From an uncultured virus (IMG/VR IMGVR_UViG_3300034110_001129) (lineage: Duplodnaviria > Heunggongvirae > Uroviricota > Caudoviricetes), in IMG/VR virus record IMGVR_UViG_3300034110_001129: DNA of 64,000 nucleotides, one strand, 5' to 3'. Position 1 is the first letter of the stretch. Each line of letters starts with the position of its first letter. The notes under the pieces were generated by a model that was not told where the DNA came from, made no database searches, and saw only the letters and a list, made by a program, of their open reading frames with translations. Position numbers and translations under genes: made by a program. Below, in pieces: positions 1-64,000 of the stretch.

Positions 1-2
1 TT

Positions 3-1499
3 ACTAACATCGTGTTAGAAGAAGACAATGTGGGTGATAAGTTTGCGGGTCTTGATTTAGGTTCGATGCCTGATATTGATTTGAGTTCATTTAATAAAAC
101 TCGACTAAGTTTCACCTTGCCGAGTGGTGATTATGTCGCCAAGGTGGAAAGCAACGAATTTGTGGTTAAAAAACGTTCAAAAGGTCGAGAAGCATCAATC
201 TATCAACATTTTGATAAAAAAGACCTGACAGTCGAACTGGGTAGCAATGAAAAAGAAAATGAAGTCGCTGTTCGTGCTTTGATTGAAAAATTTGTGAAAG
301 AAGACTATAAATTGCTGAATGGTGAAGATGAATCGACTTACGATGACCCAGTAATGGGCATTAACTATGATGGTGCTTATTGCATTAATCGTGATATCGG
401 ATGGTTGCTGTTTGGCTATATCAGTAAACAAATGGGTTTCATTCGACCAACTGAATCCAACATGTTGATTAAACTGTTCATGCTTGAAGACACTGTTCGA
501 TTCCCAGAACTAGAAAGCGTTATGCGTCTTGAAATGATGCAGACCTTTAACATCTTGAAAGCACATGGTCATGACATTGATAATGAAGTTGAATCGAATG
601 ACATGGATAACTATGTTTATTATGTTGAAAAAGGTGATATTCAAGGTAACGTCTACACCAGCCAGAATAACATGTTTTTGGTCGCTCGCAATACAAAGAC
701 CGGTGTCTTGAAAGTCTGGAATACAATGAAAATTTGTGATCATTGGATGGAACGTGTTGAAGAAAATGCTGATATTGATGAAGATGACAACACTGTCTTT
801 AACGTAGCTGAATACTTGCAAGAGTTTTGTAATGCTACTTATGCTAACCAATATGATTATCCATTTGAATTTAATGCAGATGGTTATCGTAAGAGTGTTG
901 ATGTGTTGATGGACGAATTTGAAACCGCAACCAATGATTTGGTGTATGATTCTGAAAAAGGTTACATGACTTCACAATACATGGCGTTTAACTCACTCGC
1001 AATGGAATTGAGCTACACCAATAGCCTCTTGACAGATGAATACAATGTAAAAAGAGATATTTTGGTGTTAACTGATATGGATATCAATTCTCCTGAGTAT
1101 GTAATTCGCAGTCTGATAGGTAAAACAGCTACAAATCGTGCAGGTGTTTTGCATTATCTGTTGACATGTGGTGGTACAGGTTATTATTGGAATGGAATGA
1201 GCTTTGCCAATGATAAAAACATCTTTAAAGATTATGCTAAAACTGAGGGTGAAAACGATTATGGGCCATTAAAATCATCTCGTGCGTTTTCTTTTGGTTT
1301 GGGTTCACTATCAACACCACCAAAAGACTTGCCGGAATCATGGCGTAAGGTTGTTTTTGAAATGGCTGTCTATTTGACGGATTGGGCGATTAAGAATCCT
1401 GATGATAAGGAAGCCATCACCTACAAAGACGATTTGGCAAAAATATTTGAAGACTACTACTATGATGATGTATTTCAAAAAGTGAAAGCAGCCAGTTGA
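3..1499 (+). CDS. Hypothetical acidic protein, probably 5'-truncated by the window edge
   Basis: 495-aa ORF from GTG at 12; frame is open back to the window start; followed by a terminator hairpin. Confidence 0.8.
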   Translation, partial: TNIVLEEDNVGDKFAGLDLGSMPDIDLSSFNKTRLSFTLPSGDYVAKVESNEFVVKKRSKGREASIYQHFDKKDLTVELGSNEKENEVAVRALIEKFVKEDYKLLNGEDESTYDDPVMGINYDGAYCINRDIGWLLFGYISKQMGFIRPTESNMLIKLFMLEDTVRFPELESVMRLEMMQTFNILKAHGHDIDNEVESNDMDNYVYYVEKGDIQGNVYTSQNNMFLVARNTKTGVLKVWNTMKICDHWMERVEENADIDEDDNTVFNVAEYLQEFCNATYANQYDYPFEFNADGYRKSVDVLMDEFETATNDLVYDSEKGYMTSQYMAFNSLAMELSYTNSLLTDEYNVKRDILVLTDMDINSPEYVIRSLIGKTATNRAGVLHYLLTCGGTGYYWNGMSFANDKNIFKDYAKTEGENDYGPLKSSRAFSFGLGSLSTPPKDLPESWRKVVFEMAVYLTDWAIKNPDDKEAITYKDDLAKIFEDYYYDDVFQKVKAAS

Positions 1500-1511
1500 T
1501 AGGTAACAAAT

Positions 1512-1537
1512 AAAAAAGAGGCTTTGGCCTCTTTTTT
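1512..1537 (+). terminator. Intrinsic terminator (possibly bidirectional)
   Basis: AAAAAAGAGGC-TTTG-GCCTCTTTTTT directly after the stop at 1499. Confidence 0.8.
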
Positions 1538-1556
1538 GTATTCAAAATTTAAGCAC

Positions 1557-1679
1557 AAAAAAACCACAATGAAGTGGCTTAATGTTTGGATTCTAAAATC
1601 CGTGGTCTTCTTCTCGCATAGATATATCCTTTCAAGAATATAACATTGGTATTATAAAAATAGCTCATGAGAAAGTCAA
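1557..1679 (-). ncRNA. Small orphan transcription unit (sRNA or 8-aa peptide MREEDHGF at 1593-1619)
   Basis: TTGACT-N17-TATAAT (1679-1651), AAGGA RBS-like element, terminator AGCCAC-TTCATT-GTGGTTTTTTT. Confidence 0.45.
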
Positions 1680-1706
1680 AGAAATACCACATCTAAGTAG
1701 CATTGA

Positions 1707-2231
1707 TTATTTCAGTGGTTCGCCTTCGGCAATAAAGTATTTGTTAACAACATTTGCAAAGTCTCGATAGTTCATCTTATTGCTCAACTGTTTTTCTGCT
1801 GGGACTTTCTTATCATTAGCATAGAACTCATAATAAGAACTCAGCGTCATAAGTGAATCCAATGGCTTTCCAAGCTCTCCAGTAAAGACATAATAGAAAA
1901 AGTCATCATAACCACCGGAATTATTTCGATAAGATTGCGTATCAAAATAGGTTTCAATGACCAGCAAGTTTTTACGGAAATCATTATGGAACACATACTC
2001 TGCAAACTGTTGAATCAACAACTGATGATTAGTACAAATAAGTTCTTCTTCATTACTAATGCTATCAATCTCTTTCTGAATTGCAGCTTTTGCTGTTTCA
2101 TTGGTAATTTTAGGCAGCACCCTTTGAAGTTCATACTTATCATTAGTACGTTGCTCGAAAGCAATATAGTGCTTGATAAAGTCTTCAACCACAGCAACAG
2201 CTTCATTTACAGTCATATTATTATTAATCAT
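1707..2231 (-). CDS. Hypothetical protein
   Basis: 174-aa ORF with AAGGTG RBS. Confidence 0.75.
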   Translation of the reverse strand: MINNNMTVNEAVAVVEDFIKHYIAFEQRTNDKYELQRVLPKITNETAKAAIQKEIDSISNEEELICTNHQLLIQQFAEYVFHNDFRKNLLVIETYFDTQSYRNNSGGYDDFFYYVFTGELGKPLDSLMTLSSYYEFYANDKKVPAEKQLSNKMNYRDFANVVNKYFIAEGEPLK

Positions 2232-2356
2232 TTATTCACCTTTTAAAATTTAATGAAACAAGTATACATTATTTTTGAAAAAAAGAAAGCCACATCAAAG
2301 TGGCGATCAATCAAACTGCTTTAAAGATCTTCATATTCTTCTTGCATAAGTTTTCC

Positions 2357-2716
2357 TTAATAATTGTCTGAATAGAACACTAGTTCAACTTTATCAACAT
2401 AATGTCCTAGACCTGCAGTTTCCAAAACTTCTAGAAATTTTTCTTTTCTATCCTTAGAAATGGAGCCATACTTTAAAGATATTGTGTTGATTTCAGACAT
2501 TGTAATCATCTTAGCGGGTGAATTGACTTCGCCCAAAGGATAAAGCACAATACAAGACCAACCACGGGTGCATTCATCTTCTGTAAATGATACACAGCTC
2601 AAGTTATACTTCCTAGTATCATAATCGTAAAAGTTTTGATCCATTACACGATCAAATTCATCTTCGGTCAAAAGAGATGACGGAAAACCATAACCATAAT
2701 TAATATAATGTTGCAT
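2357..2716 (-). CDS. Hypothetical protein
   Basis: 119-aa ORF, GGAGG RBS, last gene of a 3-gene run. Confidence 0.75.
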   Translation of the reverse strand: MQHYINYGYGFPSSLLTEDEFDRVMDQNFYDYDTRKYNLSCVSFTEDECTRGWSCIVLYPLGEVNSPAKMITMSEINTISLKYGSISKDRKEKFLEVLETAGLGHYVDKVELVFYSDNY

Positions 2717-2719
2717 AGT

Positions 2720-3091
2720 TTAACCTCCTTTATGTGGACTATCTTCGTTATCGGCTAGAAATTTCAATGATTGCTTTTTGTCCAGAACATCAATAAGCTC
2801 TGGTGTAAAACTCCATCCCCAAAACTTCCCTTTGTTATCTCCTTCACTTGAACTGAAAATAACAGTGCCAGAACAACCATTCAAAGTGATGATATCTTGA
2901 ACAGCATGATCCCATAAAAAATCCATGTGTTCCATATCATCTGGATTAAACATGATGTAACCATCTTCATCGACAACATAACTAATGTCATCATCATAAT
3001 GCTCAGCTCGATAATCAAAAAGCTCTTGAATGGCTTTTTCGTTGAGTTTGACTGAGTTGTATTGTAAATCAATTGACCACATTATTGACAC
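2720..3091 (-). CDS. Hypothetical protein
   Basis: 123-aa ORF, AAGGAG RBS, overlaps upstream stop. Confidence 0.75.
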   Translation of the reverse strand: MSIMWSIDLQYNSVKLNEKAIQELFDYRAEHYDDDISYVVDEDGYIMFNPDDMEHMDFLWDHAVQDIITLNGCSGTVIFSSSEGDNKGKFWGWSFTPELIDVLDKKQSLKFLADNEDSPHKGG

Positions 3092-3411
3092 TCCTTGACA
3101 TTGCTATTCCACTCATCAATACTTTGATCATAAAGTCCTTCATCCCCTTCAAGTTTAAGAATGCGAATCTCATCAAATTCCCGAGAGATTTCATCTAGAC
3201 GGTGTAGATGAGACATTACGTCTTCAAAATTAGGATAGGATTTTTTCACACTCTTCCAATCTTTTCCCAATGGATAAACAATTTGACAAGGTGTGCTAGC
3301 ATCAGGAGAAACAGTGACTTCAACGTAGCATTCAAATTTTGAAGTGCCACGATTTCGTTTTTCAATAAAAGCCATCTCAATTTCAATGGTATCTGACAGT
3401 TGAAAACTCAT
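3082..3411 (-). CDS. Hypothetical protein
   Basis: 109-aa ORF; TGCTATAAT at 3446-3454 upstream. Confidence 0.75.
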   Translation of the reverse strand: MSFQLSDTIEIEMAFIEKRNRGTSKFECYVEVTVSPDASTPCQIVYPLGKDWKSVKKSYPNFEDVMSHLHRLDEISREFDEIRILKLEGDEGLYDQSIDEWNSNVKECQ

Positions 3412-3477
3412 ATAAACCCCTTATCTTTAATTAAAATTGAATTAAATTATAGCATAAATTGAGATAGATTTAAACAA

Positions 3478-4797
3478 TTATTTCAATGACTCATCAAAAA
3501 TAATAATCGAATGACCTAGAACACGATTTTGATCTTCTGGTAATACATAGTTAGACACAAAACCATTGTCTGTCATAAATTTGAATTGTGATGAACCACC
3601 ACCATCCAAATTCAACATGTAATCAAAGCCCATTGCCACCCCAAAATTTTGAAGCTCTTGCAGAGTGCAACCACCTGTGCCATTGGGATTATTCTCAACG
3701 ACAATAAAAACAATCTCACGACCCAATGTAGCCACTGCAGTTCGAGGATGGATTTGCATACCATGCCCAAGGAAACTAGGTGGATTGATTTCACCATTTT
3801 TAACAGGTATCATTTCTTCCACGGAAATAGGGACGGCTTTTCCTTTATGAATTAATAATGGCGTACAACCAAGAATGTATTTAGCTTCTTTATTAAGATT
3901 TTCATAATTAGTGATTTTCCAATAATCACCCTTTTCATTTTGTGTTAAAAAACCATAATCTTTAATATCGATGTAATCTTCAAAAAGGTTTTCTCTGATT
4001 TTAACCAAGCCAACTGGATCGCCTATATTAAATTTATCATCCTTCCAACTGTAGAAATTTTTTCGATAATGATTAAATCCGCCATTAATAATAAAACGAA
4101 TACCTTTTTGCGATTTAATAATATCATCAAGTGATGCACCTTCACCAATCACATTACCAGCTACGTTAGGAGCAACAGCTTCTGATGATTTAGAAATGAC
4201 CATAGAAAGATTTTCGTCAAAATTTTGGTAGTAATTGATCATGCTAAGTGTTTCTTCACGACCAGAGAAAAGATAAGGCATGGTTGTAATATCCACCAAT
4301 TTTTCGGGAACAATCATATGATCAGAATCAAAAAATCCATTTTCATCACCCTTAGAAACAGGTTCACGAAGATCTATTTCAACATTATCCAAAGCTGATT
4401 CAAAAGAAGTTTTTTCTTGCTCATCAATATTGCCCCCAAAACGATTAATCAAATCTGATATTGAATCAATAAAGAATTGTTTTTCAACACCTTCTGGTAA
4501 GTAGATAGTGCCATCAGATACTTCTGTTTCCATATAGAAACGTAAACAAGAAAGAGCTTCTGATTCAGGGACTTCAATAAGGTGGAAATCATCAATAGAG
4601 TCAAAAATACCACCCGTAAATTCAGGAATAGTATCAATTGTTTCAAAAGAAAACCCAGCATAAGCGAAGCCCAGAATAACAAGATTTTCATTGTAATGGA
4701 ATATAAGAGCCTGTTCTGCCTCACGTTCAATGCTTAAAGCATCTAAAACATAATATTTATTATCTTTTTGTGGTAAACTTAATAATTTACTTAGCAT
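3478..4797 (-). CDS. Phosphodiester glycosidase (NAGPA/DUF2233-like) domain protein with unknown N-terminal half
   Basis: Motifs INGGF, HPRTAVA, NLDGGGSSQ in the C-terminal half. Confidence 0.8.
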   Translation of the reverse strand: MLSKLLSLPQKDNKYYVLDALSIEREAEQALIFHYNENLVILGFAYAGFSFETIDTIPEFTGGIFDSIDDFHLIEVPESEALSCLRFYMETEVSDGTIYLPEGVEKQFFIDSISDLINRFGGNIDEQEKTSFESALDNVEIDLREPVSKGDENGFFDSDHMIVPEKLVDITTMPYLFSGREETLSMINYYQNFDENLSMVISKSSEAVAPNVAGNVIGEGASLDDIIKSQKGIRFIINGGFNHYRKNFYSWKDDKFNIGDPVGLVKIRENLFEDYIDIKDYGFLTQNEKGDYWKITNYENLNKEAKYILGCTPLLIHKGKAVPISVEEMIPVKNGEINPPSFLGHGMQIHPRTAVATLGREIVFIVVENNPNGTGGCTLQELQNFGVAMGFDYMLNLDGGGSSQFKFMTDNGFVSNYVLPEDQNRVLGHSIIIFDESLK

Positions 4798-4934
4798 TCC
4801 TATGATACTCCCAATATAGGGAGAATATATTACACTAAACGAGTAAAAAAAACAATCATTTTTTACTGAGTTCTCACAAATAGTTAATCAAACAATATTT
4901 TCAATTTTCCTGTATAATCGTAAAACATAGATTA

Positions 4935-5345
4935 TCAATAACTACCACTTTCAGATGAGTCGGAGCAATCTCCATAATCTTCTGTTTCAATACACCGCTT
5001 AGCTTTCGCATCCCATAGAGCACGTTGTTTAATTTTTTTACGGCTATCTTCAAAGTCTGCTGCCTGAAAGAATAAGTTTCTTTTCTTCCAAAAAAGGTCA
5101 TAAGACTCTTTAGCCTTTACTTGTTGTTGATCAAATCGTTTACTGTCTTGCTTTGCACAGTGAACCAAAAATGCAATTAACCCAACCATGCTAGCCAGCG
5201 ATACAGGAGCCAAATATGATTCTGGTAAACCAAAAGGAATGACAATCAATAAGGCAATACCTGATGAAAACATTAATAATATCATCAGTCCTAACAGGCC
5301 ACAAATTAACATGATACCAGATTGTTCAGCTCTCATATTTGCCAC
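4935..5345 (-). CDS. Two-TM membrane protein
   Basis: 136 aa, two hydrophobic segments, GGAGG RBS. Confidence 0.7.
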   Translation of the reverse strand: MANMRAEQSGIMLICGLLGLMILLMFSSGIALLIVIPFGLPESYLAPVSLASMVGLIAFLVHCAKQDSKRFDQQQVKAKESYDLFWKKRNLFFQAADFEDSRKKIKQRALWDAKAKRCIETEDYGDCSDSSESGSY

Positions 5346-5484
5346 CTCCTACTCAAAGATGTTTATTATAACAAAAGTTATGAAAAAAAACAACAATATA
5401 TTAATATGAAGAAACTAATATTTATATATGTATCAACTTGAAATAAACATTAATTAATATATATTTAATGAAAGGGGAATTATC

Positions 5485-5994
5485 ATGACATTTAAAGAAG
5501 GAATAGCAGCAACAGCAATAATAATAGGGGTTACAGTGAGTGCAATATTTTTGATATCCGAAATGAACACTAAAACTATACTCAAAATATACACGGACAA
5601 TATAAACCAATTTGTTGACATAATTGAAGATAATAAAGGTGTTGATTTCATGAATTACAAATACAAATTAAATTCACGTATCAATTGTGTCGATAAAACA
5701 TGTTCATACAAAACAGAATACAAAAATGAAATGGTGACTAATACCGATGTTGTTATACAATTAAAAGCTAACAATACACCAGAAAAAATAATCTATAAAT
5801 TAGAAGCTATCCGAAGAATTGATAGCATATCAGAAGAAACAAGAAAAGATATGCAAAATTACTACAAATTTCTTGAATATAATTTAAAAAAGAAGAATGT
5901 TGATGTGTATTACACCACTAATGATAATAAAGTTTTGACATTAGATGAATGTTTTATGACAAAAGATTGTTTGTTCATTATCAAATTTAAATAA
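5485..5994 (+). CDS. Hypothetical protein with N-terminal TM/signal anchor
   Basis: 169 aa, hydrophobic residues about 6-24, AGGGG RBS. Confidence 0.7.
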   Translation: MTFKEGIAATAIIIGVTVSAIFLISEMNTKTILKIYTDNINQFVDIIEDNKGVDFMNYKYKLNSRINCVDKTCSYKTEYKNEMVTNTDVVIQLKANNTPEKIIYKLEAIRRIDSISEETRKDMQNYYKFLEYNLKKKNVDVYYTTNDNKVLTLDECFMTKDCLFIIKFK

Positions 5995-6058
5995 TTAAAT
6001 AAAAAGATAATAAAAAGCGACTGTAATATACAATCGCTTTTTTATCTATAAAATTTAA

Positions 6059-6703
6059 TTAATAACGAACTTTTTGCCAAAGTTTATCAGCTTCCGCCAA
6101 CGATTCCTTAGTTAATGTCTCATAATTCTCTTTTCGTTTACGCCAAAATATTTTTGACAAGAAAAAGAACGGTTCTGGTACTTCATATTTATTGGTATCT
6201 GTAATGTCAATGTAACAAATTCGAGTATAAGGATCATACGATGTATCATTTTCATCGTCTTCATCATAATTATCATCAATATCGTCACACTCATCAGGTG
6301 ACAATACACGACCAGTCGCCGTTTCAACAAGATAATCATCATCGTATTTGTCTAACCATTGAGAACTTTTAATCAAAAACAACAAAACATCAACTTCTTC
6401 ATGAATACAAGGGAAGTTCATACCTGTTCTTGGATCTCGATAAGGCACACCATACTTTTCAGCAATTTTATACAACAATGAATAAAACACGATTTCATCT
6501 TGCTCATTAAATTTAAAAGCATCAAAAGAAATAAACAAAGCCCTGTCCAGAATTTCAGGCATTTCAATATTGTGTTCTATGGCACTGTAACTCACAATGA
6601 TGTTACCACTCTTTCGAATGCTTTCAAAAATAGACGGAAGATTTAATGGAGCATTCTCTTTTAATTTAATCACAAACCCAGTAGTGCATTCATCACAATC
6701 CAT
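6059..6703 (-). CDS. Hypothetical protein
   Basis: 214 aa, AGGAG RBS. Confidence 0.75.
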   Translation of the reverse strand: MDCDECTTGFVIKLKENAPLNLPSIFESIRKSGNIIVSYSAIEHNIEMPEILDRALFISFDAFKFNEQDEIVFYSLLYKIAEKYGVPYRDPRTGMNFPCIHEEVDVLLFLIKSSQWLDKYDDDYLVETATGRVLSPDECDDIDDNYDEDDENDTSYDPYTRICYIDITDTNKYEVPEPFFFLSKIFWRKRKENYETLTKESLAEADKLWQKVRY

Positions 6704-6758
6704 AACTATCTCCTAAATGTTTTAATAAAAATAACATGTAAATCAACAATAATCAACA

Positions 6759-6983
6759 TTAATGTAATGGAAAAAGATCATCTCCAAAATACGAATTTTC
6801 TCTAATTTTTTTAGATTTTTGATTGTACATAAAAAACCACACAATAAGAAAAGCACCAAAAAAAGAAAGTAGAATAGGCATTTTAATGTTAAAATCAGGT
6901 TGTCGATTAACGAAAAAATCAACACCTGAACACAAGATTCCACCGATGAACCCTACAATAAACCAAGAAATAATACAAATCAT
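6759..6983 (-). CDS. Small two-TM membrane protein
   Basis: 74 aa, AAGGA RBS, two hydrophobic stretches. Confidence 0.6.
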   Translation of the reverse strand: MICIISWFIVGFIGGILCSGVDFFVNRQPDFNIKMPILLSFFGAFLIVWFFMYNQKSKKIRENSYFGDDLFPLH

Positions 6984-6992
6984 TTGTTATCC

Positions 6993-7709
6993 TTAAATTA
7001 AACTCATGTCCAACAATGTAATATGATCAGGTGTTACATATTTCTTCCAATTCAATAGTTTTAAATAGCTGCAATCTTTAAAGGCAGGAATGAAATCGGC
7101 CAGTTCAACTGCAGTAATCAGCTTTTTTCCTACCTTGAAGTAAACATCCGTAATTGTTTTTTTGTCTGGATCATAATCAACACGCGATAATCCAAAATAT
7201 AAATCAGAATCAAAAAATTTCCCAAAATAATCGGCTGAACTCGCATAAGATGTGATATACCATTCTGTCTCTGGGCCACGAACAGTTACCATCAAAGTTG
7301 GTTGTCCATACCAGTTGTAAGCAAAAATAGAAGGTTTTTTAGAAGGGACAAGCTTTAAGGTATCTAAATAATAATGACCTTTAAACGTCAATAGATATTC
7401 TTTGTTTTTCCTTTCTCTATAAGATGAACCATAATGTGTAGAACATTCTTTAAAATAGAGTTCAATAACTTCATTTCCCATTATTTTGTAAAAAGAATAA
7501 TTAAACTCAGTCAAGCTCGAATGGTTTTCGTTTATTTTATCAAATATGACTTCAAAACTACCATTTTTTTCATGATCGACATCACGTTGAACATACCCTA
7601 ATGCATATAGTTGATGAAAATCACTTTTAACAGTGATACACTTATTTGCAGATAGAGCCGCATCAATTTCTTCAATGGTGGATTCAATATTATCACTGAT
7701 TTCGGCCAT
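6993..7709 (-). CDS. C-terminal MxxI-tag family protein (paralog of 7711-8520)
   Basis: Ends LNWKKYVTPDHITLLDMSLI; shares GNEVIELYF/GNKVTELYF with its neighbour. Confidence 0.8.
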   Translation of the reverse strand: MAEISDNIESTIEEIDAALSANKCITVKSDFHQLYALGYVQRDVDHEKNGSFEVIFDKINENHSSLTEFNYSFYKIMGNEVIELYFKECSTHYGSSYRERKNKEYLLTFKGHYYLDTLKLVPSKKPSIFAYNWYGQPTLMVTVRGPETEWYITSYASSADYFGKFFDSDLYFGLSRVDYDPDKKTITDVYFKVGKKLITAVELADFIPAFKDCSYLKLLNWKKYVTPDHITLLDMSLI

Positions 7710-7710
7710 C

Positions 7711-8520
7711 TTAAATAACCTTCATTTCAAGAACCATAATTTGTTCAGGTGTTACAAACCGTTCCCAGTTCAATTGCTCAATAGGCTTCAAATCCATCAG
7801 TTCTGGCATAACATCTGCAATTTGTTTAACATCAATTTGACGATCACCCAAACGAAACACAACCGATTTAATACGTTTTTTATGAGTGTAATTGACAATT
7901 GCCACATCAAATACATTGTCAGATTCATACTCTTTATAGATAACATCATCTTGATATGCATGGTCGCCATCAAAAAACCAAATCACTCGATTTTTAGTAA
8001 CGGTACAAGTCACAGAGATATCGCCATTCTTTTTATAACCAATGATGGAAGGATTCGACATTCTTGGAAATTTAATATCTCGCATAGTCTTATACTCAAG
8101 AACATCAGGCATAGAATCTTTGAGATAGGTGCCTTTCAACACAAGACTGTAGAAATAATCATTATAGTCCTCTTTAAAGGTAAATGTTTCTCTCATGAAA
8201 TAAAGCTCTGTCACTTTGTTACCATCTACTTTTTGGAACGTTCTTTGATGGTCATGAACAACATGCTCACGCTCCATGACTGATTTTTCAATTACGTTAA
8301 CATAGTAAGTTGGAATAGCGTTTTCTGCTTCAGTTTTGCAAGTCTCTACAAAGCCAAGCTTATGTAAAAGATCAAAAGATTGTCCACACATCATGAAGCA
8401 CTCACGACCATTCAATGTCGCTTGAAGGGCAGAAAGCAAAACATCATCAGAAGGGATTTCTTTTTGTGCAATTTGATCAGCAATGAAATACATTTCACGA
8501 CCCAGTGTAATATGTGACAT
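7711..8520 (-). CDS. C-terminal MxxI-tag family protein
   Basis: Ends LNWERFVTPEQIMVLEMKVI; TGGTACAAT promoter upstream. Confidence 0.8.
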   Translation of the reverse strand: MSHITLGREMYFIADQIAQKEIPSDDVLLSALQATLNGRECFMMCGQSFDLLHKLGFVETCKTEAENAIPTYYVNVIEKSVMEREHVVHDHQRTFQKVDGNKVTELYFMRETFTFKEDYNDYFYSLVLKGTYLKDSMPDVLEYKTMRDIKFPRMSNPSIIGYKKNGDISVTCTVTKNRVIWFFDGDHAYQDDVIYKEYESDNVFDVAIVNYTHKKRIKSVVFRLGDRQIDVKQIADVMPELMDLKPIEQLNWERFVTPEQIMVLEMKVI

Positions 8521-8577
8521 AGTTGAAGCCTCATTTGGATTTGCGTTATTGTACCATAAAACTAAATTGCAATCAAC

Positions 8578-8606
8578 AAAAAACCCCTTGCAAGCAAGAG
8601 GTCTTT
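8578..8606 (-). terminator. Intrinsic terminator downstream of the tRNA-like RNA
   Basis: Minus strand ACCTCTTGC-TT-GCAAGGGGT-TTTT. Confidence 0.7.
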
Positions 8607-8617
8607 AAGAATTTTTG

Positions 8618-8750
8618 AGCCTGATCATGGAATCGAACCACCTACTTTTTCAGAGAGTTATCTAGAGCCTCTCAGGTCAAGCATTCGCAAACCAAGTTCG
8701 GTCGTCAGTAGAAGTTTCGAACCTTCAGTAACTTCCTAGCGAAATCAGGC
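8618..8750 (-). ncRNA. tRNA-like RNA (133 nt; non-canonical interior)
   Basis: 7-bp acceptor-like stem GCCTGAT/ATCAGGC, T-arm GTGG-TTCGATT-CCAT at the canonical 3' position, oversized interior; own promoter and terminator. Confidence 0.65.
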
Positions 8751-8793
8751 ATTAAGTTATCATTTCAAGGTTTTCCCCTGACTTGATAGGACT

Positions 8794-8822
8794 ATAATAT
8801 CAAAATATCAAAAAATATGCAA
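8794..8822 (-). promoter_or_regulatory. Sigma70-type promoter of the tRNA-like RNA
   Basis: TTGCAT-N17-TATTAT with TGn extended -10. Confidence 0.65.
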
Positions 8823-8880
8823 GCATTATTTGCGATTTTTTTTTAGATTGATAAGATGATTACTCAACAGGAGATTACAG

Positions 8881-9252
8881 ATGAATGATAGATTTGAAAG
8901 AAATAAAAGAGCTGCACTTTTTATTGCCTACGATAACATTGTAGAAATTGTCAAAAATGAATTGGTTCAAGCGGGAAAAAATAGATTTATTCGTATAAAC
9001 CACAAAGGACAGTTTACTTTAATGGGCGTCGGTCAAGCAGATAAGTTGATTTTTACTTATGACCAAGAAGAATTTTTTGACACTCCGTTTGAAAATTTTA
9101 AAGCATATGCTTTTCAAGTTATATCCATTGAAAGCGATGTAACATATGATCAACGTGTCAACCAAGAATGGAAAGTCATGCTAGATAACGTATTAATGAA
9201 GTTTCAAAGCAATGCAGAATCAAAAATAATAGATGTTGTCATTACAGTTTGA
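8881..9252 (+). CDS. Hypothetical protein
   Basis: 123 aa, GGGAG RBS. Confidence 0.75.
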   Translation: MNDRFERNKRAALFIAYDNIVEIVKNELVQAGKNRFIRINHKGQFTLMGVGQADKLIFTYDQEEFFDTPFENFKAYAFQVISIESDVTYDQRVNQEWKVMLDNVLMKFQSNAESKIIDVVITV

Positions 9253-9288
9253 AAACAAATAAACCACTAGCAACCTAGTGGTTTTTAA

Positions 9289-9894
9289 TTAGCCAGCTTT
9301 GCGAAAGGTTAAGTTGATACGAAGATCCCCCAATACTGCATGGTGGTAAGGCTTGATAGGTGAAATACCATGAAACCTTAGTCTATCTTCGCCACCAAAA
9401 ACAACGACATCACCATGTTCCAAGGTAAACTTCTGAACCGCATCATCACGCTTCAAACCACCCCAAAGAAATTCGGCTGGAATACCCAGTGAGAATGAAA
9501 CAATGGGCTGAGTGGTGTCTTTCTCATCCACATCACGATGTAACGACAATTTTGTCCCTACTGCGTAACGGTTAAACAAGCAACAATCTGGAATAAAGTC
9601 CTTATACCCAGCTAGCTCTGCTGATTGTATGGCTAAGTCTCGCAAGATATCAGGCATTGGAGGCCAAATTTTATTCGTAACAGGGTTCACTTCTGAATAA
9701 TAGTAGCCATTGTGATCAGAAAACCAACCTAAATCACCACAATTAGTAATCTGAATGGACATCTTATGACCACTCTTGGTATGAATATCATTCCAATAAG
9801 CCGCTCTCAGTACATTTTTAACGGCTATAAATATTTCTCTGTCATGGGGCAACAAGAACCCTTTCTCTAATATACTATCATTACCTATCTTCAT
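9289..9894 (-). CDS. alkB: AlkB-family Fe(II)/2-oxoglutarate dioxygenase (alkylation repair)
   Basis: TNCGDLGWFSD, NRY, HRD iron ligands, VSFSLG, RFHGI, RINLTFRKA. Confidence 0.92.
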   Translation of the reverse strand: MKIGNDSILEKGFLLPHDREIFIAVKNVLRAAYWNDIHTKSGHKMSIQITNCGDLGWFSDHNGYYYSEVNPVTNKIWPPMPDILRDLAIQSAELAGYKDFIPDCCLFNRYAVGTKLSLHRDVDEKDTTQPIVSFSLGIPAEFLWGGLKRDDAVQKFTLEHGDVVVFGGEDRLRFHGISPIKPYHHAVLGDLRINLTFRKAG

Positions 9895-9940
9895 AATCTC
9901 TCCAAATATTTAATAATTATTACCATATAGCATGAGATTT

Positions 9941-10597
9941 TCAAATTTTAACCATATCCATTAAAAAGAAATCATCATCGCTCAATGCAGAAAAGGCAAT
10001 GTTTTGATCTTTCATATAATTGTACAATACATGATAGCCAACTACTGAATTGTCACGAATAAGGCCAGCCCCATTAAAAACAAAGCTATTCAATGTCAAA
10101 AATGTTTTATTATATCGGGTAATACCATAATGAACAAAATCAGGCTTATGTCCAGTCAGTGTTTGAATATTGCTGGTAGACACTTTGAAGTGTTCCTTTG
10201 CTGAATAAGAACAACTGAAACCCATAATACCAAGGAAACTCCCATAAAAAAGACCTGCACCAACAGCAAAATCAATCAGACGAGAAAGCGAAGAATAGGT
10301 CATTAATTGACTAAAAGATCCAACTTCGTTGTATTTATGAATAAGGCCAAACGTCAAACAGGTAGCAAAAATAAACAATGGCAGGAGCAACATCAGTTCA
10401 TAACGAACAGTCACTCGTGATTTGAAGAGTTTATAGACCGATGACCCAGCAACAATAAAAGCCAGAAAAATAAAAGCTTGAGTGAGTGCAGAAATCTCAT
10501 TGAATAAAAAGGAGACATAAAAGACAGCAATGAGAACATTAAGCGAAAAGACTTGTGTTACAAAGTCATTTTTGAGAAAGTTGATTAGATTTTTCAA
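9941..10597 (-). CDS. Multi-TM membrane protein carrying the C-terminal MxxI tag
   Basis: About 4 hydrophobic segments; ends LSDDDFFLMDMVKI. Confidence 0.75.
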   Translation of the reverse strand: MKNLINFLKNDFVTQVFSLNVLIAVFYVSFLFNEISALTQAFIFLAFIVAGSSVYKLFKSRVTVRYELMLLLPLFIFATCLTFGLIHKYNEVGSFSQLMTYSSLSRLIDFAVGAGLFYGSFLGIMGFSCSYSAKEHFKVSTSNIQTLTGHKPDFVHYGITRYNKTFLTLNSFVFNGAGLIRDNSVVGYHVLYNYMKDQNIAFSALSDDDFFLMDMVKI

Positions 10598-10660
10598 AAG
10601 GTAATCCTCTTTTAAAGTGTTCGCTATTATACCACGAACACCAAGAGTTTGATAGCCATA

Positions 10661-11395
10661 TTAGTCTTCAAAACGTTTTTTTCTGTTTTCTTCTACACTG
10701 CGGCTTAACATTTCACGATCTAATTTAGCTAAATCATCAAATTTGTCTCGTGCAGTGACCAAATCTTTACGTTTGATATCTATTTCTAAAGGATAGAAAG
10801 TTCCATTTCTTGCAACCAATTCAATATCGCCTTTTGTAAATACATACTTACTGGTAAAGAAGGAGCCAACAGAATTTTCTAGAACCCAGCCAGAATCATT
10901 CATTTTTTTCTTAAAATAGTTCATATTATCATCAGCTTCTGATGGTTCTGATGATAAACATAATAAACAAGAACCACGGCCCACTGTAAGATAATACTTA
11001 TCTTCGTAACGTGATTGAACATTCAAAACAATTTTTTCAACTGTATGATTGACCACAAAGAAGGAGACTACAAAATTTTCAGAAGCTTTACTACTATAAC
11101 CATCTGTTTTAAAATCATATTGACGGATTTTTCCTTCTTTTTCAATGATAGGTGTTTCATAATATTTGATTAATTTCAATCCTGTTACCTTTTCAATATA
11201 ATCAAGAGAATCAAGACTGTCAGGAAGTGGCTCAGCAGTTCTAACGATTTTGGCAAGCGGTTCAATAAACTGGGGATAAGGTTTGTCTCCGTTTTTATTT
11301 TCTAAACTCGCATACAAAGGATTAACAACAGTGTCTGCCATTACAGAAAAAGATAAACAAAAAAAACATAAAACTGACATCATAATTTTAAACAT
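10661..11395 (-). CDS. Secreted/periplasmic hypothetical protein
   Basis: Signal peptide MFKIMMSVLCFFCLSFSVMA. Confidence 0.75.
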   Translation of the reverse strand: MFKIMMSVLCFFCLSFSVMADTVVNPLYASLENKNGDKPYPQFIEPLAKIVRTAEPLPDSLDSLDYIEKVTGLKLIKYYETPIIEKEGKIRQYDFKTDGYSSKASENFVVSFFVVNHTVEKIVLNVQSRYEDKYYLTVGRGSCLLCLSSEPSEADDNMNYFKKKMNDSGWVLENSVGSFFTSKYVFTKGDIELVARNGTFYPLEIDIKRKDLVTARDKFDDLAKLDREMLSRSVEENRKKRFED

Positions 11396-11573
11396 AAGAG
11401 AACTCCTAAATGGAAAGATACTATAACATATGTCAGATAAAATTAAAAGTATTAAAAAAAATAAAATGTGTTATTCAAGATTAAATAGACTATAAAGATG
11501 GCATAAGAATAACATTATTTTTAATTTTGACACCTTTGTAAAAAAAGTTAAACTGTAATCAGGAGATTATATT

Positions 11574-12197
11574 ATGACTGAACCTTTTAAATACATGAGA
11601 TTATTAAGATTCGCTGAATTGAGTTATCATTTGAATGAAACAGGATTATTTTTAACATATTATAATGGTTTTCTAAATCAATATACTTTATCAATGCCAA
11701 AAAATATGTCAACAAGTTTTGAAAATTGTATGTCGTATCTAGATTCAACATCTATGGTAGAAAAGTTTTTGTGTGCTTACTTTTATTACTTAGAAAATAA
11801 TGATTTCAGAAAAAATCCTGTGAGTGGATTTTCTTTTTATGATCAATCTGAATTAGAAAGATTAGATAATCGTTCAATAACAATGAGATTTAAATTAAAG
11901 ACGCATAATGATATATCATTTAGAAGAAGGATGTCTATTAAAATAAACAAAGATGGAATTTGTTATTGGAGTAATCCAGATGATGTAGGTATATTTAGAA
12001 TATTTAAGAAACCTGAACACAACAAACGCTATTTCATCAATGTTAAAGATGTTATATATATTCATCAACAAATTTATAGCCAGCAAAAAATTGAAAAAGT
12101 TATCAATGAAAAAGAGATTAAAAAAATCCATTCATTGATAGGTAAAAAAATAGAATACTCATATGAATTGCCTAGCTGTCTTTCAAGTGGACAATAA
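11574..12197 (+). CDS. Hypothetical protein
   Basis: 207 aa, AGGAG RBS, TTGACA-type promoter upstream. Confidence 0.75.
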   Translation: MTEPFKYMRLLRFAELSYHLNETGLFLTYYNGFLNQYTLSMPKNMSTSFENCMSYLDSTSMVEKFLCAYFYYLENNDFRKNPVSGFSFYDQSELERLDNRSITMRFKLKTHNDISFRRRMSIKINKDGICYWSNPDDVGIFRIFKKPEHNKRYFINVKDVIYIHQQIYSQQKIEKVINEKEIKKIHSLIGKKIEYSYELPSCLSSGQ

Positions 12198-12246
12198 GTT
12201 AAGCATATGTTATAATCCGCCAGCAATTATATAGGAGATTTTCATA

Positions 12247-12750
12247 ATGTATACTTATTTACAACCATTTATTGGTATCCCATTGAACCAATATGCATAC
12301 AATGCCAGATTGTCATCAAAACAATTTATGAAAGAGTTGGAAGAATTATCGAGCGAAGATTTAACCATTCAGCGATATTTAGAAGAAAAATCACTTTTTA
12401 AAAATCAACTATCACCATCTGCCTTAACGCTCATGGAAAATCTTGAAAAACTATTTAATAACGAGCCGGGATATGAAAAGTTTCAAACGTTTGTAACAGA
12501 CTATCCTATTGACTTTGAAGTTAGATATAATGGTGGAAATGAATGTCCTGCTATTTTGGGATGCTATGTTGAAAAACTTTGTCCATTACCAGATACTGAA
12601 GTCGGCAAGATTAATGTTAACATGACAGAGATAACCAGACTGTCTAATTTGTTTGAAGAGTTGGCAGAGAAATTATTTGCACCACATGATTACCAGAAAC
12701 TTAAAATGGACAATTTAATCGGTGCGTTCTATAACATTCATTCCAGTTAA
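12247..12750 (+). CDS. Hypothetical protein
   Basis: 167 aa, AGGAG RBS, TGTTATAAT upstream. Confidence 0.75.
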   Translation: MYTYLQPFIGIPLNQYAYNARLSSKQFMKELEELSSEDLTIQRYLEEKSLFKNQLSPSALTLMENLEKLFNNEPGYEKFQTFVTDYPIDFEVRYNGGNECPAILGCYVEKLCPLPDTEVGKINVNMTEITRLSNLFEELAEKLFAPHDYQKLKMDNLIGAFYNIHSS

Positions 12751-12815
12751 AAAGAAAGAATAAAAAAACACACTGCGAGGTGTGTTTTTTATTTTCTTAC
12801 TTATTGAATATTAAA

Positions 12816-13265
12816 CTACCACGAGACATCATGTCGTTCCTTTTTCTCTTCGGTCAATGTTTCCATCAAAGATTGAAACGATACATTGTTGGTAGCAAAA
12901 GCTTTCGGACGAAGCGGACACAAGAAAGATTCTGGAACATTTTCATAGACCGTTCCATCTTTTTTATCCTTTAAATTATAAACATACATTTCTGCAACGT
13001 TATCAAGATAGATGTTTTCAATCACAAAGGTTTCATCAACCATACTTTTAGTTAGCACATTGACATCCATGTTAACTCGATATTTAGGTTGTCCAATTAA
13101 AGCTTGAATTCTATCACTTTTATCTTTGAAATATTTTGCAGACCGTTTGGGCATGAAATATTGCATTGGCATAACAATGAATATCGCCAAAAGAATAAGG
13201 CCAAAATTAGATTTGTCAGTGACTTTATCGTGCAAATTTCGCATCAGAAAATTGAAAATATTCAT
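12816..13265 (-). CDS. Hypothetical protein with one TM segment
   Basis: 149 aa, GGAG RBS. Confidence 0.7.
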   Translation of the reverse strand: MNIFNFLMRNLHDKVTDKSNFGLILLAIFIVMPMQYFMPKRSAKYFKDKSDRIQALIGQPKYRVNMDVNVLTKSMVDETFVIENIYLDNVAEMYVYNLKDKKDGTVYENVPESFLCPLRPKAFATNNVSFQSLMETLTEEKKERHDVSW

Positions 13266-13411
13266 ACTTGCTCTCCGAATTTATTTGATGATGAAGTATA
13301 GCACAAAAATAACAAACATTAAAGTCATCTTAAAAAATAATGTTGTTGCATCCAGTCTTGATTTCTTATGGTATACTGTTTCTATACCAATTATGATTAT
13401 AAAGGTTTCAA

Positions 13412-14518
13412 ATGACATACGACTACAAAAAGCAAGTCAGTGTAGACAGTTTATTAGGCGTTCATGAAAAACATGAAATTACCTGTCCACGAATCAATCC
13501 ACTGCAGTTTGATGCAGACTGTGCTAGCAAAGCCTACAAAGTAGAGCTTGATTTCGATCCTCAACATTTGAAACTTGATTTAAAAGAGTTATTTACGGCC
13601 ATGAATGATTTGGATCAATGGTCTAAAGATATCCTGAATGTACTTAACCAATTACCAGAAATTAAACAATACATCATTTTAAGTGAAGCCTTTTTAACCG
13701 ATCATCAATATAAACAAAGACTGGAAGATCTTGAAACAGATCATAAACCAGAAATAACTGAATACGCTGAGATAATTAATGGATTGATAGAAGAATGGCA
13801 AGAGTATAGAAATGAATTCGCAGAAGCTCATACAGAAGAATTAAAACAACAAGCCTTGCTGGAAAATCAAGAAAAAGAATTATTGTTGCTGACCGTCAAT
13901 GGTGAAGATACTGATGACTGCTTAGGTTTGATTGAATTTTACAAAGATGAAGTCTATGAGCAAACAGATAAAAAACAAGATGCCCATAAAAAATTTGAAC
14001 GCTACGTTAAAGATGACTTTGAGAAAAAAGTAAAACAGTTTTCGCATTTTTTAGAAGATGTAAGAGACAGAAATGATGACTTGAGATGCGGTATTGGAGA
14101 AATCAAAACACAAATTGAAAAACATGCAAAAGAACTATTAAACATTTATCAACCTGATGAATATTTAGACATTAAATACGGAATCCAACCATCAGTTGCC
14201 AATATAGGTGTAATCTTTAATGACATCGAGACAGATGCTAGAAATGTAAACGTCAATTTTAAGAGCTTTGTTGTTGGATTGAGAGGTAAACGTTTTATTA
14301 CATCTGAGCAAGCTAAAACACTTGAAGATATGGCTATCGTCGTTGGTCCAAATTACAAAGAAGATAGAAAATCAGCCATTATGGACATGTTGAAAACAAA
14401 TGGTGTCATTACTGTAAGATATTATAATGATCAAAAAGAATACATAAACAACAAAGATAGCTATACTCAGGAACAATTAAATAAACCACTCTACAAACAA
14501 AAATTTAAACAGAGTTGA
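13412..14518 (+). CDS. Coiled-coil-rich hypothetical protein, tandem paralog 1
   Basis: Colinear with 14604-15713 (KKQVS.D.LLGVH..H.ITCPRIN; YQPDEYLD; TVRYYND). Confidence 0.85.
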   Translation: MTYDYKKQVSVDSLLGVHEKHEITCPRINPLQFDADCASKAYKVELDFDPQHLKLDLKELFTAMNDLDQWSKDILNVLNQLPEIKQYIILSEAFLTDHQYKQRLEDLETDHKPEITEYAEIINGLIEEWQEYRNEFAEAHTEELKQQALLENQEKELLLLTVNGEDTDDCLGLIEFYKDEVYEQTDKKQDAHKKFERYVKDDFEKKVKQFSHFLEDVRDRNDDLRCGIGEIKTQIEKHAKELLNIYQPDEYLDIKYGIQPSVANIGVIFNDIETDARNVNVNFKSFVVGLRGKRFITSEQAKTLEDMAIVVGPNYKEDRKSAIMDMLKTNGVITVRYYNDQKEYINNKDSYTQEQLNKPLYKQKFKQS

Positions 14519-14603
14519 GATTCAAAAAATAATAACATATCTTAAAAAATAATATTTCTTATGGTATACTGTAATTATATCAATTAGTCATATAAGGTTA
14601 GAC

Positions 14604-15713
14604 ATGAGTCACGATCATAAAAAGCAAGTCAGCATAGATAGATTATTAGGTGTCCATGATGTACATGATATCACCTGCCCTAGAATAAATGTATTACAAT
14701 TTAGCAGTAGGAATGCCACAAGAATTTTTGAAGATGACTTAGAGCAAGATCCAGAAGCATTGAAGGTCAATCTTACTGAATTGTTTAAAGCCATGTATGA
14801 CCTTGATCAATGGGCAAATGATATTGTAAAACTAGTTAATACATTGCCAGAACATGTGTACAATGGTGTATTAGGTGAAGTGTTCAACTATGAAGAAGAC
14901 TACGATAAATTAATAGATACCATCAACACTGACTACAAATCTGAATTAAGAGAATATGCCACTGAAATTAATGGTCTTATTGAACAATGGCAAGAATACA
15001 GAAATGATTTGTCAGAAGCCAAAGAAGAAGAACGCAAACAACAAAAATTATTAACTGCTCAGGAAAAAGAATTATTGTTTTTGACCATAAAAGGACAAAA
15101 CACTGATGAATGCGTAGGATTAATTGAATTCTACAAAGGTGAAATACAAGAACAACAAGAGAAAAAAGTGGATGCTTTACATAATTTTGATAGATACATT
15201 AAAGATGACTTCCAAAAAATAACAAGAGAGTTTTCAAGCTTCCTAGAAACCGTTAGAGAAAGAAATGATGATGTTAGAGGCAGAATTGGTGACATAAAGT
15301 ATGAAATATACAAACAAGCAAAATCGTTATTAAATCTTTACCAACCTGATGAGTATTTAGATCGTACAGTTGGCATAAAAGACAATGAAGCTAACTTAGG
15401 TGTATTATTCAATGATACAGTAGTTGAAGACAGAAATATATTTGTCAATTTCAATGCGTTTGTGATTGCGGCTCGTTCTAAACAATTTATAACATTTGAT
15501 CAAATGAATGCTATCTTAGATTTAAAAGATAGTTTCAAAGTTTCATTTGAAGACGAACGAAAAGAATTATTATTAGGGATGCTGAAAGATAATGGATTTA
15601 CAACTGTCAGGTATTATAATGATCATTTAGAATACTCCAAGAATAAAGATGGGTATACCACACAAGAACTTAACAAACCAGTGAATAAACAAAAAATAAA
15701 GATAGGTAACTAA
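14604..15713 (+). CDS. Coiled-coil-rich hypothetical protein, tandem paralog 2
   Basis: 369 aa, full-length similarity to 13412-14518. Confidence 0.85.
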   Translation: MSHDHKKQVSIDRLLGVHDVHDITCPRINVLQFSSRNATRIFEDDLEQDPEALKVNLTELFKAMYDLDQWANDIVKLVNTLPEHVYNGVLGEVFNYEEDYDKLIDTINTDYKSELREYATEINGLIEQWQEYRNDLSEAKEEERKQQKLLTAQEKELLFLTIKGQNTDECVGLIEFYKGEIQEQQEKKVDALHNFDRYIKDDFQKITREFSSFLETVRERNDDVRGRIGDIKYEIYKQAKSLLNLYQPDEYLDRTVGIKDNEANLGVLFNDTVVEDRNIFVNFNAFVIAARSKQFITFDQMNAILDLKDSFKVSFEDERKELLLGMLKDNGFTTVRYYNDHLEYSKNKDGYTTQELNKPVNKQKIKIGN

Positions 15714-15714
15714 G

Positions 15715-16323
15715 ATGTATTTAAACTGGTCAATGCCTATCTATTATTCATCAAAGTTAATCGGTTCTTATGGTGAAAAAGATGGTGACTATTCATCTAT
15801 TTATAATAACTTCGATTATCTAAGCTTGTATGAGTCGCAGTTGTTTCCAAGCTACATGGACAAACCAGCCGTTTATTTTCAGGAAAAGTATGAACAATTA
15901 ATCAAGTTTGACTGTTTATGGTTGCTAGGCGAACAAGTGTTAGTCAGCAAGCGATTAAAAACATTACTGGAAAGTTTAACATTAAGTACCTTGGAGTTTA
16001 TTGAACCTTCGATCATACAAACAAAAGATCAGCAGATACTTAAAGACTATTATATCATTAACCTATTAGACAAAGTATTCGCCATCGACAGCAATAACTC
16101 GATTCCAGTCTACAGCGAGGATAATCATTTTTTGTATTATAGTAAGAGACAATTTAAACAGTCTACTGAAAAAGGGTTGTTAGCCAGAGAAGTAATGTCT
16201 AACGAAATTATTATTACACATGATCTGGCAGATGACTTATTAAAAGCCAATATGAATGTATGTAAATGTTTTGGATTCTATTCTGTCAATCCATTAACTG
16301 AGTATAAAACAAAAAGAAAATAA
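15715..16323 (+). CDS. Possible Imm11/DUF1629-like immunity protein
   Basis: LVSKRLK..LE and YYIINLLDKVFAID pattern resembles Imm11-type proteins; starts 1 nt after the paralog-2 stop. Confidence 0.45.
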   Translation: MYLNWSMPIYYSSKLIGSYGEKDGDYSSIYNNFDYLSLYESQLFPSYMDKPAVYFQEKYEQLIKFDCLWLLGEQVLVSKRLKTLLESLTLSTLEFIEPSIIQTKDQQILKDYYIINLLDKVFAIDSNNSIPVYSEDNHFLYYSKRQFKQSTEKGLLAREVMSNEIIITHDLADDLLKANMNVCKCFGFYSVNPLTEYKTKRK

Positions 16324-16394
16324 ATCAGCGTTTATTTTCAATTCGTTTTAAGATTTCTTGAGATTGATTAACCGCATCAACGATCTTTTGGCTT

Positions 16395-16838
16395 TCAGAC
16401 TTGCTGTTCATTGGGTTCTCCAAAAATCTTCTCTTCAATGTAATCATTTACATGTTTAACTACTTTTTTATTGAGATAAATAGCGAACATTGTTTTTTTA
16501 TACTGGTTAATGAAAAGATGTTTGAAATCTCTTTTATGTAGATAAGTCATTTTATTCAAGTCTTTGACAAGACGTGCTTCAATATCCGATTGACGTTGTT
16601 TCAAATTCGTTGAAATTTCGGCTGTCAGTTCATCAATAAATTCACTTACTTGTTCTTCATTGTCAAAAATGGCAACAACAGTGTCTTCTTCAAAAATATC
16701 GTTGACATAAATCATGTATTTTCCATTATCCATATGCATAGCAATATGAACACCAAATTTACGATGATTACTTTTTTCATTGAAAGCTTCAATTTTATCG
16801 TTATTTTTAGTAAACATTTTTTTTAATTTAGACAACAT
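16395..16838 (-). CDS. Hypothetical protein
   Basis: 147 aa, GGAG RBS, TGATATAAT upstream. Confidence 0.7.
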   Translation of the reverse strand: MLSKLKKMFTKNNDKIEAFNEKSNHRKFGVHIAMHMDNGKYMIYVNDIFEEDTVVAIFDNEEQVSEFIDELTAEISTNLKQRQSDIEARLVKDLNKMTYLHKRDFKHLFINQYKKTMFAIYLNKKVVKHVNDYIEEKIFGEPNEQQV

Positions 16839-16923
16839 ATTTACATCTCCGAAGAATTTCGTTAATTATATCATAGTATCAAAAAGCAATCAACAAAAAA
16901 CCAACACTAGGTTGGCTTATCGA

Positions 16924-17376
16924 TTAACACGCTTCTCGAAGCTCACGAATTTTTTGTTTGTTTTTATGTTTACGACTTTTCAAGTTCTCGTGATACAATG
17001 CCGCCAGTTCTTCGTTCGTGATCAATCGGTCACCTTTCAAACAATTACAATTCAAGCAAAGCGGTTGAAGGTTTTTGATGTAATTATTACCACCATGATT
17101 TTTAGGAATAATATGGTCAACGTTCATCAAAATCATGCTATCTGTGTAGACATCCCAGTGAATACCACCAGCCTTATCAATACCTTGAATCAAGCGTGTG
17201 CCTACGTTACGACACGCTGGGTTGGAACACTTAAGACCATTCAAATGGAATACACGAAGGCGACGGTGTTCAGCACCAAATGGGCCAGAAATAAGTTCAA
17301 TGGACGCTTCTGCATTAAAAGTAAAACCAGTGGCCTTAATTAAGTCACCCACCTGCAGCATCTTTTTCTCGCTCAT
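16924..17376 (-). CDS. HNH endonuclease
   Basis: CSNPAC ... VDHIIPKNHGGNNYIKNLQPLCLNCNCLKG. Confidence 0.9.
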   Translation of the reverse strand: MSEKKMLQVGDLIKATGFTFNAEASIELISGPFGAEHRRLRVFHLNGLKCSNPACRNVGTRLIQGIDKAGGIHWDVYTDSMILMNVDHIIPKNHGGNNYIKNLQPLCLNCNCLKGDRLITNEELAALYHENLKSRKHKNKQKIRELREAC

Positions 17377-17410
17377 ACAAAATCATCCTTATGTTTAATT
17401 ATTATGAATG

Positions 17411-17439
17411 ATTATAGCAAAGAATGAAATATAGAGCAA
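17411..17439 (-). promoter_or_regulatory. Sigma70 extended -10 promoter (HNH gene)
   Basis: TTGCTC-N17-TATAAT with TGC preceding the -10. Confidence 0.7.
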
Positions 17440-17533
17440 CAGCGTTTTACTAAAATACTAGTGTTTTTTAATAAAAATATAGCTTTAAAATTAAGTCGCA
17501 CTATGATAGAATATCGACACTAGGAGAACTATT

Positions 17534-18142
17534 ATGTCCAATGATAAATTAATAGAGTGGAAGAGAAAAGGTGAACATTTACCTAAATTTCTACGCAGTT
17601 CAGAAAGCCAAACACAACTGATGCAGTTGATGTCATGTTATTATGCAGGTACGGATGACACTAATCCGTTAAACACTCACTCACCTGCCATTCTAAAAAA
17701 CTACTTATTCAACGTCTTTCTTGATTACTTTGCAGACAATGGAATTACGCTACAACCCATTAGAAGTAACACTGTTGAATTTTTGGATTTTGAACAAGAA
17801 TTGAAAAATTATCAAGATTATGAATCAGGGGTCATTGAGAAATTTGAACTTCAACCCATCACAAACAATAAATATGCCGCCATTGAAAAATACCGTCAAG
17901 ATCTACTGTTTTTACCAGAATTTATGAATACGTTTGATAAATTTAAATATGTATTCCGAGGCTTACATCGTAATTATGGTAATGTTAAAGAATACGCTAA
18001 CTCATTGTCTGATATCGACTCTCACATAGGTACTATTTTTATCATTGATTTCTTTCTTTGGTTCTGTGCTGAATATGGATATAAATTACAAAATTCAAAA
18101 AAGAAAATCAAATTTAAATCAACAATTGACGAAACACTTTAA
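17534..18142 (+). CDS. Hypothetical protein built of two copies of one domain
   Basis: HLPKFLRS/FLPEFMNT and FLDYFADNGITLQ/FLWFCAEYGYKLQ repeated. Confidence 0.75.
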   Translation: MSNDKLIEWKRKGEHLPKFLRSSESQTQLMQLMSCYYAGTDDTNPLNTHSPAILKNYLFNVFLDYFADNGITLQPIRSNTVEFLDFEQELKNYQDYESGVIEKFELQPITNNKYAAIEKYRQDLLFLPEFMNTFDKFKYVFRGLHRNYGNVKEYANSLSDIDSHIGTIFIIDFFLWFCAEYGYKLQNSKKKIKFKSTIDETL

Positions 18143-18150
18143 TCAAGTAA

Positions 18151-18179
18151 AAAAAAGAAGCCATCAAGGCTTCTTTTTT
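18151..18179. terminator. Bidirectional terminator between convergent genes
   Basis: AAAAAAGAAGCC-ATCAA-GGCTTCTTTTT. Confidence 0.75.
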
Positions 18180-18190
18180 CATTGAGTTCG

Positions 18191-18499
18191 TTATTGCTTT
18201 TTAACAATCATTTCAAGTTCACACTCGGAACCATTCATCTTTGCTAAGGCGTCAAGTTGATCATAGACATCAGCCGTTGTAGTTTCTTTTAAAAAATACA
18301 AGGGCATAACAGCAGACACATAGCTGTAAGGATGAACATGACCATAAGGGTTTTTCAAGATGTAATAATAGTCATCTTCACCATCCATATAGCCAACCAA
18401 TCGCTTAATTGACAAATCATGAGCAATCACCAACTGATTGAAGCCTTTGCTAACCAGTGCATGAAGAAAAACATCAGTTAATACTGCCAAAATAAACAC
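18191..18499 (-). CDS. Hypothetical protein
   Basis: 102 aa; exact start uncertain. Confidence 0.6.
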   Translation of the reverse strand: MFILAVLTDVFLHALVSKGFNQLVIAHDLSIKRLVGYMDGEDDYYYILKNPYGHVHPYSYVSAVMPLYFLKETTTADVYDQLDALAKMNGSECELEMIVKKQ

Positions 18500-18623
18500 T
18501 CCTAATCATAAAGTTGTCTGATTATATCATATAGACACAATTAATTCAATCAAATCACAGTATAAACATCATTGACCCCGATATCTATTTATGCTAAAAT
18601 AAGGCGATAATAGGAGAACCAAC

Positions 18624-19034
18624 ATGGGAAATTTTAATACATTGAGTGATTTAAAGACCTTTATTGAACATATTGAAAAAACAAGACCAAGAGAACTGGA
18701 TAAGTCACTCGAAATTGCTGTTGTATCACAAGGTTCTATGGGTGGATCACCCACTGTTAAAATCAAAAACATGGTGTGTGGTATTGATTGGGATGCAGGA
18801 AAACTCATTATCTATCCAGAAGATCCACTTATCAAGTTAACACCAGAAGATTTGGAAGTGGTTCGTAAAAGTGTTTCTCAGGCTCATTCTTATCACACTG
18901 GACTGATCGTTATGCCACTGATGAAAGAGAATAAAGAATTGAAATCATTCATTGAATCACTTGATCCTAATCTCTTAACCGATGAACAAAAAGTTCAACT
19001 TGAAAATTTTAAAAATAGAAAACATAAAAAATAA
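18624..19034 (+). CDS. Hypothetical protein
   Basis: 136 aa, AGGAG RBS, TGCTAAAAT upstream. Confidence 0.75.
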   Translation: MGNFNTLSDLKTFIEHIEKTRPRELDKSLEIAVVSQGSMGGSPTVKIKNMVCGIDWDAGKLIIYPEDPLIKLTPEDLEVVRKSVSQAHSYHTGLIVMPLMKENKELKSFIESLDPNLLTDEQKVQLENFKNRKHKK

Positions 19035-19119
19035 GCTTACTCCGGTAAGCTTTTCTTTTTTCAGTCTTTAAAATTTTAAATAAAATGCTATACTGTAATA
19101 AACAAACAGAGATTTATTT

Positions 19120-19725
19120 ATGGAAGAAGTAAAAAAAGATTATTCATCTTATACGGATGATGATTTGAATAAGTTAGAACATCATGTGCTTGATTTATCC
19201 AAGGTGATGGAATTCGCTAACCCTTTCAATGGTTGCTGGATGGAACTTGAAAAGCCAATCACAATTGAAGAAGTAAAACAATGTATTGCAGATGGAAAAG
19301 CTGAATTAGCAGTCACACCCGGTTGGTATGATATCGCTTTCAAGAAAAACACACTAACAACAGAAGAAATAAGAGAAAATCATGTAAAGAAAATAGCATT
19401 TTTCGCTATTAATGAACCTGAGAAACCTATTTCAATAGATGTCGGTATTCCAAGCATGGGTTGCTATGTTGATTATATCATTGATGATGGCAATCACCGT
19501 TTAGCTGGTGCTATTGCATCAGGGGCAAAGACAATCAAGGCTTCCGTTTCTGGCTCAATGGAATATGCTCAGGAATTGGGATTATGGAATCCAAATGAAT
19601 ACCACATTGAATCTACCAGAAGATTTTTTGCAAGGCAAGAAGCCCCAAGAGAAGAGGTGGCTATTCAGTTCATGAAAGCACCAGAACCTGTAAAAACTAC
19701 AAAAATACCTAAAAATAAGCTATAA
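19120..19725 (+). CDS. ParB/Srx-like N-terminal-fold protein
   Basis: PISID ... YIIDDGNHRLAGA motif. Confidence 0.6.
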   Translation: MEEVKKDYSSYTDDDLNKLEHHVLDLSKVMEFANPFNGCWMELEKPITIEEVKQCIADGKAELAVTPGWYDIAFKKNTLTTEEIRENHVKKIAFFAINEPEKPISIDVGIPSMGCYVDYIIDDGNHRLAGAIASGAKTIKASVSGSMEYAQELGLWNPNEYHIESTRRFFARQEAPREEVAIQFMKAPEPVKTTKIPKNKL

Positions 19726-19760
19726 AAAAGACCCTTCAGGGTCTTCTTTCTTTCAACACA

Positions 19761-20960
19761 TTACCATTTTTTCTTTTTGCTGGCGTCACTGAACACAATG
19801 TTGTAAGTGTCGCACTCATCAAACTCTGGGTATTCAAATCGGTCATCTTGATAATGAATGATTTTAGCCCCTACGGAGTGTTCACGTTCATTGTCGCGTT
19901 TAATAATGTTGCTCAATGAGTCGGTCAAAAAGTCAACACGGGTTAATGCATTGTAATTATGACCGATGGTCAACACTTTATCACGAAAGTCACGACGAAT
20001 GTTAGTAGCGTCATAGACCACTTTGTTCTTTTTAGCCAACAAGGTCTTAATTTTCAAACGAGCCACCTGCAGAACTTTGTCTTCATTGGTGTGATCCTGT
20101 CTATTCTTGCCCAAATCGGCCCGAATTTCATCAAGAGATACCAAAACATGAGTAGGATACTTCTGCTTGATATAAGTCGATTTACCAACACCACTGATAC
20201 CTGTCATCACAACCAGTTCACCATGCTCATCTTTATGAGCAAAGAATTTGCTTTCAGCTTCTTCTGGCATATGGATTGTGCCATTCAGCAAAGCTTTAAA
20301 CCCTTTCATTTGAACATATTCGTTATCACTGATTACAGGAAGCTTAGCGGAATCATAGCAACCATGTTCCTGAGCATACAATTTGAACAGTTCAAGGTAT
20401 TCCAATTGATTATCAAGGTCATCACTTGTGCGGCCTTTCATGTCAGCAATTTCAAGGTAATACAACAGATCCAAACGGGCTTTCTGAGAAAGATTGTAGT
20501 ATTCCCACTGACTTTTATCACGCATAATCATCAATTTAGGCACTTGGTGATATCCAACAAGACCTAAAATTTTCATGATATTTTCTTGTGAAATATTCAA
20601 GGATTGAATACGGTGAATAAGGTAAGAAATACCAATGTATTCATGTTTTGGTGCTACCACACAAATACGACCATTACGTTCTACGTCTTTTGTGACCAAC
20701 GGTTTAGCAATGTCATGGAGCAAAGCACCAATCACCAATGAAAACTTATCATCATCACTGAGATGAGACGCTTCATTTGCAATGATATTATAGGTTTGAT
20801 CCAACACCATATCAGTGTGAATGTGAACATCACCTTCGGCGTGCCAGATTTTATCTTGATGAGTATCTTTGAATTTTGTGAGCAAAGGGAATTTATCACC
20901 AATCATCTCAATAAATTGGCTAACATTGTAATGGTTTTTTAAAATATCTTGAATATCCAT
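19761..20960 (-). CDS. HD phosphohydrolase fused to an AAA_33/PNK-like P-loop kinase
   Basis: WHAEGDVHIHT, ALLHDIAKP, AD.KGR; Walker A GISGVGKST, SLDEIR, YDATN. Confidence 0.85.
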   Translation of the reverse strand: MDIQDILKNHYNVSQFIEMIGDKFPLLTKFKDTHQDKIWHAEGDVHIHTDMVLDQTYNIIANEASHLSDDDKFSLVIGALLHDIAKPLVTKDVERNGRICVVAPKHEYIGISYLIHRIQSLNISQENIMKILGLVGYHQVPKLMIMRDKSQWEYYNLSQKARLDLLYYLEIADMKGRTSDDLDNQLEYLELFKLYAQEHGCYDSAKLPVISDNEYVQMKGFKALLNGTIHMPEEAESKFFAHKDEHGELVVMTGISGVGKSTYIKQKYPTHVLVSLDEIRADLGKNRQDHTNEDKVLQVARLKIKTLLAKKNKVVYDATNIRRDFRDKVLTIGHNYNALTRVDFLTDSLSNIIKRDNEREHSVGAKIIHYQDDRFEYPEFDECDTYNIVFSDASKKKKW

Positions 20961-21057
20961 GATAACGCCCTTCTCTAAATTTTTACAATTATACCTTAAA
21001 TTGAGTAAAAGATCAATGTTTAAAAGCGTTTGAGTTTATTTTGAATTGAAGTTCAAC

Positions 21058-21080
21058 AAAAAAGGAGCCGAAGCTCCCTT
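21058..21080 (-). terminator. UUCG-tetraloop intrinsic terminator
   Basis: Minus strand GGAGC-TTCG-GCTCC-TTTTTT. Confidence 0.8.
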
Positions 21081-21106
21081 GTAAACAACAATAACGATGA
21101 TGACTG

Positions 21107-22168
21107 TTAATCATCTGAATCAATTGCAGAAGCATCAATATCATTCAATTTTGCCATTAAAGCAATCAAGATTTCATCATTTTTATCAATAACTACATCG
21201 TCTATCTCAGCATAACCACATTCAAAATGATCGATAGTTGATTGAACTGTTAAATCAGCATAGCAGTTACGAAGCACCTTATAACCTTCAGTATCGCATT
21301 CTTGACCTGCATAAACAGATTCAGCCCACGGCATATTAATGCCTGCCATGAAGTTACTGAAGAACTTAACTTTGTGAGCGTTCAAGACTTCCTCTTCACC
21401 TAAATCTGTTAAATTTGGATTAATTTGGTGTGCTTTAAGGAATGCATATTCACCATAATCAGGGCCACTCAATTTATCTTGATATTCTCTATCACGGGTA
21501 TACTGCAAAATACGGATATCAGCACTTGGTTTAAAAGATACTTCATCTTGCCCCTGAGCAATATGGTCAGCTAACTCTTCTGCAGTAAGTTCATCAATAC
21601 GTCGATTGTAATCTACCAAGATCGCTTCTGCTTTTTCTTTTCGATCTTTAATTTCTTTCATTTTGCTAGCAAAATAATGTTCAAATCCATAATGACCATA
21701 ATTATCTGGTTTATATTCTTTAATAGTTGGATCAAGTTGACCATAAATAGTGTAGTCAGAAATAATACGATCAAACACTTTTTTATGAATAGCCACAAAG
21801 CTCACACGACCTAGATCACATGAACGATTTTCATGACAAACATCAAAGAAAGTATCCCAAGTAAAATTTTCAAGGTCAATAGGTTCTTCTTCATCATCTT
21901 TACGACGCCTTCCACCTCTTAAACCATTTTCAATCGCACTGGCAACCAAACCTAAAACACGATCAGACATGGGTGATTCTTCAACTTCAAATTGACCGTA
22001 GTCATGGTATTTGGCATTAATAAAAAGCGGAAAAATAGAACAGTTGTCATGCATATAAACAGGACGCTCCCCACTGTATTTGACAAAGATAGGGATAAGA
22101 ACAGCGTCCTCTTGTTCACCACAAAACGGGTGACGTGTTACTGCACAGTTAAGATAAAAAGAACCCAT
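21107..22168 (-). CDS. Hypothetical phage-type protein
   Basis: 353 aa; second gene of an operon with 22174-22725. Confidence 0.8.
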   Translation of the reverse strand: MGSFYLNCAVTRHPFCGEQEDAVLIPIFVKYSGERPVYMHDNCSIFPLFINAKYHDYGQFEVEESPMSDRVLGLVASAIENGLRGGRRRKDDEEEPIDLENFTWDTFFDVCHENRSCDLGRVSFVAIHKKVFDRIISDYTIYGQLDPTIKEYKPDNYGHYGFEHYFASKMKEIKDRKEKAEAILVDYNRRIDELTAEELADHIAQGQDEVSFKPSADIRILQYTRDREYQDKLSGPDYGEYAFLKAHQINPNLTDLGEEEVLNAHKVKFFSNFMAGINMPWAESVYAGQECDTEGYKVLRNCYADLTVQSTIDHFECGYAEIDDVVIDKNDEILIALMAKLNDIDASAIDSDD

Positions 22169-22173
22169 AATTA

Positions 22174-22725
22174 TTAATCTCCAGTTGGTGTTTCGTTAGT
22201 TGTCTCAATTTGTTTTAGTTCATGGCTTTCATTGAAACCATCATTTACTGTTTTAATAATGTTACCACCTTGAACAAAGATTTCACCATTGTCATCATTT
22301 TCTTCACCTTGATAGGTCAGTTTGTCATCAGTAGTAAAGGTTACACCCCATTTGACCAGCATATTATCATGGATATAAATTAACCACTCAAAATAAGCAT
22401 AGAATTTTTCAGCACCATTCCATTCAAGAGCTGTCAAGTCTTCTGAAACAACCCACTGGCACCAAAGTCCCGGTTGTGTAGATGGCGGTGAATTATGATC
22501 AAGAATGGAACGATCTCTATGACCATAATCAAACACACAAAATTCGCCTTCAATGCCAATAGGTAAATTCACCGATTCACGAACGGGGTCATCAAATTCT
22601 TTACAAATGTTAGCGTCTCGCCCCATACGTCGAGTGTCAGAAAATTGATTAATGTAGTGAGCTTCCTCTTCTTTTAGAGGTCTTGATAAATGTATTTTAC
22701 CTTCAAAGTCAGTTGTATATCCCAT
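22174..22725 (-). CDS. Conserved-looking phage-type hypothetical protein
   Basis: MGYTTDFEG ... QPGLWCQW ... WNGAEKFY..EWL; AGGAG RBS. Confidence 0.75.
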   Translation of the reverse strand: MGYTTDFEGKIHLSRPLKEEEAHYINQFSDTRRMGRDANICKEFDDPVRESVNLPIGIEGEFCVFDYGHRDRSILDHNSPPSTQPGLWCQWVVSEDLTALEWNGAEKFYAYFEWLIYIHDNMLVKWGVTFTTDDKLTYQGEENDDNGEIFVQGGNIIKTVNDGFNESHELKQIETTNETPTGD

Positions 22726-22773
22726 AAGTTCTCCTATTCAGTGAAAACAGAAAAGCCCCCGAAGAGGCTTCCG

Positions 22774-23322
22774 TTATTTTTTTGCATTCTTATAAAGTTG
22801 GTTGACCACTTCCCAGTCAGGTGAAGCACCATCCCACATATCCCAAGCAGGATGTTTTGCTTTTGCGTCTTCAAGACGTTGAACAGTGACAGTTTCAAAA
22901 GCCGCGAAGTCTTCTTTCATCATTTCGTAAACATTAGATGGAAGCTGTTCTTCTGCCAGTTTGTAATATGCAGCCACATCAGGATGACTAGAATGTTTTT
23001 TCAACAGACGCTGAAATTCTTTAACATTCTTTTCAAGCCGTGCATACAGTGGAGCCAATACATTATAAGCGTGAAGGTTGAACCCCAGCTTATAGACAAC
23101 TCGCATTTCTGGATAATCACCCAACATACGACACTGAGCATCATACAGTTCATTGAGAGCAGGAGAAACAGTGTTCATTCGTTTTACAAATGACATAGAT
23201 GCCTTACGTTTTTCTTGGTCATCAGCACCAGTAGGTTCAAAGTTGAATTCCAAGACAGCAACTGGGTTCAGTCGATAGCTTTGAACAAAAAACTGAAACA
23301 ATTCAAGAGATTTATATTGCAT
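22774..23322 (-). CDS. Hypothetical protein
   Basis: 182 aa, promoter TGATATAAT upstream, terminator at 22751-22770. Confidence 0.75.
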   Translation of the reverse strand: MQYKSLELFQFFVQSYRLNPVAVLEFNFEPTGADDQEKRKASMSFVKRMNTVSPALNELYDAQCRMLGDYPEMRVVYKLGFNLHAYNVLAPLYARLEKNVKEFQRLLKKHSSHPDVAAYYKLAEEQLPSNVYEMMKEDFAAFETVTVQRLEDAKAKHPAWDMWDGASPDWEVVNQLYKNAKK

Positions 23323-23397
23323 GATGGACTTCCTATTAAAATGAGTTGATGGATTATATCATTTATTGCAAATACGGTCAATTAAAATAATTGATGA

Positions 23398-23511
23398 TTA
23401 CTTTTTAAAATAATCTTTTGAAAAACGGCTGATTTTTATGGTGTTTCATCAAAGGTCATAGCCTGAACAGAACAGGAACGCCAGAATGGAAAAAGAAATA
23501 GATTTAAACAT
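23398..23511 (-). pseudogene. Possible remnant of a secreted-protein gene (or 20-aa peptide MFKSISFSILAFLFCSGYDL)
   Basis: Promoter TTGCTT-N17-TATAAT (23567-23539) and GAGG RBS precede a signal-peptide-like ORF that stops at 23449. Confidence 0.35.
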
Positions 23512-23619
23512 TGAATCGCCTCTTTATAATTGAGCAAAATTATAGCACTATTTACAAAACGAAGCAACGAATTTATTCGATAAAAAAGAGCCTTTCGGCT
23601 CTTAAATTAAGGTTTCATG

Positions 23620-23781
23620 TTATAAGTCATCAAGAGACTTAAGGTCTACGGTCGGTCTTTTTTTTCGCTTGTCTTTTTCTGGATTTGATCTTACTGTCAA
23701 AAAATAGAAAAAACTTAACGGCACAAGCGATGTAAGCAGTATTACCATTATGGCTAAATTAGTAAAAAAATAATTATCCAT
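23620..23781 (-). CDS. Small single-TM protein
   Basis: 53 aa from the ATG after a GGAGG RBS; TM followed by a basic tail. Confidence 0.65.
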   Translation of the reverse strand: MDNYFFTNLAIMVILLTSLVPLSFFYFLTVRSNPEKDKRKKRPTVDLKSLDDL

Positions 23782-23835
23782 AGTAACCTCCAACAACAAT
23801 TGGTTACCCCTATTATAACATTTTATATCCAAAAA

Positions 23836-24210
23836 TCAAATCCAGTCAGATTGAGTCAATTCTGGAAGGCCGTGTTTTGCCCTTGCACGGTCACATCGAG
23901 GCTCTTTTACACCAAACTGAAATGAACCATCAAAGTCTCGGCAAGAACTAGACCTTGTTTCATATTTACTGCATTGACTGTCTTTACCAATGGTGCCTAC
24001 AAGGTTAACACAACGAGGGTTGTTGGCTGTGTCAGTGCCTTTCATGGCAATAAGGTGAGGTTGAGTGATAGGAACGGTGTCTTCATCTGGGACTGTGCCA
24101 CCTGCTGATTGTGCTTCGAGCCAGTGAAAGGAAACTCGAAAAAAAGCACAACAGGCACCACAGCCTACGCAGGGATTTTTTTCTTTGCTCGTAACAATAA
24201 TGTCAGTCAT
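23836..24210 (-). CDS. YkgJ-family CxxCxxCC cysteine-cluster protein
   Basis: NPCVGCGACCAFFRVSFHW, RCVNLVG.IG, CSKYETRSSSCRDF, CDRAR. Confidence 0.88.
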   Translation of the reverse strand: MTDIIVTSKEKNPCVGCGACCAFFRVSFHWLEAQSAGGTVPDEDTVPITQPHLIAMKGTDTANNPRCVNLVGTIGKDSQCSKYETRSSSCRDFDGSFQFGVKEPRCDRARAKHGLPELTQSDWI

Positions 24211-24310
24211 TGCAGCCTCCAAAATAATTTAGTTGAAGCATTATACTACTTTTACAACAGACACACAACAAAAAACCCCATTCAAGGGGCTTTTTTAATC
24301 ACATTTTAAC

Positions 24311-24955
24311 TTAACTCAACGCTTCAAAAACAGACTGAGTAATGACACGTAGTTCACCTACACCATCAATACTGGAAAAGTTAATGCGACCTTCTTTGCC
24401 TTCTTGGGCATAGTATTCAACGACAGGCATTGTCTTTTCAGCATACGTGCTAAGACGTGGAAGAATCACTTCCGCCGTGTCATCTTTACGTTGAATAAGT
24501 GGCTCACCTGTTTCATCATCCAGACCATCAACTTTTGGCTTATTAAAGATCTTGTGATACACACGGCCAGAAGGTTCATGAACAAGACGGCCAGTGATGC
24601 GTTCAACAATTAAATCAAAGGGAACGCGAATTTCAATCACATTATCAACGTGAATGCCCATCTTATTCAGTTTGAGTGCTTGTGCATGTGTGCGTGGAAA
24701 TCCATCAAGAATGAAGCCATTTTGACAGTCTGCTTGTGCAATACGGTCTTCAATCATTTCAATAATCATTTCATCGGAAACAAATTGACCATTATCAATC
24801 AGGGAAGCAATCAAAAGACCACGTTCACTACCACTTTCTTTTTCCAGACGCAACATATCGCCAGTCGAAATGTGGGGAATGCCAAATTTTTCTGAAATAA
24901 ATTTCGCTTGCGTGCCTTTACCAGAGCCGGGAGCACCGAGTAAAACAATTTTCAT
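24311..24955 (-). CDS. adk: Adenylate kinase (214 aa, long non-zinc LID)
   Basis: GAPGSGKGTQ, HISTGDMLR, GFILDGFPRT, GRLVHEPSGRVYH...DDETGEPLIQRKDD; start after GGAGG. Confidence 0.97.
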   Translation of the reverse strand: MKIVLLGAPGSGKGTQAKFISEKFGIPHISTGDMLRLEKESGSERGLLIASLIDNGQFVSDEMIIEMIEDRIAQADCQNGFILDGFPRTHAQALKLNKMGIHVDNVIEIRVPFDLIVERITGRLVHEPSGRVYHKIFNKPKVDGLDDETGEPLIQRKDDTAEVILPRLSTYAEKTMPVVEYYAQEGKEGRINFSSIDGVGELRVITQSVFEALS

Positions 24956-24982
24956 ATGTAGACCTCCATTGAATAGATAAAT

Positions 24983-25011
24983 ATTATAGCAAAAAAAATA
25001 AAACATATCAA
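24983..25011 (-). promoter_or_regulatory. Sigma70 extended -10 promoter (adk)
   Basis: TTGATA-N17-TATAAT with TGC preceding the -10. Confidence 0.7.
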
Positions 25012-25062
25012 ACCAATTAACGGTTAACCTATGTTTTTTTAGAGAATCGTCTGTGTTAGCTA

Positions 25063-26271
25063 CTAAAACATAGTCATTTCAATCACTTTAAGATCTTGAA
25101 CGCAAACATTATTAGGCTCAGTTGATAAAATATAACAAATATCTTCTGTAATAAATGAAAACACTAAATCATAAACTTGTTGCAAAGTAGAAAATGTATA
25201 ATTATCTAAAATATTATCACTAAAATTAGTTGTCACAACCTCAATAACTTTACCCAGTCTAAATGAGTAATCACCTACATCTATTTCATAGAAAAAGTCA
25301 TTTTCTAAAATTTTAACTTTATTCACGTTAAATAAATTACGACGCATGAAGACAAAATAATTAACGTCTGATAACATTATGTTTTGGTGAAATGCAGCCA
25401 TTGAAATAATTTGAATCAAAAGCCTAATATCGTTTTCAATCATTGATTCTTTGAGAAGATTTTTTAAAACACTAATGCTATCAATACAAAGAGAAATTTT
25501 ATAATAATCACTATTTTCGGCATTGAAAATATGAATATCTCCTCTTTCTAATTTATCTAAACCAAGTTTTATATTATCTTGCGAAATGATGTTTATAGTA
25601 CGTTCATCGAAGCCTTGTAGAAATGCAGTATTAGAAACTGGTTTAACACTAGAATCTTTATATATCCTATCAATTAGAAATGGAATACTTTCCTTTCTAA
25701 TAGATCGAATGACATTAGTCGTAATAATTGCATCTTTTTCATCAAAATAGATATCAAGTTTGTTTTTAAATTCATCTAAAACACCCTTATATACAGTTTC
25801 AAAGTCAGTGTTTTCAAGTGAAACATAATCAATATGCCTACTGGAAAAACTAATCTTATTATTAGCTCTTTTAGAAATTTTAAAATAATCAGTAATCGCG
25901 GTAACAGAAGGGTTCAGGATATTGAAACCATATCCATTATTCTCAACGAATGTTCCGTCTGAAAATAAATCATCAATAAATTTAATAAAAGTATCTAACT
26001 GATTAATTTGAGAACGTGTCCATGATGGAAAGGCTATCGAATAAAACAATTCAATATTATCAAATTTATAATTATAAATACCACCTCTATGATTTAAGAA
26101 AGAGCTATAATTCCCCCATAAAAATGAATTCGAATTTTCAATCTTGAAATCAAAATTTATGGCCGACTGTTCTTTAAATTCTTCAGTCAATCCTTGGCTA
26201 ATCAAAAAAAGACGTAATTTTTCTGGTTCGATTGAAATTTCATCTAAAGTAGGTATCATGTCATTTCTCAT
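25063..26271 (-). CDS. C-terminal MxxF-tag family protein (paralog of 35695-36912)
   Basis: Ends VCVQDLKVIEMTMF. Confidence 0.8.
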   Translation of the reverse strand: MRNDMIPTLDEISIEPEKLRLFLISQGLTEEFKEQSAINFDFKIENSNSFLWGNYSSFLNHRGGIYNYKFDNIELFYSIAFPSWTRSQINQLDTFIKFIDDLFSDGTFVENNGYGFNILNPSVTAITDYFKISKRANNKISFSSRHIDYVSLENTDFETVYKGVLDEFKNKLDIYFDEKDAIITTNVIRSIRKESIPFLIDRIYKDSSVKPVSNTAFLQGFDERTINIISQDNIKLGLDKLERGDIHIFNAENSDYYKISLCIDSISVLKNLLKESMIENDIRLLIQIISMAAFHQNIMLSDVNYFVFMRRNLFNVNKVKILENDFFYEIDVGDYSFRLGKVIEVVTTNFSDNILDNYTFSTLQQVYDLVFSFITEDICYILSTEPNNVCVQDLKVIEMTMF

Positions 26272-26380
26272 TAAATTTGGAAATATATTATATCAAAAAA
26301 ATGAAAATAATTCAACAATACTTAAACAAAAAAGCCAAAAATTTCATTACAAAAAGTCTGGCTACTTGTGTTGCATTGAG

Positions 26381-26632
26381 TTATTGAGTGCGAGTTTGAA
26401 TTTCTTTGTCGGTATTCCCCATGCGATAGACAATAGAAATACAATCAAGCGAAATACTTCTTTTTACTGCTTGGAGCAAGAATTCCTCAATAATGGTAAA
26501 ACTACCATAAGAAGACTTAAAAACTCCTTCGCGTTCATAGGCATCTAGACAACCACTGACAGATGAAGATACTTTCGCTGTTGGCATGGTACATCCAGAT
26601 TCGGGATCATAAATCAAAATCATTTTTTTCAA
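26381..26632 (-). CDS. Hypothetical protein
   Basis: 83 aa, AAGGAG RBS. Confidence 0.6.
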   Translation of the reverse strand: MKKMILIYDPESGCTMPTAKVSSSVSGCLDAYEREGVFKSSYGSFTIIEEFLLQAVKRSISLDCISIVYRMGNTDKEIQTRTQ

Positions 26633-26646
26633 TGTTAAACTCCTTC

Positions 26647-26940
26647 TTAAAGCGTTTCAAATCCACCAATTTTACAAGCTGATTTTTCAATCAACCCTTC
26701 AACAACCTTAACAAGATTGCCTTCACCACCAGCCTGATAGGCTCGTTTTAGATCTTCGATGACTTGATTAACAATATCCATACGTTTAAGGTCATCATCC
26801 ACTTTCAGTAGAAGCCCATTGAGAAACTTTTTCTCACCAAACATATATTGAGTCAATACGTGTTGAATACCTGTTGAACCTTTTTGCATAATTGCAGAGC
26901 TAATGTCGGTTGAAAATTCTTTTGCTGTGACCTGTTTCAT
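26647..26940 (-). CDS. Hypothetical protein
   Basis: 97 aa, AGGAG RBS. Confidence 0.7.
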   Translation of the reverse strand: MKQVTAKEFSTDISSAIMQKGSTGIQHVLTQYMFGEKKFLNGLLLKVDDDLKRMDIVNQVIEDLKRAYQAGGEGNLVKVVEGLIEKSACKIGGFETL

Positions 26941-26966
26941 CTAATTCTCCTAATGTTATTAAATAT

Positions 26967-27398
26967 TTATTTTTTAATTCTATATGTTTGATAAGCCATT
27001 TTATTAAATCGCCATTCCAACATAATTTTTTCAAATTTACCCAATTTTTTAGTTGCCAGTGAATCAACTTTAACTTCAACACGGATGCGAGTTTTCAAAC
27101 GTCCATTGACTTTTTTAGTCGCCTTCTGCACTTCACCATTAACAAGAATATCATAGGTGTCGTCCACACGAGCATCATATTCGACATCCGTGACTAGGAA
27201 ATAATCTGAATGATGGTGTTTCGATTCTTCCAAATCAGTGTTTGAAATCGTCGCCGCATAGCCATACTCACGCTTAACCGCAAACAATACAGCTTTTTGA
27301 AGATTAAGTGTATCAAATTCATAAGCAGCATGACGTGTGAATACTTTCTTAAATTCAGTATTGGCATCAATATTTTGAATAGTTACTTTGGTTAGCAT
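26967..27398 (-). CDS. Hypothetical protein
   Basis: 143 aa, operonic spacing. Confidence 0.7.
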   Translation of the reverse strand: MLTKVTIQNIDANTEFKKVFTRHAAYEFDTLNLQKAVLFAVKREYGYAATISNTDLEESKHHHSDYFLVTDVEYDARVDDTYDILVNGEVQKATKKVNGRLKTRIRVEVKVDSLATKKLGKFEKIMLEWRFNKMAYQTYRIKK

Positions 27399-27400
27399 GG

Positions 27401-27886
27401 TTATTTTACCTTAAACGTTTTTTTCAATTCTGGGTATTCTGCTTCAATCACATCAATACTAGCTTGATATTCAGTTAAAAGCAATGACTGTTTGGTTAAA
27501 AATTTTTGCTTAATCACTGAGAATGCAAAACCAAAGGTGTCGGCTGATGGAACTTTGTCCGCTGCCGAAGGTTCTGTATACTCTGGATAAGTTTCGGCCA
27601 TGATATCAAAAGGCGACATACGACCAAAAATACGAACATCTTTGATTTCACTCCAGTTCTCTACTGTTGGCTGGTTGGCAAACGCCAGTAAAAGACGGTA
27701 AGTGGGTTCTGACAGTGCTCCAAAAGAGTTGTGACAGCCACTAAAACGACGATGGGTATTTGAATTATCAAGAATAAGTTCTTGATTGTGTAGCAAGGCA
27801 GATCGTTTTTCTAAAAGCTCCGCATAGAACTCGACAGTGGCAATGTCTGCTTTATGACGCACTGGGAAATGAAGGACTTTTGACAT
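27401..27886 (-). CDS. Hypothetical protein
   Basis: 161 aa, GGAG RBS. Confidence 0.7.
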   Translation of the reverse strand: MSKVLHFPVRHKADIATVEFYAELLEKRSALLHNQELILDNSNTHRRFSGCHNSFGALSEPTYRLLLAFANQPTVENWSEIKDVRIFGRMSPFDIMAETYPEYTEPSAADKVPSADTFGFAFSVIKQKFLTKQSLLLTEYQASIDVIEAEYPELKKTFKVK

Positions 27887-27964
27887 ACAATAACTCCGTT
27901 TTTTAGTTTAGTGTATCATAGCATAAATTCATTAACATTTAAAGTTTTATTTAAAATTTCCGTT

Positions 27965-28714
27965 TTAAATATCCACCATTTTTTGAACAGTAATATAAGC
28001 CAATAAATCATCATAATCCAATGAAAGCATTTCATCCATAGCAACGACATCCATTTTAAATTTTGTTTTTTGTATATGATATAAGAAAAATTCTTGAAAT
28101 AACTTTAATCGTAAAGGTTTCATATCATCAAAAGGGATAAAATTATAATCATATGCAATCCTATATCCATTTTTCTGAATTTTTAAAAGTGACTTACCTT
28201 TACTGTAAAATGATGCAGTAGGTGTGTGAGCATAAACACCTATAGTAAAAGTAGGATAATTAGATAATGATTTCAGTGCATAATGATGGTTATCATAAAC
28301 AACTGTTCCCGTCACCAAACAAAAAGTTTCGTAAAATAAAGCAACTTCATAATCCACATCAAAAGGAAAATCATTATTAATTTTATTGACTTCAATCAAC
28401 TCTTGTTCCAAATACTTATTTCGAACAAAGTTATTGAAAATATGCAAATCCTCGGTTTTAACAGAAATGCTAAAATTGACAATTTCATCTCGATTTTTTT
28501 CATCTGGCTCTAATTTCATGCCTAATGGATAATAACTTTTATCAAGGACACACGACATCAGTTTTAACGTGACTTCTTGTCCTTCAAAAACAGTGAAAAT
28601 ATTATAATGAGGATAGCTTTCTTTTAATGAAACAACAGAAATGAAGCTTCTGATAGTAAATCCATAGTTTACTAATTGTTCTATAATTTTATTCTTCGCT
28701 TCATTATTTAACAT
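27965..28714 (-). CDS. C-terminal tag family, VQxMxxI subfamily
   Basis: Ends LSLDYDDLLAYITVQKMVDI. Confidence 0.8.
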   Translation of the reverse strand: MLNNEAKNKIIEQLVNYGFTIRSFISVVSLKESYPHYNIFTVFEGQEVTLKLMSCVLDKSYYPLGMKLEPDEKNRDEIVNFSISVKTEDLHIFNNFVRNKYLEQELIEVNKINNDFPFDVDYEVALFYETFCLVTGTVVYDNHHYALKSLSNYPTFTIGVYAHTPTASFYSKGKSLLKIQKNGYRIAYDYNFIPFDDMKPLRLKLFQEFFLYHIQKTKFKMDVVAMDEMLSLDYDDLLAYITVQKMVDI

Positions 28715-28734
28715 GAATTGTCCTCATTTTAGTA

Positions 28735-29556
28735 TTAAATCTGTATCATTTTCTGAACTTCAATATATTTTACGAAGTCATCAATGTCAAGTTCACACAA
28801 TTCTTGCTTGGTCATGTCTTCAATATTAAAATTAAACAAATCAGAGTAGGCAAAAAAGAGTTCATGAAAAGACAAGTTCTGAAACTTAGTTAAATTAATT
28901 TGATTAAACGGTATTAAATCATCATTGATATGAGCATCACTGATCGCTGCCTTCTTAGATGTAATATAATTAAACTTATCACCAAACAAAAAAAAGTTAA
29001 ACAAAACAGCTCGTATTTGTTTATCCCGTTTTTCATTGAAAAATGTACTACATAAATTACCAACCAAATAAGGATTATCACTCACAGTCTTTACGTTAAA
29101 CCATCCCTTTTCCTTTTTAAGAACACCAATAATAGGAATGACATTTGTATATAATAAATAAAGTCTACTGTCTATACCTAATGAAAACTGTTTATTTACA
29201 GCATTCATAGATTGAACAATAGGATTATCATTTATGTAATAACTTAGTATTTCAACTAATTCTACATTCTTAGATTCAATACTAAGCGTGAAGTCATAAT
29301 CATCAATAAACTCATCAGCTTCAATATTGAGCTGAATATTAGAGAGTGCAACATGAGTGCGTAAAGTAGTCGGGTGCCTCATTTGCCTAGAGATAGTCAG
29401 CAACATTTCAAAGCCTTTATTTTCGCACACACAAATTAATGTGTAATAAAAGTAATTGTAGGCATTCTGTTGAGCTTCTACAATACGATAACACTCAATA
29501 TTGTAGCGTTCTTTTAGAAGCTTTTTAATGTGTTTTTTACATTTTTCCGTAAGCAT
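28735..29556 (-). CDS. C-terminal tag family, VQxMxxI subfamily
   Basis: Ends ELDIDDFVKYIEVQKMIQI. Confidence 0.8.
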   Translation of the reverse strand: MLTEKCKKHIKKLLKERYNIECYRIVEAQQNAYNYFYYTLICVCENKGFEMLLTISRQMRHPTTLRTHVALSNIQLNIEADEFIDDYDFTLSIESKNVELVEILSYYINDNPIVQSMNAVNKQFSLGIDSRLYLLYTNVIPIIGVLKKEKGWFNVKTVSDNPYLVGNLCSTFFNEKRDKQIRAVLFNFFLFGDKFNYITSKKAAISDAHINDDLIPFNQINLTKFQNLSFHELFFAYSDLFNFNIEDMTKQELCELDIDDFVKYIEVQKMIQI

Positions 29557-29576
29557 GGCAAGCCTCTTTAAAATTG

Positions 29577-30323
29577 TTAAATATCGTTCATCCGTTGAAC
29601 CGTTAAATAATCCAGAAGGTGTTCATAAGATAACGAAATAAATTCTTCAGGTTTTAAGATAATCGGGATTTCAGTAAGTGCAGAATAAGAAAACATGTAT
29701 TCACGGATCAATAGTTTTCTAAACGTATCCAGATCCAACCCATAAAAAAGATCACTGCCTAAATCACTAAGATTATTTGCCGAATCATAAAATCTTTTTG
29801 TTCTACAAGATAATTGTTCTTTACCTTCTTCAACACCATAGAAAATATCAATCAAACTGTTATCGATAATTTGGTCTTCTTGTTTGGGTGCAATATCAAG
29901 AGACACAGCAAATGCAGGCGTTGCATTAATTTTTATGTTACTGAAAGATTTGCCATCAAAAGAAAAATCACCCATTGCAATATGAAAACGATTATAAATA
30001 GTGCGAAGGTTGCGATCAAAATGTTCACTAACAAAATCATCAATTTCTTTGACAGCATTACTATATTGGTTATTGGTTAAAATATAATCCATAAATTTTC
30101 GAGTGTTACCGTCGAAAAAACCTGTAATATTAAAAGAATAATCATTTCCTTTATTACAGGCAATATTTAGAGAACCACCAAAATTAACATTATCTAAATG
30201 ACCTTTTAATTCATATCGAGTATAATAAATATTTTCATCATTCTCCATACTGGTATAGTTAATTCCATAACTATCCAACAATGATTGTCTAATAATGTTT
30301 TGAAATTCAGTACTTATTTTCAT
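29577..30323 (-). CDS. C-terminal tag family, VQxMxxI subfamily
   Basis: Ends SLSYEHLLDYLTVQRMNDI. Confidence 0.8.
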   Translation of the reverse strand: MKISTEFQNIIRQSLLDSYGINYTSMENDENIYYTRYELKGHLDNVNFGGSLNIACNKGNDYSFNITGFFDGNTRKFMDYILTNNQYSNAVKEIDDFVSEHFDRNLRTIYNRFHIAMGDFSFDGKSFSNIKINATPAFAVSLDIAPKQEDQIIDNSLIDIFYGVEEGKEQLSCRTKRFYDSANNLSDLGSDLFYGLDLDTFRKLLIREYMFSYSALTEIPIILKPEEFISLSYEHLLDYLTVQRMNDI

Positions 30324-30332
30324 TTAAAATAC

Positions 30333-30734
30333 TCAGCTCCAAGCCTTTTTCAATCGTTCTAGAATCAAAGAAAGAGAGTCTTGAGAACTTTCTTTTGCTT
30401 TTTCTTTTAACTCATATTGAGTCTCTGTGCTAAAATTTGATTCCAAGAAACTAATGTACTCATTTGCTGACTTATCATCAAGTGCCTTATACAAGGTGCT
30501 AGCATAAATCGCATCAAAGCTACCGGAATTGTCAGAAGGGGCAGCAGTTTTATCATCACAATTAGCTGCAATTTTTTCAGAAGTATCTTCGGCATAAATG
30601 GAAGCAATGGCTACTTGATTTTGAGTCAACAATGATTCTAATTTTTTGATCACTACTGGTTTAATGTCAACATCTACACTGTTCAAAAGATGGCGAGCAT
30701 AATGTGCCTGTACAAGTTGTTCAGTTGTGAGCAT
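30333..30734 (-). CDS. Hypothetical protein inserted within the VQxMxxI cluster
   Basis: 133 aa, AGGA RBS, no tag. Confidence 0.7.
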   Translation of the reverse strand: MLTTEQLVQAHYARHLLNSVDVDIKPVVIKKLESLLTQNQVAIASIYAEDTSEKIAANCDDKTAAPSDNSGSFDAIYASTLYKALDDKSANEYISFLESNFSTETQYELKEKAKESSQDSLSLILERLKKAWS

Positions 30735-30821
30735 GATGATTTTCCTAAATTAAGGTAAGTTGATTTTCAATGGCTTATTCTAACACAAGATGACTTTTTA
30801 ATCAAATAATTTTAAGCATTA

Positions 30822-31580
30822 TCAAATGGCTTCCATTTGTTGAACAGTCAAATAACCAATGATGTGGTCATAACTTAACGTATTAAAATCATAGAGACTC
30901 AAAAGGTTAGGTGTGCCAGTTAACTTAGAATACATCAACATATATTCACGTACAAAACGTGTTTTAAATTTATCCAAATCAGCATAATTATCAACCACAT
31001 CTACAGGACTGCAAGAACACTCATCAGTAGCAGCTTTATAATTGAAAGTTAATGTATTATCTTTTTCGAACAAAGAATAAGTTAACAACTCAAACCTTCT
31101 ATATTTAGGCATCGAAATAAGTGCAATTTTACCTCTAGATGAAGGTGTCATGTTAATAACAATATTGCTTATTAAACCTTTCTGATAATTAAAACTACCT
31201 CGACCAATCCAAGAATAACCAGTTTGAATGTCTATAGGGTTACCAAAGTTAAAGGTTAACCATCCACCAACGTCTTTGATAGATTGAAGGTATGCGTTAT
31301 TGTTTTTAACGATGGATTCAACAAAATCAAACCTAGGGAGATCTTTAAACCAGCCAGAAACGGTGAAATTACCATGCCCATGTTCATTCAAAATGAAGTT
31401 TATAGATCCTTGAAAGGGCTTTTCATTAAGATATCCATCAAAAGAATACCTGATATGTTCGCAACGCTCGATTCTTTCTATTTTAATTTTTTCAATTGAA
31501 TGACAGTTGACAGTGTATTTATCAAACAACAATTGTGTAAAGATTGCTTTAAATTCAGGGGTTACAAAGTCTTTTGTCAT
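30822..31580 (-). CDS. C-terminal tag family, VQxMxxI subfamily
   Basis: Ends TLSYDHIIGYLTVQQMEAI; shares REYM..YS.LT..P with 29577-30323. Confidence 0.8.
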   Translation of the reverse strand: MTKDFVTPEFKAIFTQLLFDKYTVNCHSIEKIKIERIERCEHIRYSFDGYLNEKPFQGSINFILNEHGHGNFTVSGWFKDLPRFDFVESIVKNNNAYLQSIKDVGGWLTFNFGNPIDIQTGYSWIGRGSFNYQKGLISNIVINMTPSSRGKIALISMPKYRRFELLTYSLFEKDNTLTFNYKAATDECSCSPVDVVDNYADLDKFKTRFVREYMLMYSKLTGTPNLLSLYDFNTLSYDHIIGYLTVQQMEAI

Positions 31581-31686
31581 GTTTGTTTAATCCTAGTATT
31601 AAAGTATTTTTAAATAACATTGACACTATCTATTGACAATTAACATCAATTAGTGTAAATATATATACATCAACGGAGTAACCAAT

Positions 31687-32388
31687 ATGCTAAAACAATA
31701 TACAATTGATCAGCTTGTTGAAGAAGTAAACCGAATTATAACAGAAAACAAAGATGTTGTCCAGACGGCAGACGGGCGTCTCTCGGAACTTATCACTGTT
31801 AGGAAGGTTCGAGATTTACTTTCAAAGAGATTGATCAACAACCCAGTAAAAGATGGTCGTCAAAACTATTTTGATAACAGCCATGTAGAACAAATTTTAA
31901 ATATTAAGACCCTTCAAAAAGAAGGTGCTAGTGAAAAGTTACTGAGAGGTTTAAGTGCAAGTTCGTATCTCAGTTTAAATGAGGAAGATACAAGCCTTGT
32001 GGTAACTAATAATATCACTGATAAAGACAGTGAACTACAAGCCAATGCAATGAGTGTTCTTAACTCAATAAATGCCAGAAGCATTACAAGTAAAGGTGCT
32101 CAACTAGAAAGTGCAATTGCTGGTTCAATTATGCCACAAATTAATTCTCATGTGAAAAGAAGCACGATGGAAACACTTATCTTGGGATCATCGGCTACTG
32201 ATAAACCCGATTTGCTTCGGTCAGGAATGAGTTACGCGGGTTCGCATAAAAATAGTGTCAAAGTATTTAGTGAATACCCATTAGACGATAATGGAAAGCT
32301 GTTTTTAAAGATGGAACAAGGTTATACAGTAACAAACAAAGAAGAAATGCTCGAAAAAATTAAACAAATATTAGGACTAGGAGAATAA
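31687..32388 (+). CDS. MerR-like HTH DNA-binding protein
   Basis: YTIDQL ... ITVRKVRDLLSKRLINNP...GRQNYF...HVEQILNIKTLQKEG. Confidence 0.65.
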   Translation: MLKQYTIDQLVEEVNRIITENKDVVQTADGRLSELITVRKVRDLLSKRLINNPVKDGRQNYFDNSHVEQILNIKTLQKEGASEKLLRGLSASSYLSLNEEDTSLVVTNNITDKDSELQANAMSVLNSINARSITSKGAQLESAIAGSIMPQINSHVKRSTMETLILGSSATDKPDLLRSGMSYAGSHKNSVKVFSEYPLDDNGKLFLKMEQGYTVTNKEEMLEKIKQILGLGE

Positions 32389-32390
32389 TC

Positions 32391-33767
32391 ATGATCAACA
32401 TAAAATATTTTACAGAAAAAGCTGCTCTAAATAACAAAGCTAAATCAGGACTTTTCCTAGTTGAGCTTGAAGGACTTAAAAAATCAACATCAAAAGCAAT
32501 TAAAAGACAGAAACTCAATCTCAGTTTAGTGATCGATGTATCTGGTTCAATGGCTGATTTCATTACAGCTCCAAATCAAGTTGAATACAATTCTACTTTA
32601 CAAACAAGAATGGGTATGCAAGCTATTATTGGTAATCATTTACCAAACTTCCCTCAATTCCAAGAGAACATTGGCCGTTCATGGGGCACTAATAAAATGG
32701 AATTGGTTAAAAAAGCTGCCATTAAAGCAGTTGAAAGCTTGAAAGAAGGTGATTTCGTATCCCTTGTTATTTTCAACACCTCATCAAGCGTTGTAAGAGA
32801 AGCAACAAAAGTAACGGCTGAATCAAAAATGGCAATGATTAAATCCATTAGCGAATTACGTGCTAACGGTGGAACTAACTTGCACGCTGGTTGGTTGAGT
32901 GGTGCTACTGAGGTGGTGAAGAACTTGAAAGAAAAGTACATCAACCGTGTGATGGTCTTGACGGATGGTGAAACACAAACAGGTGTTACCGATCCAAAAG
33001 AGATTGCAAAAGATGTAGCAGCTATCTATAAGAGTGGTGTAACAACTTCAACGTTTGGTGTAGGTAACCGTTTCAATGAAACATTGCTACAATCAATGAG
33101 TGATACGGGTGGTGGTAACTTCTACTACATTCAAGATGAAAAAGAATTTGACCAAATGTTCTCCGAAGAATTTACAGGTATGGCAAACGTGGCTGCAACA
33201 GAAATCAGTCTTCAACTGGAATTGAAAGATGGTTTCAAAATTGCTGAACAAATGAACAGCTATGAAGCCAACAATGGTGTCTATAAACTTGCCAACGTGT
33301 TGTCAGGTAAGAAATTGTCAGTATTGTTTAAACTAGACACTGATTTTGGTGCTAAACCAGCTTCTCATGTTGTCTTAGGTGAATTAACCGTAGAATACAA
33401 AGATGAGAACGGAAACAAAATCAATCAAGTTATCCAACTTGAAGCGGATGTGTTGAGTGAAAAGAAATGGGAAAAACTTGATTTTGTGCAAGAAGTAAAA
33501 ATCCAAGAAACCTTGTTGTTGATTGCTAAAAACAAGTCAGACGCTTCTGCAGCGATTGCGGCGGGTAATCTTGAAGGTGCAAAAGGTCTTCTTCGCAGTG
33601 CATCAGGTATGTTAGGTTCTTGTGAATATGCTGACGCTCGTATTTCAGCTTCAATGGCTAGCTTGAACACTACATTGAGCAACGCAGATACAATGGACTC
33701 AGAATCACTCAAAAAGAGCATGCATTATCAAGCCTATAAAACACGCTCAGGTAAAGACTTAGGTTAA
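32391..33767 (+). CDS. von Willebrand factor A (VWA) domain protein
   Basis: MIDAS LVIDVSGSM, GGTNL..G, VLTDGET, TFGVG, GGGNFYYI. Confidence 0.9.
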   Translation: MINIKYFTEKAALNNKAKSGLFLVELEGLKKSTSKAIKRQKLNLSLVIDVSGSMADFITAPNQVEYNSTLQTRMGMQAIIGNHLPNFPQFQENIGRSWGTNKMELVKKAAIKAVESLKEGDFVSLVIFNTSSSVVREATKVTAESKMAMIKSISELRANGGTNLHAGWLSGATEVVKNLKEKYINRVMVLTDGETQTGVTDPKEIAKDVAAIYKSGVTTSTFGVGNRFNETLLQSMSDTGGGNFYYIQDEKEFDQMFSEEFTGMANVAATEISLQLELKDGFKIAEQMNSYEANNGVYKLANVLSGKKLSVLFKLDTDFGAKPASHVVLGELTVEYKDENGNKINQVIQLEADVLSEKKWEKLDFVQEVKIQETLLLIAKNKSDASAAIAAGNLEGAKGLLRSASGMLGSCEYADARISASMASLNTTLSNADTMDSESLKKSMHYQAYKTRSGKDLG

Positions 33768-33826
33768 TACCAGCAAAAACAAGAAAGCCCTAAGAGATTA
33801 GGGCTTTATTATTTTTCAAAGAAACA

Positions 33827-34528
33827 TTAGACAAGACACATACCAATCAATGCCAAGTTGCGTTTCAAATCTTCAATATCATCATCAATACTAATGGTGA
33901 TGTCAGAACCTTCTGGAATAGCATACATGTTAATTTGATTTATAAACTTAACAATGCCTTCCATTTCATGACCACCAAACAAATTGACAACATTAGTCTT
34001 TTTTTCTTTATCACTGGTAGTGTCTAAATGTTTGAAACGTGGTGCAATGCCCATGATTTTAATACTGTCTTGAAAGATCTCCATCTTGGGAGCTGAAATC
34101 ATATTGAGTAGACTCCCATAGGGCCGACTGAATTCAACTTGCCCCATATAAATAACTTCAACACCTGCATAAAAAGTAGACAAAATGATCGAAAGTTTTT
34201 CAAAAAACTTATTGAACACCTTTTTTTCTTCTGGAAATACAAATGCGGGTGTTTTTTGATTGGAGGAATAAATAGAATGGTAGAACTGAAGTTGATTATT
34301 TGAGAGGGTATTGTCTGAAATCATATTAACATAAAATTTAGCTGTTGCGGGTTCTGCGATAATAAGTTCCTGATAAAAATCAACCAGCACAAAAGATTCT
34401 GCTTTTATAGGACGATTAAAATATTTTGCAAAGGATTTCGCAATAGTGTTTGCATTTTTTTTAAGAATGGTTTTCTTATTTTCAAATTCTTTATTAACAG
34501 GAGGGTCGCCCCACAATTCTTTACTCAT
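33827..34528 (-). CDS. C-terminal MxxV-tag family protein
   Basis: Ends DDDIEDLKRNLALIGMCLV; promoter TTGAAT-N17-TATAAT at 34555-34583. Confidence 0.75.
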   Translation of the reverse strand: MSKELWGDPPVNKEFENKKTILKKNANTIAKSFAKYFNRPIKAESFVLVDFYQELIIAEPATAKFYVNMISDNTLSNNQLQFYHSIYSSNQKTPAFVFPEEKKVFNKFFEKLSIILSTFYAGVEVIYMGQVEFSRPYGSLLNMISAPKMEIFQDSIKIMGIAPRFKHLDTTSDKEKKTNVVNLFGGHEMEGIVKFINQINMYAIPEGSDITISIDDDIEDLKRNLALIGMCLV

Positions 34529-34590
34529 AACTATAATCCTCTTTAATTTGGAGAATTATAGCAAATAAGTAAAGATGATTCAAGGAATAT

Positions 34591-35181
34591 TTAATCTACT
34601 GATTTTTTTATTGCGTTAATTGTCTCATATTTTTTCCACTCTTTATTGATTAAATCGTAAGGAAGATAAATTGAAACATTATAATTTTTATCACCATAAG
34701 ATAATTGTTCAAGAAGAGGTTCTACAACCATACCAATCACCTCACCATCAACATTATGAACTGGGCCACCAGACATACCGGGAACGATAGTAACATCAAC
34801 AGCACGGTAGGCCGGGGTTGGGTATTGACCTTGTTGTAAAGTCACCCCCATATCATTACCTTTCAATAAACGATACTTCCCATCAGCGTAACCACTCACA
34901 ATTGCAGGATCGTTAGTAATAAAATGGTTCCATGTAGGAACTTTTAAAGATGAATGTTTAAAGAACTGAAGATTAAAATCATTTGAAACATAAACAGTAG
35001 TGTTTAATTTCTTCACATGTTTTACAGTAACTGCATATTCTGAATTCCACTGGACATAAGTAAAGGTATCAATGCCAGAACGCATCTGCCCCACTTCTTT
35101 ATCCATCGTACAACCTACTAAACTGACTGTGAGTGAGACAGCCAGTAATTTAAGCATTAATTTCGTTTTTCCAAGATTCAT
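34591..35181 (-). CDS. Trypsin-like serine protease, probable lipoprotein
   Basis: Lipobox LVGC; VTVKHV (His) and PGMSGGPV (Ser) motifs. Confidence 0.75.
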   Translation of the reverse strand: MNLGKTKLMLKLLAVSLTVSLVGCTMDKEVGQMRSGIDTFTYVQWNSEYAVTVKHVKKLNTTVYVSNDFNLQFFKHSSLKVPTWNHFITNDPAIVSGYADGKYRLLKGNDMGVTLQQGQYPTPAYRAVDVTIVPGMSGGPVHNVDGEVIGMVVEPLLEQLSYGDKNYNVSIYLPYDLINKEWKKYETINAIKKSVD

Positions 35182-35329
35182 CGTTTCCTCGCTTGATATG
35201 TTTATTCGTTTCTGACTTTACTTCCATTTCTGGACAGTCAAAATAGCAACGACGCACAACGCCATTTTTCTTGCCATACGCTTTAACCAAACTTCGTTGC
35301 CATTTTTTCAATTCTCGACTTGCTTTCAT
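35150..35329 (-). CDS. Small basic hypothetical protein
   Basis: 59 aa from the ATG after a GAGGTG RBS. Confidence 0.5.
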   Translation of the reverse strand: MKASRELKKWQRSLVKAYGKKNGVVRRCYFDCPEMEVKSETNKHIKRGNDESWKNEINA

Positions 35330-35339
35330 AATGCACCTC

Positions 35340-35630
35340 TTATCGTGTTTTCTTATTGTCTTGTTTAGCTTGCCGAATAAGTTTACTTTCTTTCTTGTTG
35401 GGAACATGACCCATCGCATCATAAACACGTTTAACAATATCTTTCAATTCTTTTTTCTTGATATGCTCAGCCATTTCCTTACCATTTTCATCGGTGATAT
35501 AGGCATTAATGATAAGCTGACGACGAAGAAATTCATAAAGTTGTTTAACTTGTTTGACATGTAACCTTGATACAAAAGCTTTAAATTCTTCTGCATTCAT
35601 TTTCATGTATTTATCAATTTCAATGTTCAT
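35340..35630 (-). CDS. Basic hypothetical protein
   Basis: 96 aa from the ATG after GGAGTGG. Confidence 0.65.
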   Translation of the reverse strand: MNIEIDKYMKMNAEEFKAFVSRLHVKQVKQLYEFLRRQLIINAYITDENGKEMAEHIKKKELKDIVKRVYDAMGHVPNKKESKLIRQAKQDNKKTR

Positions 35631-35694
35631 AACTAACCACTCCAATCTTTTAAAATAGATATCTATTCTATCAAAATATCACATAATTTGCAAA

Positions 35695-36912
35695 TCAAAT
35701 AATTGCCATTTGATGAACAAGCAGACTATCATTACAAATTTCATTGGCTGGCAATCCCATTATCCTTTCGATGCTAGAAATAATTTGTTCTTTGTAGTTG
35801 TCATGCAATGTTTCAAAACTATCAGATCGTAATTTTGTGGTCTTATGACTACGAAAAACACGTTCTTCCAACTCAATCACATCTGAAAATGAAATATGCA
35901 AGTCCAACAGGCTAATTTTCAAATAACAATGGTTTAACAACGATTGCTTTTCAAGTGTATTGATATGATTGCGAAGTACAGTAACTAAATCAAGGGCAGT
36001 AATCTTATTTTCAATTTTCAGTTTAAAAATATACAGCTCCATGATTTGGAAAATAAAATTTAAATCTTTTTCTCTAATTACATTTTTCAACAATGGCTTA
36101 ATGTGTCGCAACTCATTGTGTGAAAAACGCATTTCAATGACATGATCACTGTTTAGATCTTGTTCAATTTCTGTCGCATAATCGCTATTATAAAGTTTTT
36201 TAATGTCCATCTTATGATTTTGTGAATGAACATCTAATGAAGGTATCTTAGAACGAAGCACATTCTGTTGACCAAACTCAACGACTGAGCTAATAAATTC
36301 AGAATCACTAATCCGATTAAGTGAAGGGCAATCATTCTTACGCCAAAAATAATCATCGACATTTTCATTCAAGATTGTTTTAATAACAGAGTTATCAATC
36401 TCTACAACATCTTCAAAATAAATATTAACATTACGTTTAAATGATTTTTTCAGCGAATACATGAAATCATAAAACTCGGTATCTAGTGGACGAATAAAAG
36501 TATGAGTAAGATTACTACCACGAATAGCTAATGAGCTATCTTTAATTTCTAACCAAAAAATTTCTGAAACCAAACCGAATTCATTAGCCCCAAAAGTAAC
36601 TGAAAAATTAAGCTTGCTGTGAACAGAATAACGTTCATCACTAAAAACATTTGCCATAAAGATCAAAAACGATGAAAATTGTTTGACTTCTGCTGAAGTA
36701 AAATTAGGAAAAAGAATCGAAAAAGCGTTGTCTGCAGTTGAAGTGATATTGCAAAACCCATCCGTATGAGCGGGATCACTGATAAGAACAAATGATTTAT
36801 CAACATTGTTATGTGTTTTTTCAAAACCAGCCGCCAACAAATCAATGATCAATACATCGATATCGTTGACAAAACTTTCAATTGTTTTTTGATTACTCAT
36901 GGATATGTTCAC
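35695..36912 (-). CDS. C-terminal MxxI-tag family protein (paralog of 25063-26271)
   Basis: Ends EICNDSLLVHQMAII; FSILFPNFTSAEVKQFSSF aligns with YSIAFPSWTRSQINQLDTF. Confidence 0.8.
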   Translation of the reverse strand: MNISMSNQKTIESFVNDIDVLIIDLLAAGFEKTHNNVDKSFVLISDPAHTDGFCNITSTADNAFSILFPNFTSAEVKQFSSFLIFMANVFSDERYSVHSKLNFSVTFGANEFGLVSEIFWLEIKDSSLAIRGSNLTHTFIRPLDTEFYDFMYSLKKSFKRNVNIYFEDVVEIDNSVIKTILNENVDDYFWRKNDCPSLNRISDSEFISSVVEFGQQNVLRSKIPSLDVHSQNHKMDIKKLYNSDYATEIEQDLNSDHVIEMRFSHNELRHIKPLLKNVIREKDLNFIFQIMELYIFKLKIENKITALDLVTVLRNHINTLEKQSLLNHCYLKISLLDLHISFSDVIELEERVFRSHKTTKLRSDSFETLHDNYKEQIISSIERIMGLPANEICNDSLLVHQMAII

Positions 36913-37026
36913 TCATATTGAATTTTCACTATTATATCAAAAATGAGCATAGAAGGCAATGAAAACAAAAACAATGCCTTGGTTTCTTTAAGATATTAAG
37001 ACACTAAAACATGGCTATCAATTATA

Positions 37027-37401
37027 TTATTTTCCAAAAACGTACTGTAACGCTTTTTCAGAACCATTGTTTAGATCATCAAGGATGTCGTCCATATCAA
37101 GACTATCAATTTTTTTACTACTAGAACGCTCAATAATGGTTCGCTTTCGACTATCACTCACATCAATATTAAGATGAACAATAAAGTCGTTTTTGATACC
37201 AGCCAAATGATTGCGAACAGCTTCAAAAAGGTCACCTGTGTCTTCTGCTTCAAAAAATGCCGATTCAAGATCAGGACAATGAACATCGATATCCGAAGTT
37301 TTGAACATATCTTTCAAGTCGGGTTTAAAACCATCAGTCATCAACGTCAAAAGTTGTTCATTTACAAAGTTCACAAATTCATTTTTCTTTACTTTACTCA
37401 T
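37027..37401 (-). CDS. Hypothetical protein
   Basis: 124 aa, AAGGA RBS, TGTATAAT upstream. Confidence 0.7.
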   Translation of the reverse strand: MSKVKKNEFVNFVNEQLLTLMTDGFKPDLKDMFKTSDIDVHCPDLESAFFEAEDTGDLFEAVRNHLAGIKNDFIVHLNIDVSDSRKRTIIERSSSKKIDSLDMDDILDDLNNGSEKALQYVFGK

Positions 37402-37456
37402 TAATTTTTCCTTATAAAATTAAGATAATTATACACAATTGTTCAACAAAATCAAT

Positions 37457-37477
37457 AAAAAAGAGGCCGAAGCCTCT
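37457..37477 (-). terminator. UUCG-tetraloop intrinsic terminator
   Basis: Minus strand AGAGGC-TTCG-GCCTCT-TTTTT; same core as 59586-59601. Confidence 0.8.
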
Positions 37478-37498
37478 CTATTTATTTAAACTATTGAC

Positions 37499-38278
37499 TT
37501 AACGGTCAATAAAGTCGATTTGTGAAGTTTTACCATACAGCAACTCTTTATGAACATCTTTGGCAACATCCCAATTGAATTCTGGATAAAGTGCTTTGGC
37601 ATCTTCTGCTCGTTGCAAGTAATTGGTTTGACGTTCAATCAAAATACCATAAATGGCATCGTTGTTTTCGTTATCGCTGATTTCGTGAAGAAAACCTTTC
37701 ACTTGTTCAATGCTCTCGGAACAACCAGCCAAACCTTTGATATTAGCTTCAACAAGGTCAGTCAACGAACTCAAAGCTTCAATCACTTTGCGGTTCTGAT
37801 CTTGACGCTGAATGTAGCTTTTACCTTCAACATAGATAAATTTAACTGCTTCAAGAACGTCAGCCAATTTAGCAATTACAGCCAAGTAAGTACCAGAAAT
37901 ACGGTCTTTAAGCACTTTATATTCAGGACAAAGAGCTTCTTCAATCAAATCCAGTGGCGATTCACCATCTGGAAAGAGCGATTCAAGCAAACGTTTTACT
38001 GGTGTTGCCATGTCACCTGTCAATACTTCTGGCAAGTCGTGAAACAAGCAATATTCCATCAAAATAAGTTTTTCAGTATCAGTTGCGTTAGGGTTGATAC
38101 GATTCAAAATATCACGAGCATACATCGCCACAAGCCAACTGTGTTCTGCAATGGATGGATAACGAAGACAGTTGACTGAGTGCCAACGAGTAACAGTGGC
38201 CGCACGAGCAATATCTTGGATCTTAAAGTTACCAGCACCTTTCAGGTTCAACATTTTCGCAATCATCGAATCTTGCAT
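37499..38278 (-). CDS. HD-domain deoxynucleotide phosphohydrolase (YfbR/DatZ-like)
   Basis: RAATVTRW, SIAEHSWLV, HDLPEVLTGDMATPVK, KLADVLEA. Confidence 0.85.
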   Translation of the reverse strand: MQDSMIAKMLNLKGAGNFKIQDIARAATVTRWHSVNCLRYPSIAEHSWLVAMYARDILNRINPNATDTEKLILMEYCLFHDLPEVLTGDMATPVKRLLESLFPDGESPLDLIEEALCPEYKVLKDRISGTYLAVIAKLADVLEAVKFIYVEGKSYIQRQDQNRKVIEALSSLTDLVEANIKGLAGCSESIEQVKGFLHEISDNENNDAIYGILIERQTNYLQRAEDAKALYPEFNWDVAKDVHKELLYGKTSQIDFIDR

Positions 38279-38425
38279 ATATATACCTCTATTGGTTTAT
38301 TAGATGCAATGATTATAACAAAAAAAAGGCGTTAAAACAAGCATTTATTGATAAATACATGAAATTTCTGCAAAAAAATGGCTTAAAACATAAGTTTTAG
38401 CCACTTTCTTTATTTGTCTTCAAAT

Positions 38426-38788
38426 TTAACTGAATAAAGTAATCATGAAAAAGACAAATTCAACAATCGCAAAGATAAATACGAAACGTGCAGTTGATTT
38501 AAACTTAATATAGTCTTTTCGTTTGACGAAGGCTTCATACGTGTTAATAAATTCGTTCATCGTTTCCGAACCATAAAGAACTTCTTTGAAGTCATTGTAA
38601 ATGGTCATCGCTTTAAGATTGATAAACACATAAGCATAAAGAGCCACACACAAGACCAACTTGAAATATGAACCAGAATGTTGAGCAACAAAAAAGGCGT
38701 AAGAAAACATAACAATGATTGCAAAATAAAGCTGTATAAAAGAACGACTGGCTTCCAATCTCCATCCCACAACGATTGCTTCTAACAT
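38426..38788 (-). CDS. Three-TM membrane protein, tandem paralog 1
   Basis: 120 aa; colinear with 38854-39216 (IV.G....ASRSFI; NDFK..L; RKDY.KF). Confidence 0.8.
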   Translation of the reverse strand: MLEAIVVGWRLEASRSFIQLYFAIIVMFSYAFFVAQHSGSYFKLVLCVALYAYVFINLKAMTIYNDFKEVLYGSETMNEFINTYEAFVKRKDYIKFKSTARFVFIFAIVEFVFFMITLFS

Positions 38789-38853
38789 GTTTAATTACTC
38801 CTAGATTGATATAGATTTAACTATATTAAATCTCAAAAAATATTTTACAAGAC

Positions 38854-39216
38854 TCAACTAAAAAGAAGTTTAAAAATCCAAAACAAATCAAGACTTGCCC
38901 AACCAATCATGAAGATAGTCACTTTTCTAAATTTAAGATAATCTTTACGTTCAATATAAGCTGCATAAGCCGTATTAAACTCATCAAATGAAGTGGACTC
39001 ATTGAGAATGCTTTTAAAATCATTCAAAAGTTTGAAAACTTTCAAATAACAGAAGCAATAAACAAAGAAAGGAACATACAAAACAATACGTTCAAAGGTG
39101 TCACCTACCACATATTTTAAAATGCCAAAAGTTGACATAACTGCAAAAGCCGTAAAGAAAATAATAAAAGACCGAGAAGCATCAAATTTCAAACCTGTCA
39201 CAATAGAATTAAACAT
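38854..39216 (-). CDS. Three-TM membrane protein, tandem paralog 2
   Basis: 120 aa, AGGAG RBS. Confidence 0.8.
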   Translation of the reverse strand: MFNSIVTGLKFDASRSFIIFFTAFAVMSTFGILKYVVGDTFERIVLYVPFFVYCFCYLKVFKLLNDFKSILNESTSFDEFNTAYAAYIERKDYLKFRKVTIFMIGWASLDLFWIFKLLFS

Positions 39217-39275
39217 ATACGACTCCTAAAAAAGATTTAGAGTAGTATATCAAAAAATACCGGTCTATTCAATGT

Positions 39276-39614
39276 TTATTTGATATTTGAAAGACGAATA
39301 TTGAATCCAGAATTAGACACAAGATACACATAGAAATCTTCATTAAAGGAATGTACAAGATTTTCTAGACACTCCTGCCACTGCTTCAATGTCATTTCAG
39401 CATTATCTTCAATGTAATATTGGTCAACAAATTCAGGAATGAGACTAGGAGCTAAACGGAATAAGACAAAGGTGTCAGACTCGAAATAAAGAACCATATC
39501 ATCACCATGAAGGTGTCTCAATGATTTAATATTAGCCAACCATGTGGAAAGTTTAACAACATCACCAGAAATGATGTTTTGGGGTATTGATTCTCTAATT
39601 GAATGCATTCTCAT
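39276..39614 (-). CDS. Hypothetical protein
   Basis: 112 aa from the ATG after AGGAGA. Confidence 0.65.
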   Translation of the reverse strand: MRMHSIRESIPQNIISGDVVKLSTWLANIKSLRHLHGDDMVLYFESDTFVLFRLAPSLIPEFVDQYYIEDNAEMTLKQWQECLENLVHSFNEDFYVYLVSNSGFNIRLSNIK

Positions 39615-39671
39615 ATGATATCTCCTATAAGAAAAAGATATCACATGAAGAATATTTGTCAAAATATGAGC

Positions 39672-40115
39672 TTAAAGTGGTTCGCCATCCAAAATAAGGG
39701 TGTTACCATTATTAATGGTCATTGTATAAATTTTGGTCAAGTTACAAATAGAATGTGTATAGACACGCATTGTGTTCGGTTCTAATGCTCGCAATTCTTT
39801 TACGAAATTTGTAATATTTGATCCACTAATGAGACTGGAAATGACAATCAACTGATTGTGTTTGGTAATGTTTCTGATAACCAGTTCAATGCCAGTAATT
39901 TCTGGATCATTTTGACCAGGACGAACACAAATAACACCTTCACGGAAAAGGAACTCTACCGAATTGTCGTCTTCCACCATGAATTCCAAACAACGGTCTT
40001 TATTCAAAGATTTAGCTTTATTGATGCAACTTTCTTTTTCAATAAATTTAGACAAGGTGGAATAGTGCTTGGGATAAGCAAAGTTTTTCGCAACCAGAAA
40101 ATTGTTATGCGTCAT
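39672..40115 (-). CDS. Hypothetical protein
   Basis: 147 aa; promoter TTGCAA-N17-TATAAT at 40142-40170. Confidence 0.7.
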   Translation of the reverse strand: MTHNNFLVAKNFAYPKHYSTLSKFIEKESCINKAKSLNKDRCLEFMVEDDNSVEFLFREGVICVRPGQNDPEITGIELVIRNITKHNQLIVISSLISGSNITNFVKELRALEPNTMRVYTHSICNLTKIYTMTINNGNTLILDGEPL

Positions 40116-40159
40116 CTTGAAGCCCTCATTAAATTTAGCAAATTATAGCATTTTAACAC

Positions 40160-40975
40160 CTAAATTGCAATCATTTTTAATAAGTGAACATCGTCTGGTG
40201 TTTGCGGGTGCCCCACTTCTTGCCAGCCTTTATAGTAAAGGTTTAAATAAGTATCTTTCATAAAATTAATTGAATCATCATATGTTTTCAACAATTTGAC
40301 ACCCGGTTGTTTCAAGCCTTTCCCAGTCACCAGCAATTTTAAATCATCAAAAATAATATCCAAATCAAAATTTTTAATAACTGTTGAAGTATCGTTATCG
40401 GCTGATACTTGTCCATGCATCAGATTTTTTTTGTCGAAAACAAGAAACAATTTAGGCATAGTGCTAAAAAACATTAATTCATTATCGACAATAGTTACAT
40501 AGGATTCTTGAGAATAAGAATGTGTTTCACTACCTGTTTCATGTTCATAAATGTAATTATTTTTCTGGATGATGTATTCAATATCATTGATGTTCAGTAA
40601 ATAATAACGACTCGTAACCTTAGTCAACACTGGTTTAAAGGTGGCAATATCCAAGAAATGAACAAACGTCAAAAGTTCAGATAAAAAAAGTTCACCTGTT
40701 CCAATGATGAGTTCAATTTTTTTATCCATGATTTTCTTTGATAGATCATTGTAACCAACCAACATGTCTCGATTATATAAACCAAAAACAGCAAGGAAAG
40801 TATGCGTCTTCTTATCGAGAATAAAATAATAATCTTTTTTAATTGAGGACTTCAACGTGTATAGACTAGAAGATTTAACCCCAAGTAAAAAGGACAACAT
40901 TTTTCGTTTAAGAATACAGGACAGATAGTCCAAAGTCTTGGCTATCCATCCTTTTTTGGAGTCGTTCGCATTCAT
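40160..40975 (-). CDS. C-terminal MxxI-tag family protein
   Basis: Ends PQTPDDVHLLKMIAI; start overlaps the upstream stop (TGATG). Confidence 0.75.
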   Translation of the reverse strand: MNANDSKKGWIAKTLDYLSCILKRKMLSFLLGVKSSSLYTLKSSIKKDYYFILDKKTHTFLAVFGLYNRDMLVGYNDLSKKIMDKKIELIIGTGELFLSELLTFVHFLDIATFKPVLTKVTSRYYLLNINDIEYIIQKNNYIYEHETGSETHSYSQESYVTIVDNELMFFSTMPKLFLVFDKKNLMHGQVSADNDTSTVIKNFDLDIIFDDLKLLVTGKGLKQPGVKLLKTYDDSINFMKDTYLNLYYKGWQEVGHPQTPDDVHLLKMIAI

Positions 40976-41571
40976 CAGGAATAACTGACTTCGCAAGCTT
41001 TGAGTGCTTCAATCATACTTTGATCAATACAGTCAACCATACCATTTTTTTCGACATCGTAGCCTACAAAACCACTGATAGTTTCTTCAACGTCACCTTC
41101 ATCATCAATAAGTTGCAAGCAATACATATCACCTGACAAGTAAGCATCATAAGCACTCACTTCACCATCGATATGACGTTCAGCCAAGGCTATCATTTTT
41201 TCTTTGACTTTCTTGCCCATACGCTTAATACCAAATTCAGATTTGACATCAGCAGTGAACACAAGAATTTCACCGACTTGACCACTGTCCCATTGGCAAG
41301 AGAATGGTGTGGTTGCCATTGTGATGCCACTGTGGTCATACAAATACAGTGGTTTACTGGCGAAAATAAGGTTAGATTTATAAGCAAGGTTAATCAGTTC
41401 ACCCAGCGAATACTCACGAGCAGAAACATCCAGTTTACGTGCAAGGATTTCTTTAGCTTTAATGTCACCCAAGTTGTAACGACCATGTTCACAAGCCATC
41501 AAACAAAAATTCTCGCAGTCAGTACGTGGGTTGGATGGGTCGCTATCTGGAACAATGCGTAGTGTGGTCAT
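40975..41571 (-). CDS. Conserved-looking phage/plasmid hypothetical protein
   Basis: PLYLYDHSGITMATTPFSCQWDSGQVG; promoter TTGCCT-N17-TATAAT at 41605-41633. Confidence 0.75.
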   Translation of the reverse strand: MTTLRIVPDSDPSNPRTDCENFCLMACEHGRYNLGDIKAKEILARKLDVSAREYSLGELINLAYKSNLIFASKPLYLYDHSGITMATTPFSCQWDSGQVGEILVFTADVKSEFGIKRMGKKVKEKMIALAERHIDGEVSAYDAYLSGDMYCLQLIDDEGDVEETISGFVGYDVEKNGMVDCIDQSMIEALKACEVSYS

Positions 41572-41664
41572 GGAATAAATCCTCTGTGCTGTTAATGTGG
41601 GGTAATTATAGCAAATAACAAAGATTTAGGCAACAAAAAAGCCCCGGATGGGGCTTCTTTTTCG

Positions 41665-42327
41665 TTAAAAGACGTAGTTTCTATTTGAACTGAGGAACAA
41701 ATGGTTACCAACCTTAGCAACCTGCCCCATTTCAGCAACCCAGTGTGGTGTTTTGGACACTTTATCTGGATTGTAATAGTGGTCCGCATTTTTAACGTAT
41801 TTCGGGTATTTATTTTTCATTACACCATAAGCGTATTCAAGAGCTTTTGTGTAAGCCGCACCATTTTTAAATGATTTCTGGATAATACCTTGCTCAATTT
41901 CACACACATAAGAAAAGTGGCAAATACCTTTGTCGTTCTTCTGGTGAACTACACCATAAACACTGTTAGGAAACCCAGCCCGTTTAGTGCGTTCCAAAAT
42001 CACTTGACCCACCGAGATTTGACCTTTTTGGTTTTCTCCACGAGCTTCAAAGTAAATAGCTTCTGCCATAATCCTACAATTTGTATCTAATTTACATGAA
42101 GCAATATTTTTCTTACGATTGAATTCAGCGAGTGCAATCCTTCGTTTTTCTTTGTTTTTAACAAGAGAAACAATGTAGCTTTCATCAATGTCAAGATTTT
42201 TAATATGTACAACACCGCCATTTTGTTTCCGAAACTCACTACGAGAATGAGCGTCATAAGCTTGCGAAGCAAAGCAAGCAGTTCCAGCAAGAGCAAAAGA
42301 TAAAGCAAAAAAATCTATTGATTTCAT
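41665..42327 (-). CDS. Cell wall hydrolase (SleB/Hydrolase_2 family)
   Basis: Signal peptide; MAEAIYFEARGE..KGQ.SVG.VI, FPNSVYGVV, HFS, ADHYYNP, VGNHLF. Confidence 0.9.
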   Translation of the reverse strand: MKSIDFFALSFALAGTACFASQAYDAHSRSEFRKQNGGVVHIKNLDIDESYIVSLVKNKEKRRIALAEFNRKKNIASCKLDTNCRIMAEAIYFEARGENQKGQISVGQVILERTKRAGFPNSVYGVVHQKNDKGICHFSYVCEIEQGIIQKSFKNGAAYTKALEYAYGVMKNKYPKYVKNADHYYNPDKVSKTPHWVAEMGQVAKVGNHLFLSSNRNYVF

Positions 42328-42480
42328 CTGTTTACGTTCCTTTGTTTTGAAAGAACGCGAAGTATATCAAAAAGTTTAACTGATGGCAAGCATTTTAATA
42401 TTAAATGTAAAACGAGTTGATTTTTTTATTAGATTAACTATTATATTAACAATATTAAAATAAAAGAGGAATGTTAAATT

Positions 42481-42966
42481 ATGAAAAAGATTAGTTCAAT
42501 GACTAAGATAGCCATGTTATCTATTGTAGCTGCAGCATCTGGCATTGTGTGTGCTTCCGAAATTATAGAGCACGAACATAAAGAAATGTTGACGCAATAT
42601 TCTTCACCCTACGCAAACGAATACAATAAAGTGAATGCTGAAATGCACAAGGGCATGAATGTCTATGACAAAGGCGATCCAGATGTGTATTTTGTTGAAT
42701 CTATGCTTGCACACCACATTGGTGCAGTCAGAATGGCAGAAGTGCAATTGAAGTATGGAACTGATGAAGAAATGAGAGAATTAGCCAGTGATATTATTGC
42801 AGCTCAAGACATTGAAATTAAAATGATGAAACAATGGCTAAAAGATCATCCAGCCGAACCGATTAAAGGTGTTCCAGTAAAAAGAACGATGGACATGGGC
42901 ACCGGAGATCCACAACCTATTCCAAGATACCCAGATATACCAACAAACGTTCATAAAAATCATTAA
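42481..42966 (+). CDS. DUF305 (CopM-like) periplasmic protein
   Basis: Signal peptide; GDPDVYFVESMLAHHIGAVRMA, LASDIIAAQDIEIKMMKQWL. Confidence 0.85.
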   Translation: MKKISSMTKIAMLSIVAAASGIVCASEIIEHEHKEMLTQYSSPYANEYNKVNAEMHKGMNVYDKGDPDVYFVESMLAHHIGAVRMAEVQLKYGTDEEMRELASDIIAAQDIEIKMMKQWLKDHPAEPIKGVPVKRTMDMGTGDPQPIPRYPDIPTNVHKNH

Positions 42967-42987
42967 TAAGACGGCGAAAGCCGTTTT

Positions 42988-43911
42988 TTAATAGATAGCC
43001 ATTTTAAACAATTCCATTTCATCCTCAGAAATCAGACTACGATCTTCTATCGTGATTCCACATTGTTCACAATGAGTAACAAAAGCTTCACTGGCTTTCA
43101 TTTTAATCAAATCATACATAATTTCTTCAAGATATTGATGAATGGTTCTTGATGACGACTGTTTAATTTCAGTAACCTTACAACCAGTATGATAATTGAT
43201 AGATGTTCTTTCAATCTTATGCTCTTCAATAAAATGAACCATGTGCATACACTTCAAATCAAAATAAATCAAACAAAATTTATCTTCTTTTTCGACAAAA
43301 AAAGGTCTAAGTAGATCAGAATTTGTATCTAAAAAGTGAATGTTTTGCAATGATTTTTTTGGTATATATTCAGCTTGTATTTTTTCGTAAATAACACCAT
43401 CAATCACAGTAATATGTCTGGATGTATAAGCAGGGTGGTTAATGCCTCTCATGGTCAACCTATAATCCAGCATACCAATGGACGTATAGTGTTTTTCAAA
43501 AAAGAAATTCAATAAATCATCCGATGTATATTTTGAAGTCATAGAGCGAGCCAATCGCAAGAAAGCTGAAGGCTTACAACGAGTGAAAGGTGTATCTGAT
43601 AGAATTTGTGAAAGCGTCGTTTTAATATTCATTCTAGCCATGATAGCTTCACCGCTAATCATACTATGCTCTTTGCGAGTCAGCAGTTTTGCAGCACTTG
43701 AATACTTAAAAACAGAAATACAGTAGCCTTTATAAAAAACACGCACATTAAAAAAATTATGAAATTGTTTCATCTCATAAAACAATCCATTTGTGAGCAT
43801 AGCATAATAAGAACCATTCAGTTCTCTCACTTCGCCACACTCTTCAATAATCATAGATTTAGCTTGATAGAATTTTAGCTTAAACCATAAGTTTTTAAAA
43901 AAATGAATCAT
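42988..43911 (-). CDS. C-terminal MxxY-tag family protein
   Basis: Ends ASEAFVTHCEQCGITIEDRSLISEDEMELFKMAIY. Confidence 0.8.
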   Translation of the reverse strand: MIHFFKNLWFKLKFYQAKSMIIEECGEVRELNGSYYAMLTNGLFYEMKQFHNFFNVRVFYKGYCISVFKYSSAAKLLTRKEHSMISGEAIMARMNIKTTLSQILSDTPFTRCKPSAFLRLARSMTSKYTSDDLLNFFFEKHYTSIGMLDYRLTMRGINHPAYTSRHITVIDGVIYEKIQAEYIPKKSLQNIHFLDTNSDLLRPFFVEKEDKFCLIYFDLKCMHMVHFIEEHKIERTSINYHTGCKVTEIKQSSSRTIHQYLEEIMYDLIKMKASEAFVTHCEQCGITIEDRSLISEDEMELFKMAIY

Positions 43912-43919
43912 GATAATCC

Positions 43920-45059
43920 TCAATAATCGTACATTTTTAAGACTTCTATTGTATCACAATCAATAGGTGCTTTGCAATCTTCAAAACCTAACGTATGCAA
44001 ATGATGCAATAGCTTTCTTGAAGGTGAACGAGCACACAGTTTGAAAACATTTGTAGATAAATTATTGAGAATAGAACTAAAAAAAACATTTATTTCAGGT
44101 TTAGTAAGCTTCTCATAAAAACCAGAAACATCATGAAAAGCTGTTCTGGATATATTGATATTGACTTTGGATGACCGATATCCATCTATATACTGTAATT
44201 CAAAATTGTTTTTATCTTTTTTTATCACACAAGGACTATTCTTATGAAACAGTAAAGGCGTTTTAAAAATATCAATGTAAGCATCCAAATAGCGAAGTGT
44301 TCGAATGATAATATGATCAAGTTCTTTTCGGTCTATATACAGTAGCCATTCTTTATTCAGACCGAGATCAACAATATCAAATACATTTTTTAAAACACAA
44401 ACAATACTATTAATATCATAAACAGTCAAAATATCCACAACAGTATCAGAATTTATACAAGATAAAGTAAACTTGAAAACATGTCGAGAAATTTTTTTCT
44501 TTCTAATAGTAACAATTTTATATTCTACCTCTCCGATAAAAAAACAATGTTCATTATCAAATTTAAATTTAATAGCATGACCAAAATTGTTAGCTCGCCA
44601 TAAGATATCATATAATTGCTCTTGTTGAGTTGTTAAACTATATTCATAGGCGTCCCTATCAAGAGACTTCCTATCTAGAAAAACAGGATGAATAAATTCA
44701 AGTATATTATTATCTAGGCTTTTTCTCATAAACATTCGTGAAGACATAACAGACGGAACATCCATTTCATGTATCATGAAAACAGGATTTTCTTTACAAT
44801 GTTCAATAATGAATTGTTCACGATTAATATTAACATCATAAGCAATAGCAAAGTTAATTAAAGGTTCAGATGAATGACAACTTCTAACGTTAAAAATTAA
44901 AAATGGTCCATTGTTGTATTCATACGTTTTAATTGTTGCCTTGACTGCTTTATTTGTGAAGAAGTACTCCTTATCGGATATCTTGAAAATATCCGATCTA
45001 TCATCTGTATAAATACATCTTCGAACAATATAATTTTTTAAGTGTTGTAGTAATCCCAT
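43920..45059 (-). CDS. C-terminal MxxY-tag family protein
   Basis: Ends PSRKLLHHLHTLGFEDCKAPIDCDTIEVLKMYDY; start after GAGG. Confidence 0.8.
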   Translation of the reverse strand: MGLLQHLKNYIVRRCIYTDDRSDIFKISDKEYFFTNKAVKATIKTYEYNNGPFLIFNVRSCHSSEPLINFAIAYDVNINREQFIIEHCKENPVFMIHEMDVPSVMSSRMFMRKSLDNNILEFIHPVFLDRKSLDRDAYEYSLTTQQEQLYDILWRANNFGHAIKFKFDNEHCFFIGEVEYKIVTIRKKKISRHVFKFTLSCINSDTVVDILTVYDINSIVCVLKNVFDIVDLGLNKEWLLYIDRKELDHIIIRTLRYLDAYIDIFKTPLLFHKNSPCVIKKDKNNFELQYIDGYRSSKVNINISRTAFHDVSGFYEKLTKPEINVFFSSILNNLSTNVFKLCARSPSRKLLHHLHTLGFEDCKAPIDCDTIEVLKMYDY

Positions 45060-45066
45060 TACGACC

Positions 45067-46197
45067 TCAGTAAGTATACATATCAATAGTTTCTAAAATA
45101 TCCATATTCAATTCATCAACGTTTAAACCTAAGTCGGCTACGGTATCTTTTAATTGATAGGAAGGATGTAGTAAAGCAAGCCTCTTTTTCTTGGCATAGA
45201 CCTTATCAACAACCAGTTGATCAAAATGTTTAATTTCATCTAAATCATACGTTGTCGATTTAATTAACTTATTGTCTTCAATGACAGCAGTTACAGTCAA
45301 AAAGGCTTCTTGTGAATACTCATTAGGGTTTATATTTTGTTGCAATGTTTGATATTTCTTTCTTTGAAATTCCGATTGAGTTAAATTTTCCATATAGGTT
45401 AACTTATGGTGTCCATTTTCGAATGTCACATTGACATAATATTTTTTATACTTCAGCACTTTAATGGATCTCATTTCACACCAACTTTGAATAGCATTGA
45501 CTGAATTGGTTAAACATCCTTTAATACCATAATAATGGGTATTACGAACATTGTTTTGAAGATCCTTTGACAAAACAGAATGATGTTTACTGTTAACAAA
45601 ATCATAAAAAGAACCAAACGCCAAAGTCAGATCGCCAGCTTTATAAAAATGAATTTTTTTCAATGGTTTCATTTCTTCGTTTTTGAAGATTTGTGTATAA
45701 CGGAAAACATTGTTAACAACTTTTTTTCTTGTAAACGAAACATAATAGTAAATTCTATTATAAATTGAACCGTTGTGTTGTTCTGCAATCACTTTATACC
45801 GTGGCAAACCAGAAAATCCATAGTTTTCAGCTTCATCAACAACGGATTGTTTAACATTTTCGGATGTTACATTATTCAAGAAAGGTGAAAAGTCTTTGTG
45901 AATAGAATGTAAATGAGTCTTGCTCACCAAATAAAAGATATTGTTGACCGTTTGTTCAATAATAAAACTTTCGATATTTTGTTCATCATTCTCTTTGACA
46001 TGAATAAAACGCCCCATTGTTTCATATTTATTCTTTTTAACTGAAACAATTAACTTGTTTTTATTATCGGAACACGTAATGAAACCATAGGTTCCATTTT
46101 TAGTTCTAACAACATAGTTGTCACGATCAATTTTGTTAATGGTGATATTATTGTCAGTATATAGTACAACTATTTCTTTATTTTTATGTGAGTGCAT
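45067..46197 (-). CDS. C-terminal MxxY-tag family protein
   Basis: Ends PSYQLKDTVADLGLNVDELNMDILETIDMYTY. Confidence 0.8.
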   Translation of the reverse strand: MHSHKNKEIVVLYTDNNITINKIDRDNYVVRTKNGTYGFITCSDNKNKLIVSVKKNKYETMGRFIHVKENDEQNIESFIIEQTVNNIFYLVSKTHLHSIHKDFSPFLNNVTSENVKQSVVDEAENYGFSGLPRYKVIAEQHNGSIYNRIYYYVSFTRKKVVNNVFRYTQIFKNEEMKPLKKIHFYKAGDLTLAFGSFYDFVNSKHHSVLSKDLQNNVRNTHYYGIKGCLTNSVNAIQSWCEMRSIKVLKYKKYYVNVTFENGHHKLTYMENLTQSEFQRKKYQTLQQNINPNEYSQEAFLTVTAVIEDNKLIKSTTYDLDEIKHFDQLVVDKVYAKKKRLALLHPSYQLKDTVADLGLNVDELNMDILETIDMYTY

Positions 46198-46212
46198 ATA
46201 AACTCCTTAAAG

Positions 46213-47274
46213 TTAAATGTCCATCATTTCGTACAACAACCACTGATCATCAGTAATGCCTTTCTGTCGAACATTGCCAACACCTTCTATGCCTAAATCT
46301 TCTAAATGTTTACAGAATTTAGAAGACGGTTTTCTTTTTTGTAGTGTGAGCATAACTTCTTTTAGCTTTGTCACAAATGCTTTTTCTAATCCATCATCTG
46401 AATGATATGGATAATTAATAGTATCATGATAACCAAGACGACCTTTTCGATACTCTTTATATGAAATGAATCCATAATTAAACATAAAGTAATATTGTTC
46501 ATCATCAGCTTCAATAACAAACCCTTTACTATTCTCTACAATAGGTTTTGAATAAGGAGCCAACTTTCTTAATTGTTTTGGATTGGATAATGGATATAAC
46601 GTGTAGTAATTTAAAGACGATGTATAACTATCCATTTGGCTAATTTTATTAACATGTGATTTCTCAATAACATCACTAAAAAATTCTGATGAACGATAAC
46701 TAAGTGAAAAGTGAGATATACCTGAGAAATATTCACTGAACTGTTTAATTAAATAAATCGTTTCATATTTACTAAAATCTTTTTGATCTTTGTAATATTT
46801 AATAGTGAAATGATAGAAATCTTTATAATCTAAACCAGATTTAATAGTTGTCCTAAACACCATTGCTGGAAGAGTGTCCAGTGCTGTTACTTCTTTTTCT
46901 TGAAATATAGGATGCAATAAGTCTGGAATAGTCTTTTTTATGCACTCTAAAAGATAATCCATATCGGCTGATTTTGTATAGGTAATGGGATTATGTAGGA
47001 CTATGTAGACATAACTGTCACTAATAGTGTTATAATTCATAATAAGCTTATCAAAACGATAAACATAGACGGCATACAAAGCCCCAGTTGCTCCACTATC
47101 ACCATGCCTGAAAATTTTAAAAGAAATACCATTTTTTAAAGGACAATAATACCCTTTTTTTTCATTTCCATAGAATAATTTCTCAGGATAACTGCTAATA
47201 GGTTTATAAATAGCCTTCCAAAGATAAGGAAACCAGCGGGAAAATAATAATGGATGGTGATGTGGACTGTGCAT
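46213..47274 (-). CDS. C-terminal MxxI-tag family protein
   Basis: Ends PSSKFCKHLEDLGIEGVGNVRQKGITDDQWLLYEMMDI. Confidence 0.8.
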   Translation of the reverse strand: MHSPHHHPLLFSRWFPYLWKAIYKPISSYPEKLFYGNEKKGYYCPLKNGISFKIFRHGDSGATGALYAVYVYRFDKLIMNYNTISDSYVYIVLHNPITYTKSADMDYLLECIKKTIPDLLHPIFQEKEVTALDTLPAMVFRTTIKSGLDYKDFYHFTIKYYKDQKDFSKYETIYLIKQFSEYFSGISHFSLSYRSSEFFSDVIEKSHVNKISQMDSYTSSLNYYTLYPLSNPKQLRKLAPYSKPIVENSKGFVIEADDEQYYFMFNYGFISYKEYRKGRLGYHDTINYPYHSDDGLEKAFVTKLKEVMLTLQKRKPSSKFCKHLEDLGIEGVGNVRQKGITDDQWLLYEMMDI

Positions 47275-47398
47275 TATTTGATAATTCCTTAAATAGCAGC
47301 CATATGAAAAGTTTAACTAAGTATATCATTCTTGAAACACATATACAATCAAAAAATTGTATCTAACTTTAGATATTATAATGATTAAAAAATTAAAG

Positions 47399-48007
47399 TT
47401 AGATAGTGATCATCTCTGAAATTTTTTTCATATCATTGATTGCAACAGGATTATCACGAACACCAAATAATTCAGAAATAGTATAATTATCAAAAAGAGA
47501 ACTATAATTGATTAAAAAATCTAGCAAATAAGCGACTTCTTTATCAAAAGCTTTTGACATGATTTTTTTAGAAACAAGGGGATAGCTCTCAATAATAGAT
47601 CGTTCTTCGACATAACTGACATAGATACCTTCTTTGTTTACCACAAAGGCTAACGTATGTTCTTTTTTTCTGGGACAAATATAGATTTCTGTACGTTGAT
47701 AATTAAGCCGAGAATCAAAGACCATCTTAGACTGATAGGTTAACGAACGGATGTGTTTTTGAAAAGGATGAATTTTCAGGTTAACAGTCAGATTGAATTC
47801 TTTATCGATATCTGAGTAGGTAGCTATAAAATGAGAGTGCTCATTACCATTTTCATCAAAAATTAAAAAAACGTCTTCTTCATTATCCAATGTAATTGAA
47901 TACAATAATTTCTGGTTAATGCTGAATACTCTTTTAAAAATATCCAAAACATGTTGACTGTTTTCATTCACAAAAAAAACGGCCTCATTTGCATATTGAT
48001 TGGTCAT
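47399..48007 (-). CDS. C-terminal MxxI-tag family protein
   Basis: Ends AINDMKKISEMITI; promoter TTGTTT-N17-TATAAT at 48033-48061. Confidence 0.75.
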   Translation of the reverse strand: MTNQYANEAVFFVNENSQHVLDIFKRVFSINQKLLYSITLDNEEDVFLIFDENGNEHSHFIATYSDIDKEFNLTVNLKIHPFQKHIRSLTYQSKMVFDSRLNYQRTEIYICPRKKEHTLAFVVNKEGIYVSYVEERSIIESYPLVSKKIMSKAFDKEVAYLLDFLINYSSLFDNYTISELFGVRDNPVAINDMKKISEMITI

Positions 48008-48113
48008 AGTTAAGTCCTAAAAAATTTAGATAATTATAGCATTTATTTAACTATTAAACAACAAAAAACGCCATGCTCGCAAAAATATGGTGTTGGTGTA
48101 AATCAATTTTCCA

Positions 48114-49379
48114 TTAAAATGGAATATCATCAAATGGATCAGGGTCAAACTTTGGAGCAGGTGATGGAACTGATGAAGAAACGGTTGGTGCAACTGATTT
48201 TTCAACCACTACCTTTTCTTTGATTTCAGGTGGAAGCTCACGCTTGCCTTCATACAACTCAATGGTGGCAATGATTTTTTCAAGAGCACGGCGTGGCTTA
48301 CCACGAAGCTGACCTTTGTTTTCATCATAGAACTTCAAAATTTCATTGGTCAGGTTAAACGATTTGAAGTCAGAAACGTTTTTATCAGTAATTTCTTTAT
48401 TAAGCAAGTTGTAATAACCTTGTTTAACCACAACTGGAACCAAGCCTGCATCAACTGCTTTAACAGTTTGAACACGTTTTTGAGCTTCATTCATGTTCGC
48501 ATTAATCGGATAAGCTTTCAGACCATGACTTTTGACAAAGTTTTCGCTGACCACATCACGAATGTCACCGCTCAATGCTTCTGAACGAGAACCCCGGCTA
48601 CCATAGCTTGTTTCAACCGTAAAATAATCAGAAACATCTTCTGCACCGTCTTCTGCCAATTCAGCCAGCAATTCATAACTACCTGCAGTTGCCATCATAC
48701 GAGTAGCTTCAAGAGAAAGGTGGAAATCACTTACAGATTGACGGTCACGGTCAAGGTGAAGAATATTAGGAGCAAAGTTGTAGCTGAGCATGAATTTCTT
48801 GCCCAAATCACAAACATACAGACTACCAACATAAAGTTTAGAAACTTCACCACGTTGGGTAGACCAGCAGAAAGAGCCATTGTGTTCGGCTTCAATAAGG
48901 TCAGTATCGAAGTTGTGCAGTGTTTTGGATTGAATTTCAGCAATTTCAGCAGCAGACAAATTACCAACCGTAAAGGTTACAGTATCTGCATCACCTTCAA
49001 CAGCCCCTTCAAAAATAGAAAGAGCCAAGCATTCATGGTTCAGGTCAGGGTGATGACTAAAATGAGGTGTCCAGAGATCTTTACCATTCTTGATAGAAAT
49101 AGACTTACCTTCACGAAGCATAACCAGCATAGCCAGTTTAAAACCTTCACCGTAAGTGCCGATAGACGAATCATCATCACGTTTACTAGAAACCCCAAGC
49201 AACAGGTTGCGACGATCAAGGGCACCCGCGTGAGTCGTGATAGTCACTTCATTTTCGGTGTAGGTGATTTTATACTTTTTAGTGTCCAAAGCGTTCTGGA
49301 TAAGTTCACGAGCAGATTCCCACACACCCCATTTAACAACATAATCGCGGGAGATGGTTAGATGGATAGTGTTTGACAT
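48114..49379 (-). CDS. GHKL (HATPase_c-like) ATPase-domain protein with SSB-like C-terminal tail
   Basis: RELIQNALD, GVSSKRDD...IGTYGEGFKLA; Pro/Ser linker then DPDPFDDIPF. Confidence 0.75.
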   Translation of the reverse strand: MSNTIHLTISRDYVVKWGVWESARELIQNALDTKKYKITYTENEVTITTHAGALDRRNLLLGVSSKRDDDSSIGTYGEGFKLAMLVMLREGKSISIKNGKDLWTPHFSHHPDLNHECLALSIFEGAVEGDADTVTFTVGNLSAAEIAEIQSKTLHNFDTDLIEAEHNGSFCWSTQRGEVSKLYVGSLYVCDLGKKFMLSYNFAPNILHLDRDRQSVSDFHLSLEATRMMATAGSYELLAELAEDGAEDVSDYFTVETSYGSRGSRSEALSGDIRDVVSENFVKSHGLKAYPINANMNEAQKRVQTVKAVDAGLVPVVVKQGYYNLLNKEITDKNVSDFKSFNLTNEILKFYDENKGQLRGKPRRALEKIIATIELYEGKRELPPEIKEKVVVEKSVAPTVSSSVPSPAPKFDPDPFDDIPF

Positions 49380-49452
49380 GGGTTGTTGCTCCTATGAGTT
49401 AAGATGAATGGATTATACACAAGCCAAGATAGTTCGTCAATCAGTTTTGTGG

Positions 49453-50340
49453 TTAAATAGTAGCCATATCAAAAAGATGAAGAAATGATTTCCAATCTTG
49501 ATGTGGATCAATCCCAAAGTCAGTAATCACTTTATTCATTCCATTCACCATGTAATCATCTGAAAGAATGTGGGCCATTGTAATTTCAAAAGATTTATCA
49601 CAAAATTCATCAAGTGTCTTAATATCTGAAATATCAAATTCGTCTGTATTTTCAGTATCATCTAGATTTTTCTTAGTGAAAAAATACTTGAGATTATTCT
49701 CATCAGAATTAAAGACAAAGAACAAGCTAGCATAATAGCCAGAAGCATAAAAATAAGCATCATTGTCTGATAATGAATAATACAGCTCAATAAATTTTAA
49801 ATATGAATAATGATTAAGAGCCTTATTGAGACTCATATTTCTACGATAAAGCGAACATTCATCAAAGTAAAATTTATCATTAAATTTTTTAATGATATAT
49901 TCATCAACGCATGGGTTTTGGCTTTTACAACGAATATAATAAGTATAGCAATCATTGTTAAAGCGGGTAATAGTAAATGAATGGTCAGTGGATTTTTTTA
50001 TCATAGGGATAAGTGTATCAAGCTCACGTTCATCCAGTTGAAACAAAATATTTACTGATAAATTATCAATAAGTGAATAAGTGTTCGAATTTCCACGAAG
50101 TTTCATATTCAAATCATAAGAATAACTAAACAAAAATTCATCATTTCTAAAAATAGAAACATCAAAAAAGCTAACATTAACATCATTAATATTATTGCTT
50201 TTGGCAGAATTAAAAACAACCTTAGCGGTAATAGAGTTTTTGCTTTCAATAAAATAATCTGTAACACCAACACAATATCCCGTCACAGAGTAACGATCAC
50301 CATTGTACCCGCCAGCGAATTTTCTTTTGGTTTCACTCAT
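49453..50340 (-). CDS. C-terminal MxxI-tag family protein
   Basis: Ends VITDFGIDPHQDWKSFLHLFDMATI. Confidence 0.8.
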   Translation of the reverse strand: MSETKRKFAGGYNGDRYSVTGYCVGVTDYFIESKNSITAKVVFNSAKSNNINDVNVSFFDVSIFRNDEFLFSYSYDLNMKLRGNSNTYSLIDNLSVNILFQLDERELDTLIPMIKKSTDHSFTITRFNNDCYTYYIRCKSQNPCVDEYIIKKFNDKFYFDECSLYRRNMSLNKALNHYSYLKFIELYYSLSDNDAYFYASGYYASLFFVFNSDENNLKYFFTKKNLDDTENTDEFDISDIKTLDEFCDKSFEITMAHILSDDYMVNGMNKVITDFGIDPHQDWKSFLHLFDMATI

Positions 50341-50351
50341 TTAAAAATCTC

Positions 50352-51323
50352 CTAAACTGTAACCATGTCTACTAATGTCAAACAATCATGAGACGAAACG
50401 TTTTCAATATCAAGCCCATATTGCTCAGCAAAGGCGATAAAGTGTTCGGATGGATAAGTAATAAGACTTTCTCCAAAGTAACGATTAAATGAACCAAAAA
50501 AAGCTTTATCCATGTCTACAATATTTGTAATGACAGTGACAGAACAAAGTTGCGTATTGTATCGTGTGTGCAAAACTACTTGTGCATTCAAATCCGCTTG
50601 AATAATCCCAAGAACACCTTTTAATTCATAAACAAAATAAATCATGTCTTGATTCAGTGATGATAATACCACAATTCTTTGGTGTTGTGTAAATTTGGTG
50701 AACCTAGCCAGACGAATACCTAACTCTGATTTAGACTCTACTTGCTTTTCAAATGCAATATCAGCATCCGCAAAAAAATAGATCGTATACATTTTTGAAG
50801 TCACTGATGAACTGACTTCATTATATTTATCCGCCTCAAGATAGTTAACAGTAACATGAAGATAACGATTCAATTTTGATGCATAAGTAAATGACATATT
50901 AAACTTAAAAGATACCGCATAGTCAAATCTTGATTTAATCGACAAAACTTGTTTAAGACTAGCATTCACTTTAAATAAAGGGTAATCAACAAAGTGCATA
51001 AATAGTTTTTCAAAATTATAATCATTTTCAAGAATTAACTTTCGAGTATCACTCATGGTTCTATAATCAAATTCAACTTTAAAGCTAGCGAGAATAGAAT
51101 GACCAACACAAACATGAATATTTGCTATATTGTTGACTGTTTTAAGAGCAGCAAAAATAAAATAATAATTTTGTCCGATATCAACTTTAAACAAAGGCGT
51201 CTTACTATTATTGAAAGCAATATTCATGGTTTCACTTGAAAAAACAGGAATCCAAAAATTAACGGAATTAAACCTTTTTTGGTTCACAGGTGATACTTTC
51301 TCTTGCAAATATTGGTAAGCCAT
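50352..51323 (-). CDS. C-terminal MxxV-tag family protein
   Basis: Ends PSEHFIAFAEQYGLDIENVSSHDCLTLVDMVTV. Confidence 0.8.
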   Translation of the reverse strand: MAYQYLQEKVSPVNQKRFNSVNFWIPVFSSETMNIAFNNSKTPLFKVDIGQNYYFIFAALKTVNNIANIHVCVGHSILASFKVEFDYRTMSDTRKLILENDYNFEKLFMHFVDYPLFKVNASLKQVLSIKSRFDYAVSFKFNMSFTYASKLNRYLHVTVNYLEADKYNEVSSSVTSKMYTIYFFADADIAFEKQVESKSELGIRLARFTKFTQHQRIVVLSSLNQDMIYFVYELKGVLGIIQADLNAQVVLHTRYNTQLCSVTVITNIVDMDKAFFGSFNRYFGESLITYPSEHFIAFAEQYGLDIENVSSHDCLTLVDMVTV

Positions 51324-52201
51324 TAGTAATCCGCCATATTAAGTACTTTGAAGTCATCCAGTGTAAGTTGACTTAAATTTAAATTGTAAGCTTTAACATA
51401 TTTCTCCAATTTAGGGGTTGGAGTCTTAATGATGATATTATTCACGTATTCAGTTATTTTTTTATAAATATTGTCATCACCTTCAATAGTTTCGTTAGTG
51501 TTTGCTGCAGCATCTCTAATCTGTAACACACCCGATTCATATTGCATCCAAATATACGCTTTTACTTTTCGGTCAAAAATATTAAATTTGAAAGCTTCAC
51601 TATCAATCGATTCATAAAAGAAAAACCAAGACAATGAAAATTTTACACCATCAAAAATCTCATGAAATTTACCAGATTTTTTATCTTTTGTCTCATAAAC
51701 AATGTTTTTCACATCATCATACAGGTAGGATTTATGTAAAAAAGAATCACCAGTTTTTACATCAAGTGTAAAATGTGTAATCCCATCAGTGACCTTTCTT
51801 CCAAATACAAGATTTTCTGAATGTTGTTTAAAATACGACAAGGCATTCTTGCACTGTTCTTCACTGACAAAGTTTAAATAACAAGTTTTCAATGTATTTT
51901 GAATTCTTTCGTTAATCGCCAAGGGAGCAATCCCCATTGCTAAACCCATTGAAGAACTATGATTAATGGAATATTTAAATGTAAATCCTGATTCTTTAAA
52001 TACAGTGGTGTATACATAGCGTTCACTATTAAATACAGGTTCTTTTTTACCAAACTTATTGGTTACATACAAAGAAGAATGGTGTTGAATATCAATAGTT
52101 ATTGTGCGGTCTGAAAGATCAGAACACTTATAACTATTATTGCCCATATCCTCAATATTGAAATTAAAGTTGGCATTAAGAAGTTTTATCTGTTCTGTCA
52201 T
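51323..52201 (-). CDS. C-terminal MxxY-tag family protein
   Basis: Ends PTPKLEKYVKAYNLNLSQLTLDDFKVLNMADY; ATG after GGAGA; promoter TTGCTT-N17-TATAAT at 52237-52265. Confidence 0.8.
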   Translation of the reverse strand: MTEQIKLLNANFNFNIEDMGNNSYKCSDLSDRTITIDIQHHSSLYVTNKFGKKEPVFNSERYVYTTVFKESGFTFKYSINHSSSMGLAMGIAPLAINERIQNTLKTCYLNFVSEEQCKNALSYFKQHSENLVFGRKVTDGITHFTLDVKTGDSFLHKSYLYDDVKNIVYETKDKKSGKFHEIFDGVKFSLSWFFFYESIDSEAFKFNIFDRKVKAYIWMQYESGVLQIRDAAANTNETIEGDDNIYKKITEYVNNIIIKTPTPKLEKYVKAYNLNLSQLTLDDFKVLNMADY

Positions 52202-52288
52202 GAATATCTCCAAATCTGCAATAACATAATTGCCCAATTATAGCAAAAAAGGACTAAAAAAGCAATCAATTTAAAATAAATGAACTCT

Positions 52289-53122
52289 TTAACAAGTCGC
52301 CATCTTAAAGGTTTGAAGATCTTCAATGGATAGTGTTGCCATATCAAACCCAAAATCACCCACATAATGAATGAGTTCATCAGTAGGATGCAAAGCAATA
52401 TGCCGAACAATAAAAGCATTCAAAGTATTACGAATATACTCAGGTGAACCAACAGCATTAATATGCTCTCTACTGGCTAGTGAAACATACAGAGAATGCT
52501 CAAAATAGGTTACAATCATGTTTTTTGAATAGCGAGAATATTTATCAAGAATCACAAGACTCTTGTCGTCAACTGACAAATAAAATTGAAAAAATGCTTT
52601 TGAATACGAAGTTGCTTCAAACAAATCTTTGAATTTTTCTGGTTTTACATCACTTCTTACATACAGCATATCCATAGCGGGATCATAGATAAAACTATTT
52701 GAAGGAACCGCTACACATCCATCCGTAATATAAGTCATTCCAACATGAAATGAAAACAAATCACCTTCTTTACTCATTTCAAAAATGGCTGAAATATTTT
52801 TGGCTTCAACGTCAAACCACTTGCGAGAATAAGACTCATCGACATAATGAAGGAAACAATTTTTCAAATCGTGCTCTATTTTTTCCAAAACAGTGAATGA
52901 CGGCCTATTAGTAAATTGAACATATCGCGTTTGATAAGTAAACTCAAATTCAGAATCATTAAAGACGATGACATACGTGTATTGATCTAATTTTTTTTCA
53001 ATCAATACAGTTCTGTCTGGAATGCTTGAACATAGAAAAAGATTGTCATTTAACTGTTCAATGACAAAATCTACATTGATATTGACTTTCAAAGATGGTA
53101 CAGTCATGGCTAAGTATCCCAT
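52289..53122 (-). CDS. C-terminal MxxC-tag family protein
   Basis: Ends PTDELIHYVGDFGFDMATLSIEDLQTFKMATC; N-terminal DRT.xI motif shared with neighbours. Confidence 0.8.
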   Translation of the reverse strand: MGYLAMTVPSLKVNINVDFVIEQLNDNLFLCSSIPDRTVLIEKKLDQYTYVIVFNDSEFEFTYQTRYVQFTNRPSFTVLEKIEHDLKNCFLHYVDESYSRKWFDVEAKNISAIFEMSKEGDLFSFHVGMTYITDGCVAVPSNSFIYDPAMDMLYVRSDVKPEKFKDLFEATSYSKAFFQFYLSVDDKSLVILDKYSRYSKNMIVTYFEHSLYVSLASREHINAVGSPEYIRNTLNAFIVRHIALHPTDELIHYVGDFGFDMATLSIEDLQTFKMATC

Positions 53123-53166
53123 TAAAATATTAGGACTATTATATCAAAAAAGAGCAATATAATCAA

Positions 53167-54027
53167 TCAATAATCGGCAATCAAAATCATTTGTAACTGA
53201 TCATTTGTCAATGTTTCTAGCTCAATATCATATTCTGCAAGATATCCCTTCATAGCATTAGAAGGTTCTGTTTTAATAACGTCTCTGACAATATCCAAAA
53301 CAATCGAACCAATGACATTCAAATCACCAGCATGATGAGTTATATTCCCAAAAGTATTATCATAGACATACAAATCATTACCAGAATAACAAAGAACAGT
53401 CCCCAATAAGCCATTATCAATAACACATTTAAAATTATTATTCGTTAACGATTCATAGATTTTAATTTTACAGGTGGTTAATTTAGCAGGATGGAAAACA
53501 TGATTAAAAATATTGTTGAGTTTTTCTTTTTTTAGATATACTTGTTTTTTAACACAATCAAAAATAAAAATCTGTTCATAAGTATAAGGAACATAGTCAT
53601 TTTCATTATATCGAGACATTACAACCGTAAAATAATAAACATTCGTTTCAACAGTGATAGTTTCACCGCTTTTTATTGATTTAATATATCGATCCTTACC
53701 CAAGCATTCTTTAATTGTGTTCACCATGCTTTCATCAACATAATTAAAAATACAATTAACAATGGTTCGCTCAATAACGGATTTAATGGAGTCTAGTTGA
53801 CGATTGTTTTCTTTGAAAATATTATATTCATAAACTCCCAAGGTCATGGTGTAGGAATAGCAATTTCGAGTATCTTTAAAGCGAGCATCAAATTGAATAC
53901 TGGTTTCATCGACAGCCTGAATAATCATGGTTCTGTCATCCATTTCACATTCGAAATAGAAATCGTCCACATTTTTCAAGGTAAAGGTTGGAGTGTAGTC
54001 TTTAAAACTAATTTCATTTTGGCTCAT
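53167..54027 (-). CDS. C-terminal tag family protein (variant, Ile at -4)
   Basis: Ends PSNAMKGYLAEYDIELETLTNDQLQMILIADY; paralog of the 51323 and 52289 genes. Confidence 0.75.
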   Translation of the reverse strand: MSQNEISFKDYTPTFTLKNVDDFYFECEMDDRTMIIQAVDETSIQFDARFKDTRNCYSYTMTLGVYEYNIFKENNRQLDSIKSVIERTIVNCIFNYVDESMVNTIKECLGKDRYIKSIKSGETITVETNVYYFTVVMSRYNENDYVPYTYEQIFIFDCVKKQVYLKKEKLNNIFNHVFHPAKLTTCKIKIYESLTNNNFKCVIDNGLLGTVLCYSGNDLYVYDNTFGNITHHAGDLNVIGSIVLDIVRDVIKTEPSNAMKGYLAEYDIELETLTNDQLQMILIADY

Positions 54028-54101
54028 AACAAAAAACCCTCAATATTTATAGCTGCCATCTTAGCAAAATATGAGAGTTTTATCAAGTAAATAACTTTTT
54101 T

Positions 54102-54932
54102 TTAAAAAATCATTTTATCAATCGCATGAACAATATTTGAAATATTAGATTTATAAAAACCTGATGAGTTGATATTGTTAACTTCAATGATTTTAGGGCC
54201 ATCGTCTGTAATCGCAATATCCAACACAAAAGCACGGTCAGGTTGCCAGATCTCCAACATCTTGTAAGCATACTCAACCGCTACTGGGTCAAGCACATCT
54301 GAAGTTGTAACCAAGTCACCGATTTTATAAAGACTACCCGATGCAATAAGGCCATCAACCACAAACAAACGGTATTCTGCCAAGATTTTCTTAAACGGTG
54401 AAACAATCACACTGGTATCACCGTGAAGGCCAAATCGGTCATTAGACGACGCCACTTGACCCAACCAGTAAATAAGGTTGTCAGCTTCAAACAATTGACC
54501 AGAAAAAGATTTAGTATCTTCTGATGGTCGAGCAAAGACTTTGTGTCGGCCAGCCGTAATTTTAGGAATAATATTGCTAACAGTGTCTTCAATGGCTTCA
54601 CCATTTAAAAGATTATCTTTACCCCAACCTACACACCATTTAGAAAATTCAAAATTCTCATTGATAAAAGAACCCGGTACCCAACCTTTTTCTTTTGCTG
54701 TCAATGCCAATGAGTAAGATCCCATAGTAACCATTTGTTTGTCATTTTCAATTTGAAGGCGAGGAATATCGTCTTCACTGAACTGATTGATATCGACATC
54801 AATATCCACAATGATATTTGAAAACGGAATCGTTTTAACCAACGAATGTTGATAGCCTTCATTACGCAATACAGCCATTAAAGCATTAAGCCCTTCATCT
54901 GTTTTTAAATTACCTTGAACTACCCAAAACAT
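54102..54932 (-). CDS. ATP-grasp domain protein (R2K/DUF4343-like)
   Basis: FARPSEDTKSFSG, EYRLFVVDG, FVLDIA, KIIEVNNINSSGFY. Confidence 0.8.
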   Translation of the reverse strand: MFWVVQGNLKTDEGLNALMAVLRNEGYQHSLVKTIPFSNIIVDIDVDINQFSEDDIPRLQIENDKQMVTMGSYSLALTAKEKGWVPGSFINENFEFSKWCVGWGKDNLLNGEAIEDTVSNIIPKITAGRHKVFARPSEDTKSFSGQLFEADNLIYWLGQVASSNDRFGLHGDTSVIVSPFKKILAEYRLFVVDGLIASGSLYKIGDLVTTSDVLDPVAVEYAYKMLEIWQPDRAFVLDIAITDDGPKIIEVNNINSSGFYKSNISNIVHAIDKMIF

Positions 54933-54943
54933 AATTAATTCTC

Positions 54944-55687
54944 CTAAATTTCAACCATCTCTTTAATCGTTATTGCCATCTCAATCCGATCAAGACCATC
55001 CATAGCTTCCTCAAACGTTGAACTATCATCGCCATTACAACGACCTATCCACTGTTGCAAAACAGACATTTCGTCAGGAATCGTATCAATGAACTCTCGA
55101 TGAGTAATCTTGCGATCCGTAAACCAAGGAAACTCAACACGATAATGAATATTGTCTTTAAACCCATTGATAGAGAAATGAATAATAGGACTAAGACTAC
55201 CTTTCTTTTTATGATAAATCAAGTGCGTATGAATATTCATAGCGTAACCCAAATATTCATGCGTCTCTTTATCGAAACAAATACGCAGGTTCATCGACAA
55301 TACAGTTCGATATTTACCACCACGATGTTTGATATAGCTATCAATCTGATTGATATACTGATCGTAACCCTTTTGAATATGTTCATAGACCTTATCTTCA
55401 AATCGTAATTTCAAACCATTTTCAATATAGCTCTTGACCAGATCAGGTTTTTTATACAGGTCGAAAGACAAAATCATTCGTTCAATGATTGAAAATTGCA
55501 CATGATAAGACGTGTTCAAATCAAAGTTATGAAAATACAGTGTAGCTTTACTATTAGGCGTTCGTGTACAAAAAGAACAACCATGATCAGCATCCCTCAT
55601 GAACTGAGAAGGGGGTTCAATAAAAGAAAATTGAGAGTTATTTCTAATAACATCCATAAATTCATTGTATGAATAATCAAATCGCAT
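54944..55687 (-). CDS. C-terminal MxxI-tag family protein
   Basis: Ends LDRIEMAITIKEMVEI. Confidence 0.75.
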   Translation of the reverse strand: MRFDYSYNEFMDVIRNNSQFSFIEPPSQFMRDADHGCSFCTRTPNSKATLYFHNFDLNTSYHVQFSIIERMILSFDLYKKPDLVKSYIENGLKLRFEDKVYEHIQKGYDQYINQIDSYIKHRGGKYRTVLSMNLRICFDKETHEYLGYAMNIHTHLIYHKKKGSLSPIIHFSINGFKDNIHYRVEFPWFTDRKITHREFIDTIPDEMSVLQQWIGRCNGDDSSTFEEAMDGLDRIEMAITIKEMVEI

Positions 55688-55899
55688 GAGTATATCCTCT
55701 AAAAAGATGCCTTATTATACACCATTAGGATAAAATTAACAATAAAAAAAAGCCACCTTACGATGACTTTAAAATATTACCACTTTACCACTAACAACAG
55801 CTACAACGTTTACAACAAAATACCTTATTATTATTGTAATATCTTATAAACTTTCATATCTATGAACCCATTACAGAAAAATACGTTTAAGTTTTTATC

Positions 55900-56091
55900 T
55901 TATTTTTGTATTTTAGTCGCTTCAACCTGAGCGGATGTTGCTACTTGAGCTTGCTGAGCATTATGGGCTTCCATTGCGACTTTCATGTGTTCGGCTGAAC
56001 GTTCGAATGTTCTGTCACCACCATCTTCTGCAAATGCAACTGATGACCCCAAAGCTAAAACTGCCATTACTGCGATTATTGTTTTTTTCAT
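55900..56091 (-). CDS. Small secreted protein resembling the Pseudomonas PtrA N-terminal domain family
   Basis: Signal peptide ending AFA then EDGGDRTFERS; 63 aa. Confidence 0.6.
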   Translation of the reverse strand: MKKTIIAVMAVLALGSSVAFAEDGGDRTFERSAEHMKVAMEAHNAQQAQVATSAQVEATKIQK

Positions 56092-56323
56092 GATTTATCT
56101 CCTAATTGATATATTTTGTTTGTTTATTTTCGAATGATTTCGTATCCACAGAATAGCACTTTAATTAAAAATAACAATATTCATTTTAAGCAAAAGACTT
56201 TCAACAAATATGGAATAATCAGTAAAAAATGCCTTAAAAACAACAACTTATCAACCTATTGATTTGATTATAGTTTAATGCAATAGTCACTATTATAGTT
56301 AGTGATACTTATATTTTAGGAAT

Positions 56324-56352
56324 AAAAAAAGCAGCCAATGTTGGCTGCTATT
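56324..56352 (-). terminator. Intrinsic terminator after gatB
   Basis: Minus strand AGCAGCCAA-CA-TTGGCTGCT-TTTTTT. Confidence 0.75.
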
Positions 56353-56369
56353 CTGTTAAGAAAGCCTTA

Positions 56370-57767
56370 TTAAACAGTCTTAATAAGCTCTGTTGCACGT
56401 TCTCTCACCAATGTAGCGGGTGCTTTACCCTTGGTTTTTGCCATAATTTTACCAATAATGAATTGAAGAACCTTTTCTTGACCCGATTTATATTGTTCTA
56501 CTTGTTGAGAGAACGCAGTAAAGGTTTCAAGCACAATAATATTCAAATCATCATCAGACATTAACTCAGGCAAGCAGTCTTTGATTTCTTTATCAGTAGT
56601 TGCCCAACGAATAACCGTTTCTTTAACCTCTTTGGCTTCCAATTTGCTACCAACCAAGAACTTAATCGTATCCACATCAATAGATCGGCGTTCACCTTCA
56701 ATGCGAGCACAAGCTTCTGGAAGCCAGAAGGCCAACATACGAATGAAGCGTTCCGACTGCATGGATTCATCATCCAACATCGCTAACCACACATCACGGT
56801 ATTCACTTTCCATCAAGGCAGCAACACTATCAATCTTGACTGAAAACTTCTCAAAAAACTCTACAAATTGCTGACGCACTGTAAAGTAATAGATATGTTT
56901 ATCGTCTCGAATAGATTTGAGCATATCTTGATCAAGTACAATGGCTGGAATATCAGGGTCTGGCATGTAACGATATTCATGAACCGTTTCTTTCTTACGC
57001 ATAGACTGAGTAGTTGTGGTCGATTCATCAAACAATCGAGTTTCCATATCAATCAATTTGCCAGCATCCAGCAATTCTGTTTGACGTTCAATTTCATAGT
57101 CCAAAGCAGCTTGCAAGAAACCAAATGACGAAATGTTTTTAATTTCAACACGAGTGCCTAAAACATCTGTTTTTGACAGAGAAATGCTGGCGTCAACACG
57201 AAATGAGCCTTCTTCCAGTTTGCCATCACAAATCCCTAAATACTTAACCATTTCACATACCGTTTGAGCATAAAGCTTGGCTTCGCGTGGGCTATGCATA
57301 CAAGGTGTCGATACAATTTCTAGCAATGGAGATGACCCACGAGACAAATCAATCGCTGTATATTCGGCAAAACGATCATGCAAGCTTTTGGCTGCGTCAC
57401 ATTCCAAGTGAGCATGTTCAATTTGTACATTGATCTTACGACCATCAAGTTCAATAGGAACAATCCCACCAATCATAATCGGTCTATGTTGTTGAGTAAT
57501 TTGATATCCTAACGCCAAGTCTGGATAAAAATAGTGCTTACGTTCAAAATAGCTGACAGGTGGGATTTCAGCGTCTACAGCAACAGCAAATTTCAAAGCC
57601 ATTTCAACAGGCTTTTCTGCTAACACTGGCAGCATCCCCGGAATACCAGCATCAAAATACGAGAACTCTTGTGCATCAAAATCACAAGCACTTCGGCTAA
57701 ATAGTTTGGAATCCGTTTTCAATGCAACGTGAATTTCCAAACCGATAGTTACTTTATATTCGCTCAT
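56370..57767 (-). CDS. gatB: Asp-tRNA(Asn)/Glu-tRNA(Gln) amidotransferase subunit B
   Basis: IGLEIHVAL, YFYPDL..GYQITQ, HLECDAAKS, PLLEIVS, EGSFRVD, RVEIKN, YRYMPDPD, C-terminal Yqey-like region. Confidence 0.96.
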   Translation of the reverse strand: MSEYKVTIGLEIHVALKTDSKLFSRSACDFDAQEFSYFDAGIPGMLPVLAEKPVEMALKFAVAVDAEIPPVSYFERKHYFYPDLALGYQITQQHRPIMIGGIVPIELDGRKINVQIEHAHLECDAAKSLHDRFAEYTAIDLSRGSSPLLEIVSTPCMHSPREAKLYAQTVCEMVKYLGICDGKLEEGSFRVDASISLSKTDVLGTRVEIKNISSFGFLQAALDYEIERQTELLDAGKLIDMETRLFDESTTTTQSMRKKETVHEYRYMPDPDIPAIVLDQDMLKSIRDDKHIYYFTVRQQFVEFFEKFSVKIDSVAALMESEYRDVWLAMLDDESMQSERFIRMLAFWLPEACARIEGERRSIDVDTIKFLVGSKLEAKEVKETVIRWATTDKEIKDCLPELMSDDDLNIIVLETFTAFSQQVEQYKSGQEKVLQFIIGKIMAKTKGKAPATLVRERATELIKTV

Positions 57768-57769
57768 GA

Positions 57770-59200
57770 TTATAGTCCCTTTCCATAAATATCAATTTCA
57801 AGTTGTGATACAGCATCAATTAACTCATAGTCTTTAAATTTCTTACCCACAAACTGCATACCAATGTTCAACCCATCTTGTGTTTTCTTCCACGGCACTG
57901 AAAGAGCTGGAACCCCCGCAAGACTAAATGGTACCGTCATGTAATCAGAGTAGTATACTTGGGCAGGGGTCATTTTATCAATTTCATCCCACTTTGGTGC
58001 AACTGTTGGACTGACAGGTAAAACAATGGTATCCACATCATCCAGAACCGATTGAATGCTTATTGTCAAAGCTTTACGCATGTTCCAAGATTTTTCATAC
58101 ATCACAGTGAAATTTTCAGCACTTAGAATAAATGACCCCAACATAATACGGCGTTGAACTTCGTCACCAAAAAACTTACTGCGATACGATGAAATAGTGT
58201 CCGCAAATGAATCACCTAATGGTTCTTTTGAAAGCTTTTCACCAAAGTAAACCCCTTGGTAGCGAGCAAGATTGGAGCTGGCCTCAGAACAAGCAATAAT
58301 GTAATAGATTTGAGCAGCTTGATCCATCAAATCGATATCCACTGGCACTAACACTGCCCCTGTTAATTCAATCTCACGCAAAGTCTCTGCATAAGCCTTA
58401 GCCACTTCTGGTTGAATGTCTTTACTGTCCAAAATATTTTTCAAATACCCAACACGAGTAATTTTCTTAGCTGATGGTGCATAATGCCCCAGCCCTACGG
58501 AAGTCATGTCTTGTTTATCTTTAAAAGAAAGCTGACTAGCGATAACGGTTTGCAGATCTTCCATTGTTCGAGTAAAGAATCCTGCTTGATCAAGTGACGA
58601 AGCATACGGAATCATACCAAAGCGTGAGAAGGCTCCATAAGATGGTTTGTAACCAACTACACCACAAAAACTGGCTGGAAGTCTCACAGAACCACCTGTG
58701 TCGGAACCCAAGCTAAAATCAACAATACCTGCCGCTACTGCCGCTGCAGATCCACCCGATGAACCACCGGCTGAACGATCAGGATGCCCCGGAATAGAAG
58801 TTTTACCCAGATAAGAAGTTTTAGTAAACGAACCCATAGCGAATTCATCCATTGCCAACTTACCAGCCATAAAACCACCTGCGTCTTTGACTGATTTCCA
58901 TACAGTGCTGTCATAAGGAGCCACAAAGCCATCAAGAATTTTGGAACCAGCAGTGGTTCGCATACCTTTAACACAAAAGAGATCTTTAACACCAACGGCT
59001 GCACCAGCCAAAGGTTTAGTTGGATCTTTTACCATGCTGTCACGAACGGACGCTTCTTGTTCCATTGAGGCAATGGTTTCATCCACATGCCAAAATGCAC
59101 CAGACGTATCTGATTTAATTTGTTTTTTGAGTTCTGCAGTGCGTTTAACCCAATAACCTTTAGTTTCAAGGCATTCTTTTGTTTTTGATTTAATACTCAT
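57770..59200 (-). CDS. gatA: Amidotransferase subunit A (amidase signature)
   Basis: GVKDLF, DEFAMGS, GGSSGGSAAAVA, GSDTGGSVRLPA, SSNLARY, EVQRRIMLG. Confidence 0.96.
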   Translation of the reverse strand: MSIKSKTKECLETKGYWVKRTAELKKQIKSDTSGAFWHVDETIASMEQEASVRDSMVKDPTKPLAGAAVGVKDLFCVKGMRTTAGSKILDGFVAPYDSTVWKSVKDAGGFMAGKLAMDEFAMGSFTKTSYLGKTSIPGHPDRSAGGSSGGSAAAVAAGIVDFSLGSDTGGSVRLPASFCGVVGYKPSYGAFSRFGMIPYASSLDQAGFFTRTMEDLQTVIASQLSFKDKQDMTSVGLGHYAPSAKKITRVGYLKNILDSKDIQPEVAKAYAETLREIELTGAVLVPVDIDLMDQAAQIYYIIACSEASSNLARYQGVYFGEKLSKEPLGDSFADTISSYRSKFFGDEVQRRIMLGSFILSAENFTVMYEKSWNMRKALTISIQSVLDDVDTIVLPVSPTVAPKWDEIDKMTPAQVYYSDYMTVPFSLAGVPALSVPWKKTQDGLNIGMQFVGKKFKDYELIDAVSQLEIDIYGKGL

Positions 59201-59215
59201 TATAATATCCTCTAA

Positions 59216-59497
59216 TTATTTGCTGATTACTTTGGGTGCTAAGAACACACCATCTTGAATGTTAACGGATTTGCTTTCTTTGGTTTTATCAAAGCAATAT
59301 TCACCATTAACCACATCATTAGCAAGCTGAGTAGGATTATTATGATTTTCAGGAATGGACGCAACATTAATCTGGTCGATAGAGTGTAGCATATCAACAA
59401 CACCATTAATGTCGTCAATCATGCTAGATTTTTTTGAATCATCAATTTTAAGGCAACTAAGAGCCTCAAGTTTTTCAATATCTATATGTTTTGTCAT
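59216..59497 (-). CDS. gatC: Amidotransferase subunit C
   Basis: 93 aa, first gene of the operon; IEKLEALSCLKI ... DGVFLAPKVI. Confidence 0.85.
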   Translation of the reverse strand: MTKHIDIEKLEALSCLKIDDSKKSSMIDDINGVVDMLHSIDQINVASIPENHNNPTQLANDVVNGEYCFDKTKESKSVNIQDGVFLAPKVISK

Positions 59498-59523
59498 GGT
59501 ACATTCCTTTATTTGAAGGATGT

Positions 59524-59552
59524 ATAATAGAGGATATCAACAATTAAGTCAA
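59524..59552 (-). promoter_or_regulatory. Promoter of gatCAB
   Basis: TTGACT-N17-TATTAT. Confidence 0.6.
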
Positions 59553-59577
59553 GTTTTTGTATTGTCTGTATTTTTGT

Positions 59578-59769
59578 AAAAAAAAAGAGGCCGAAGCCTC
59601 TGTAGCAAGAAAAATTGCTTTGTTTTCAAAACAACCAAGCCATTATTATTTTAAACCATCAATAAGCTTCGCTGAAAGGAATTTTTCAAACTGCCGGACA
59701 TAATAGACAAAAGAACTCTACGAATACGACATCAAATTAACTATAACATGGTATGATTTTTTTTGTCAA
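59578..59769 (-). ncRNA. Candidate ~150-nt small RNA
   Basis: TTGACA-N18-TATAGT (TGn extended) and UUCG terminator AGAGGCTTCGGCCTCTTTTTT enclose no ORF with an RBS. Confidence 0.45.
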
Positions 59770-59928
59770 CACTTAATATTGAAACATTTCAACAAGTAGT
59801 AAACGTTGCTTTTTCAAACGAAAAATTTCACTTTTAAAATAAAAGAAAGGCAAGACAATCACAGCATAATAAATAGCACTTATTGACTTAAAGAAAGTAT
59901 AACCTAAGTAAATGAATAATGTTTTCAT

Positions 59929-60690
59929 TTAGTAAGCCGTCATTGCATAAAGTTGAAGTCTTTGTTTGAACTCAGTAGAACTGTAGTCGTAAACTGTATC
60001 CATATAGTATTCTGGAAACAGTTCAAACAAGGGTGAGTTATCCTTGGCAATAGCAAGATTAATCAATAAAAATTCATCATCAAGTATAATATTATCAGTT
60101 ACAACAGATTCAGAAATCATTTTAGGGAAAGTATCATCACCATATTTAGATCGGATTGTAATAAAAGATTTTTTTATAATACTTATAATATTAAAATTAC
60201 AATCAAATACAAGAGTTGTTTCAATAAAATTGATCTTGTTATTTTTATGATTTATGGAATCAAGAATAATATCAAAATTGCAAACAATATTTTTAATTTT
60301 TTTATTTTCGTAATTAAGTGACCACCGCTCACCCATTAATACAGAGTTAGCATAAACGTCAGAACAAAAACGTTGAAAAGTTTTTACATCTTTCAACGCC
60401 ATTCTTGAACTTATCTCCATTGTTCCGGGTTTATTGACGTTTTTAGAAATAGACAACACACCTTCGTTATATTTATCATCTTTAAAGAATACGCCATTAA
60501 AAAGGCTGTACTGAACATAGATATTATCAAAAGAATGATTAAAACTATCCTGAACGCAAACCTTTTTCATTAAGTCCACATACTCCATAGCAATAGACTC
60601 AAGTCCAAGACAATAACCACGAAATTTCAAAAAAGGATAGACTAAAAAATTAGCAAGTCTATAAAGATAAATTTTAACGTAATCGTTCAT
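59929..60690 (-). CDS. C-terminal MxxY-tag family protein
   Basis: Ends STEFKQRLQLYAMTAY; start set at MNDYVK because promoter TTGATT-N17-TATAAT lies at 60727-60755. Confidence 0.75.
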   Translation of the reverse strand: MNDYVKIYLYRLANFLVYPFLKFRGYCLGLESIAMEYVDLMKKVCVQDSFNHSFDNIYVQYSLFNGVFFKDDKYNEGVLSISKNVNKPGTMEISSRMALKDVKTFQRFCSDVYANSVLMGERWSLNYENKKIKNIVCNFDIILDSINHKNNKINFIETTLVFDCNFNIISIIKKSFITIRSKYGDDTFPKMISESVVTDNIILDDEFLLINLAIAKDNSPLFELFPEYYMDTVYDYSSTEFKQRLQLYAMTAY

Positions 60691-60859
60691 GAAAGGTAAC
60701 CGTTTAAGTGGTGGAAAATATGCTTCATTATAGCAATTAGAAAGCCATAAATCAACAATTATTACACTGTCAACAATGTTCGTTGACAAGAGTGAGCATA
60801 TTCTGTATGATAGCAATTCTTAAAATATGACTCAATTAACTTAATAAAAAGGAACCAAA

Positions 60860-61621
60860 ATGATTAAACAACTAATAATTGGTATGCTGGCAATGTCAAT
60901 GTCTGTGCTAGCCTTGGCATCAACAAAAAATGACAATGACTTTCCTGCCGACTCTGAACCACATGAATATGCAATTGGATATAAGAATGCTAAAAATGGT
61001 TCAGGTTATCCACCAGAAATTTCTGAAATTGTCTCCAATGTCGGAAAACGTGATTATTTTGAAGTAGCAATCAATACTGAAAAAAACAAAAGTGTTTTCG
61101 CCCATATCGGGCTAAATCATATCAATTTAAGTGATATGAATGAGAATCATGTCACCTACATTGATGATATTATTTTTACAAAAGTAGACGGAATCTCTAT
61201 TATCAAAGTCTTGACAAAGGGTGATTTGAAAAATCTCCTAATTACAGACAATGATTATGCGGTAACCTATAAAACGGGTGGTGGTTATTTCCTCATGGGG
61301 ATTATTGAAACCAACTATAAACCAGAAAACTCAATTATTGAACAAAAAGAATATTTGACCGATAAAACTCGTCTATACTTGAAAGAAAAAGGTTACAAAG
61401 AAAATGACGCATGGTATACAGTGCGAGAGTATCCTACGTTCGTAAAAGAAGATATCGTGATTAGACTGCCACCTGTTGTTTATCAGAGAACCAGTGAAAA
61501 ATCATTTGTCATTACGATTGAAAACAAAAAACATTCTGAAAAATATAAAGAAACTCAAGAAGTGAAATACAACACTGAGTTTAAAGACAAGTTTCCAAGA
61601 TTTGAACAAATCTTAAAATAA
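60860..61621 (+). CDS. Secreted hypothetical protein
   Basis: Signal peptide ending ALA; AAGGA RBS; terminator at 61634-61657. Confidence 0.75.
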   Translation: MIKQLIIGMLAMSMSVLALASTKNDNDFPADSEPHEYAIGYKNAKNGSGYPPEISEIVSNVGKRDYFEVAINTEKNKSVFAHIGLNHINLSDMNENHVTYIDDIIFTKVDGISIIKVLTKGDLKNLLITDNDYAVTYKTGGGYFLMGIIETNYKPENSIIEQKEYLTDKTRLYLKEKGYKENDAWYTVREYPTFVKEDIVIRLPPVVYQRTSEKSFVITIENKKHSEKYKETQEVKYNTEFKDKFPRFEQILK

Positions 61622-61920
61622 GAATATAATTCGAAAGAGGCTCCGGCCTCTTTTTTTATTATTTTAAAAGCAAATATTAATTTAATCAATAATATTTAAA
61701 ACCATGAAACAAATGTATACAATTTAAATCTATATTCATCTTCTTAAAAAATACATTATTTAAGTTGATTAAAGGATATATTCAACACACACTATTTGAT
61801 TGTAAATATAAACAAACCCATCAAGCCCTTGACTTTTAAAGAATATTATATATAATTTTTCTCATATTAATAACATCTAAAAATGTAAGATAATATAACT
61901 AACTCACTTAGGAGAAAACT

Positions 61921-62505
61921 ATGGAAATTGTACTACTTATACTACTGGCTGTCATTGTTATCTGGTTCATCATGGGCTATAACAAATTTATCCGTTTGAT
62001 AGAAGCGGTCAAGAACTCACAAAAAGAAATTGGTGTCCAGTTGGATCGTCGTGGTAAGGTCTTTGATAGCTTGATTTCAACTGTAAAACAATACATGTCA
62101 CATGAAAACAATGTGTTGACAAAAATTACAGAACTCAGACAAAAAACAGTCAGCACTAACTTAACGGCTGAAGAAAAAACAGAAGCAGAAAACGAATTGT
62201 CTAAAATTGTTAGCAGCGGTAGCCTTCAAAGCGGTATCAGCATGACAATGGAAGCGTATCCAGATTTGAAAGCTAGCACGAACATGCTTCAACTTCAAGA
62301 AGAAATCGTTTCCACTGAAAACAAATTGAACTTTGCTAAGAAAGGCTACAACAACAACGTTGAAACTTATTATGTTGCTAAGAAAAGCTTCCCAAACCTC
62401 TTTTTACCAAAAATGTTTTCTGGTCTTAACCAAGAGTTTGAATACTGGTCATTGACAGAAGAACAAGTAAAAGTTGAAGAAGCAAGAAGAGTAGACTTTT
62501 CTTAA
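61921..62505 (+). CDS. lemA: LemA family protein
   Basis: N-terminal TM, YNKF, IGVQLDRR, EAYPDLKAS.NMLQLQEEI.STENK, YNNNV..Y. Confidence 0.93.
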   Translation: MEIVLLILLAVIVIWFIMGYNKFIRLIEAVKNSQKEIGVQLDRRGKVFDSLISTVKQYMSHENNVLTKITELRQKTVSTNLTAEEKTEAENELSKIVSSGSLQSGISMTMEAYPDLKASTNMLQLQEEIVSTENKLNFAKKGYNNNVETYYVAKKSFPNLFLPKMFSGLNQEFEYWSLTEEQVKVEEARRVDFS

Positions 62506-62523
62506 TTAATTGGAGAACTAACT

Positions 62524-63492
62524 ATGGATTTTAGAGAAACAATTCGTAAAAACAATACTAGAACCAAGTTGGTAATAGGAACGTATGTTGTCATCATGCT
62601 TTTTGTTGGCTTGCTGGCGGATGTAGCAATACGTCCTATTTATCCGCATAGTCTATCAGCAAGTCTTATGGGATACTTGAAATTCGTTCAAGTCCCTTAT
62701 GTAACATTAATCATTCTTGCTGCAACAGGTATTGGTATTTTTGCAATATCGAAGTTTGGTCATAAAATGATGTTGTCTGGAACAGAGTATAAACTACTTG
62801 ACCCAGAAGCTACGGGATCATTAGCACCAGAAGAAAAACAAGTGTTAAACATGATTCAAGAAATGGCATTAAGTGCAGGACTTCCTTACATACCGAAAGC
62901 TTATATTCTTGAAACTGCTGACATGAATGCCTTTGCGGCAGGTTGGAATGCCGATAACGCACTGGTTGGTGTGACAAGAGGTTTAATTACAGCATTAAAC
63001 AGAAGTGAATCACAAGCGGTGATAGCTCATGAAATTGGACACATCATTCATGGTGACTCCAAACTTACTCTATATGTCGGTATTTTGGCAAACGTTATTC
63101 TTACGTTTACAAACATATTTGCACACATAGCGATGTTTTTTACGGGTGGTCGTAACAGTGAAGCATCAAACAAAGCCAGATTGCTTTTAATTGTCCTAAA
63201 CTTAGTATTACCGATTATTACTCAAGTCTTATACTTGTATCTGTCCAGAACAAGGGAATACATGGCGGACGCGGCTGCAGTTCAATTAACTGGTGACAAT
63301 CAAGCGATGATATCGGCATTAAAAAAGATCTCTGGTTATCATGAACAACATGATGGTGAAAAAGAAGACGTAACCAAAGTGGGTGAGCATTACAGAGGGG
63401 CTGCATACATCTTTAATAAAGGTGACTCAGTATTCTCAACACACCCATCTATTGAGAATCGTATTAAAAAGTTAAATGGTGAAAAAATATAA
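62524..63492 (+). CDS. htpX: HtpX-like M48 membrane zinc metalloprotease
   Basis: NAFAAG, VTRGL, AVIAHEIGHI, SRTREYMADA, FSTHPSIENRI. Confidence 0.92.
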   Translation: MDFRETIRKNNTRTKLVIGTYVVIMLFVGLLADVAIRPIYPHSLSASLMGYLKFVQVPYVTLIILAATGIGIFAISKFGHKMMLSGTEYKLLDPEATGSLAPEEKQVLNMIQEMALSAGLPYIPKAYILETADMNAFAAGWNADNALVGVTRGLITALNRSESQAVIAHEIGHIIHGDSKLTLYVGILANVILTFTNIFAHIAMFFTGGRNSEASNKARLLLIVLNLVLPIITQVLYLYLSRTREYMADAAAVQLTGDNQAMISALKKISGYHEQHDGEKEDVTKVGEHYRGAAYIFNKGDSVFSTHPSIENRIKKLNGEKI

Positions 63493-63509
63493 ATGAATTG
63501 TAAAATAAG

Positions 63510-63535
63510 AAAGAGACAGAAATGTCTCTTTTTTT
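63510..63535 (+). terminator. Intrinsic terminator after htpX
   Basis: AAAGAGACA-GAAA-TGTCTCTTT-TTTT. Confidence 0.8.
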
Positions 63536-63594
63536 ATTGTGTTGACTTTAACATGTCGTTTTGATATCCTATCCATTCTTAAAGGACAATTAAA

Positions 63595-64000
63595 ATGATA
63601 AAACGAATAAAAAGTAATGGCACTTATTTAACTATATTATCATTCATATTAACAACTATCAGTTATTGCACACAATCATTAACAATAGGCAAAAAACCCA
63701 ATGGGGAGATGTTAATGCTTTTGCTGATTGTCGCATTTGTTATGATATTAGTACTAGATTATCTTGTATTAAAAAAAAGAAAATTTATCCATATTAGTAA
63801 AATTGAAATAGTCATTTTTTTAGCTTTACTGATAACATTATTTATTGATAAATGCATCATTCAAGTGCCAATGACATTCATACTTTATCTCAGTTTGACA
63901 CATTATGGCTATCGGATAATCAATTACAAGAAAATAGAAGACTTAAAATTACAATTAAAATATGAAGATATCAGAAAAGTTTTAAGTTTAGAAAATGAAT
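63595..64000 (+). CDS. Membrane protein, 3'-truncated by the window edge
   Basis: AAGGA RBS, ATG at 63595, open frame MIKRIKSNGTYLTILSF... with several hydrophobic segments and no stop before the end. Confidence 0.6.
   Translation, partial: MIKRIKSNGTYLTILSFILTTISYCTQSLTIGKKPNGEMLMLLLIVAFVMILVLDYLVLKKRKFIHISKIEIVIFLALLITLFIDKCIIQVPMTFILYLSLTHYGYRIINYKKIEDLKLQLKYEDIRKVLSLENE

Follow-up and report, generated by a model that had tools for sequence, protein, structure and literature searches.

PTS1 is a C-terminal sorting peptide recognized by one receptor, and the ankyrin/PRANC proteins of poxviruses form a hypervariable multigene family with a conserved C-terminal part. Encapsulin shells are described as having the phage HK97 capsid fold. 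A conserved C-terminal part is also described for the hypervariable Tpr multigene family of Theileria (PMC10730637). In phage RB69, the last 11 residues of the DNA polymerase gp43 are reported to have been co-crystallized with the sliding clamp. The same account presents the hydrophobic, acidic epitopes by which gp43, gp55 and gp33 bind the clamp through their C-termini as interchangeable between proteins (PMC2988020). The C-terminal signals of the Dot/Icm system are described as enriched in residues that are small and polar, hydrophobic or negatively charged, and as present on hundreds of fast-evolving proteins (PMC9302130), and nucleus-forming jumbo phages are described as performing import without a terminal signal (PMC12908238).

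We analysed a stretch of 64,000 nucleotides (the window) in which about a quarter of the genes, all on the minus strand and mostly in tandem arrays, encode orphan proteins of 202 to 405 amino acids (median 278) that share a C-terminal tail with a methionine at position -4 (Table 1). The 23 C-termini listed in the original prediction all proved exact on minus-strand translation, including the one variant, MILIADY, and the enrichment estimated there as 22 of about 75 genes became 23 of 83 ORFs (binomial p = 8.2e-18 against a non-initiator Met frequency of 2.5%) with a greedy call of ORFs of at least 50 amino acids; these 23 are the 22 listed earlier plus a remnant ORF of 51 amino acids. We called the gene starts ourselves, and a number of those at TTG are doubtful, which leaves the C-termini unaffected. 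Methionine occurs in 0 to 3 of the 83 ORFs at each of the other positions from -1 to -15, and the pattern [ILVFMT]-x-x-M-x-x-[ILVFYCMW]-COOH fits all 23 Met(-4) ORFs, with 78 of 18,440 internal positions matching. With the same ORF caller, the full pattern is present in one of 41 ORFs in a 25-kb piece of RB69 (the DNA polymerase) and in none of 78 ORFs in a 40.8-kb piece of the jumbo phage RsoM2USA. As had been noted for the recognizable enzymes, the tail is missing from proteins of known family: it ends none of the 17 ORFs (of 83) that pass the Pfam gathering score and 23 of the 66 others (Fisher p = 0.0023). The tail is real, far above chance, and keeps a fixed register relative to the C-terminus.

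The tail is a 12-residue helix with an S/T-x-D-D/E N-cap, hydrophobic residues at -9, -7 and -1, and Met at -4. Among the 23 listed proteins the last residue is always hydrophobic (I in 13, Y in six, V in two, F and C in one each), -7 is mostly aliphatic (L and V in nine each, I and T in two each, M in one) and -9 is hydrophobic in 22; the acidic helix start is seen as Asp at -11 in 13 and S/T at -13 in ten, all but the -9 preference having been predicted. The tails are acidic, with 0 to 4 Asp/Glu in the last 13 residues. Six positions are hydrophobic (-9, -7, -6, -4, -3 and -1) and every third is polar, so the helix would be buried on most sides, which suits the groove of a receptor no better than the core of a protein. 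A Pfam scan of the 23 tails (C-terminal 45 residues) gave a best E of 0.028 for a single member, and the best match of the tail profile to PDB sequences was a spurious one to casein kinase (E = 0.19).

Table 1. Tagged genes of the window, named in the text by their first coordinate; all are tagged orphans unless remarked otherwise, and L001 is a syntenic relative.
C-terminus	Position	Strand	Length (aa)	Remarks
LLDMSLI	6993..7709	-	238	paralogue of 7711
VLEMKVI	7711..8520	-	269	
LMDMVKI	9941..10597	-	218	TTG start doubtful
VIEMTMF	25063..26271	-	402	distant paralogue of 35695
VQKMVDI	27965..28714	-	249	VQxM subfamily
VQKMIQI	28735..29556	-	273	VQxM subfamily
VQRMNDI	29577..30323	-	248	folded, pLDDT 82, pTM 0.75, tail helix 233-247
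VQQMEAI	30822..31580	-	252	VQxM subfamily
LIGMCLV	33827..34528	-	233	
VHQMAII	35695..36912	-	405	
LLKMIAI	40160..40996	-	278	TTG start doubtful
LFKMAIY	42988..43923	-		first gene of the 42988-55687 array; L001 orthologue 89% identical
VLKMYDY	43920..45086	-		
TIDMYTY	45067..46197	-		tail matched in register by 51323-family profile
LYEMMDI	46213..47274	-		
ISEMITI	47399..48007	-	202	second copy adjoins in L001
LFDMATI	49453..50340	-		orthologue 49% identical overall, 8/10 last residues kept
LVDMVTV	50352..51323	-		tail matched by 51323-family C-terminal profile
VLNMADY	51323..52237	-		true start probably ATG at 52201; folded, pLDDT 88, pTM 0.79, tail helix 281-291
TFKMATC	52289..53122	-		paralogue of 51323
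MILIADY	53167..54027	-		variant tail, Ile at -4; paralogue of 51323
IKEMVEI	54944..55687	-	247	
LVEMFQY	59773..59928	-	51	remnant, about 650 bp deleted relative to a 268-aa L001 gene; new to the list
LYAMTAY	59929..60816	-		relative to orthologue, body 69% identical, last 40 residues 39/40

In the syntenic relative L001, Met(-4) is present in 13 of 23 ORFs. It is kept in 40 of 46 database proteins fetched for two of the families, the remaining six being three N-terminal fragments, one spurious match, the variant with Ile and a protein that is one residue longer, and in all ten orthologues inspected from other groups. The residue is retained down to about 20% identity (E = 5e-7), and every full-length homologue of the tagged bodies keeps the tail; the homologue P0046 has one additional residue beyond it. 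When the window is compared with L001, the pooled final 13 codons of the tagged genes give a pS of 0.38 and a pN of 0.054 (dN/dS 0.11), against a median dN/dS of 0.16 (0.163) for the tagged bodies, which evolve faster than the untagged genes (median 0.06; Mann-Whitney p = 0.005). The tail peptide is under purifying selection at the protein level while its DNA varies freely, and it is better conserved than the bodies.

The element that carries these genes is AT-rich and phage-like, with bacterial translation signals (SD, TGnTATAAT). Its gene content resembles that of jumbo phages, PHROG families and genes of jumbo phages give the strongest similarities to its proteins, and its Pfam-positive share is of a virus-like proportion. 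Bacterial-type gatCAB, adk, alkB and htpX are present in the window, and contigs reach 0.77-1.86 Mb. Near-identical DNA was found in 24 runs from 13 studies of lake, freshwater, plant, dairy, food, soil and wastewater samples. The element has no match in the GTDB species genomes, IMG/VR, INPHARED or PLSDB, and neither GatB nor one tagged protein has a relative in the GTDB one-genome-per-species collection. It is not an ordinary phage or plasmid; it is an unclassified megabase-scale phage-like replicon. Neither Pfam nor PHROGs recognizes a capsid or an encapsulin in the 83 ORFs; apart from a weak Portal_T4 score below threshold on a 100-aa ORF, no capsid-region family is hit at all.

Unrelated bodies joined to a portable tag had been proposed, and by sequence the bodies do fall into about 17 groups without detectable similarity (BLAST, iterative HMM, hhalign). 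All 136 body pairs score below 3% probability in hhalign, and profile-profile comparison misses even the tail (0.3% for groups A3 and A5). Pfam identifies no known domain in the tagged proteins of the window. The proposal fares less well on structure: the two groups that were folded, 51323 and 29577, have no mutual sequence similarity but the same predicted build (AF2), comprising beta-sheet/helix modules, a frataxin-like sandwich and two helices. Both models end in alpha-beta5-alpha(long)-short helix-tail helix, and for the module before the tail the two models have their PDB look-alikes in common, with matching chain ranges. Portability of the tag was not borne out, in that the tail is on no recognizable domain and is retained by all full-length homologues of the bodies; none of the 29 database matches to the tail profile has a precomputed Pfam domain. 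Since the two foldable groups share one architecture, the proposal is only partly supported, and a single multigene superfamily that is hyper-divergent has at least the same likelihood as unrelated bodies with a portable tag.

Such a superfamily might need no external reader if the tail were the last structural helix, capping a C-terminal domain of sandwich plus helices, with Met persisting as a folding nucleus and the least replaceable residue; we regard this as possible but rather doubtful. The common C-terminal architecture of the two models points this way, as do the tandem, same-strand arrangement and similar size of the genes and the absence of the tail from known domains. A 45-aa C-terminal profile of the 51323 family also matches the tails of 45067 (E = 4e-4 among 106 proteins) and 50352 (E = 7e-4) in register, and a G/N-hydrophobic turn recurs about 20 residues before the end in most groups. 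The tail helix is modelled with fair confidence (block means of 81 for 51323, and of 90 then 69 for 29577) and would fit an integral structural helix as well. Weighing against this explanation, the folded groups are two of about 17, and the profile-profile comparison finds nothing, tail included. Furthermore, a buried Met normally swaps with Leu or Ile, yet Met(-4) is almost invariant, and the chain stops exactly three residues past it in nearly all members.

That Met is invariant and stands at a fixed distance from the C-terminus still points to a single external reader for all carriers, as a shared partner would bar a swap of Met, whereas a core packed in cis could accept Leu or Ile with compensation. 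We therefore tentatively favour, at a little less than an even chance, a tail helix that serves as a common docking handle for one invariant partner within a fast-evolving family. The tagged genes would form a lineage-specific, tandemly expanded multigene family, or a few such families, carried by a megabase-scale AT-rich phage-like replicon with bacterial expression signals. Each protein would consist of variable beta-sheet/helix modules and, behind them, about 40 residues of C-terminal helix-turn-helix, the last 12 of which would make up a largely hydrophobic helix with Met(-4). This helix and the free C-terminus, three residues past Met, would jointly be the handle. The gene for the putative partner may lie in another part of the element or in the host; no receptor was found and the window, which is part of the element, holds no obvious candidate. 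The leading guess at a purpose is the sorting or loading of a large cargo set into a particle, into a compartment or out of the cell. Counting against a handle is the absence of the tail from all 17 Pfam-positive proteins and the lack of Pfam domains in the 29 database matches, since a portable signal ought to turn up on at least a few known folds. The single architecture of the two folded carriers and the additional residue of P0046 also weigh against it. A bolder version, which we think rather unlikely, makes the Met(-4) helix the address label of an undescribed sorting system in an undescribed class of megabase phage-like bacterial replicons, where hydrophobic-x-x-M-x-x-hydrophobic-COOH would be recognized by a single receptor. 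That receptor would send hundreds of fast-evolving proteins, between a fifth and a quarter of the proteome, to a particle, a compartment or another cell.

The large contigs, the bacterial-type genes and the acidic tails would also be consistent with a replicon that is part of, or itself is, a cellular bacterium, in which the C-terminal tail would mark a large effector set for secretion by a Dot/Icm-like (type IVB) or type I-like route. This is improbable given the virus-like Pfam share, the predominance of PHROG and jumbo-phage matches and the lack of GTDB relatives for GatB and the tagged protein. Dot/Icm signals, moreover, have neither a strict motif nor a fixed register. The window contains no secretion-system gene, and effector sets usually include recognizable domains, of which the carriers have none.

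The RB69 DNA polymerase ends in SLFDMFDF (NC_004928), of which LFDMFDF fits the window pattern at every position. It is a precedent for a tail of this pattern that is proven to dock by its free end, but for the window it is a lead only. Taken literally, the tails would be sliding-clamp-binding epitopes of the T4/RB69 type that tether their carriers to the element's own clamp on DNA. RB69 gp43 does share L at -7, D at -5, M at -4 and F at -1, and LFDM is common to it and window tails such as LFDMATI. The RB69 gp55 epitope (SLDFLYEDDN), however, has no Met and is not at the very end, and Met(-4) is thus not defining for the class. The T4 epitope is described as following a flexible linker (PMC2988020), whereas the window tail is predicted to come straight after structured helices in both AF2 models. 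The carriers are orphans rather than replication or transcription proteins, none with a nucleic-acid enzyme domain, about a quarter of the genes in the stretch would compete for one clamp, and Pfam and PHROGs detect no clamp gene in the window, making the clamp a very improbable partner. Hardly credible at all is a role in processing or turnover, with the tail acting as a C-terminal degron or as the substrate of an enzyme that modifies C-termini (a candidate would be the R2K ATP-grasp ligase encoded between tagged genes at 54102..54932 and 95% conserved with L001): the register to the free end is fixed and hydrophobic C-termini are typical protease tags, but this ATP-grasp family is present in many jumbo phages, the RsoM2USA piece analysed surrounds it and has no tail, a degron on about a quarter of genes would be costly, and a 12-residue helix with a conserved N-cap exceeds what a degron needs.

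If one partner reads the tail, it would offer a single way in to hundreds of orphan proteins, otherwise hard to approach, of a widespread, unclassified giant element. It would also be the first C-terminal signal of a phage-like element to be described as strict and fixed in register. The tail could then be used to predict a cargo or effector set proteome-wide, as bait for the receptor, and as a portable tag for protein loading. If it is instead no more than the closing helix of a single huge family, it would define what is probably the dominant gene family of such elements and provide a marker for them.

In comparison with known systems, encapsulin cargo and PTS1 proteins are similar in that a short C-terminal peptide directs folded proteins to one shell or receptor, but their motifs differ, each shell has few cargo types and no shell gene was found in the window. 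The T4-family clamp epitopes likewise place a short hydrophobic, acidic C-terminal peptide on several otherwise unrelated carriers, where one hub reads it. Their carriers number three or four, all in replication or transcription, and their Met is not conserved and a flexible linker precedes the peptide, whereas the window element has dozens of orphans with an invariant Met in a tail that ends a helical module predicted to be structured. Dot/Icm effectors resemble the tagged proteins as hundreds of fast-evolving, mostly lineage-specific proteins with an acidic/hydrophobic C-terminal mark for one coupling complex, but their signals, in the C-terminal 20-35 residues, are described as compositional (PMC9302130) in contrast to the strict Met(-4) register, they often have known domains, and the window element looks viral rather than cellular. 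The PRANC and Tpr families share the tandem arrays, fast-diverging bodies and constant C-terminal piece; their C-terminal domains are of at least 50 residues and belong to eukaryotic parasites and viruses, whereas the tail of the window is a 12-residue helix on a bacterial-type replicon.

Translation of the minus strand reproduced exactly all 23 C-termini on which the original prediction rested, including the variant ending of protein 53167 (carriers are named by start coordinate), which does have Ile at -4. Among 83 ORFs of at least 50 aa retained in the window under a greedy non-overlap rule, Met occupies position -4 in 23, namely the other 22 quoted proteins and a 51-aa ORF. Against a Met background of 2.5% this is a strong enrichment (binomial p = 8e-18), as had been anticipated, and Met at any other position from -1 to -15 occurs in at most three ORFs each. 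The pattern [ILVFMT]-x-x-M-x-x-[ILVFYCMW]-COOH is fitted by 23 of 23 Met(-4) ORFs versus 78 of 18,440 internal positions, and the same ORF caller found it only once among 41 ORFs from a 25-kb piece of RB69 and in 0 of 78 from 40.8 kb of the jumbo phage RsoM2USA. The last residue of the quoted proteins is hydrophobic throughout (13 Ile, 6 Tyr, 2 Val, 1 Phe and 1 Cys) and -7 is mostly aliphatic (chiefly Leu, 9, and Val, 9), both as described originally; hydrophobic residues occupy -9 in 22, Asp occupies -11 in 13 and Ser or Thr occupies -13 in 10, preferences that point to a capped helix of ~12 residues as the unit. The tail is carried by none of the 17 proteins above the Pfam gathering score versus 23 of the 66 others (Fisher p = 0.0023), bearing out the claim that recognisable enzymes lack it. 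The R2K-clade ATP-grasp ligase ends in ...IDKMIF, its Met one residue out of the tail register. A 123-aa orphan has a tail-like end with Val at -4 (...KIIDVVITV) and may be a degenerate member or a chance resemblance. Two 120-aa paralogues with very hydrophobic C-termini (...FFMITLFS and ...IFKLLFS) fall outside the tail set and may be small membrane proteins.

Met(-4) recurs in 13 of the 23 ORFs of L001, a 20.9-kb syntenic stretch on a related 1.86-Mb contig, whose proteins are 72-99% identical to those of the window, except one at 49%. L001 has one additional gene and the full-length form of the 51-aa ORF, which is the remnant, with its tail still in frame, of a 268-aa tagged gene (L001:1635-2441) after a ~650-bp deletion (L001 1753-2402 is missing from the window). 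Between orthologues, the last 40 residues are conserved at least as well as the bodies (39 of 40 versus 69% for 59929; for 49453, 8 of the last 10 versus 51%). Median dN/dS (Nei-Gojobori) is 0.163 for 12 tagged bodies versus 0.06 for 7 untagged genes (Mann-Whitney p = 0.005), and 0.106 for the last 13 codons pooled (pS 0.38); on these estimates the tagged genes are real and fast-evolving, and the tail is maintained at the protein level. A DNA-level role of the Met codon or tail (Shine-Dalgarno sequence, SD, or promoter) was discarded, as the SD usually lies past the stop codon and the tail's synonymous sites vary freely. An exhaustive profile search of 1.84 billion representatives returned only 19 proteins of the 51323/52289/53167 family, the full-length true members of which all have Met(-4) except the 53167 type. 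Over the two families searched, Met(-4) was present in 40 of 46 fetched proteins; of the remaining six, three are fragments of the N-terminus, one is a spurious match, one is the Ile variant and one carries a single additional residue. A profile HMM built from the last 40 residues, proposed originally as a check, could be built but proved weak: leave-one-out scores of -1.8 to 12.5 bits leave almost no power, so that database-wide searches with the tail profile alone are uninformative. A 45-aa version used in a word-seeded database search gave 29 matches, solely orthologues of window proteins and none with a Pfam domain.

Besides the GHKL ATPase and the ATP-grasp ligase, recognisable genes in the window include gatCAB, adk, alkB, lemA-htpX, an HD/kinase fusion, an HD nucleotidase, a SleB-type wall hydrolase, VWA, MerR and an Imm11 protein; no tRNA genes or Rfam families were found there. 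AGGAG and a TGnTATAAT box precede most genes, so that expression is of bacterial type; nearly every gene has AGGAG and its own box 20-35 nt before the start. The tagged genes 25063, 35695 and 52289 have the -10 box but lack an SD, suggesting that their leaders are very short. Identical or close protein relatives lie on contigs of 773,483, 1,843,594 and 1,859,102 bp, of which the shortest bears the window's proteins and the two longer ones are relatives. Near-identical DNA occurs in 24 sequencing runs, which include no RNA set, from 13 studies of very different habitats (lake, freshwater, plant, dairy, food, soil and wastewater), yet INPHARED, IMG/VR, PLSDB and the GTDB set of one genome per species contain no DNA or close protein match. 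Specifically, no match was obtained with 14 kb of the window (megablast) or a tagged protein (tblastn) against phages, with an exact 41-mer and two protein queries against IMG/VR, or with GatB and family A1 queries against GTDB genomes, and the GHKL ATPase matched plasmids (tblastn) only at 40% identity or less. We limit our conclusion to a megabase-scale replicon, AT-rich and phage-like, that carries bacterial expression signals and may be a virus, some other kind of element or a piece of an odd cell.

Selected features of the window outside the full-length tagged genes
Feature	Coordinates	Strand	Family match or relationship
123-aa orphan	8881..9252	+
Two paralogues (368 and 369 aa), then directly an Imm11 immunity-family protein	13412..16323	+	Paralogues 54% identical, no family
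Two 120-aa paralogues	38426..39216	-	34% identical
CopM/DUF305 protein	42481..42966	+
GHKL/sacsin-like ATPase	48114..49379	-	phrog_6077, E = 1e-90
R2K-clade ATP-grasp ligase, inside tagged array	54102..54932	-	phrog_7313, E = 4e-61
PtrA (PA2808)-type N-terminal domain protein	55900..56091	-
Complete gatC-gatA-gatB operon, phage-like context	56370..59497	-
51-aa ORF	59773..59928	-	Remnant of tagged gene

Several neighbouring genes have phage relatives. Homologues of the GHKL ATPase occur in many Vibrio, Pectobacterium and Escherichia phages and align to its residues 1-378 only, indicating that its acidic C-terminus (...DPDPFDDIPF) is lineage-specific; this end resembles the C-terminal tip of bacterial SSB. 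At 97.6% identity to L001, the ATPase is second in conservation only to GatC (98.9%). Homologues of the ATP-grasp ligase come mostly from 340-360-kb jumbo phages of Ralstonia, Erwinia, Serratia, Yersinia and Xanthomonas. The divergent GatB scores 255 bits against its S. aureus counterpart and shares 36% identity with the best phage-collection record. The paralogue pair with its Imm11 protein resembles a toxin-immunity cassette and lies on the strand opposite to the tagged arrays. The PtrA-type and CopM/DUF305 genes are copper-response genes of Pseudomonas type and may give a weak hint at the host.

The original prediction held that the carrier bodies fall into apparently unrelated groups, which stands by sequence and is put in doubt by structure in the two groups modelled. 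BLAST linked just six small sets of carriers; iterative HMM searches with the last 45 residues removed gave 19 sets, merged to 17 groups, and all 136 group pairs scored below 3% probability in hhalign; the two deepest alignments do not match each other (0.3%). Toward the C-terminus, a profile of the last 45 residues of the 51323 family matches 45067 and 50352 in register, and most groups share a G/N-hydrophobic turn ~20 residues before the end. AlphaFold2 models of 51323 (pLDDT 88, pTM 0.79) and 29577 (pLDDT 82, pTM 0.75) each combine beta-meander sheets with helices and share the C-terminal order alpha-beta5-long alpha-short helix-tail helix. Neither model as a whole was matched among the solved or viral structures searched with Foldseek (51323 against PDB, nothing at E <= 0.001, with TM no higher than 0.21; 29577 against BFVD, nothing), and 25063 in the ESM Atlas is a poor model with no usable match. 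The pre-tail modules of both models, on the other hand, match identical PDB chains over identical ranges: Med17C (7emf_Q, scores 9.5 for 29577 and 5.8 for 51323, an order kept below; 4h62_Q, 8.5 and 4.8), frataxin (4hs5_A, 7.1 and 5.0; 2fql_A, 5.7 and 5.3), a TriTu immunity protein (7zhm_D, 6.2 and 4.2) and CagD (3cwx_A, 5.0 and 5.7). Because most of these scores lie in the range that the search tool terms a common arrangement, and only two groups were folded, we regard a single hyper-divergent superfamily as plausible and go no further. The tandem same-strand arrays of carriers favour it, and so does the fact that no known domain, in the window or among the 29 database matches, bears the tail. 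Complex prediction for two copies of 51323 (score 0.00) is evidence neither way.

The reading we tentatively favour, at somewhat less than an even chance, is that one unchanging external partner would read the tail and accommodate its free carboxylate in a pocket. Met is hardly ever replaced in surroundings that have diverged beyond recognition, and the chain stops exactly three residues past it in nearly every member; both would be easier to explain by a single partner than by packing inside each protein, which would leave compensating changes free. A purely structural last helix is possible though rather unlikely: it would fit the architecture common to both models, a tail helix that is hydrophobic on most of its faces, and the apparent non-portability of a tail never seen on a known domain. 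Ranking lower are a secretion signal of a cell, which is improbable, a sliding-clamp tether, which is more so, and a degron or substrate of the neighbouring ATP-grasp, the least probable, each of which lacks a defining feature or has one to be sought in the whole element. A membrane-targeting amphipathic helix was rejected since the tails are acidic rather than basic, and a PDZ class I ligand or CaaX-like box since the motif positions, as generally known, do not match. According to the review PMC12908238, import in nucleus-forming jumbo phages proceeds without terminal signals, so the tail is not that system as described there.

We found no description in the literature of a Met(-4) tail or of megabase phage-like elements, in line with the statement that no described family matches. 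That the tail marks a new sorting system seems rather unlikely to us. C-terminal docking and sorting peptides are already a known kind: the RB69 DNA polymerase ends in ...SLFDMFDF, and it is through its last 11 residues that it binds the sliding clamp (PMC2988020), making it a proven example of such a docking tail. What distinguishes the present tail is the strict Met(-4) register, the dozens of orphan carriers per 64 kb and their location on an unclassified, megabase-scale, phage-like replicon.
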